Positions 1 through 64,000 of a stretch of 64,000 nt of DNA are shown piece after piece (position 1 is the first letter of the stretch; every line of letters begins with the position of its first letter). Origin of the DNA: Heptranchias perlo (taxonomy: Eukaryota). The notes below the pieces were generated by a model that did no database searches, was not told the origin of the DNA, and saw only the letters and a list, made by a program, of their open reading frames with translations. Position numbers and translations under genes: made by a program. Location: assembly GCF_035084215.1 (NCBI RefSeq), contig NC_090337.1, positions 62,930,001 through 62,994,000 of the forward strand. Direction: 5' to 3'.

Positions 1-379
1 GGTTGTTAAAATGAATGGCTGGCAAATGCGGAATGTCCCAATTTGGGCTTGCCAGCCTCCATGCCCGTCTCTACGATTGTCACTCGATTAAGTGAAGCCC
101 TGCACTGGGGGCATCGCCTCCAAAACTTGCCCACAACTTAAAACTCAGCTGATTAAATTCATGACTTAAATACTTCAATTTATCCTTTGTGGATCTGACT
201 TGTTTAACACATACTTAATCTTGGTGAAAGATAATGCTCTGTGCGACAGGGTACATTCGCCGATCCCTCGCTCTCAGCAAGGGTTACTGCCCTCGTAGGG
301 AGCACACATCGGATAGATCACCAGGAACTGCGGAGTCAACGGGTGCACTCCCCTCTCCTGCTGGCTCCACAGAAAATTC

Positions 380-674
380 AACACTTACCTTTTGTTGGCA
401 GCCACTGAAGAATCCTCAACCTGCCCTGCTCATCAATACTTCATGTTATAAAGGAGTCCTTAAACAAGGGTTAGGCCCATCGTTAACATATCTAAAGGGC
501 CTAATGCCTGTTTTAGGCATCTCCCTGGGATGCCAATAAAACGGCCCCAACGAATTTAGCAGTGGGACCAACGCTTGCACGAACTGGGCATAGGCCGGTC
601 CACTGCTAAATTGGTATGTTTTCCGCCCATTCTACGCCAGATAAACAGGTGCATCGCATACCGATTTCTACCCC
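380..674. mobile_element. Terminal arm of a Harbinger-like DNA transposon
   Basis: Ends in ccgatttctacccc and has the internal inverted pair aatttagcagtgggacc/ggtcccactgctaaatt. Its reverse complement matches 42280-42580. Confidence 0.6.
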
Positions 675-1189
675 AAGACATCACATGACTAGTAAGAAAT
701 TTGAGCAATAAGGTATATATTGAATGGTTGAGTTTATCCGGAGTGATGAATAATCAGTTCAGGCTTCTTCTGTATGGAAGCTGGTACTAATGTTAAGTGA
801 AATAGCCAATGCAGATGTCAGTGTCCTCCCTGAAGGAACTAACGACTGTCTTGATCACAGCCTCTGTATCAGTTGTCATTCATATAGAGGGGCCGTCAGT
901 TCAAAATGGGCTCACACTGCAGACAGTCAAAGCTTGAATCTTAATATCGATTGGCACTTGGGAATCAGTGGCTAACTCTTAACCAGGTTTCAAGATGAAA
1001 CACTCAGTAAAGCTTGCTTGTGATATCAGTATTTTGATTACTAAGCTATCATTTCAATTGTAACTAGTAATTTACTTGTTATCTGCAGGCCTCAATATGA
1101 CTACTAAATCTTTTAATGCTGTGTGTTGACTACCTCTCCAGACAGCTGTGACTGAAGCACTCAATTTTGTATTTTGAAGTTAAGGGACG

Positions 1190-1590
1190 ATCCCACTCCA
1201 GAGACTTGAGCACAAAATCCAGGCTGACACTCCAGTGTAATACTGAGGGAGTGCTGCACCATCGGGGGTGCTGCCTTTTGGATGAGACGTTAAACCGAGG
1301 CCTCGTCTGCCCTCTCAGGAGGATGTAAAAGATCCCATGGCACTATTTCAAAAAAGAGCAGGGGGGTTCTCCTGGGTGTCCTGGTAAATATTTATCCTTC
1401 AATCAACATCACAAAAACAGATTATATGGCCATTATCACATTGCTGTTTGTGGGACCTTGCTGTGCACAAATTGACTGCCGCGTTTCCTACATTGCAACA
1501 ATGTCTTTACTTCAAAAAGTACTTCATTGGCTGTAAATTGCTTTGGGATGTCCTGAGGTCATGAAAGAAGCTATATAAAGACGAGTTCTT
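1190..1590 (+). mobile_element. DeuSINE (SacSINE1-like) SINE
   Basis: Deu-domain-like aaagatcccatggcactatttc...gtgtcctgg core and a 3' tail ending gctatataaa; multiple copies in the window. Confidence 0.75.
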
Positions 1591-2118
1591 TCCTCCCCTT
1601 TAGTGAGCCCTATGGACCTGGTTCAATCTATTGTCTGTGCTGGGTTAACTGACCTTTGTGTAGCAGTAGGAGTGTCATAGCTAACATTGGAGAAAAAAAA
1701 TCAGACTGGGGTCCCTTTCACTGATTGCTATCCAGTGACCCCTGGCTTCCATGTTCCCCACATTACAACAGTGGCTACACTTCAAAAAGTACTTTGTTGG
1801 CTTTGGTGCACTTTGTGATGCCCTGAGGTTGTGAAAGGCGCTACATAAATTCAAGACTTCCATTCTTTTACAAACGTGCGCTCCTGTCATGGAGCCTCGC
1901 CCGCCGGCAGCACGTCGGGAAGTTTTGGGACCATGAGGTACGATTTTCTATTTTGGGAAAGTCCGCCTGTCATTTTCTGACGTGAGCCCAGCGTGAGGCT
2001 CCATTCATAAAGTATTACGAGCCATGGGTTGGTTGTTCCGTTTGTTCACCATTCAGCATGTGACTAGCCATTTAACTGGTTAACCTACTACTTTGAAAGC
2101 TCTTGCAGTTTTACTGAC

Positions 2119-2283
2119 CTGCTAGAATGAAAACAAGCCCACCAGAAAGGGCAATCTTTCCTTTTACAGTCTCATTGGTGTTCCCGAGATTGGTGCATTT
2201 CAGGCCAAACAGAGCCATCAGTGTGGCGAAAACTCCCAGAAGGATGGAGATGATCATCAGAGCTCGACATGCTTGGATATAAG
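2119..2283 (-). CDS. Claudin (CLDN10/15 subfamily) coding exon 2, shared by both first exons; TM2 to TM3
   Basis: Acceptor tttccttgcag|CT at 2284/2283 and donor G|gtcagt at 2119/2118; 165 nt, phase 1-1. Translates (x)YIQACRALMIISILLGVFATLMALFGLKCTNLGNTNETVKGKIALSGGLVFILAG, with the YIQACRALM and G-x-KC motifs of CLDN10/15. Confidence 0.93.
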
Positions 2284-3932
2284 CTGCAAGGAAAGGAAAT
2301 ATTTTAGTGCTGGTACAAGAGTGAGCCAGGACTCGTGCAGAAACAGTCACCAGAACAGCTCCTCCACAGGAGCCATCTTAGTGTCTATGAACTGTTCTGA
2401 AAGTCAGTATAAGCAGCATTTTTTTTACTGTGCTCTAAGAGAATTTCCTTCCTCCCTTCTCAGTTACCAGATCCAGTCCAGATTGACGGGATCGAGGCCT
2501 GTCCTTTCTGCCGACCGTAAGAATCCTATGTGAAGAATTTGGATGATCTCAACCCACCTTCAAGTGGCCACCGCATTAATCTGCCACTTTAGTTGGCAAT
2601 CTCTCTCAGAGAAGCCACAGGGATGATTGATGTGGGAAGTGGAGGTGCCACATTGGGACTGCACCTCTGAGGCTGGATGAGAGGCACTGTGTTGGGCAGA
2701 ATATGGAGCATTTTACTCTGCATCTGGCTGTGTTCTGCCTGTCCTGGGAGCGCTTCATGCTGACATGAGCACTGGGAATTTCCTTTGGCAGTGGGGGGGT
2801 GTGGGCGGCGAGGTTCTGTAGATCGGTCGCCATAACTTTGGCGGGAATCCCACTTATCCTGAGTTTCCATCAATCTTCCGCTGAACGTATGACGGTAGAT
2901 CAGGAGAACCTGGCGTACATGCCAGAAATGGGAAAGTGTTCCATTCCTTGACACTTGATAAGCGCCAAAATAATCCACAAAAAAAATCAAAGTAAAGCTC
3001 TTTTTCCATCTGACTAATGAAACAGTGAGATTTTAAAAATGTTGGAGTACAATGATGAACTCTGCTGGATATAGGGTGAGCCTTGAAAGGGCAGGGTCTC
3101 CTGAGATCCACATTTTAAGATATCTCAGACTACGGTAATCTGGACACCCGAAGTCCAGCTGTGATGGGAAATATTCTAATTCGGGTCCTCAGGCTTCCCT
3201 TCAATGTCTCAGATCTTGAGCAGCTTGCATGAGGGGTGACTTCATGATCTCATACTCCCCGTGGGAAGCTAAACACAAAGGAGGAATGAATTGGAGGCAT
3301 CTCTACGTTGTAGCTCACATTCACCACACGTGCGTGTGAGCCCCCTCCCAGCTGGAAGTGTAGGACTGTGGGATCATCCCAGATAACCTTTCTTTAATCA
3401 ATGTTACAATAGTCATTATTCCTCGAAATGTTGCTCTTCCTAAACTCCAAATACGACTTCATATACTCTCTTTCTGTGAGCGTGTCTCTCTCTCCTTCTC
3501 TGTGTCTTTCTGTCTGTCTGTCTCTCTCTCCCTTTCTCCTCCTCCTCATAATCCACACTGTGAATCCAAGGTTGACTGAAGGCTAAGGGGAGACCGCTCC
3601 AAAGTGTATAAAATACAAAATGGTATAATTAAAATAAACCCAGAGTATTACTTCATGGTGAGTCAGATCATAGAAATTACAACCCAGAAACAGGCCGTTT
3701 GGCCCAACCAGTCTGTGATGCTGTTTTTCCTCCTGTAGTCCTAATTCCAAGTGCCTGCTCTTTTTCTCATATCCCCCTTTCCTTCAACCACCTTTCCAAA
3801 CCTATTGTTAAATGTTGACACGGTCTGTGCCTCAACTATTAACTCTGGCAGTGCAATCCACAACCCTCTGTAGGACTGGATGGCAGAAGTTTAAATGAGT
3901 ACAAAGTAGATTTAAAACATATTAAAAAGAAT

Positions 3933-4096
3933 GGGGATGAAATTGGTCTTGTGCGATATTGCAAAATGGGGGATAGCGAATCGGCTGCCCGTTTTACACT
4001 CCATCCAATTTTCTTTTCCCTCAAAGTCAATGTCAAGCTGGCTGCCGATTCGCTGTCTCCCATTTTGCGCTTTGGCCCAAGGTGAATTTCATCCCC
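3933..4096. mobile_element. Harbinger/PIF-like MITE
   Basis: TIRs ggggatgaaatt / aatttcatcccc, a palindromic interior and a 3-bp TSD AAT on both sides. Confidence 0.75.
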
Positions 4097-4784
4097 AATG
4101 TCTTTCCTCAAAGGGTAAGAAAAACTGGGAGTTGTAATGGAGTCAAGGATATTAGTGGTGTTAGTGCTCAAAATACAGTTGGACTCTAGACTGGGTGAGT
4201 AATGGATATGAGGTTCAATGGATCAAAGGATCTTTTCTCATCCTTGACTTTTTCTTATATTCTTGTGTCTCCTATACTGACTCATTTTTCCTAGGAACTC
4301 AAGATTGTGGAACTCCTTGCCTCTCTCAGTCTTCCCTTCCTCCTGTAGTCTAAAATCCAAGCTTGTTGTCACCTGACCACTGCTACTTGATTCGTCTCAT
4401 CTTCTTTTCTACTCTTTTCAACCTTGGTGATGTCTTCCACTTTGGGCCTTGGCCCTCCAATAATAATCATAGAATGGAACCTGCAGCAGACAAACTCATG
4501 ACAATGGAAGAGTCACAGTGCAAGTGCAGAAGTACGTCCGCAGATTTGTGTCAGTTGACTATCTCCTGTTTCTTGCAATCTGCTGGTGATTTATCATCAA
4601 TAACACTCACTATCTCAGCAACACTCAGTGTGTATTACAGTTGGACTCTGATATTAATTTATAATCAAAATTAAAATGTTTCCTGCTAAGCCTCATCCCA
4701 ACACATGCATATGTACACACACAAACATATACATACTCACACATGCACACACATATGTATTCACATATAATACACACACACATA

Positions 4785-5125
4785 TAGAATCATAGAATGT
4801 TACAGCACAGAAGGAGGCCATTCGGCCTATCGAGTCCGTGCCAGCTCTATGCATGAGCAATCCAGCTAGTCCTACTGCCCCGCCCTATCCCTGTAGCGCT
4901 GCACATTTTTTCGTTTCAAGTACTTATCCAGTTCCCTTTTGAAGGCCATGATTGAATCTAACTCCACCACCCCCTCGAGCAGTGCATTCCAGATCCTAAC
5001 CACTCTCTGTGTAAAAAAGTTTTTCCTCATATCATCTTTGGTTCTTTTGCCAATCACCTTAAATCTATGCCCTCTGGTTCTTGACCCTTCTGCTAATGGG
5101 AACAGTTTCTCTCTATCTACTCTAT
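4785..5125 (-). mobile_element. CR1 LINE 3' fragment
   Basis: C-terminal peptide DREKLFPLAEGSRTRGHRFKV...FFTQRVVRIWNAL and an (attctatg)n-type tail. Confidence 0.85.
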
Positions 5126-5686
5126 CTATCATATGCATAATACATACACACACAATTTTACAAAACCTCCCCATAAATGATGAGAAATCATAGTTGGTAG
5201 GCCAATAATATATTTTTTAACAAGTACATTTTGGAAGTAAGATACTGTCAGTGAAACAAGAGTAAACCATAAAGAAATCTGTTTCTTTTTTGGTGCTTTT
5301 TCCAGAACCATAAATTGTGATTAATGAAAAAATAAATAATTCAGTTCTCCAGAATTGACAAGAAAGGTGATTTTGTTTCCTTGTTCCATTCATAAATGGC
5401 ATTAAACTACATTCTTCTGACTATAAAAATTACCTTTGACCTACTCTCGGGGGAGGGGTTTAGATTATCCAATAAGGTTGCACTTATAGAATGATTGACA
5501 TTTATCAGCAACCGCCCCCCCCACTTCAAGTTAGTGAGCTTTCTTTCTCCTTTTTTGGTCATTTTCCTGTTAGCTTAACTTAGATAAACTATGACACCAA
5601 TCCTGGTGAGCAAATCTTTTGCCCTTCACCATGATCAAGCCTCAACTTTCAGAACATAGTTGCTTTCAGTGAAGGTTTGACTCGAT

Positions 5687-5874
5687 GGGGTGGATTTTCA
5701 GTTTGGCGCCCGAGCGTAAAACTGACGTAATCCCAGATCAGCTGTCTGTTGTAGAACCCCTTGATTTTCACTTCCATAGAAATTAATGGTGATGAAAACC
5801 GGGCGGTTTCTATAATGGGTGGACAATATGTAATGCCACTTCTTTGTTCTGGTGCCAAGTTGAAAATCTACCCC
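5687..5874. mobile_element. Harbinger/PIF-like MITE
   Basis: TIRs ggggtggattttca / tgaaaatctacccc; TSD is degenerate. Confidence 0.65.
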
Positions 5875-7829
5875 AACGTCTTCAATCTGTATCCTTCACA
5901 GACCCATAAAATCTGATTTTATATACCATGGGTGCCTCCTCGGCAGGCGATGTATGGCAAGGTCACAGAAAGGGTGTGTCACCCACCTACATACAAGTTA
6001 TTGTTTTCCAATCAGCTAGATACTCCAACTAATAAGGTCAAAATCTCATAATTCTGCTTGTGGGCGTCTGACCGAATCGAGTTTTCCGTTGGACTTCTGT
6101 GTCCACAACTAGCACTTCCTCTGGGGATAAGCTTCATTAATGGAGGAATTCCTGGTTGGGTAACTTCCTGGAACAACCAGGAAATATCCACACCCATAAT
6201 TTTCCCTAAAACTCCACCACTGGATAAACCCACAATGTAGCTAGTTCTGGGTATTCCAGTGGGTTTAAACACTGAATTTGGAATACTTTGGAGCTTGGGA
6301 CATGCATGGGATTAAACAAATCATAGAATCATGGAACCTTACAGCATAGAAGGAGGCCATTCAGCCCATCGTGCCTAGACTGGCTCTTTGAAGGAGCGAT
6401 CCAATTAGTCCCACTCTCCCCCATTCTTTCCCCATTGCCCAGCAAATTTTTCCTTTTCAAGTATATATCCAATTCCTCCTGCAATTTGGCATATTGGCAA
6501 ATATGATGAATGTCTATCAAATGTGTAGACGTTCTGATTGGGCTGGAGTTTTCTGACACTACAGGATAGTTTACAGAGGTGAAATGTACTGGTAAATTCA
6601 GTGATCCTCCACTCCCTGCATTGCGCCTTACTTGAAGGAAGCTGAGGTCAGGGATAGGGCTCCTCTTGCCCTAATCCTCTGAGCCAGGTTCCCTTTGAGC
6701 AAGGTTCAACACTTGGAGGATGGGATCATTGAATTTACCCTTTAGTTACCACTACAGCCAAGGCACGAACATTAAAATTGTCCACTAGTGATAAACAGGT
6801 CTAATAATGCTTGACGCTGTGTGTGTTACTGGTGGGCAAGAGAGTCATGGACATGTGATCCAGGTAAAATGCAGGCTAGATGACGTAATAGCTGTTTGAT
6901 ATGAAGATACACAGCTGGACTCCTGCCCTCAGGCGGGATGTGTCAAGATATGTTGTTACCCATAATAGGGTTCAGAGGCCATTTGTGGGAAATATCCATC
7001 TCATCCGTGGCACTCGGCAGACCTGCGTCCCTGGACCTCAAGTCACAACCTGCCAGTTCCGCCATACTGTTGCAACTGCTAAGTGCAAAGAGGTTTATCT
7101 GGCAGATGCCAAGCAAACCCAGAGCAGTACATACAATCCACAAAACAGCACAAGAACAGTCAAAGAAGGAAAGAGAAAAGACCTAATGGACCATGGACTA
7201 CCATCCAACTGCTTTTTGAATGCTCCAATGTCTTTGCCCCTACAACTACACCTGGCAGATTATTCCAAATATTTGTTACCCTTTGAGGAAAGAAATTTCT
7301 CAATACCAAAATTGCCAGTGATTTAAATTTATCTCCTCTGGTCCTACTAACCAAACCTAATTGAAGTAATATTCTGAGTTTACCTTATCTGTTCCATTTA
7401 ATATTTTATATACTTTGATGAGGTTTCCTCATAACCTTCTCTCTCAATGCTTGATCTTCTCTCAACTTTCTTCATCTTACTTAAACTTGGGATCATTCTT
7501 GTTGCTCCTCTCTGCACCCTCCCAAATGCATGTATATCCTTTTTGTAACATAATTAGAATTGTACAGAGGACTCCAAGTGCGCTCTGAGTGCTGCATTAT
7601 AAAACCTTGCTTATAATCTCTATGGACTTGTACCCTGCGGTCCGAGTTATATATCCTCATATTCTACTTGCTTTTTTAATGGATTCACCATCTTCTTTGA
7701 ACATTAAAATTTAGTGAAAAGAAAGGAGAATGCAGGCTGTCCTAATCAAACTAGAGAGTAGGACTTTTGATCAGCGAAGATCAAAGATGAACACTTAATG
7801 TGCAAGTTATTTTTATTGAAAGCAGATTA

Positions 7830-8225
7830 GAGCAGAGAAGGTTAAGGGGAGATTTAATAGAGGTGTTCAAAATTATGAAGGGTTTTGATAGAGTAAATAA
7901 GGGGAAACTGTTTCCACTGGCAGGAGGGTCGGTGACCAGAGGACACAGATTTATGGTAATCTGCAAAAGAACCTGAGGGGAGATGAGGAGAAATGTTTTT
8001 ATTCAGCGAGTTATTACGATCTGGAATGCACTGCCTGAAGGGGTGGTGGAAGCAGATTCAATAGTAACTTTCGAAAGGGAATTGGATAAATACTTGAAAA
8101 GGGAAAATTTGAGGACTATGCGGAAAGAGCAGGCGAGTGGGTCTAACTGGATGGCTCTTTCAAAGAGCCGGCACAGGCACGATGGGCCGATTGGCCTCCT
8201 TCTGTGCTGTAAGATTCAATGATTA
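7830..8225 (+). mobile_element. CR1 LINE 3' fragment
   Basis: RRLRGDLIEVFKIMKG...RRNVFIQRVITIWNALP followed by a CR1 3' UTR. Confidence 0.85.
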
Positions 8226-10201
8226 TTCCCTGTGTTAAAATGGCATATGCAGTAAGGCAGTAAAAGTGCGCTAAGAGTTTGTACTTGAAGTTTGCCAATT
8301 GGAAGTTGTTCCTTTACAACGCTTCAATTTGCCAGACTGTAGTAAGACAGAAAGTTACTTGAAAATAGCTGCTAAAAAGCCATTGTCTTCCTAAGCAGGT
8401 CTGATCCCAGTTACATAAATCACCTGAGCTGCAGTGTCTTTACATAACAATTAGGATGATTCTTAGAGATTCATTAAATAAAGATTAAATCTGAGTAATA
8501 AAAGCCTAAGAAGGAATCAATCTTAGGTCAATGTACATAGATGGAACTGATTTAAAGGAATTGAGTAAAGCTTTAGTCCGTGCCACAATGCACAATATCC
8601 CATGAAAATCTTCATGTTTCTCACTCGAGAAATATCGTTTCAATATTTTCTATAATCGCCATGACCTGTTTAGTTTCTTCCGCAAGGTTTGCATTCCACA
8701 TCAACAATGCTGGTCCGGGCTTCTGAGTCCTCCATTTTGATAGTGTAGTTTCAGGACTCCTGTGATACACTGGTGAGACTCGTAATCAAAATGGAGGTGA
8801 AGAACTACCCAGTAACATTTTGACCATCTTGTAAACCAACTGATGCTTCAATAGTGATTTAAATAATTAATTCTAAAATGAGTATAACAAATTTATCGAT
8901 ACTTTTGTTCCTTCAAAGGTTACAAGTGGTTTGTATCACCAGTTGCTTACAATTGTTGAGACTATGGTTTTTGAGCATTCACCTGCTTTTTAATATTTTT
9001 CTCATGAGGTAACTTTGTTCTACATGACCAGGGATCGGGGTAATACCTTAGGAGAAGCAAAATGTTGACACCATTGTTGGACTGTGTGGGAATTAATCCA
9101 ATAAAAATAAGCATTGTCTCAGTAGACATTAACTGTTTGTCTAACTCCAAGCTACAACTTTCAGAACATCTCTGCCCTTAGCAAAGGTTTGACTTGATGC
9201 ATTGAATCAAAGACTGCTATAATAAGACATAACCCACTGACGCCCACTTGGTTGGTTTTGAGAAGATCCACTGCAGTAGTTGTAGGAGAAGGTCACAGAT
9301 ATTTTATACTGTACTTATAAATATTGGCGTTTCCAATTATCTTGTTGACTTGTAAACTATTTTCAACTGAAAAATTAACATGAAATAACAATAAAAACCT
9401 AGTTTGAATAAGTGTTTTCATTGAATTCTATACCAAGTGCTGGAAAGTAGGATTAGGCTGGGTGGCTCATTTTCGGCCGGCGCGGACACGATGGGCCGAA
9501 TGGCCTCCTTCTGTGCCGTAAATTTTGTATGATTCTATGATTCGTTCTATGAAGACTATGGAAGATACCTTCTGGAGGACGATAAGAAAGCTAAAAAGTT
9601 CATTTGATTGTAACAGCTCTTGAATAGTGGTACAAATTCAAACCTTTCTTAATATATTTCCCTTAACTGTTTGTGTTACGGTAACGGGCATTATTTCTTT
9701 GTTTAAAAAAAAGCAGCACCATTTCCTTCAATAGACTTTCACCAACGTCACTTGTCTCAGTAAAATGGCAGCTCATTTTCTAAAAGATTATGAAAAGACT
9801 GGAAAATTAAAGGAAGATTCTCAAAGGTTTCAATTTTAACTTGAAAGTAAATTGGATGAAGGGACATTCTTGTCCGATTATTAATCTATTTCTTTTTAAA
9901 ACTCTTGCTGTTCTCGACCAGCTTTTTGGCCATAGCGACACTGCATACTTAAAATTGCTAATTAACATGGACTGACTCATTGCGACTGAATCACAGTCAC
10001 AGGTAAATCTAATTTTAAAAAACTATAAGAGCAATGGCAGTCATTTTACAAGTGTTTATAGTTTGCTTGTAAACCCTATGAAGCACGGTAACTAAAAGAG
10101 TACAATATTTAGTTGTCCTTCTACCTAGACTTTCAAACTTTAAATTTCCAAGAGTTAAAGAAACACAATTCTACGGTAATTATTAAGAATAAAGCACCTA
10201 C

Positions 10202-10418
10202 ACGATAGGCCGAGCATGGTCTCAAACATTCGGCAGTTGAAGACTCCAGTACTGTCCTGGGCACAGCTTTTCCACAGATTCTCATACAACCTGGAGCTTG
10301 TGATCACACTCCCAAAAACAGTGGAAATCTTCCAGTAATTGTTCGCCAATGTGGATCCAGTAAGCATCCATCCTGCCAGACCCATCAGGAACCCAGTAAC
10401 CTCCATAGCCGCTGCCAT
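10202..10418 (-). CDS. Claudin first coding exon, proximal (1b), claudin-15-like / claudin-10b-like; TM1 plus ECL1
   Basis: ATG at 10418; 72 codons plus 1 nt (217 nt); donor T|gtaggt. MAAAMEVTGFLMGLAGWMLTGSTLANNYWKISTVFGSVITSSRLYENLWKSCAQDSTGVFNCRMFETMLGLS has the claudin W...NLW-x2-C-x9-C signature. Joins exon 2 in frame (T+CT = Ser) across a 7918-nt intron. Confidence 0.92.
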
Positions 10419-10549
10419 AGTCAATCTTAGAAATACAGTCTTGTCCCACGGTGAAAGTTGCAAGAAAAAGATCTCCTCTCGTCACAAGGTTGAGCACTGG
10501 GAAACCTCTCGCTTCAAGTTCAGACACTCTTTACCTCTCTGTCGCTCTG

Positions 10550-10670
10550 TCTGCTTCATAAAGGCAACCCAACCTTCGCTCTCTTGCTCAAAGACCATAA
10601 AATGATAAGGTGGCACGTAATCGGCAATAACTGGGTGTGACCTTGGGTGGATCTATTAATTACTAAGGAA
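10550..10670 (-). promoter_or_regulatory. Candidate proximal promoter of claudin exon 1b
   Basis: Unique sequence upstream of the ATG with CCATAAA (CDX-like), TGATAAG (GATA), TGACCTTGG (NR5A/ERR type, 10638-10646) and ATTAATTACTAA (HNF1-like). Motif matches only. Confidence 0.35.
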
Positions 10671-11749
10671 TGGAGTGTCTCGGTCAAGATGGTATCGATC
10701 CTACCATTATAGTAAAAAATAATCAGCAAAAAAAAAGTGATGCAACTAGTGATTTATTTATACATACTTGTGTATAATACACAGACAGTTATTGATTGCA
10801 ATATGGTGAAATGAACTCTTTGCAGGAAGAACCTATATGAATGGTCATTCACCATGAGTGAAGCAATGAGCCATGGTCTAGCACAGTTTAAGCAATTGGT
10901 TGAAATGCTTAACTTTTACATGAGATCTTTGCCACTCTGCATAAATTTTGTGCTATGAAGAGAAACACAAATGTTGCTTATTGTTTCGATCACAGCCTCA
11001 TATTTTCGAGAGAATCTCTTTGTGCTTTTATTAGTTTCAGTCCTCTGGAACCCTTGAGTCAGACAGTTAAGTTCAGTTAATGTTTGACAAGATATTGATC
11101 TGCAGTATCAATACCGCACGGGGCTTTCAGCGAAACTCAACATTGAGAATGAGAACTACAGGGTGAGGAGATGATTCACTTTGGGAAAGGATCCATTATC
11201 CAAATGCATTATGAGTAAACTAAAGGATATATTTTGAACCTATATCTATGTTGCAATGTTTGGTAATCAGTAGATGTATTTTAAAAGTAGCGCAGAGAAA
11301 AGTTGGGAAAGACCTTATCAAAGATTTAATTACTGAGAAGTGTAATGTTATGGAAATTGGGTGGAGCAGTGGATTAGAACACTAGATTTTATTCTATGGG
11401 ATCTGGGTTTGAATCCAGGCTTGACCCAGTCCCAACTGAATGAAAAGTACACAAATTCGTAGTCTCTCTCACAAAGGACTTTACATTGGTTGACGCAGGT
11501 CATGGCAATGTCACCTTGTAGTAATGGATAGTTTGTCTGAAGTTAGGGTTAAGGCACGTTGTTGGGGAAAAGCAAAAGAAGTTTTACTTTATCTAACCTA
11601 GGAGTGCTTGATGCTGACACAGGATGGCAAAATGGGAAAAATGATATCATTCCCCAGGACTGACGTTCCTCAACTGGATGAACCCCAAATAATTTCCCCT
11701 TTAAAAAATAAATAAAAGAATAAAGAGGGAGCCCCCCCACCCCCACAAT

Positions 11750-11935
11750 GGGCCAGTGGGTGAATACATTGTATATTGTGGTACGGTGCCATAACAATCA
11801 GAAGGTCCCATGTTCAGCCTCTAGTCTGCTTGGAGTTTCCTGCTGATCTCAGCTGGAGCAGTCATGAGGGACGTTACAATTGCTCCTAGTGCCCCAGGCA
11901 AAAGAGTTCTTGATTGTTATCCACCAACCCCTTCC
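11750..11935 (+). mobile_element. Old tRNA-derived SINE (AmnSINE2-like), 5' part; continues at about 13650-13740 after the CR1 insertion
   Basis: gaaggtcccatgttca...gctgatctcagc...acaattg...tgattgttatcca resembles my recollection of AmnSINE2. Related decayed copies lie near 1600-1745, 38190-38470 and 48560-48800. Confidence 0.5.
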
Positions 11936-11939
11936 GGAA

Positions 11940-13618
11940 TATTTACAGTTGAAAAAGAGGATAGCATGCTGGAAATCCCAAGAAAATTTATATTGAATCA
12001 AGGACAGGGACTCGATAAAATTAACATAAGTAAAGCAACAGTATTGAAGAAAATAATAGCACTAAAGAGTGACAAATCCCCAGGACCAGATGGTTTCCAT
12101 TCCAGGGTTTTAAAGGAAGTAGGTAAGCACATTGCGGATGCCCTAACTATAATCTTTCAAAGTTCTCTAGATTCAGGAACTGTCCCTCTAGATTGGAAAA
12201 TTGCACATGTCACTCCGCTTTTTAAGAAAGGAGAGAGAGGGAAACCGGGGAATTATAGACCAGTTAGCCTAACATCTGTTGTGGGGAAAATGCTGGAGTC
12301 TATAATTAAGGATAGGGTGACTGAACACCTCGAGAATTTTCAGTTAATCAGAGAGAGCCAGCATGGATTTGTGAAACCTGATTGAATTTTTTGAAGAGGT
12401 GACTAAAGTAGTGGTCAGGGGAATGTCAATGGATGTTATTTATATGGACTTCCAGAAGGCATTTGATAAGGTCCCAATTAAGAGACTGTTAGCTAAGATA
12501 GAAGCCCATGGAATCGAGGGAAAAGTACGGACTTGGTTAGGAAGTTGGCTGAGCGAAAGGCGACAGAGAGTAGGGATAATGGGTAGGTACTGACATTGGC
12601 AGGATGTGACTAGTGGAGTCCCGCAGGGATCTGTCTTGGGGCCTCAATTATTCACAATATTTATTAACGACTTAGATAAAGGCATAGAAAGTCTCATATC
12701 TAAATTTGCCGATGACACAAAGATTGATGACATTGTAAGCAGTGTAGATGAAAACATAAAATTACAAAGCGATATTGATAGATTAGGTGAATGGGCAAAA
12801 CTGTGGCAAATGGAATTCAATGTAGATAAATGTGAGGTCATCCACTTTGGATCAAAAAAGGATAGAACAGGGTACTTTCTAAATGGTAAAAAGTTAAAAA
12901 CAGTGGATGTCCAAAGGGACTTAGGGGTTCAGGTACATAGATCATTGAAGTGTCATGAACAGGTGCAGAAAATAATCAAGAAGGCTAATGGAATGTTGGC
13001 CTTTATATCTGGAGGACTAGAGTACAAGGGGGCAGAAGTTATGCTGCAGCTATACAAAACCCTGGTTAGACCGCACCTGGAGTACTGTGAGCAGTTCTGG
13101 GCACCGCACCTTCGGAAGGACATATTGGCCTTGGAGGGAGTGCAGCGTAGGTTTACTAGAATGATACCCGGACTTCAAGGGTTAAGTTACGAGGAGAGAT
13201 TACACAAATTGGGGTTGTATTCTCTGAAGTTTCGAAGGTTAAGGGGTGATCTGATCGAAGTTTATAAGATATTAAGGGGAACAGATAGGGTGGATAGAGA
13301 CAAACTATTTCTGCTGGTTGGGGATTTTAGGAGTAGGAGGCACAGTCTAAAAATTAGAGCCAGACCTTTCAGGAGTGAGATTAGAAAACATTTCTACACA
13401 CAAAGGGTGGTAGAAGTTTGGAACTCTCTTCCGCAAACGGCAATTGATACTAGCTCAATTGCTAAATTTAAATCTGAGATAGATAGCTTTTTGGCAAGAT
13501 AAAGGTATTAAGGGATATGGGCCAAAGGCAGGTATATGGAGTTAGATCACAGATCAGCCATGATCTTATCAAATGGCGGAGCAGGCACAAGGGGCTGAAT
13601 GGCCTACTCCTGTTCCTA

Positions 13619-13620
<2 letters not shown>
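11940..13620 (+). mobile_element. CR1 LINE, 5'-truncated, disrupted ORF2 (reverse transcriptase)
   Basis: KSPGPDG, NYRPVSLTS, DFQKAFDKV, GVPQGSVLGP and FADD motifs over three ORF pieces, with a deletion near 12378 and a stop near 12591. The 3' UTR is followed by (TG)n. Confidence 0.93.
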
Positions 13621-13649
<29 letters not shown>

Positions 13650-14514
13650 ACATCGGGTGAGCTAGGATCAGGCTCAGTCAAACAGTCTGCTGACACAGAC
13701 TTCTGAGGCTCACTTAGATGAGGTACTGGAGGGTAACTGATGACTATGGAACTGGAGCCCAGCAAAAGTCCAACACCTTCAAGAAAGGGGAGAAGAAAAT
13801 CGGAAATAATAGAAGAAGGAGGTACTAATGGTGAGATTCCATCTTCAATACAGCTGTGATACCAAACTAAAGTGTACCAGTGAATGTACCAGATCAGTGG
13901 GGTTTGCCCTCTTGCTGCTAGACCGGTGATGTGGTCTGAGACTGCCAGCAAAAGTGAGCCCACTTCCCTCCTGGCCGTGCTTGTGTCAAGGCCTGCTGTG
14001 TTGCTAGAGTAGGAACATAGGAACAGCAGTAGCCATTCAACACATTGTTCCACCATTCAATTAGATCGTGGCTGATCTGTATCTTACCTCCATCTACCCA
14101 CCTTAGTTCCATAACCCTTAATACTCTTGCCTAAAAAAAAATCTATCAATCTCAGTTTTGAAATTTTCAATTGGCCAATTGGATTTCTCAGTATGCCTTT
14201 AAAGGTGTTCCACTTGTCCTCCACTGAAGTGTTGTTGAACAACTCTCCCCTCCTACCCCTAAAATCAGTTTGCTTACACAATTCCCTCATTCCCTTGAGG
14301 TTAGCCCATTTATAATTATATGTACCTGGATTCCAGCCTTCAGTATTTCTGAATCCCAGATTGCTATCCCCCGAGGGTGCCACAAATTCCAATTCCTGTG
14401 TGCTAACTGGGTCACTTGCTATTACCAAGTCAAGATGTGCAATGCTTCTTATGGCTTCCCTGATGCACTGGGCCATGAATAGATTCAGAAGCGTTCACTT
14501 TTCCTTCAGGATGA

Positions 14515-15065
14515 AGATATAGGAACATAGGAACAGGAGTAGACCATTGAGCCCCTCGAGCCTTTACCGCCATTCAATTAGATCACAGCTGATATGTATC
14601 TTAACTCCATTTACCCGCCTTGGTTCCATAACCCTTAATACCCTTGCCTAACAAAAATCTATCTGTCTCAATTTTTAAAGTTTCAATTGACCCCAAGCCT
14701 CAACATCTTTTTAGGGAAGAGAGTTCCAGATTTCCACTACCCTTTCCGTGAAGAAGTGCTTTCTGACATCACCCCTGAAGAGCCTAGCTCTAATTTTAAG
14801 TTTATGCCCCCTTGTTATGGACTCTCCCACCAGAGGAGATAGTTTTTCTCTATCAAATCCTGTAATCTACCTTAAACATCTCAATTAGATCACCCCTTAA
14901 TCTTCCATATTCAAGGGAATACAGATCTTGTCTATGCAACCTGTCCTCATAATTTAACACTTATAGCCCCGGTATCATTCTGGTGAATCTGCACTTCACC
15001 TCCTCCAAGGCCAATATATCCATCCTGAGATGCGGTGTCCAGGACTGAATGCAGTACTCCAGACA
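14515..15065 (-). mobile_element. CR1 LINE 3' fragment
   Basis: Reverse-complement CR1 C-terminus and the ctcctgttcctatgttcctat tail. Confidence 0.8.
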
Positions 15066-16349
15066 GGTAGGAATTCAAGTTGGTAAAGTTAATGCACAAT
15101 TGCTTCATGGCTCAGTGCATTTTGGAGGTTACAAGGAGAAGTGCTTGGTAAGAGCAAGTGACCCGGACAGCACACAGGAAATGGAACTCATGGCATCCTT
15201 TGGAGTTAGCAAATGCAGAATGATTTTGTTTGACGTGCTCTGAGATTCTGAAATGCTTAAGACCAGAAGCCAAGTGCATATAATTTTAAAGGAGCCAATG
15301 AAGGAAATGAGGGAATCGCTTAAGTAAATTGATTTTGGGAGCAGGAGAGGTGGGTCGTTCAGGAGCTCATTGCAAACGTAAAATTTGCAGATGATATCAA
15401 ACTAAGAGGAGTTGAACCCGAGGAGTCAGCTCAGGAGCTACAACATGAGTTAGATCTAAGTGGATAGAACAATGGCAGATGAAATTTAGTAGAGAGAAGT
15501 GTAAAGTACTGCACAAAGGAGGGAAAGTGGGTGAGGTAGGCATTCGATGGATAGTGTTGAAACAGCTAAGGGTGAAGCTAAAGGAGATCCAGGGGTTTTA
15601 GTAGACTCGACGTTCAATATGTCCGACCGCCGCAATCAACAAAGCAAATAGAATACTGCACTATGCAGCCAACACAGTCGGACACAATCAAAGGAAATCA
15701 TATGAAACTGCCGAGACGGCAACATTTGGAGACGCTGAGTTTCTATCAGAAATTGGAGTCCCCTATGTTTCTCTGAATTTCCTATTTGAAATCCCGGGTA
15801 TGTGTGAGAGGAGTTAGTGTACTGCTGACGCTCCATTCACTGTCCCCAGTGATCTGCCTTGCCTCGACAGTCCCCCGATCCCCACTGAGCTCAATCCAAA
15901 TCAGCAGCTTATGATCCCAACCCAAATCTACAGCTGCTTTTCCAATAGCTCCCACTGCATGTTGTTTTGGGAGCTCTGCATGGTCACAGAGGACATCATT
16001 AAATGTGACCTAATGAGGCCCCTCTAGTTCCAAACACCACCATGTACAGTAACGTATTAATTTAGTAGACCTGCTGTTTCATTCTAACTAATCCCTTTGA
16101 ACAATTTACATGTTCCCATTCACTGGCTCGCTGCATCTTCTTCTGATACCCAGTGAGGCTTATTTGCGATAACCAGCAATTAGTTACTAGGGAAAACAAA
16201 ATGAATTTGCATTTTAAGAGAAATGTGGCCGTATTCAATTAAATGTCTGCAGGGAGAAAGGAATAGAAGGATATGTTGATAGGGTGAGATGAAGTAAAGT
16301 GGGAGGAGGCTCATGTGGAGCATAAACACCGGCATACACCGGCATAGAC

Positions 16350-16695
16350 TCTGTGGGGAAAGGCAACCGTTTAGAGCCTTCCCGCCATTGTATACCGAGG
16401 GGCTGCAATCAGGGAAAAACCCCCTCGGGCAGAATGTAAAATTCAAAATTGATGTAATGTACCCGCAATAAATCTGCAATGAATCTGTAATGAATCACCT
16501 GTATTGATTGTGATGCAATGAGGCACCCTAGAGTGTCATGAACTGTAATGATGTCCAATGTGTTTCATTGAACTGTACTTGATGTAACCTGCAAATTGCA
16601 TAATCGATCTTGTGTATGTTTGGAATGTGATATGAGAACTGTATTGTATGAACTGCTGCAAATTTTATGAATAAAGTATATTTTTTGAAAAAAAA
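16350..16695 (+). mobile_element. Tx1-clade LINE 3' end with poly(A)
   Basis: Matches the reverse complement of 51508-51860; AATAAA and an A tail; flanked by the direct repeat ataaacaccggcata. Confidence 0.85.
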
Positions 16696-17134
16696 ATAAA
16701 CACCGGCATAGACCCATTGGGCCGATTGGCCTGTTTCGATGCTGTAAAGTCTATGTCATTGTTTGGGTGTGGACAGCAGCTTTTGAATTTCTGTACATAA
16801 TCCAGAAGATATCAAAAGGAAATTAATTTTTTCTATGTTGGGACTTCATTATTTTAAATTTTTTTTCCCATAAATCCATAACTTATTAAATTCAATCTTT
16901 ATATTGTGACTGCAGATGTGGTTCATGTTTTGCACCATCAAAAATAAAGCATGGAGAAAGTGCACGTAGACCTGTGGGGACAGGAGAACTTGGCTTCACT
17001 GTTTTCTGCAAATGGGCAATCTATTGGCACCCACCGGCAAGAATCATAAAATGCCCGCTTGGGTGACCAATGCCCATGGAAATGCCCAATCCGGTCCCGG
17101 TTTCAGGAGCGCATCACAGGTGAACATAAACAAT

Positions 17135-17400
17135 CCCATGCACTGTTTCGAAGAAGAGCGGGGGAGCTCCCCCCAGTGTCCTGGCCAATATTTACCCCAC
17201 AACCAACATGATTAAAACAGATTATCTGGGCCATTATCTCAGTGCTGTTTGTGGGCCCTTGCTGTGCGCAAATTAGCTGCCGCATTTCCTACATTACAAC
17301 AGTGACTACACTTCAAAAAGCACTTCATTGCCTGTAAAGCACTTTGCGACGTCCTGAGGTTGTGAAAGGCTCGATATAAAAGTCTTTCTTTTTCTTTTCT
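17135..17400 (+). mobile_element. DeuSINE, 5'-truncated
   Basis: Homologous to 1335-1590. Confidence 0.7.
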
Positions 17401-18049
17401 TTACGACCAGCGCCTTCTAGACCCCATTTTTAAAGGGATCTAAGTCGCAATATTTTGAAATTTAACAATGTGGACATCTCTGAAAGTGTGTCAGAAAGTG
17501 TATGTGTCCAGTCCTGGTCATGGAGACACAAGGGAGACAGTCAAGCCCTGGAGGCAATTCAGAAAAGAGGCACAAGATTAATTTCTAATCTAGAAGGCTG
17601 AGTTATGAGGAAAGAAACTTGGACTTTTGAGCCTTGAAAGGAGGCAATTGATAGCCGTACGGAGCAGTGGGGGCTGAGAAACTGGCATCTTACGAGCCAC
17701 GTGTGATTCTCCTGTGACTAAAGTGCAACTTTTTGAATGCTTTATTAAAATGCCCTGCCCACATCACAGCTCCTATGTGAGAGATACAAAGGATATGATC
17801 AACCATAACAAAACAGGCAGCCTTCCTTCTATTAGTCTAACTAGTTACTGCTGAGTGAGCAGTAAGACACCAGTCATTGCTGAAAATTCTCATTTCAGGC
17901 TTCAGCTTTCTGAAAAGTAAAGCTTTTCTCCAGTGCTACACAAATTTTTTCTCCAGTAAACAGCACTTCTTAACCAACCTCCCTACCCAGAAACTAATGT
18001 TTGATTAAATGGATTCATTAAAAAAATATTAATGCTTTAATTGTAAGAT

Positions 18050-18750
18050 TTTTAATGCAAAGTAGTGTGAAGTGATGCATTTTGGAAGGAAGAATGAGGA
18101 GAGGCAAAATAAACTAAATGGTACAGTTTTAAAGGGGGTGCAGGAACAGAGAGACCCGGGGGTTCACATACAAAAATCTTTGAAGGTGGCAGTTCAAGTT
18201 GATAAGACTGTTAAAAAAGCATGTAGGATCCTTGGCTTTATAAAGGTCATAAAGTACAAAAGCAAGGAAGTTATGCTAAACCTTTATAAATCACTGATTC
18301 GGCCACAGCTGGAGTATTGTGTCCAATTTTGGGCACCACATTTTGGAAGGATGTAATGATTGGAGAGGGTGCAGAGGAGATTTACTAGAATGATAGTTAA
18401 GGTTAAGGGGAGATTTAATAGAAGTGGTCAAAATTATAACGGGTTTTGGGAGAGCACATAGGGAAAAATTGTTTCCATTGGCAGGAGGGTCAGTAACCAG
18501 AGGCCACAGATTTAAGATAAGTGTCAAAAGAACCAGAGGGAAGATGAGGAGAAATTTTTTTTATGCAGCGAGTTGTTATGATCTGGAATGCACTGCCTGA
18601 CACGATGGTGGAAGTAAATTCAATACTAACTTTGAAAAGGGAATTGGATAAATACTTGAAAAGGAAAAATTTGCAAGACTATGGGGAAAGAGCAGGGGAG
18701 TGGGACTAATTGGTTAGCTCTTTCAAAGAGCCAGCACATGCGCGATGGGC
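18050..18750 (+). mobile_element. CR1 LINE 3' fragment; tail resumes at about 20628-20660
   Basis: LYKSLIRPQLEYCVQFWAPH motif; the 3' UTR is split by a second LINE. Confidence 0.85.
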
Positions 18751-20628
18751 TTTTTAAAAATTTGTTCACGGGATGTGGGCGTCACTGGCGAGGCCGGCAT
18801 TTATTGCCCATCCCTAATTTCCCTTGAGAAGGTGGTGGTGAGCCGCCTTCTTGAACTGCTGCAGTCCGTGTGGTGAAGGTTCTCCCACAGTGCTGTTAGG
18901 AAGGGAGTTCCAAGATTTTGACCCAGCGACGATGAAGGAACGGCGATATATTTCCAAGTCAGGATAGTTTGTGACTTGGAGGGGAACGTGCAGGTGGTGT
19001 TGTTCCCATGTACCTGCTGCCCTTGTCCTTCTAGGTGGTAGAGGTCGCGGGTTTGGGAGGTGCTGTTGAAGAAGCCTTGGCGAGTTGCTGCAGTGCATCC
19101 TGTAGATGGTACACACTGTAGCCACAGTGCACGGTGGTGAAGGGAGTGAATGTTTAGGGTGGTGGATGGGGTGACAATCAAGCGGGCTGCTTTGTCCAGG
19201 ATGGTGTCGAGCTTCTTGAGTGTTGTTGGAGCTGCACTCATCCATGCAAGTGGAGAGTATTCCATCACACTCCTGACTTGTGCCTTGTAGATGGTGGAAA
19301 GGCTTTGGGGAGTCAGGAGGTGAGTGAATCGCCACAGAATACCCAAACACTGACCTGCTCTTGTAGCCACAGTATTTATATGGCTGGTCCAGTTAAGTTT
19401 CTGGTCAATGGTGACCCCCAGGATGTTGATGGTGGGGGATTCGGCGATGGTAATGCCATTGAATGTCAAGGGGAGGTGGTTAGACTCTCTCTTGTTGGAG
19501 ATGGTCATTGCCTGGCACTTGTCTGGGGCGAATGTTGCTTGCCACATATCAGCCCAAGCCTGGATGTTGTCCAGGTCTTGCTGCATGCGGGCACGGACTG
19601 CTTCATTATCTGAGGGGTTGTGAATGGAACTGAACACTGTGCAATCATCAGCGAAATCCCCATTACTGACCTTATGATGGAGGGAAGGTCATTGATGAAG
19701 CAGCTGAAGATGGTTGGGCCTGGGACACTGCCCTGAGGAACTCCTGCAGCAATGCCCTGGGGCTGAGATGATTGGCCTCCAACAACCACTACCATCTTCC
19801 TTTGTGCTGGGTATGACTCCAGCCACTGGAGAGTTTTCCCCCTGATTCCCATTGACTTCAATTTTACTAGGGCTGCTTGGTGCCACACTCGGTCAAATGC
19901 TGCCTTGATGTCAAGGGCAGTCACTCTCACCTCACCTCTGGAATTCAGCTCTTTTGTCCATGTTTGGACCAAGGCTGCAATGAAGTCTGGAGCCGAGTGG
20001 TCCTGGCAGAACCCAAACTGAGCATCGGTGAGCAGGTTATTGGTGAGTAAGTGCCGCTTGATAGCACTGTCGACGACACCTTCCATCACTTTGCTGATGA
20101 TTGAGAGTAGACTGATGGGGCGGTAATTGGCCGGATTGGATTTGTCCTGCTTTTTGTGGAAAGGACATACCTGGGCAATTTTCCACATTGTCGAGTGGAT
20201 GCCAGTGTTGTAGCTGTAATGGAACAGTTTGGCTAGAGGCACGGCTAGTTCTGGAGCACAAGTCTTCAGCACTACAGCCAGGATGCTGTCGGGCCCATAG
20301 CCTTTGCTGTATCCAGTGCACTCAGCCGTTTCTTGATATCACGTGGAGCGAATCGAATTGGCTGAAGACTGGCTTCTGTGATGGTGGGGATATCGGGAGG
20401 AGGCCGAGATGGATCAGCCACTCGGCACGTCTGGCTGAAGATGGTTGCAAATGCTTCAGCCTTGTCTTTTGCATTCACATGCTGGACTCCGCCATCTTTG
20501 AGAATGGGGATGTTTACAGACCCTCCTCTTCCCGTTAGTTGTTTCATTGTCCACCACCATTCACGACTGGATGTGGCAGGATTGCAGGACTTTGATATGA
20601 TCCGTTGGTTGTGGAATCGCTTAGCTCT
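18751..20628 (-). mobile_element. CR1/L2-group LINE (family B), 5'-truncated and frameshifted
   Basis: RT motifs NYRPISLLS, DIKAAFDRV and GVPQGSV; highly similar to 45075-47403. Confidence 0.92.
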
Positions 20629-21271
20629 GGCTGAATGGCCTTCTGTGCTGTAAAGTTCTAAGATATGGACAGCCAAGGCAAACACACTATGCTGCAGGTT
20701 GAGAGCGCTACCAAACGAGCCAAACTGACACGATGAGCGAGAGGGAGGTTTGGTAACTGGACACATTGCATTAAAAATCAAGGGGCAGAATCTTCGTGGT
20801 GCTTCTCCCGATCTCATGGAATGGAAGATTGGCGGAAATCTGGAGAAACCGCGTAAATGGATATTGAGTCCAGGGTTTCTGCCTGGTATTTCTTAGGGTC
20901 GATCCCACCCTCAAATCTCAAATTTGTAGGATCTTTCTGCCCTGCCTGGCTCAGGACCACATTAAATATATATATATATATATATATAAATATAAGAGTG
21001 GTAGATGAAGTGACAATCTTAGAATGAAATGCGCCTCTCAGTAATTTATTGCAATTTAATTTCCAATAAAGGTCTCGAGAATAGAAAGTGAAATGAAAGA
21101 GGAAAAAAAGGGCAGGCCATGAATCAGATGCAATGGCCTCAGATCCTGAATTTCTGATTGCGCTCCCATCTGATTGAGCTCTACCCGAAGAGCGCTAAAG
21201 CAGAACATTAGCCCCATTATTTCACTTTGCATGACTAAGTAGCATTCAATTCTTGGCAGTGTAAATAATTT

Positions 21272-22588
21272 CTCATTTATATTACAGTGCTGGGATTGTG
21301 ATCAGGGTCCCTCATTTATATTACAGTGCTGGGATTGAGATCAGAGTCCCTCATTTATATTACAGTGCTGGGATTGAGATCAGGGTCCCTCATTTATATT
21401 ACAGTGCTGGGATTGAGATCAGAGTCCCTCATTTATATTACAGTGCTGGGATTGAGATCAGGGTCCCTCATTTATATTACAGTGCTGGGATTGAGATCAG
21501 AGTCCCTCATTTATATTACAGTGCTGGGATTGTGATCAGGGTCCCTCATTTACATTACAGTGCTGGGATTGAGATCAGAGTCCCTCATTTATATTACAGT
21601 GCTGGGATTGAGATCAGAGTCCCTCATTTATATTACAGTGCTGGGATTGAGATCAGAGTCCCTCATTTATATTACAGTGCTGGGATTGAGATCAGAGTCC
21701 CTCATTTATATTACAGTGCTGGGATTGAGATCAGAGTCCCTCATTTATATTACAGTGCTGGGATTGAGATCAGAGTCCCTCATTTATATTACAGTGCTGG
21801 GATTGAGATCAGAGTCCCTCATTTATATTACAGTGCTGGGATTGAGATCAGAGTCCCTCATTTATATTACAGTGCTGGGATTGAGATCAGAGTCCCTCAT
21901 TTATATTACAGTGCTGGGATTGAGATCAGAGTCCCTCATTTATATTACAGTGCTGGGATTGAGATCAGAGTCCCTCATTTATATTACAGTGCTGGGATTG
22001 AGATCAGAGTCCCTCATTTATATTACAGTGCTGGGATTGAGATCAGAGTCCCTCATTTATATTACAGTGGTGGGATTGAGATCAGGGTCCCTCATTTATA
22101 TTACAGTGCTGGGATTGAGATCAGAGTCCCTCATTTATATTACAGTGCTGGGATTGAGATCAGAGTCCCTCATTTATATTACAGTGCTGGGATTGAGATC
22201 AGAGTCCCTCATTTATATTACAGTGCTGGGATTGAGATCAGAGTCCCTCATTTATATTACAGTGCTGGGATTGAGATCAGAGTCCCTCATTTATATTACA
22301 GTGCTGGGATTGAGATCAGGGTCCCTCATTTATATTACAGTGCTGGGATTGAGATCAGAGTCCCTCATTTATATTACAGTGCTGGGATTGAGATCAGGGT
22401 CCCTCATTTATATTACAGTGCTGGGATTGAGATCAGGGTCCCTCATTTATATTACAGTGCTGGGATTGAGATCAGAGTCCCTCATTTATATTACAGTGCT
22501 GGGATTGAGATCAGAGTCCCTCATTTATATTACAGTGCTGGGATTGAGATCAGGGTCCCTCATTTATATTACAGTGCTGGGATTGAGA
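21272..22588. repeat. 39-bp minisatellite, about 34 near-identical units
   Basis: Unit ctcatttatattacagtgctgggattgagatcagagtcc, with rare variants (gggtcc, gtgatc). Confidence 0.97.
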
Positions 22589-22949
22589 GCAGTGCTGGGT
22601 AAAGTAAATTGATTGGGCGAGGCTGTTCAACAACATTTCAGCAGAAGCAAAATGGATCAACTTTAAAGGTATAATGCTGAGCATGTGGGATAAATACATT
22701 CCCAAAACCAACAAACTCAGACCAAACAAATGTGACCCTAAATGGATCAGTAAATAAACTAAAAGTATGAAAAGGAGGGAAAATGATATGTAGAAACTCT
22801 GGAAGGGAAAAGGAGAAGGGGCTCATTGGGAGGAGTACAAGAAGTTGCAGAAACATGTTAAAAAGGTGATCATTGAGGCATAGAAAAATCTGGGGAAAAA
22901 ACAAAACATCTGAAGATGAACATAACGGTTACAAATTCTCTCAGTACCA

Positions 22950-23580
22950 CAACAGCAAGAGGGCAGTCAGAGAAGAGGTGAAAACTTCAAAAAAAATTGA
23001 AACTGAGCGCAAGCACAAAGTGGTAAATATTCTGAATGACAACTTCCTCTAAGTATTCACCAGTGAACATTTGCAACATGCCCTCTCCAGACAAAATATC
23101 CCAAGTAAAATTAATGACTTCATTATAAATGTGATGGAGGTGTTAGACATACTAAATTAGCTCAATACAAATAAATCCCCAGGGATAGATCGTATCGGTC
23201 CCCGAGTGCTGAGAGATACTCAGGAGGAGATTTGTGAACCACTGACAATCATTATCAGGGAGCCATTGAACATTGGGGAGGTACTAAAAAATTAGAAACA
23301 GGCCAATGGCATCTATACTCAAAAAAGGTGACCAAACTGACACAGGCAACTTTGGACTTACTTCCATTCCATGTAAATTAATGGAATTGATTATCAGGAG
23401 TAACTTCAGGACCACCTGTGCAATAAGAATCTAGTAAACAGCAGCGAACATGGATTCAAGAGGGATAGATCCTGTCTGGCCAGTCTCCCTGACTTTGTTG
23501 AGGAAGTGACAACCCAAGTGGACTATGGTGACATGGTGTATCTTGACTTCCAACGGGCTTCTGACAAAGTTTCACATGAA
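22950..23580 (+). mobile_element. Old degenerate CR1 ORF2 fragment
   Basis: Decayed KSPG, HGF and VYLDFQ..DKVSH-coding segments. Confidence 0.65.
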
Positions 23581-24227
23581 AATCAATAATTAAACTCAAA
23601 TCTGTACAGATTTAGAATGGATCTTATCCATGTATTTTTTGTTAGTCTCTGCTTAACTATTTTGTCTAGTTTTTTGTCCTTCGATCTTTGGTGGATCATT
23701 TCTCTTTGCATCTGACTAATTAACGTAAAAATTAATTCAGTGAGAATTAAATTAATCAGTTTTTGTGAAAAGCTGAGGAATAAACAATCCAAGTATTAAA
23801 CAAAACGAGGTGAAGTTGTCTCCTGAAACGTGTGGCATTGGATTTAATGGCAGCTGGATTAATGACCTATAGAATGAGTGCCTCATTCTTCCTCAAAAAA
23901 GGATTGCCCTCTGGGGGTAACAGATTATTTTGTGTTCCATTTCTTTGAGAACTAATCTATAGAATTCCTAACTCAGTGTCACTCCCCGTGCTGCTAAGAA
24001 CATGTCTCGTCCCTTCCCTCACCACTGACAAACACCAGGAACCCACCAGTGAGCCAACCCCCACATTCCGCTTTTGTTGAACCTCTGGTTCTCCCTTCCT
24101 CAGTGACTCCAGACAAAAGGATCCAAATGCTACCAGGCCCTAGTTGCCCCACTGCAGTCCTTCCAACCTCCAGGATCCAGTCTCTAGTTCTGCATAAAAC
24201 CCAGGACCATCTCCTGATGTTACCGTA

Positions 24228-25697
24228 GAAACAAAGAAACATAGAAAATAGGAGCAAGAGTAGGCCATTCGGCCCTTTGGGTCTGGTCCGCAATTCAAAA
24301 TGATCATGGCTGATCGTCTAACTCAGTACCCTGTTCCTGTTTTTTCCCCACATCCCTTGATCCCTTTAGCATTAAGAAATATACCTATCTTCTTCTTGAA
24401 TACATCAAATGACTTGGCCTCCACTGCCTTCTGTGGTAAAGAATTCCACAGGTTCACCACCCTCTGAGTGAAGAAATTTCTCCTCATCTCGGTTCTAAAT
24501 GGCATAACCCGTATCCTGAGACTGTGACCCCTAGTTCTGGACTCTCCAGCCATCGGGAACATCCTCCCTGCATCTAGTCTGTCTAGTCCTGTTAGAATTT
24601 TATATGTTTCAATGAGATCACCTCTCATTCTTCTAAATTCTAGTGAATATAGCCTAGTCGACCCAATCTCTCCTCATACGTCAATCCTGCCATCCCAGGA
24701 ATCAGTCTGGTAAACCTTCGTTGCACTCCCTCCATGGCAAGGACATCCTTCCTTGGATAAGGAGAACAAAACTGCACACAATACTCCAGATGTGGTCTCA
24801 CCAAGGCCCTGTATAACTGCAGTAAGACATCCCTGCTCCTGTATTATTAAACTAGAAAGAGTGCAGAAAATATTTTCTAGGATGCTACCGGGACTTGATG
24901 GTTTGACTTATAGGGAGAGGTTAGATCGACTGGGACTTTTTTCCCTGGAGAGTAGGAGGTTAAGGGGTGATCTTATAGAAGTCTATAAAATAATGAGGGG
25001 CATAGATAAGGTAGATAGTCAAAATCTTTTCCCAAAGGTAGGGGAGTCTATAACGAGGGGACATAGATTCAAGGTGAGAGGGGAGAGATACAAAAGGGTC
25101 CAGAGGGGCAATTTTTTCACTCAAAGGGTGGTGAGTGTCTGGAACGAGCTGCCAGAGGCAGTAGTAGAGGCGGGTACAATTTTGTCTTTTAAAAAGCATT
25201 TGGACAGTTACATGGGTAAGATGGGTATAGAGGGATATGGGCCAAGTGCAGGCAATTGGGACTAGCTTAGTGGTATAAACTGGGCGACATGGACATGTTG
25301 GGCCAAAGGGCCTGTTTCCATGTTGTAAACTTCTATACTCAAATCCTCTTGCAATGGAGGCCAACATACCATTCGCCTTCCTAATTGCTTGCTGCACCTG
25401 AATGCTCGCTTTCAGCGACTGGTGTACAAGGACACCCAGGTCTCGTTGCACCTCTCCTTTTTCCAATCTATCACCATTCAAATAATAATCTGCCTTTCTG
25501 TTTTTACAACCAAAGTGGATAACCTCACATTTATTCACGTTATACTACATCTGCCATGTTCTTGCCCACTCACCCAACTTGTCTAAATCACATTGGAGCC
25601 TCTTTGCATCGTCCTCACAGCTCACATTCCACCCCAGCTTGTGTCATCTGCAAACTTGGAAATGTTACATTTAGTTCCCTCATCCAAATCATTGATT
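24228..25697 (-). mobile_element. CR1 LINE 3' part, interrupted by an opposite-strand CR1
   Basis: KCEVIHFG...ANGMLA and MRGDLIETYKIL...FFTQRVVNLWNSLP; the host sequence ctcctgta|ctcaaatcc is split at about 24844/25335. Confidence 0.88.
24844..25335 (+). mobile_element. CR1 LINE 3' fragment nested in a CR1
   Basis: LERVQKIFSRMLPGL...FFTQRVVSVWNELP with its own 3' UTR. Confidence 0.88.
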
Positions 25698-26798
25698 ACC
25701 AAAGTGAGGAAGCATTTCTACTGCCACTAAACACCACCCAGGACTACTACATAGCAGAGGCTAAAGGTTCTCACCATTTGCTACTGGACATTGGTGTTAA
25801 TTGTATGGTTTGTATCAATTGGGGTTAATTGTATTCAGGTGGTGGGTGTCGATTGGAGACTCTCTTGGATCCTTTTATTGGAGAGCTTAGCTAGGGTGTG
25901 GGGTGTGTGCAAGAGGAAACTCTGAGAATATAGGCTCAGAAGCAACTCAAGACCAGGCTCTAGTGTTCTTTCCTTCACCACATGGCTATCCAGTTTTAAC
26001 AGTTGGGTGGGGGCAGAATTTCCAACTACTCTTTTAGCCAAAAATGACTCTGTCCCATTGCAATGGGGGTCACTACCATGATCGGGCGAGTGCCCAAACC
26101 AGTTGTGGTACAATAGGAGAGTCCGCAAAGTAGAGCTCACAGAATCGCAGAATGATTAAAGTACCTTACCCCATCCCCCACCCCTGTTTCATCGGAATTT
26201 GCCGTGATTGCTGTGAAGAGGCAGAAAGCCGACAGAGCCAAGGTTCTGCTTCAGCCGAGGTCCCTCCACAGCCATTGGACCTGAAGTCTACTCCAAGCAG
26301 AAGCTGAAGTTCTAGACACAGTTATTTGCCTCCAATTGGTGCATCTTGCATACCACCTTGCCACTCACTTATGGTTTTCACAGAATATTGGACAGAGAGG
26401 AAGAATTCGCTCCTGCAAGCGCTGGTGAAAATCCCCAGACCACCATTTAATAATTTAAGAGTTTGATTTACTTAGTCACTGTAAATCAGTGGCCCTATTG
26501 TTGCAAAACAATGGCCGTAGAATTTCCTTGGAGCATCTCCCGCTCGGCTGCCGTAACTTTGCTTGAAGTGTAGCAGAAACTCCGTTTACGACCGTGAGCG
26601 GGGTTACCGACCAGACCTCCGGTGGAGTTATGATGGCGGAGCGAGAGCAGCTCTGAGGAAATTCCCAGCCGGTCTGTCCTCACGAAGAACAACACCATCG
26701 GAGGTTTGCTAGGATACGGGAAAAGTTTGGTTAGAAAATTCCCCTCAAACTTTTTTTAATTACCGATGACAGGAAATTCAGGAGAAGCTGCCACTTAC

Positions 26799-27018
26799 GG
26801 TGTAAGGAAAGCAAAGACAGGTAGTAGGTGCACTGTACTACCCACATAGCATTGGCGGCACATGTCTTCCAGAGCCCATCGTAGATCCAGCTGGCAGTAA
26901 TTAGTGTGGTAGATGTGCTTGAGATCCTCCACTCATTAGACATCATGGAAACAGAGGCAAGGACTAGTCCCAGGAAGGCCAAAAGCAGAGAGAAAATCTG
27001 AATGGCTGTCACTCTCAT
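26799..27018 (-). CDS. Claudin first coding exon, distal alternative (1a), claudin-10a-like; TM1 plus ECL1
   Basis: ATG at 27018; 73 codons plus 1 nt (220 nt); consensus donor C|gtaagt. MRVTAIQIFSLLLAFLGLVLASVSMMSNEWRISSTSTTLITASWIYDGLWKTCAANAMWVVQCTYYLSLLSLH resembles CLDN10a (SNEWKV..VITATWVYQGLWMNCAGNALG). Joins exon 2 in frame (C+CT = Pro). Confidence 0.85.
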
Positions 27019-27229
27019 CCCTTCCTATCACTGAATAAATAGGGGCTGGTGTTGACCAAGAGAACCTGAAGGTTCTTATCTGCAGAGACAATAACGGAGT
27101 GAGAGTTAGTTGTCTGTTTCAATTAAAATGTCCACCACACAGTTTGGGAAATAAGCTCCTTGTTAAAGGGACATAGGGTTGGTTGGATCGGGAGGCTGCA
27201 AAGTAATGAAATGTGCAAATAAGGCAATG

Positions 27230-27305
27230 GGAATTAATCTCAAGGTCAATACTTTACATAAATAAACAGTTTCTGTTTGTAAAATAAGTGATTTATGTTT
27301 ACACT
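27230..27305 (-). promoter_or_regulatory. Candidate promoter module of claudin exon 1a
   Basis: TCAAGGTCA (ERR/NR5A consensus, 27240-27248) and forkhead-type motifs TAAATAAACA (27259-27268), TGTTTGT (27274-27280) and TGTTTAC (27296-27302). Motif matches only. Confidence 0.35.
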
Positions 27306-28849
27306 AGAGCTAATGGAAACAAAGTAAGGACTTTAGAATCTTGTGCAATTGAGCGCTTTTCACAATTTATCTTTATGTACTGTTGCTGGCTCTGGATTTG
27401 TTACTCTTCTGGGAAAGGCTTTTCTAACACCTCTCTCCCTCCTATACAGGGTCAAATAAAGAACTTGTTGCCTGTTGAATGATCCTTCTCTGCTCTCCAG
27501 CTTCCAACCTCTATCTTTTCCAGTGGCCTACTTTCTTGTTTCACCAATATTACTGCTGTTGTTTCTCCTAAGCTTCAACTACCCCAACCTACCTGTTCTT
27601 CCTTCTCTTTGCATCCTTACCAGCTCCCGTCCTAATTCATTCTTTCCTCGGACCACAGAAATGTGGAACTTCCCTTAGTTTTTACGTTCTCCTACAAACT
27701 CCAGGCTTTGAAAACCCAAGCTTGCAACCACTTAACCATTGCTACTTGAGTTATCTCACCTTCTCTCCTATTCCTTCCAACATGTGTGGTGTCCTCCACT
27801 ATGTATCTTGGCCTTTTGCCTTATTAAAAAGATTATCGTCTTGTCCCTTCCCTACAGCTCTACATCAGGGTTATGACTTTGGTGAAGAGCCACATCAGAA
27901 GGTGGATTGTGAACAAGTGGTGGAAAAACAAGATCACTACATTTTTAGCCATTAATTGAGCAGTGAAGGATTCTTTGCAATACTAATTGAGTTGTATCCC
28001 TAGGTTTGCAGGTTGTAAGTACCTGTCCACAGGTTCAACATATAGACTGGATTTTATATGAGAGCATGTAATGATAGAAGGTCATCACTCTGATCCATCA
28101 AGCCCATTCTTCCCACAGACGATATATAATTTGGTCTATCACCCAATTCATTGGGTTTCTTGAGGGAAGCTGAATAACTAGAGGTAAAGTGTACAGGAGC
28201 AAAATAGCCTATGAAATTTCTCCCCAATGCTTTATGCTCAGCATTTAGTCAGGTGCTTTATAATCGAAATAGCTACTAATCCATTTTATAAATGTTTATT
28301 AGCAGTTGGAAACATTTGGGATTTTTGAACAGGAATTTGGTTCATTACACAAGTCACAAAATATTCTTGAGTCTTTTCCTATTGACCCCTCTCACTCTCA
28401 GTTCAAAAATCTTCTGAGTACCTGCAGCCTTGTAAGAATGGTAGTTGAAGAACAATAGTAAATTAAGGTCATGTCGCAACTGCATTAAGGACCTATAGTG
28501 GGTTATTATGGCTGCTTGATTTTGCAAGCACCTTTGTAAAAGTTTTGAAATCTGTAATATTCCTGATTAAAAAATGATTTAGCAGGGAAAAAAAGAGAGA
28601 AAAAGAAAAACAAAAATAAAGAAATCGGGAACTCTCTCCCCTCAAAAAGCTATTGAGGCTAGGAGAATTCAAAACTGAGATTGATAGATTTTTGTTAGGT
28701 TAGGGAATTAAGGAGTATGGAACCAAGGTGGATAAATGGAGTTAAGATACAGATCAGCCATGATCTAATTGAATGGCGGACCAGGCTCGAAGGATTGAAT
28801 GGCCAACTCCTGTTCCTATGTTACGGTAACCTACTGAAAATCCAGGTTC

Positions 28850-29285
28850 AATTGGTAACATTCTCACCTCTGAGTCAGAAGGCTAAGGGCTCAAGCCCCA
28901 TCCAAGATTTGAGCACGTAATCCAGGCTGACACTTCAGAGCAGGACTGAGGGAATGCTGCACTGTCGGAGGTATTCATTATTGAATGAGACATTAAACTG
29001 AGGCCTTATTGGTTGTAAAAGATCCCATGGCACCATTCATCGAAGAGCTGGGAGTTCCCTGGTATCCTGCCCAATGTTTCTCCCTTAACACATACCACCA
29101 CCACCAAATACAGATTAACTGCTCACTACTTTCATTTATTGTTTGTGGGATCTTGCTGTGTACAAAATGTGTTTGCATAAATAACAGTGACTGCACGACA
29201 TCTCAACAAAGTAATTTGTTGATTGTGAAGCTCTTTAGGAGGATGTGATATGATGCTATGTGAAATGCAAGTTCATTCTTTCTTA
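28850..29285 (+). mobile_element. DeuSINE, degenerate
   Basis: Homologous to 1190-1590. Confidence 0.7.
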
Positions 29286-30221
29286 ACATTGCACTTGTAC
29301 ATAATTGAACCTTCCCTATGTGGCATTTCCTGGTCCCAACACAGGAATATATTTAACGGTCATTTGCAACATGCGTCCATTATAGGAATGATGGTCAAAA
29401 CCAGTGATAGCTCCATTTTGCCTTTGCTCGTATTTCTTTGCTACAACCTTAACACTAAATGGACAGCAAGGTGGGATTTGGTTCATTTATATAAGAGCAG
29501 GAGCCCTGGTCTGTGAAGAGAATCTTTCTTTTCTCAAGGAATAGAAATAGAAATACCACAAAGTAGATGGATTATATTTTATTTACTCTCAATTTAAATG
29601 GCTTTTTCTGGGGTTCTCCTTATCCCATTTTCCAGATAGGTCACGGCCAAGATTCCAGCTGCACTGAAACTGTAGAGTCACCACATGATGGTGTCTTTCA
29701 CTTGGATTTTCCCACTCTCTCTATGGGCCGTGTCCCTTTGTTTCATCTTGAGAATTTGCTACATAGGAAATTGAAGGTAGAAACCCATGATGTTGTGACA
29801 CTATGGCCCTAATTTGTTGTGCTATCCCTCTGGCTCTATCCACTTCATGCACCATCGGCTGCCTGCTCCCAGGACTCCACTAATACAACTCTTAACACCA
29901 AATCAAGGGCACTTCCCACAGGAGGGAAGCGAGGGAATATCAAAGGACCCCTCATCACTTGATCACTCTTGGAGTTCTGAGAGCAAGGGTGCTCACCTGA
30001 CTGCCAACTCTACTATCGGTGGTGTTTGGCTCAGAGAAACTGGGTGTGGAGGGCATGGAGAGAGAGAATAAACAAGAAAAATTAAGTTGACAGAAGAGGT
30101 AATTGTATTGTAACCAAATCGTAGGCAACAGAATGACCTCTAGGGGTGGCAGTCATTGAATCATGTGGTCATTAAATTCTAACAGACCAATATGGAAGCA
30201 AGTATTAAAAAAAATCGTAGT

Positions 30222-30277
30222 GCATATGCATTTAAGTATATATCCCTCATTAGGGATATATACTTAAATGCATATGC
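30222..30277. repeat. Perfect inverted repeat, 26-bp arms with a 4-nt spacer
   Basis: gcatatgcatttaagtatatatccct-catt-agggatatatacttaaatgcatatgc. Confidence 0.95.
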
Positions 30278-30290
30278 TATATATACTATA

Positions 30291-31470
30291 GCTAAAGTTG
30301 AAGCTCATGGAATTGAGGGCAAATTATTGACCTGGTTAGGAAATTGATTGAGCACAGGAGACAGAGAGTAGGGATAATGGGCAGGCACTCAAATTGGCAG
30401 GATGTGACTAGTGGTGTCCCACAGGGGCCTGTGTTGGGGCTGCAACTATTCACTGTATTTATTAATGACTTAGATGACGGGATAGAGAGCCACATATCCA
30501 AGTTTGCCGATGACACAAAGATAGGCAATATTGTAAGCAGTGTAGATGGAAGTATTAAATTACAGAGAGATATTAATAGATTAAGTGAATGGGCAAAACT
30601 GTGGTAAATGGATTTCAATGTAGGCAAGTGTGAGGTCATCCACTTTGGACCTAAAAAGGATAGATCAGAGTACTTTCTAAATGGTGAAAAGCTTGAAACA
30701 GTGGAGGTCCAAAGAGACTGAGGGGGTCCATGTACATAGATCATTTAAAATATCATGGACAGGTAGAGAAAATAAGGGCTGATGCTTCAGCCATTATTCT
30801 CCGGCCTTCTTATCCTTGTACAAGACCTTGGTCAGGCCTCAGTTGGAATACTGTGTCCAGTTTGGTCTCCCCACATGGTGGGTGATATTGAGGCTTTGGA
30901 AAGGGTGCTGAAGAGGGTCACTAGACTAATTCCTAGTTTAAAGCATCTTAGTTATCGAGATAGACTAACAGAACTGGGACTCAACCACTTTAGAGAAACA
31001 TAGACTTAGGATTGATCTGATCAAGGTTTATAAGATGATGAAAGGAATAGATTGTGTTTGAGTTGACGGTTTGTTCCAATTAAATAGGTTAGGGAGGACC
31101 AGGGGGGTCACAATTTTAAGCTGTATAAAAGGCCAGATCGAGGTTAGATGTCAGGAGGTGGTTCTTTTCCCAGAGAATAGTGGCCCTCTGGAACAGGCTG
31201 TCCGCTCGTGTGGTGAACGCCGATTCACTGACTTCCTTCAAGCGAGAGCCGGACCTGTTTCTGGCTGGGGCGGAGATCACCTCTTACAAAAGGTAGGTAA
31301 TGAAATGTATAGAATTCAGGGCCAGAGTGATCGCCTGGACTAGTTTCAATCACCTAAGGAGTCGGAGAGGAATTTCCCAGGTTTTATTCCCCCAAATTTG
31401 CCTGGGTTTTTATCTGGTTTTTCGCCTCTCCCAGGAGATCACATGGTTTTGAGTGGGGTCTTTTTCTGTC
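30291..31470 (+). mobile_element. CR1 RT fragment joined to an older CR1 3' fragment
   Basis: GVPQGPVLG and FADD in 30291-30775 (same subfamily as 12490-12975), then a divergent CR1 C-terminus. Confidence 0.8.
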
Positions 31471-31559
31471 TGTCATTGTTCGTATGCTCGTATGTTGGTA
31501 ACTCTTATCCAGGCCCATTTTGCCTCCTCCCTGCCTTTAAAAGTCTCTGAAAAAAAGGA

Positions 31560-31925
31560 AAAATTTGCATTGATATTGTGATTTTCATATCCTCAAGACG
31601 TTTCTGAAGTTTAGTCACTGATGGTATGCAATCTAACACAGAAAGGACCCACAAATAGCAAATAAGACAAAAGACCAGTTAAGCTGCTTTAGGTGATGAT
31701 GATTGAGGGAGGAATGTTGGTCAGGACACTGGAAGAAATCCCTACTCCCTTCCATTCACCTGGACAGACAGGTAGAGCCTCAGCTGCACATCTCGTCCTA
31801 AAGATAGCACCTCCAACAATGCAGCACTCCCCCAGTCTTGCACTGAACTGGTAGCCTAGATTATGTGCTGAAGTTCTGCAGTGAGGCTTGAACCTGCAAC
31901 CTCCTGGCTCAGGAACAAGAGTGGC
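31560..31925 (-). mobile_element. DeuSINE, degenerate
   Basis: Reverse-complement similarity to 1190-1590. Confidence 0.6.
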
Positions 31926-32109
31926 CCCAGTGATGCAAGCTTGAAATTAAAAGTCCATCTCTTTGGCCATGCCTTCGGTTTCCTTCCAAATTCTTTTATT
32001 TCCCACTTGGAACGCAACACGCCCCATTGTGATGGGCTTTGAGAGGTTCTTTTACAACTGGAGTGCTATATAAACACCAAGTTCTGACAGAGAATAACAA
32101 CTATTTGCG

Positions 32110-33139
32110 GCTGTTTCCATCCAGTGCCCGAGCCCGGGAACACATATAGATAAGGAGGGTGCGGAGGTGGAGACCCCAACAGGCATAGCGGTCTCCCTCC
32201 CTCCGCATCCCTCTGGGAAAAAAAGGTGCCACTCGTTGGAAGCGGAGGGGAAGCCTGCAAAGGGACGCCCCCCCTCCCCCCCCATGGGAGAGGAGTCAGC
32301 GTCGGGCGTGGATCCTGCGTTCTCCCCCCACCCCTCACCACCTCACACCATTGGCAGGAGTCGTCCACCTCTCGGGAGGGTGGGACAGGTCCTTCTGTCC
32401 AGCTTGTACCTCCCGGTTTGTGGGGGGGGGGGCTGACGGGTATAAGGAAGCCCTGCCTATAGGGGGGTGGGGGGGGCCATGGATCCATTAATCGAACTGT
32501 CACTTGTCACCGGGTCGAGTGTCCAGGGGGCTGGGGTGGGCGAGGCTGATGAGGCTGAGGTTAACCAGCCACAGCAACTTGACATCTCCCAGGAACTGCT
32601 CGACCTGGTTGACGACGTTAATAAAAACACTCCATCCGCTGGGTCGGTTGGTGGTGATGGTGAAGGGGAGAGCCCACTCTCCCCATCTCTGGGCTTGGTG
32701 CCGGGCACCTTGGTGGAACTGGGGATAGTCTTATTCCCTGTTTTGCTGTAGAGCCCGGTGCTGGAGTTATACTGCGCAGGGGCGGGAGGGGGCCTTTGCT
32801 CGCCACCGCCCTCTGACCCAGACCCCTCCGGAGGACCCTAGGAAGGTCTCCTCTGCCGTTGATCCTGGGGGTGAGATTGGCACAGAGGGAAGGCCGGCTG
32901 GTGCCCCCGATCCGTTTGCTGCACCCTGTGCGGGGGGGGGTGGGTCGGCCGCGGGCAGTGATGACCTTGAGGAGGATGGTTACTCGGTGTTGGGCACCGG
33001 GGACGATTTGGGGTCCATTGCCAGTGAGGTGGTGGATTGCCTCGTGCCCCCTACCGAGTCTCCCCTCATCCCCATTGAGGAACTCCAGGAAATTGTAGCA
33101 AACAACTTGCGTCATCGAAACAAGGTTCAGAAAAAAAAC
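32110..33139 (+). mobile_element. GC-rich retroposed insertion with a 13-bp TSD and short A tail; probable Tx1 ORF1 fragment
   Basis: Direct repeat acaactatttgcg at 32097-32109 and 33140-33152, with A8 just before the right copy. Confidence 0.7.
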
Positions 33140-33720
33140 ACAACTATTTGCGAATGATTAGAAGTGAAAATTGTTCAGATTGTAATATGAACAGTGAGAG
33201 CTGAATAAATGTCATCTGAACCCTGAGATTAGATTGTGCTGTGAAGCTGCCCCAATTCTACTTCTGTTTAGAATCCATTGAATGTATTCATTTATATAGT
33301 ATTACATAGAAATTACAGCACAGGAAAAGGCTATTTGGCTCAACTGGTCTAATTTATGTTGGGCTTTTGTTGAATCTTTTGGCCCTCAAACTCCTGGAGA
33401 GGTCTTGGGAGTGGTGTTGGGGGGTGGGGGGGGTATAGGGGCATCCGGCTGAGAAGAGGGCGGAGGGGGGGTTTGAGGGTGAGAAATTTCACCGTGAAAT
33501 GGTATGATATATTTCCCTTCTTTATATGACAAGCGGGAGGGCATATTATGGGCTTGCCTCTGAAAGTGCTGGGATTCCTGATGGGCTGAAATGAGAGGCC
33601 GAACTCTGGCGAATGGATGTCCACCCCAGGTTTCGGCTTCCCTGTTGCCTGAGCAAGCCCCGGAAATCTAAGGGCCATTGTGTTTAGTTTTGAGTCCAAT
33701 CAGCCAGCAGGGTGAACAAT

Positions 33721-33908
33721 AATGACCAATAACCAATGACCAATGACCAATGCTCACTACCAACCACCAACCACCAATGACCAATGACCAATGCTCACTA
33801 CCAACCACCAACCACCAATGACCAATGACCAACGACCAATGACCAACGACCAATGACCAGCGACCAGTGACCAACGACCAATGCTCAACGACCAACGACC
33901 AAGGACCA
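33721..33908. repeat. Degenerate 7-bp tandem repeat (accaatg/accaacg/accaacc)
   Basis: Direct inspection. Confidence 0.9.
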
Positions 33909-34277
33909 GCACTTTCCACCTTTTGGATCCATGATGGTGTTAGCAGAGGAGGGCTGTGAGGTCATTACTGTGCAGGTAGTCAGAATCCATAACTGCTCAC
34001 TGGTCATTCCATCATCCCGTGTGGCTCACATCATATGGACAACATGGCAGTCCTTTCCGAGACTTCACTGCCATCGCCACTGGGGACTTTTTAACTTCCT
34101 GTTTATGAAATTGGTCAATTACTTCATAATGCCAGTGCCCGGATAACTCCATGGGCGAATGGACCTCCTCATAAGATATGAAAATGACAGGCAGGAATAA
34201 ACCAGCTGCGTCTCATTTTATACCAGGTAGATATAATCAGTAAAACATGCCACTGATTATTAGTTAAAGAAAAAGAA

Positions 34278-34700
34278 GAAAGAACTTGCATTTATATAAC
34301 GCCTTTCATGAGTTCAGGACGTCCCAAAGCGCTTCATAGCCAATGAAGTGCTATTGAAGGGTATTCACTGTTTTAATGTAGGAAACACGGCAGCCAATTG
34401 CTCATAGCAAGGCTCCACAAATAGTAATGAAATAAACGACCAGATAACCTGGGTTTTTTTACGTGTTGGTTGAGGAATCAATATTGGCAAGAACATCCCT
34501 GCTTCACTTCGAATAGTGCCATGAGTTCTTTCACATCTTCCTGAGAGGACAGACGGGGCCTCAGTTTAATGTCTCATCCAAAAGATGGCACCTCCAACAG
34601 TGCAGCACTCCCTTGATACTGCACTGGGTGTGTCAGCCTAAATTTTGCACTCAAGTCTTTGGAGTGAGAATTGAACCCATGACCTTCTGGCCAAGGCTGA
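34278..34700 (-). mobile_element. DeuSINE
   Basis: Reverse complement of the family, including the cttgcatttatata tail. Confidence 0.72.
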
Positions 34701-35565
34701 CACCAGTTAGTTTGGTTTCTCCCGTTGAAGGTAGTTGTGACTGAGCTGATTTCTTTCAATTAATTTGAAACAGCTACCAGCGGCTGGTTTAAAACAACAA
34801 TCTCAGTTGTTGAATGACATGCCATTGAAACAATGTTAACAGTAAAATAGACTGAATTCTAGAATGCTTTTACCTCTCTGCCAGTGACTGTGTGTGTGTG
34901 TCAGTCCAAATGTCCTACGCACTGTCTGTTGTGCAAACAGAGATTGGGAGGGACTCTCTCATCTCTCCCTCTCCAAAACTTCGGAACATCCCTGGGGCGA
35001 CGGTGCTGACCTTGTTTTTGCAAGTAAACCAAATTTTAAAAACCCTCCCGCCGCCACAGTAATCACATCCTGCTCCCCAGAGAGACCAGAATGTGAGGAC
35101 ACGCGATGAGCGAACGACTGGATGCAGAATTTATCCCAAAGCTGAGAAAGAAAGAAAGAAAGAGTGAATGAACTTGTATATCTCTAGCACCTTTCGCGAC
35201 CTCTGGACGTCCTAAAGTGCTTCACAGTGAATGAAGTATTTTTGAAGTGCAGTCACTGTTGTGATGTAGGAGTCAAGAGAGTTGTATTATGTTCATAACA
35301 CAAGTGGGGATTAACCAGAAAACAGCGGGCAGTTGGAACTGATTACTTACAGTGTCTCAGTTTATAAAGTTAGTCAAATGGATCCAGCTTCTAACGTCTT
35401 CTACTACTTCTGAATCTACAAAGGAATTTTCTAATATTAAAAATTACAATACAAATGACCAAAATGAAAAATAAATGTATAGGTTTCTTCGCTTGAACAG
35501 GGAATGTTGAGGAGGTAATCGAAGTTTTCAAAATGATGAAGATGTTGAGAGGACAGTGAAAGATT

Positions 35566-35685
35566 GGGGGTAATTTTGACTTTGTGCGATGGTGTAACGG
35601 AAATAAAAATGGGGAGAGATGTAAAACGGGCTGCCGATTCATGCTCACCCATTTTACACTATCACAGAAAGTCAGAATTGCTGCC
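35566..35685. mobile_element. Harbinger/PIF-like MITE inside an old CR1 3' fragment
   Basis: TIRs gggggtaattttgacttt / aaagtcagaattgctgcc with TSD ATT on both sides. Confidence 0.68.
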
Positions 35686-37487
35686 ATTGTTTCCACTGAT
35701 TTGGGGACTCAGTAATCAGGAGGCCGTAGACAGAAAGTTATCACTGGAAGAATGAAGGGGGAAGTAAAAAGAATTAATTTCACACAGGCAGTTATTAAAA
35801 ACATGGGAATTGCTTCAGTTCGGCACAAAAGGCCAATGAGACAGAGGATATAACAAAAAAAAATTGGATAAGTATTTGGAAAGGAAGAATATAAAAGGAT
35901 ACAACGAAAGCATACGGAAATCGAAGTAGAGTGGAGAGCTCCAGTTGAAAAGCTAGCACCAGCACTGGTGCAATGGGCTGAATGGCCTCCTCCTGTGCTG
36001 TAATTTCAAGATTCCGAGGATGAAATTCCTTGAGCCTCCCTTAGTCACCGGGAGTGCAGCAGAGTGGGACTTCTGGCCGCCAGTGTTGACCTGTCCCAAA
36101 TCCCAGGGATAAGGTCATTAGCATGAAAGGGGTATGCGCCCGTGCCATGTACTGTGCTTCCTGCGCCGACCCCCAAGGAGACCAGCAATGTCAAGAATGG
36201 ACCTTGCCACTGAGTCGGCGGGGGGAGGAGGGGATGGATGTATCAGCCAAATTGTCGAATTTCAAAAAAAAAATCAGTAGTTTCTTTACAGCTGGTCTCT
36301 GAATGGCAATTGACCTCTCTGTGATAGGAAACTGGCATTAGGCCCCAACTCCAGCTTGGTTCAGTCAGTATGCCTTATTCATGCAGGTGTACATCACCTT
36401 GACAACAGGAAAGGCTCAACTGTGGGATTTCTGGTGGGGGGGAGGGGCATTCCTCCAAGCCTGCCTCCTTGAGCGATGTCACAGCAGAAGCAAGAGGTGC
36501 CCTTGTAATTTCACAAGAGGGGCAGAAACCCAGCAAAACTTGGCCTTGCTCCATATTCCAGGTCCCTGCCACCCAGCCCAGCTTATGCCCTCGTTCTGCC
36601 CTCCTGGGCCCAGGAATTTCAGGGCCTCTATCTCTATCCTCTTCTTCTCAACACTCCCTCTTTCTACTCCAGTTTTTCTCCACATAGACTCACTTTGCAG
36701 AGTCTTGCCCTGAAATTTCTCTCTGATTCTCCATGCAATCTCTCTGTTTCTCTTTCTCTCTGCTCCCTAGCTCTGTTTACAAATATTCTCTTCCTTTCTC
36801 CCCTGTCCTCACACATTCAGTCATTCAGTATCAGGGCAGACAGACTGTCATTGAGCTACCAACAGCTAGACAGACATACAATGGAAGACACAGAAAGAGA
36901 GACAGCGGGAAAAAGATGAAAACATTGGCATCACCTTAGTCAGGAAGGTCCAAACATTCATTCAAGATTCCACTCCTCTAATTCTATGGTGTCTGAATAA
37001 TGACACAGGGATATATAAGAGGATCTCATAAAAGCTCACAATAGTGTGAATCAGATTGACAAGAGAGACTACATGATGTGACAGTTGGGCCTCACAATAT
37101 TGTAAATCATTCTATAATGTACTTAATCTTTTATTATGCACATGATTGAGCCCATGCAACATACTGTAACCAAGATTGTCCAACATCAGACCACTGGGAC
37201 TGTGGTGTCCTTAGATCTGTAGACTCTGGTTGATGTGCTCCTCTTATCTGTGCTGGCTTCAGGAAGGATATCCGCTACTGTCTGACCGTACATTGTAAGC
37301 TCTGTTCCCCACCTAGGCTTCACTGCACCTCTTTGGTTTGCATACCTTCCTCAGTCACACCAGGGTCTTCATGCTGGACAGCCATCTTCACCTCCCTCCT
37401 CCCAAGGTTACATTGACTCTGAGGAGTTGCACATGGAAGAATCATCTGTGGAGACATGGAGTTTTGCTTGCTTTAAGTTGCCAGATT

Positions 37488-37645
37488 GTTGTCAAAACCC
37501 AACTGGTTCATTATTGTTTTTCAGGGAAGGGAAACTACCGTCCCTACATGTGACTCCAGTCCCACACTACGTGGTTGACTCTTAATATCCTCAGCACAAC
37601 TTGGGGTGGGCAATAAATGCAGCTTTGCACGTGTCGCGCACATCT
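37488..37645 (+). mobile_element. SINE remnant sharing its 3' tail with LINE family B
   Basis: Ends gggtgggcaataaatgc...gcacatc, compared with the LINE-B tail gggatgggcaataaatgctggcc...cccacatcc. Confidence 0.5.
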
Positions 37646-51507: not shown

Positions 51508-53568
51508 TTTTTTTTCAAAAAATATATATTATTCATAAAATTTGCAGCAGTACATACAATACAGTTGTCATATCACATTCCAAACGTACACAATATAGAT
51601 TATGCAATTTGCAGGTTACATCAAATATAGTTCAATGAAACACATTGGTCATAATTACAGTTCATGACACTCTCGGGTGTCTCACTGCATCACAATCAAT
51701 ACAGGTGATTCATTCCAGGTACATTACAGATTTACTACAGGTACATTACATCAATTTGAGTTTTGCATTCTGCCCGAGGGGGTTTTTCCCTGATTTCAGC
51801 CCCTCGGTATACAATGGCGGGAAGGCTCTAAACGGTTGCCTTTCCCCACAGAGCCTTTGCGGCGGCTGCACCCATCCTCAGTGTGTCCCTCAGCACGTAG
51901 TCCTGGACCTTGGAATGTGCCAGTCTGCAACACTCGGTCGAGGACAGCTCCTTGCACTGGAAGACCAGCAAGTTTCGGGCAGACCAAAGGGCGTCTTTCA
52001 CCGAGTTGATGGTCTTCCAGCAGCAGTTGATGTCCGTCTCAGTGTGCGTCCCCGGGAACAGCCCGTAGAGCACAGAATCCTGTGTTACGGAACTGCTCGG
52101 GACGAACCTGGGCAGATACCACTGCATCTCTCTCCAGACCTTCTTTGCAAAGGCACATTCCAAAAGGAGATGGGTGACGGTCTCGTCTCCACCGCAGCCT
52201 CCTCGGGGACAGCGCGCGGTGGTGCTGAGAGCCCGGGAGTGCATGAAGGATCTGACGGGAAGGGCCCTTCTCACCACCAGCCAAGCTAGGTCTTGGTGCT
52301 TGTTTGAAAGCTCTGGCGATGAGGCGTTCTGCCAAATGACATTGACAGTCTGCTCGGGGAATCAACCGACAGGATCCACCATCTCCTTTTCCCTCAGGGT
52401 CTCGAGGACGTTACGTGCGGACCACTTGCTGATCGCCTTGTGGTCAAAGGTGTTTTTCTGCACAAACCTTTCCACGAAGGACAGGTGGGGCGGAACGGTC
52501 CAACTGGACGGAGCGTTCCATGACAGCGTGGCCAGGCCCATCCTTCTCAACACCGGGGACAGGTAGAACCTCAGCACGTAGTGACACTTTGTGTTTGCGT
52601 ACCGAGGGTCTACGCACAGCTTGATGCAGCCGCACACAAAGGTGTCCATCAGGATGAGGGCCACGTTGGGCACGCCTTTCCCCCCTTTCTCTGGAGATTT
52701 GTACATCGTGACCCTGCGGACACGGTCCATTTTTGATCTCCAGATAAAGCGGAAGATGGCTCGGGTGACTGTCGCGGCGCACGAGCGAGGTATGGGCCAG
52801 ACCTGCGCCACGTACAGCAACACCGAGAGTACCTCGCACCTGATGACCAGGTTCTTGCCCACGATCGAGAGGGATCGTCGATCCCACAGTCCCAGTTTCT
52901 GCTTAACCTTGGAAATACGCTCCTCCCAGTTTTTGGTGCACGCCCCGGCCCCCCCGAACCAGATCCCCAGCACCTTCAGGTAATCCGACCTGACGGTGAA
53001 GTGGACAAAGGATCGGTCGGTCCAGTTCCCAAAGAACATGGCCTCGCTCTTGCTACGATTTACCCTGGCCCCCGAGGCCAGTTCGAACTGGTCGCAGATG
53101 CTCATCAATCTGCGGACCGACAGCTGATCCGAGCAAAAGACGGCGACGTCGTCCATGTACAGGGAGGCCTTGACCTGAGTGCCTCCGCTGCCTGGGATCA
53201 TCACCCCTCTTATGCCCGCATCCCTCCTGATGGACTCGGCAAAGGGTGCATCACACGAACAAGACGGAGGAGAGAGGACAGCCCTGCCTGACTCCAGATT
53301 TGATCGGAAAGCTTTCTGATTCCCACCCGTTGATTGAAACTGCGCTACTGATGTTTGTGTAGAGCAGTTGGATCCAATTGCGGATTCCCTCCCCAAACCC
53401 CATTTTGGAGAGCACGTCCATCATGTACGTGTGGGATATTCTGTCAAAGCCTTCTCGTGGTCCAGGCTGATCAGGCAGGTGTTCACCCCCGTCCTGTACG
53501 TAGGCGATCGTATCCCTGAGTAGCGCCAGGCTATCAGAGATCTTCCTGCCGGGTACGGCGCAGGTCTG
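51508..53568 (-). mobile_element. Tx1-clade (L1 group) LINE, 5'-truncated ORF2
   Basis: FDRISH, SGVRQGCPLS and YMDD RT motifs; C-terminal CCHC finger CPRGGCGGDETVTHLLLEC; long 3' UTR and poly(A); frameshifted. Confidence 0.92.
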
Positions 53569-53712
53569 TACTTTCAGCGTAGATGCAGGCTTACAGGGAG
53601 CATGGGTCAGAGAACCATTACTACAATATTGGCTCTGAACTTCCTCGGGCCTGTTCCCACTCCGCCACCGTAACTTTGCCGGAAGTGTGATGGACACCCT
53701 GCTTCGTGCATA

Positions 53713-54225
53713 AACAACAACAATTCGCCTTTATATAGCGCCTTTAACGTAGGAAAATGCCCCAAGGTGCTTCACAAGAGCGTAACTAGACAAAAATTGA
53801 TATTGAGCCAAATAAGGAGATATTAGGACAGGTGACTAAAATCTTGGTCAAAGAGATAGGTTTTAAGGGGCATCTTAAGGTGAGAGAGGTGGAGAGGCAG
53901 AGAGGTTTAGGGAGGGAATTCTGGACCTTAGGGCCTAGACGGCGGAAGGCACGGCCACCAGTGGTGGGGTGAAGGAAGTGGGCGATGCTCCAGGTGCCAG
54001 AATTTTAGGAAGGCAGAGTTCTCTGAGGGTTGTATAGCTAGAGGAGATTACAGGGATAGGAAGGGATGAGGCCATGGAGGGATTTGAACACAAGGATGAG
54101 AATTTTAAAATTGAGGCGTTGCTGGACTGGGAGCCAATGTACAAGGATAAGGCCAAGGTCAGGGGTGATGGGTGAGCTGGACCTGGCGCGGATATGGGCA
54201 GCAGAGGTCCGATGAGTTTTGGATA
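53713..54225 (-). mobile_element. L2 LINE 3' fragment
   Basis: HWLPVQQRLNFKILILVFKSLHGL peptide and a ggcgctatataaa...(gtt)n tail. Confidence 0.85.
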
Positions 54226-56116
54226 GATGGGGTTTCCATCGCACTTTTGACAAAGTTACGTGGACAGAGCAGAAAGACTTCTGAGGAAATCCTGGGGGAA
54301 TGTTGCAAATCCATCCCAGACCCATACTCTCTCCAGAAATACCGGAATAGTCTGATACCCGATCATCTCACCACCATGACTTCGTCCATATTCTGCCAAC
54401 TTAACCATGAAGCAACGCATATGAGCTATTTTGAAAATAAACATCTGGCATAGAAGAATTGGCCCCTAAAGTTTTTTTTGCAAAAATATCAATAAAAATT
54501 TTAGAAATATAGAGAAGTGTCTGATAAAAACAACACAGAAAGGTAAACATTGCAGCAAAAATAATATAAATCTTGTGGCAATTTAAAAGCTCTATCGACC
54601 ATGGTCCCATTCCCAATGGGTGCACCAGGGATAAAGAACAAACCTGGATTGTGCTAGGGGCTCATTTGAATATTTTTGCATCAAATTTGGGGCTTTTATG
54701 AGGCTCAGGTATAAAACGGGCATAAACTTTTCAGCTCACTAAATTCAGAAAAATGCGGAGTTTCAGCCCAGTAAGAAATTGGCACAAGTGGGGAACGTGT
54801 CTGTTCTCCCAATTCCCAGATCCCTCTGCCCTGGTTGTGAGCCCTCTCTCCTGTTGAGCAGAACTGCTGAATCAGCTCTCAGACGTCAATTCTTATTTTT
54901 GGCTCTCTATATAAAAACAATTTTATATACCCAACCAGACATCACAGCCAAGCTCTTCCTATTGTACTGCACCACTGATAAGACTTATCAATGAACCCTT
55001 AGCTCATCTTGGGAACATCTTGACACAATACACTTCTCACTATTAACAAGCTACCTTATTTACATTTATGATGCACAATTGGCTTATTCACATTCTGGCA
55101 ACTGCTTCCAGTATACGCAGGCAAAACTGTGCAGAGTCACATTAACGACGTGACTTAGCTGTCCCTGACCTTCCCTGGGATCCGAGTAAGCATCTGGCAC
55201 TGCTAATTGCCACTTCTTCTCGTAAGCTGATAGCTCGGCCTGTCAGCGGCCGAAAAAAATGGCAGCAAGCGCCATTCAGTGGTGCTGGAGACGGCTGTTT
55301 ATGTATAAGTGGCCTCTGGAGAACACTTCAAGGCCCACCTTACTATGTGGGTATTGGGGCCTCCATGAGCACTAGGTTGTTTATATTACAGCACTGTAGG
55401 CCGGGGTAGCTCCAGAGCTGCACTGTCATATATAAGCAGCATAGAACAAGGTGACAATATAATTCACATTATAGTGCCATAGATTGCATTGCCCTCGCAA
55501 AATATGGCACAGTAAAATCTAATCTCCTCAAGAGTCATGCAAAATATTGGTAGGCCAAAAGCTTATTAGGTCATTTGCATGGCCACTGTTCTTTTCCTAT
55601 TTACACACTCTTCCCTTGGAGAATAGTGTGAAGCAGTGGAAAGAGCTGATTAAGAGTCTGACAGGCCGTGACGTGAATGCTCCTTCCATGGCCATAATCC
55701 TCTTCATACCAGCTGATAGGATGGTTAGTCCTATATGGCGGGAGAGTTTTATGGGCTCCCACAACCCATACGGTGAGGGAGGGGGGCACTCACCGGACAC
55801 GAGTATCCCGTAGAACGTCAACCCAGAATTCAGAGCTGGAGCTCTGGTCTCCACTCGCCAGGTCTGTCTGGAGTGGGGTTCCAACCCTGCACTTTCTGAC
55901 TCAGAGGCAGGAATGCTACCACTAAACCAAAGGCTCACTCCCACCCTTGGGGATATAACTGTGCTGATGAGTAAACGATTTTAAACCTCTTTAAATGTCA
56001 TGTTCCACAATATCTGTAGAGATTCCCATTGATCTTTGCAGTTCGTGTATGGTAAATCTTTTTTATTTTTACAAAGATGTGGCCATTGTGCTTGTTCCTA
56101 TTTTAATGGTTAGCGT

Positions 56117-57262
56117 CTTTTTAAAAATTCTTTCATGGGATGTGGGCGTCACTGGCAAGGCCAGCATTTATTGACCATCCCTAATTGCCCTTGAGAAGGT
56201 GGTGATGAGCCACCTTCTTGAACCGCTGCAGTCCGTGTGGTGAAGGTTCTCCCACAGTGCTGTTAGGAAGGGAATTCCAAAGTTTTGGCCTAGCGACGAT
56301 GAAGGAACGACGATATAATTCCAAGTAGGGATGGTGTGTGACTTGGAGGGGAACGTGCAGGTGGTGTTGTTCACATGTGCCTGCTGCCTTTGTCCTTCTA
56401 GATGGTAGAGGTCGTGGGTTTAGGAAGCCTTGGCGAGTTGCTGCAGTGCATCCTGTGGATGGTACACACTGCAGCCATGGTGCGCCAGTGGTGAAGGGAG
56501 TGAATGTTTAGGATGGTGGATGGGGTGCCACTCAAGCGGGCTGCTTTGCCCTGGATGGTGTCGAGCTTCTTGAGTGTTGTTGGAGCTGCACTCATCCAGG
56601 CAAATGGAGAGTATTCCATCACACTCCTGACTTGTGCCTTGTAGATGGTGGAAAGGCTTTGGGGAGTCAGGAAGTGAGTCACTCGCCACAGAATACCCAG
56701 CCTTTGACCTGCTCTTGTAGCCACAGTATTTACATGGCTGGTCCAGTTAAGTTTCTGGTCAATGGTGACCCCCCAGGATGTTGATGGTGGAGGTTCGGTG
56801 ATGGTAATGCCATTAAGTGTCAAGGGGAGGTGGTTAGACTTTCTCATGTTGGAGATGGTCATTGCCTGGCACTTGTCTGGCGCAAATGTTACTTGCCACC
56901 TATCAGCCCAAACCTGGATGTTGTCCAGGTCTTGTTGCATGCGGGCATGGACTGCTTCATTATCTGAGGGGTTGCGAATGGAACTGAACAATGTGCAATC
57001 ATCAGAGAACATCCACATTTCTGACCTTATGATGCAGGGAAGGTCATTGATGAAGCAACTGAAGATGGTTGGGCCGAGGACACTGCCCTGAGGAACTCCT
57101 GCAGCAATGTCCTGGGGCTGAGATGATTGGCCTCCAACAACCACTACCATCTTCCTTTGTGCTAGGTACGACTCCAGCCACTGGAGAGTTTTCCCCCTGA
57201 TTCCCATTGACTTCAATTTTACTAGGGCTCCTTGGTGCCACACTCGGTCAAATGCTGCCTTG
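56117..57262 (-). mobile_element. CR1/L2-group LINE (family B), 5'-truncated
   Basis: IKAAFDRVWH, GVPQGSVLGP and FSDD motifs with the family B tail. Confidence 0.92.
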
Positions 57263-57487
57263 ATTACATTTATACTACTGGATAACTTCAGTGGCACTGT
57301 TTGTGGGCATTTTACTAATGCAGGAAGGCAATCCTAGCACATGGTCTAAGAGTGTAAGTGTTTATGTTGAACTGGCTACGGGAGAGTCTGAAAGAGATCT
57401 GAGAGTGATTGTAGACTCAACAGTGACCACGTCCAGTCATTGCAGAGCAGCAATCATGCTGAGCTATATCACCCAATCAGTAGGGTA

Positions 57488-57910
57488 TAACAACAACTTG
57501 CATTTATATAGTGCCTTTAAGGCAGTAAAACATCCCAAGGTGCTTTGCAGTGTTATCAGACAAAATTTGATACTGACCCACATAAGGAGATATTAGGACA
57601 GGTGACCAAAAGCTTGGTCAAAGAGGTAGTTTTAAAGAGGCAACTTAAAGAAGAGAGGGGTGGAGAGGCAGAGAGGTTTAGGGAGGGAATTCCAGAGCTT
57701 AGGGCCAAGGCAGCTGAAGACAGGGCCGCCAATGGTGGAACGAAGGAAATCTGGGATGCGCTAGAGGCCAGAATTGGAGCACTGCAGAGATAGCGGAGGG
57801 TTGTAGGGCAGTAGGAGGTTACAGAGATAGGGAGGGGCAAGGCCATGGAGGGATTTGAAAACAAGGATGAGATTTTTACATCGAGGTGTTGCCAGACTGG
57901 AAGCCAATAT
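57488..57910 (-). mobile_element. L2 LINE 3' fragment
   Basis: LILVFKSLHGLAPPYLCNLL; homologous to 53713-54225. Confidence 0.85.
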
Positions 57911-58084
57911 CTGAGGGCGCTGTACTCTAAGTTCTATCAAGCTCTGGGCAGGCCTCACCCCGAATAGTACATTCCGTTCTGGTCACTGACACATCCAAGG
58001 CCTTGGAAGTGTTGCAGACAAGAGCTTTGAGGTTGATCCCCAGGGTCAAAGGACCAAGTTATGAGGAAAGTTGACTAAATACTG

Positions 58085-59332
58085 GAGTTTTTTGAGGATG
58101 TAACTGGTAGAATAGATAAGGGAGAACCAGTGGATGTGGTTTATTTGGATTTTCAGAAGGCCTTTGATAAAGTCCCACATAAGAGGTTAGTGTGCAAAAT
58201 TAAAGCACATGACATTGGGGGGAATATACTGGCATGGATTGAAAATTGGTTAACAGACAAGAAACAAAGAGTAGGAATAAATGGGTCTTTTTCAGGGTGG
58301 CAGGCAGTGACTAGTGGGGTATCGCAGGGATCAGTGCTTGGGCCCCAGCTATTCACAATATATATCAATGATTTGCATGAGGGAACCAAATGTAATATTT
58401 CCAAGTTTGCTGACTACACAAAACTAGGTGGGATTGTGAGTTGTGAGGAGGATGCAAAGAGGCTTCAAGGCGATTTAGAGAAGTTGAGTGAGTGGGCAAA
58501 TACATGGTAGATGCAGTATAATGTGGATAAATGTGAAGTTATCCACTTCGGAAGGAAAAGCAGAAAGGCAGAGTATTATTTAAATGGTGATAGATTGGGG
58601 AATGTTAATGTAGAAAGGGACCTGGGTGTCCTTGTACACCAGTCATTGAAAGCAAACATGCAGGTGCAGCAAGCAGTTAGGAAGGCAAATGGTATGTTGG
58701 CCTTCATTGCAAAAGGATTTGAGTACAGGAGCAAGGATGTCTTACTGCAATTGTACAGGGTTTTGGTGAGACCACACCTGGAATATTGAGTGCAGTTTTG
58801 GTCTCCTTACCTAAGAAAGGATATACTTACCATGGAGGGAGTGCAGTGAAGGTTCACCAGACTGATCCCTGGGATGGCAGGACTCTCGTATGAGGAGAGA
58901 TTGGGTCGACTCGGCCTGTATTCACTCGAGTTTAGAAGAATGAAAGGGGATCTCATTGAAACATATAAAATTCTGACAGGGCTAGACAGACTGGATGTAG
59001 GGAGGATGTTTGCCCTGGCTGGGGGATCCAGAACGAGGGGTCACAGTCTCAGTTTAGGACATTTAGGACTGAGATAAGGAGAAATTTCTTCACTCAGAGG
59101 GTGGTGAACCTGTGGAATTCTCTACCACAGAAGGCTGTGGAGGCCAAGTCACTGAATATATTTAAGAAGGAGCTAGATAGATTCCTAGACAGAAAAAGCA
59201 TCAAGGGATATGGGGGAAGAGAGCAGGAATATGGTATTGAGATAGAGGATCAGCCATGATTATACTGAATGGCGGAGCAGGCTCGAAGGGCCGAATGGCC
59301 TACTCCTGCTCCTATTTTCTATGTTTCTATGA
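58085..59332 (+). mobile_element. CR1 LINE, 5'-truncated, with multiple stops
   Basis: DVVYLDFQKAFDKVPH, QGSVLGP, FADY, C-terminal motifs and a 3' UTR. Confidence 0.92.
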
Positions 59333-60329
59333 ACGGTCTGTTTTTGTAAAAATGAATAGGATTTCAGAATATATGAACTGATCGATGGTAATCTGGAAAT
59401 ACTGCCGAGTGCTTTGGCTCCAGTATCCAGGTGGGGTACTGGAGACCAAAATTCTGGAGTCATTCTAGTAGCGGTTAGATGCTAATGATTGGGAAGGGGA
59501 ACATTAGGTCCCTCTGGATGGATGAGCTAGATGGGTAAATGCCCTCCCTTATCACTACATAGATTTGTGAAGATGGAATGCTATGTGACACTCATAAAAG
59601 ATTTGTAATAATTAACAGCTCATTTACAATTAGGGACAGCTTAGCTCTATTTATTGCCTTGTTCACGGGCTTATCATTCGAAAAGTCCTTAAGAAGTGAT
59701 TTTCTCCCCATTTTAGAAACTACTTTCACATGGGAGGCTCTAAGTCATGAAAATAACATTGCTAAATTAAATTAACAATATGGTCTATGCTCACCCATTC
59801 ACTCAAATCCATTTTTCAATTAAAATTTACCCATTATAAAATGCAAAGAAAATGCCCATAATGGGCTAATTACCCTCAATAAGCATGGCTTCTTGATTAG
59901 CCCAAATCTCTCTGTCAAATTGGTATGTAATTATGAATTGTGAATTATCAGGGAGAGTCACTGAGTGGGATTCCCCCTTAGGGGTGGAGTAGAGTCAGTA
60001 GGGACTTCTGCCCCCTCATCGCCCTCCTCTTCCTCCGACTCTGGCATAACCCTGGCCCATTTTCCTGGGTCGAGGGTCATTTCCCATGCAAGGCATGATA
60101 CTGATAAGATTCTCAACACCAAGAGGGAGCCTACCATTGCAATCAGGAAAATCAGGCAATGGTGCAATGGGACTGCCACCTGAAGAGGCAGCGAGGGACC
60201 TTAAAGGGGAAAAAGACCCCCCCAAAGATGTAGAAACTTACTGCCTTTGTAGGTCTTAGCAGAAATGGGGGCCTATTTGGAGGAATAGGAGGAGGAGGCC
60301 TCTACTAGGCCCTTACCTTCTTTTGAAAC

Positions 60330-60795
60330 TAACAACAACATCAATAACTTGCATTTATATAGCAACTTTAACGCAGTGAAACATCCAAAGACACTTCACA
60401 GGAGCGTAATCAAATAAAATTTGACACCGAACCACATAAGGAGATATTAGGAGAGGTGACCAAAAGCTTGGTCAAAGAGGTAGGTTTTAAGAAGGTAAAG
60501 GAGGAGAGAGAGGTAGAGAGGTGGAGAGGTTTAGGGAGGGAATTCCAGAGCTTAGGGCCTAGGCAGCTGAAAGCACGGCCACCAATGATAGAGTGATGAA
60601 AAGTGGGGATGCACAAGAGGCCAGAATTGGAGGAGCATAAGATCTTGGAGGGTTGTAGAGCTGGAGGATGTTACAGGGATGGGGAGGGGCGAGGCCATGG
60701 TGGGATTTGAAAAGAAGGATGAGAATTTTAAAATCGAGGTGTTGCTGGACCGGGAGTCAATGTATGTCAGCGAGCACAGGGATGATGGGCATCCT
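60330..60795 (-). mobile_element. L2 LINE 3' fragment
   Basis: IGGRAFSCLGPKLWNSLP peptide and the L2 tail. Confidence 0.85.
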
Positions 60796-61057
60796 AGCCT
60801 GATTGCCACCTTTAACTGGATACTTCCGGGGAATGGAGGTAAGAGGGGTGGAGGGGAGGGAAATGGGTCTGGAAGGTGGATCCTACTCCTCCTGCAGCAT
60901 TGTTATGCACTGGGTGTGACACGGCAGCTGGAGGCAGTCCCAGCCAGGGCCAGGGGAGGAAAATGGAGCTTGGGGCGGGGAGGCCATCCAATTTTGCCTC
61001 AGTTTCCACTGTGATCCTGCGCAATTTCAGACAGGGTCATAGGGAAAAAAAATCACT

Positions 61058-63706
61058 GGGCGCTAAATTAGGCCGTGTAGCACCCGTTGTTCCGGCGCTA
61101 TGCGGCATCCCGAAGTGCCAAGACGATGTCTTGGCTGCGTACGCACGTTTCCAGCGTGACGTGCGCTGGACGCCATCTTGATATAGAAGTTCACGCAGGT
61201 GCAGATAACAAACGCCGGAAGCATGTAAAGTAAGGAGAAAATGGATACAATCAGTGTGCGACACTGATATAAAGTGATAGATACCATTTTAGGACTTCAC
61301 ACTTAACTCAACTCACAGTCTTAATCCCGACCATCTGAATGTGTCCTCGAGAGCCTGGAGGACCCTCACCAGCGCGATTTAAAGGGACCATGCAGGATTT
61401 ACAGGTTAGTGGCTGGATTATTACTTCTGGCTGCCGAGACATTTGTAACTGGTTTTGGAGGTCTCCTATACTTGAATACCAGGACTAGGGGACATAGCCT
61501 AACATGTAGAGCCAGGAGGTGCAGGAGTGAAGTTAGGAAATGCTTCTACACGCAAAGGGTGGGAGATGTTTGGAACGCTCTTCTGCAAATGGCAGTTGAT
61601 GCTAGCTAAACTGTGAATTCTAAATCTGAGATTGATAGATTTCTGTGAACCAAGGGTATTAAGGGATAAGGGGCTAAGGCTGCTTCATCAATGACCTTCC
61701 CTCCATCATAAGGTCAGAAATGGGGATGTTCGCTGATGATTGCACAGTGTTCAGTTCCATTCGCAACCCCTCAGATAATGAAGCAGTCCGAGCCCGCATG
61801 CAGCAAGACCTGGACAACATCCAGGCTTGGGCTGATAAGTGGCAAGTAACATTCGCGCCAGACAAGTGCCAGGCAATGACCATCTCCAACAAGAGAGAGT
61901 CTAACCGCCTCCCCTTGACATTCAACGGCATTACCATCGCCAAATCCCCCACCATCAACATCCTAGGGGTCACCATTGACCAGAAACTTAACTGGACCAG
62001 CCAGATAAATACTGTGGCTACAAGAGCGGTCAGAGGCTGGGTATTCTGCAGCGAGTGACTCACCTCCTGACTCCACAAAGCCTTTCCACCATCTATAAGG
62101 CACAAGTCAGGAGTGTGATGGAATACTCTCTACTTGCCTGGATGAGTGCAGATCCAACAACACTCAAGAAGCTCGACACCATCCAGGACAAAGCAGCCCG
62201 CTTGATTGGCACCCCATCTACCACCCAAAACATTCACTCCCTTCACCACCAGCGCACTGTGGCTGCAGTGTGTACCATCCACAGGATGCACTGCAGCAAC
62301 TCGCCAAGGCTTCTTCGAAAGCACCTCCCAAACCCGCGACCTCTACCACCTAGAAGGACAAGAGCAGCAGGCACATGGGAACAACACCACCTGCACGTTC
62401 CCCTCCAAGTCACACACCATCCCAACTTGGAAATATATCGCCGTTCCTTCATCGTCGCTGGGTCAAGATCTTGGAACTCCCTTCCCAACAGCACTGTGGG
62501 AGAACCTTCACCACACGGACTGCAGCGGTTCAAGAAGGCGGCTCATCACCACCATCTCAAGGGCAATTAGTGATGGGCAGTAAATGCCGGCCTCGCCAGC
62601 GATGCCCACATCCCATGAATGAAAAAAAAAAATATGGAGTAAGGTCACAGGTCCACCATGATCTCATTGAATGGCAGAACAGGCTCGAAGGACTAAATGC
62701 CACTGCCACTTGCTGCCTCCTGATATGCACCACCTTCTCCTGTAAGAAAGCGGGAGGTGTGTCTGGGAGATGTGCCTGTCATGGTTGAATAGCTGCCAGT
62801 GTGTGTGGCCTGTGAGTTGTGGGTGGGCGGCTTGCAACAGTGGTAAAGTGTAAGGGTGAGAGGAAGCATCTGATTGGAAGAGTTGAGTACTGATGGAAAG
62901 AGTTTATTAGTATGTGGGTGATGGGGGTGTTGTGTGCGGAGCAGTGGATGCGGCTAGGGGTGCAGTTGGTAGGAGATGCCACTTGACAGTTGACCTCACT
63001 CACCTTGACCACTCATGTCAAAGCATTGAACTTCTTCCTGCACTGTATCCATGTTCATGATGCTGTGCACCTGGCATTGACTTCATCCCCTGCTGCCTCC
63101 CACTGCCTTTTGGGTATATGTCTGGAGGGACTCTTTCCACCCCGCCCCACTGTGGATATAGGATGTCCCTCTTTCTGTCCACCTCTTGCACCAAGGCCTC
63201 TAGTGCATCAGCAGAGAACCTTGGTGCTTGCACTCTCGCAGGCCTGGTACCAACTCAGATCGGAAGATTGGTGCGATTTCGCACGCAGATTGGAGGATGT
63301 GGGATTTGGTAGTGTGCAACCTTTATTCAATGTTTTAACATAACTCATCAGTTTGTAAACATAGGGACAGGAGATGCATCTGTGTTTTACATGTGCGATG
63401 TCTGATCTCTGTTCAGACTCCGTGCAGACAGCAGACTGTTATTTTCAGCAAATAACAGGTACCAGCTACCTTTAAGAGATTTTTTAAGAGACAGCCTGCC
63501 TTTAAGAGATTGGAGCACCCCCTGTTGGTGGAAAGTGCGAATTGCAAGGAATCCTCGTTCAACGCTGATTTCCAAAGAAGATTGCAGGTAAGTTCTCAGG
63601 CCTGACGAAAGTCTCGTCCTGCCTGCGCAGGGGCCATTGGGCGTGGGGTAATAGCGGATTGCGCTACCCCCACCCAAAAACAGGCCCTATCCAATATTTT
63701 TCCCCC
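61058..63706 (-). mobile_element. Decayed Harbinger-like transposon with a Myb/SANT ORF remnant; contains a CR1 fragment and a LINE-B insertion
   Basis: GGG...CCC ends flanked by ACT on both sides, though the TIR match is imperfect. Minus strand 63233-63003 encodes the frameshifted APRFSADALEALVQEVDRKRDILYP...KRQWEAAGDEVNA...TWIQCRKKFNAL, ending at a gtgag donor. Confidence 0.62.
61680..62632 (+). mobile_element. CR1/L2-group LINE (family B) 3' fragment with poly(A)
   Basis: MGMFADDCTVF motif and family B tail; interrupts a CR1 3' UTR (61470-61679 and 62633-62700). Confidence 0.92.
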
Positions 63707-64000
63707 ACTGTCTTAACTCACCAGTGGCTTTTGCAAGGCTTGCTGTGAACTCTGTCAGATCCGATAGTTCCAGATATTCTTAATAGGCACTTTTCCCAGG
63801 TGAAACAATATCTCGAGCATCTTTCTGATTCGCATTGGAGATTACATAGAGTTTTTATCAATGTAGGAGACAGATTCTACATAATACAAAGGATGAATAT
63901 AAAGTGCCTTCAGGAAAAATGAAGGTTAACTGGATTTTTACGAATTGATTCAATGTCTCCATCTTTGAGGAAAGCAGTTTCTTGCATCACAGAAAACCCC

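Follow-up and report, generated by a model that had tools for sequence, protein, structure and literature searches.

One claudin-15-like gene of the shark Heptranchias perlo, partly contained in the 64,000-nucleotide stretch of DNA analysed here (the window), possesses two first exons, or heads, in frame with a common set of exons 2–5, the tail. In the reading we favour, to which we assign a probability of roughly 70%, this gene is the likely orthologue of cldn15lb, its proximal head is spliced to the tail and its distal head likely so, and the two isoforms likely differ in function, the proximal (b) head forming a CLDN15-type pore that would pass sodium and other cations and the distal (a) head a poorly selective, probably tighter junction rather than a CLDN10a-type anion pore. 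Separate promoters would then allow head choice to be tissue-specific. The two-headed design itself is already known from mammalian CLDN10, in which two alternative first exons swap TM1 and ECL1 on shared exons 2–5 (PMC6862131).

The gene lies on the reverse strand. The coding part of exon 1a (26799–27018, 220 nt, 73 codons plus 1 nt) encodes the a-type, CLDN10a-related head comprising TM1 and ECL1, and is preceded by a likely 5' UTR at 27019–27162, the true start of which is not visible from the contigs. The coding part of exon 1b (10202–10418, 217 nt, 72 codons plus 1 nt) encodes a head of the b type, related to CLDN15 and CLDN10b and carrying E46 and D55, and its likely 5' UTR occupies 10419–10523, within an RNA-like contig covering 10202–10523. 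Each head opens with an ATG and ends in a phase-1 GT donor, GTAAGT for the distal and GTAGGT for the proximal exon. Exon 2 (2119–2283, 165 nt), common to both heads, encodes TM2, the loop and the start of TM3, and its acceptor, a polypyrimidine tract followed by CAG, is in frame with either head. Intron 2 begins at 1–2118 of the window, and the remaining shared exons lie beyond the window's first base, also on the reverse strand: exon 3 just outside it (contig C13:62928667–62928748, 82 nt), exon 4 (C13:62924524–62924628, 105 nt), and the coding part of exon 5 with the stop and terminal YV motif (C13:62922993–62923074). Joined to exons 2–5, the distal exon translates letter for letter into RefSeq XP_067851691.1, while the proximal exon yields an open 216-residue protein, and the claudin hallmarks are present (four TM helices, the ECL1 W-x-LW-C-C signature, the beta sheet and C-terminal YV). 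The initial annotation had described two claudin first exons in frame with a single exon 2 and with no exon 2–5 homologues between them, and both points hold, down to the two junction peptides. A tblastn search of 10419–26798 with ten claudin tails found no exon 2–5 homologue, its best score of 23.5 bits lying at the level of 20 shuffles (19.6–26.9 bits) as compared to 30–61 bits for the real exons 2–4 queried with paralogue tails. The between-heads interval (10524–26798, reverse strand) is free of N and consists of repeats and a likely proximal promoter region. Two separate genes in the window are thus ruled out by the single exon 2–5 set and the empty interval, and only these two claudin heads occur in 264 kb around the gene. 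Upstream of exon 1a, a Pfam search of 148 of the 549 non-repeat frames in 137 kb detected no host-gene domain, a test that is weak for small exons.

Evidence for splicing came from assembled contigs of three runs of one sample in one study, of guessed RNA status and unrecorded tissue. Junction 10202^2283, one of the two splices that the annotation had named, is contained in an X1 contig 1642 nt long, with CT..AC ends at the 2283–10202 joint, establishing that the proximal head is spliced to exon 2 in an RNA-like contig. Exon 1a is covered without mismatch by a 312-nt contig of the same run (26851–27162) that ends 52 nt before the donor, with no cover upstream of 27162 and none in the intron. 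Across the 24.5 kb separating exon 1a from exon 2, junction 26799^2283 was not observed in the X1 contigs, nor was a loose contig end toward exon 2; runs X2 and X3 have no contig on exon 2 or exon 1a and bear neither way. These gaps, together with a tryptophan (W59) at a conserved glycine position, would suit a view of exon 1a as a transcribed, decaying orphan no longer joined to exon 2, which we consider highly improbable, since the exon retains its open frame, ATG, consensus GTAAGT donor and both ECL1 cysteines, its head is 81–84% identical to the a-heads of horn shark and sawshark, and the RefSeq model XP_067851691.1 joins it to exon 2, as models do in other sharks. Moreover, two Logan contigs, 969 and 995 nt long, encode full-length a-type proteins (P0068, P0030) and would represent spliced RNA if the gene is multi-exon there too, so that the a-to-exon-2 junction exists in relatives. 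The distal head is therefore likely spliced to exon 2, from its own promoter. A milder possibility is that the Heptranchias perlo a-head may be under relaxed constraint, as judged from W59, where 75 of 79 a-type heads carry glycine, and from the faster drift of shark a-heads, which are 60–84% identical to that of Heptranchias perlo, as compared to 94–100% identity of shark and ray b-heads to horn shark.

Gene identity follows from neighbours and sequence relationships. The two-headed gene on C13 adjoins ANKMY1 (a MORN-ankyrin-MYND gene), with SOX14, a DZIP1-family gene and CLDN18 nearby, the latter being a CLDN18-like gene, as judged from its sequence, 1.0 Mb off on the same contig. CLDN10 is a separate gene, located on C6 next to a second DZIP1-family gene, and this, along with the MORN-ankyrin-MYND neighbour on C13, excludes CLDN10 orthology and upholds the proposal of a CLDN15-like paralogue. 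The CLDN10 block, as at the 15-like locus, includes SOX-B2 and DZIP1-family genes, and the heads of the two genes are homologous a-to-a and b-to-b, whereas the 15-like tail is only 50–54% identical to shark CLDN10 tails. CLDN15 orthology is likewise excluded, CLDN15 being the gene on C38, whose exon 1 is 83% identical to epaulette-shark P0093 and whose C-terminal end is common to P0093 and bat claudin-15 (P0249); FIS1 resides on an unplaced contig, making its synteny uninformative. Shark CLDN15 differs from the present gene in having a single head, of b type; the 248 kb upstream of it and its introns (with one 200-N gap) revealed no head of a type. Nonetheless, the two are close relatives: 15-like tails cluster with those of CLDN15 from shark and bat (support 97/89) and are 65% identical to shark CLDN15, and the b-head gives a gap-free alignment with mouse claudin-15 (E 1.6e-19) in which E46 and D55 are both conserved, as expected from the earlier likening of the proximal head to CLDN15. 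Its companion assignment of the distal head to the 10a type is also supported, exon 1a being, by a narrow margin, the best non-self genome match of the CLDN10a head, and vice versa. The 15-like proteins including zebrafish cldn15lb fall together in a single clade of the best tree of b isoforms (support 53/72); in tail trees the 15-like group with cldn15lb is not one clade, yet such a clade is not rejected (p-AU 0.19), while a clade of cartilaginous-fish 15-like b isoforms with CLDN10b is rejected (p-AU 0.03). These weakly supported trees and protein names, rather than fish synteny, suggest that teleost cldn15lb is most likely the orthologue of the two-headed shark gene.

Database proteins bearing the name of this gene carry the same two heads and group with the proteins studied here, claudin 15-like b isoform X1 being a-type (sturgeon P0021, opah P0254) and isoform X2 b-type (zebrafish P0091). 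Among 117 aligned proteins (122 gathered, five excluded as outside 190–240 residues), 25 pairs share tails at least 97% identical yet have heads less than 60% identical, although most are automatic gene models without visible read support. Nineteen are same-species pairs (a chimaera, three sharks, paddlefish, lungfish, two newts and 11 frogs), the other six comprising one of Logan contigs, one from Amia and four cross-species. The two-headed 15-like gene is also kept in bony fishes, amphibians, reptiles, birds and platypus, and both its isoforms are already in RefSeq for many species, as automatic models. Zebrafish cldn15lb has a role in bile-duct morphogenesis (review, PMC3875606). In the open literature searched, no publication was found that tells the two cldn15lb heads apart or that treats two first exons of cldn15-like.

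Pore-lining residues suggest how the heads may differ. The b-head keeps E46, D55, N61 and R63, of which D55 is the CLDN15 filter whose D55N replacement in simulation abolishes selectivity and lowers conductance (PMC6028499). D55 is absent from 13 of 38 b-type heads, and the shark b-head has neither the CLDN10b D36 nor the CLDN15 D/E64 acid, for a net ECL1 charge of +1. The a-head has N56 at the D55 position, and to judge by its residues resembles D55N CLDN15; its isoform is predicted to adopt the whole claudin fold (pLDDT 78, rmsd 1.8 Å to mouse claudin-15). An a-lineage ancestry shared with CLDN10a, equivalents of W42 and N54, and the missing D55 would all accord with a CLDN10a-like anion pore, making the gene a full cation/anion switch. 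We consider this unlikely. CLDN10a pores are lined by R33, H60, R62 and K69 (PMC10970694), the basic residues of the anion pore, and the a-head has T35, Q62, T64 and S71 at these positions, as well as D47 in place of Q45 and a net ECL1 charge of 0. Most of 107 CLDN10a heads keep these residues (R33 in 106, H60 in 101, R62 in all 107, K/R69 in 82), their likeness being inflated by collection with a CLDN10a query, as opposed to one R/K at R33, one H60 and no K/R at K69 among 79 a-type 15-like heads, 77 of which have D/E at Q45 and none D/E at D55. A CLDN10a-type anion pore, as the annotation had implied for the distal head, is therefore unsupported. The R62 position differs, with K/R in 63 of the 79, a point in favour of the anion pore, and for this reason tetrapod a-heads could be weakly anion-preferring.

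Phylogenetic analysis places the likely origin of the two head types before the gene itself. In an exon-1 tree of 35 rows, b-type heads of the 15-like gene, CLDN10b, CLDN15 and hagfish form one clade (100/99), whereas a clade of the two 15-like heads (p-AU 0.002) or of the two CLDN10 heads (p-AU 3.5e-17) is rejected; a clade of all a-type heads is not recovered in the best trees, nor is it rejected (p-AU 0.38). Local exon duplication is excluded as the origin of both heads by the former rejection and by an identity between exons 1a and 1b of only 104 of 214 aligned nt. Since a-type and b-type proteins are both found in cyclostomes, the two types would have arisen before the jawed/jawless split, and on these sequence comparisons they likely predate the CLDN10/15/15-like split. 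Genome duplication would then have produced CLDN10, CLDN15 and the 15-like gene, both heads being retained by CLDN10 and the 15-like gene and the b-head alone by CLDN15. Of the ancestral two-promoter pore switch initially envisaged, the antiquity of the heads stands, while the 10a-type pore residues do not.

In the shark, cldn10a and cldn10b exist as two complete genes in tandem on C6 (E1a with its own exons 2–5, then E1b with its own), and this surviving arrangement raises the possibility, which we regard as less likely than not, that the ancestor was such a pair, a then b, and that the two-headed design emerged on two occasions when the a-type gene lost its exons 2–5, in the 15-like gene before the jawed-vertebrate radiation and in CLDN10 in bony vertebrates. 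Consistent with this, a chimaera a-head protein has the same private tail (P0126, P0128), and none of eight cyclostome proteins in the trees form a tail-sharing a/b pair, a comparison limited by the lack of a lamprey b-type among named rows. Tail trees, in which aberrant or partial tails were left out (11 rows in the first, six in the second), were built with one outgroup in the second and repeated with four in the third. They do not reject an a-gene-tail clade (p-AU 0.17 with four outgroups, 0.28 with one) or a b-gene-tail clade (0.07–0.14 and 0.085, respectively), apart from one borderline b-tail rejection (p-AU 0.046). However, the shark 10a tail sits with CLDN10 tails in all three trees (95/72, 87/85, 91/85), and the best-rooted tree joins the shark 10a and 10b tails (76/93), as predicted by a later duplication. 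Cartilaginous fishes would thus likely have re-duplicated the CLDN10 tail to give separate 10a and 10b genes. With this tandem pair, whether alternative first exons originate by tail loss or by tail gain becomes directly testable.

The textbook example of a single gene that encodes two opposite ion pores is CLDN10a/b. The 15-like gene adds a second such design, from chimaeras to platypus, with heads dated before jawed vertebrates, and suggests that the a-head is tunable beyond an anion pore, near a natural CLDN15 D55N. More broadly, and with the odds in our estimation evenly balanced, the first vertebrates may already have had paired a/b heads, two of three surviving duplicates keeping both and tuning the a-head differently (as an anion pore in CLDN10 but as a sealing or filter-less head in the 15-like gene) and sharks splitting CLDN10 into two whole genes, so that in most non-therian vertebrates paracellular sodium flow would be turned on and off at the promoter level by a switch that has escaped notice. 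If so, the switch has been concealed by wrong names (claudin-7-, -19- and -15-like), and expression work at gene level would have lumped both isoforms together in the epithelia of fish, amphibians and birds. Osmoregulation studies that measure cldn15-like at gene level would mix two likely different pores. For sharks, a 2013 review stated that nothing was known of tight-junction proteins (PMC3875606). The 15-like gene is distant in sequence from CLDN18. The latter also uses alternative first exons (18.1/18.2), near-copies of each other that stem from a separate duplication.

The claudin-15-like (15-like) gene of Heptranchias perlo lies on the minus strand of the window (G000:C13:62930001–62994000) and opens with two first exons, a distal exon 1a (27018–26799, 220 nt) and a proximal exon 1b (10418–10202, 217 nt), each encoding a 'head' (TM1 and ECL1), ending in phase 1 at a GT donor and reading in frame into a common exon 2 (2283–2119), with exons 3–5 located 1.3–7.0 kb outside the window. 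Joined to exons 2–5 (the 'tail'), the distal head translates exactly to XP_067851691.1 (217 residues), named claudin-15-like isoform X1 of this species, and the proximal head gives an open 216-residue protein. Coordinates, phases and translations thus bear out the initial annotation of two first exons sharing one exon 2. Its claim that no second set of exons 2–5 separates the heads also holds, as the best score of ten claudin tails in the 16.4-kb interval (23.5 bits) was at the level of 20 shuffles (19.6–26.9 bits), real exons scoring 30–61 bits with paralogue tails. A head profile search of 264 kb of this 3.25-Gb genome recovered no claudin head beyond these two. Between them, at 21265–22609, a 39-nt unit is repeated head to tail approximately 34 times, as deduced from a 13-residue repeat in translation; the array is open in two plus-strand frames.

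Transcript evidence comes from Logan contigs of one sequencing run (X1), whose RNA status is guessed. A 1642-nt contig joins 10202 to 2283, skipping 7918 nt, and so establishes the anticipated proximal junction. A 312-nt contig covers 26851–27162 in the exon 1a region; neither the intron nor DNA upstream of this contig is covered. The contig ends 52 nt before the donor with no loose end, so that the distal junction (26799 to 2283) is not seen in this run.

Among 117 aligned proteins, 25 pairs (mostly automatic models) combine a tail identity of at least 97% with a head identity below 60%, 19 of them inside one named species: a chimaera, three sharks, a paddlefish, a lungfish, two newts and eleven frogs. 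Two Logan contigs, of 969 nt (P0068) and 995 nt (P0030), each encode a full-length a-type (CLDN10a-related) protein, lengths that imply spliced RNA if the gene has several exons there too, and P0068 pairs with the b-type (CLDN15/CLDN10b-related) P0090. Sturgeons, teleosts, turtles, lizards, crocodilians, birds and platypus also have forms of either type, labelled claudin-1-, -7-, -10-, -15- and -19-like, with no therian among the best 120 of 498 matches listed; the gene was probably lost in therians. The two-headed gene is real, conserved, and already present in databases as automatic isoform models. Single database models fusing both heads also occur (P0009, P0042, P0063 and P0247 for 15-like, P0133 for CLDN10), fused models placing the a exon ahead of the b exon in sturgeon, bonefish, flycatcher, piranha and croaker.

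The 15-like gene is separate from CLDN10, which sits on contig C6, 0.44 Mb from a DZIP1-family domain and with a SOX-B2 gene at 85.12 Mb, and from CLDN15, which is on C38. Neighbours of the 15-like gene include a MORN, ankyrin and MYND domain gene (G000:C13:62780506–62885075, L032–L037, minus strand), starting ~38 kb downstream of the claudin and presumably ANKMY1 by its domain order, a 240-residue SOX-B2 gene at 0.38 Mb that we take to be SOX14, what we assume to be a CLDN18-like gene at 1.0 Mb, and a second DZIP1-family gene at 1.3 Mb; the block is paralogous to that of CLDN10. The 15-like tail shares 65% identity with shark CLDN15 and 50–54% with shark CLDN10 tails, and clusters with those of shark and bat CLDN15 (97/89), the teleost CLDN15-type row P0253 falling outside. 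In proteins named 'claudin 15-like b', isoform X1 (sturgeon, opah) starts with an a-type head and X2 (zebrafish) with a b-type head, and the gene is likely orthologous to cldn15lb (clade support 53/72). In three tail trees the epaulette-shark CLDN15 tail (P0093) nests on a long branch beside the 15-like tail (99/77, 100/90, 99/91), which may be an artefact or an old sequence exchange. CLDN15 itself (G000:C38:2368240–2432844) has a 64-kb first intron, and a further copy of its exon 1, probably haplotypic, lies on unplaced contig C1561.

Exon-1 trees, built on 70 columns, unite all b-type heads (15-like b, CLDN10b, CLDN15 and hagfish) in one clade (100/95 in 72 rows, 100/99 in 35 rows). A clade of both 15-like heads is rejected (p-AU 0.002, 35-row tree), as is one of both CLDN10 heads (p-AU 3.5e-17), and a clade of a-type heads is not rejected (p-AU 0.38), yet not recovered. 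Lamprey and hagfish have a-type proteins, hagfish b-type as well, and one lamprey head clusters with CLDN10a (96/96). Judged by these trees, clade tests and cyclostome proteins, the heads are older than the paralogue split, and probably older than the split between jawed and jawless vertebrates. The gene is likely a further member of the two-headed design of CLDN10, of deep origin, with a functional switch that is likely different.

In CLDN10, TM1 and ECL1 depend on which promoter is used (PMC6862131), and promoter choice in the 15-like gene would have the same effect. The b-head aligns without gaps to mouse claudin-15, retaining E46 and D55, the latter being the CLDN15 filter. In simulation the D55N mutation took the Na/Cl ratio from 4.2 to 0.95, and in cells it increased resistance (PMC6028499); the a-head has N56 at this position. 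The residues lining the CLDN10a anion pore, R33, H60, R62 and K69 (PMC10970694), are kept (K69 as K or R) in 106, 101, 107 and 82, respectively, of 107 CLDN10a heads collected using a CLDN10a query. At these sites the a-head of this shark carries T, Q, T and S, with an acid at the Q45 position and a net loop charge of 0. Across 79 a-type 15-like heads, R/K33 and H60 each occur once, K/R62 in 63 and K/R69 in none, and acids stand at position 45 in 77 and at position 55 in none. The residues do not support the 10a-type pore switch initially proposed; with N56 at the filter, the basic residues replaced and an acid at 45, head swapping is predicted to turn a cation pore (b) into a poorly selective, tighter junction (a) and not into an anion pore. 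The a isoform has the predicted fold of a normal claudin (mean pLDDT 78, rmsd 1.8 Å to 4P79). Counting against this pore reading, the b-head is without secondary acids, and the a-head carries W59 (TGG, 26842–26844) at a site that is Gly in 75 of 79 a-type heads. This codon may reflect an allele, a lineage change or an assembly error, the X1 contig ending 7 nt before it. Of 38 b-type heads, 11 have Ala for Asp at the D55 position (P0043, P0047, P0055 and P0091 included), most of them from frogs and with zebrafish among the rest, which suggests that cation selectivity was lost in those lineages.

Mammalian CLDN10 is a single two-headed gene, whereas shark cldn10a and cldn10b are separate tandem genes (G000:C6:84196000–84365500, L050–L067), the a-head having its own exons 2–5 (84.365–84.312 Mb) and the b-head another set (84.263–84.196 Mb, exons 1–4 mapped), with tails 63% identical. 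Chimaera proteins share this private a tail, and a single model connects the a-head with the b tail. In shark CLDN15 the b-head is the sole head: the 248 kb upstream, which include one 200-N gap, yielded no a-head. Descent from a tandem pair that lost the a tail twice is not rejected by tree tests (p-AU 0.07–0.17), but three tail trees place the shark 10a tail with CLDN10, and we consider this course the less likely. The same placement favours a two-headed ancestor, to which a second tail would have been added later in cartilaginous-fish CLDN10 (roughly 60% in our own judgement).

The literature searched, outside subscription journals, contained no description of two first exons in cldn15-like genes, and the sections consulted of PMC3875606, PMC8351317, PMC10970694, PMC3875640, PMC6862131, PMC6028499, PMC13328031 and PMC8215749 do not mention them; an earlier description may exist, for example in papers on cldn15lb or Fugu claudins. 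Elsewhere on C13, at ~63.060–63.065 Mb (L044:5789–9998 and L045:2–682), an LTR retroelement-like stretch with no Pfam match contains gag-like frames with a CCHC knuckle, followed in this list by a disrupted pol-like region and an env-like frame.
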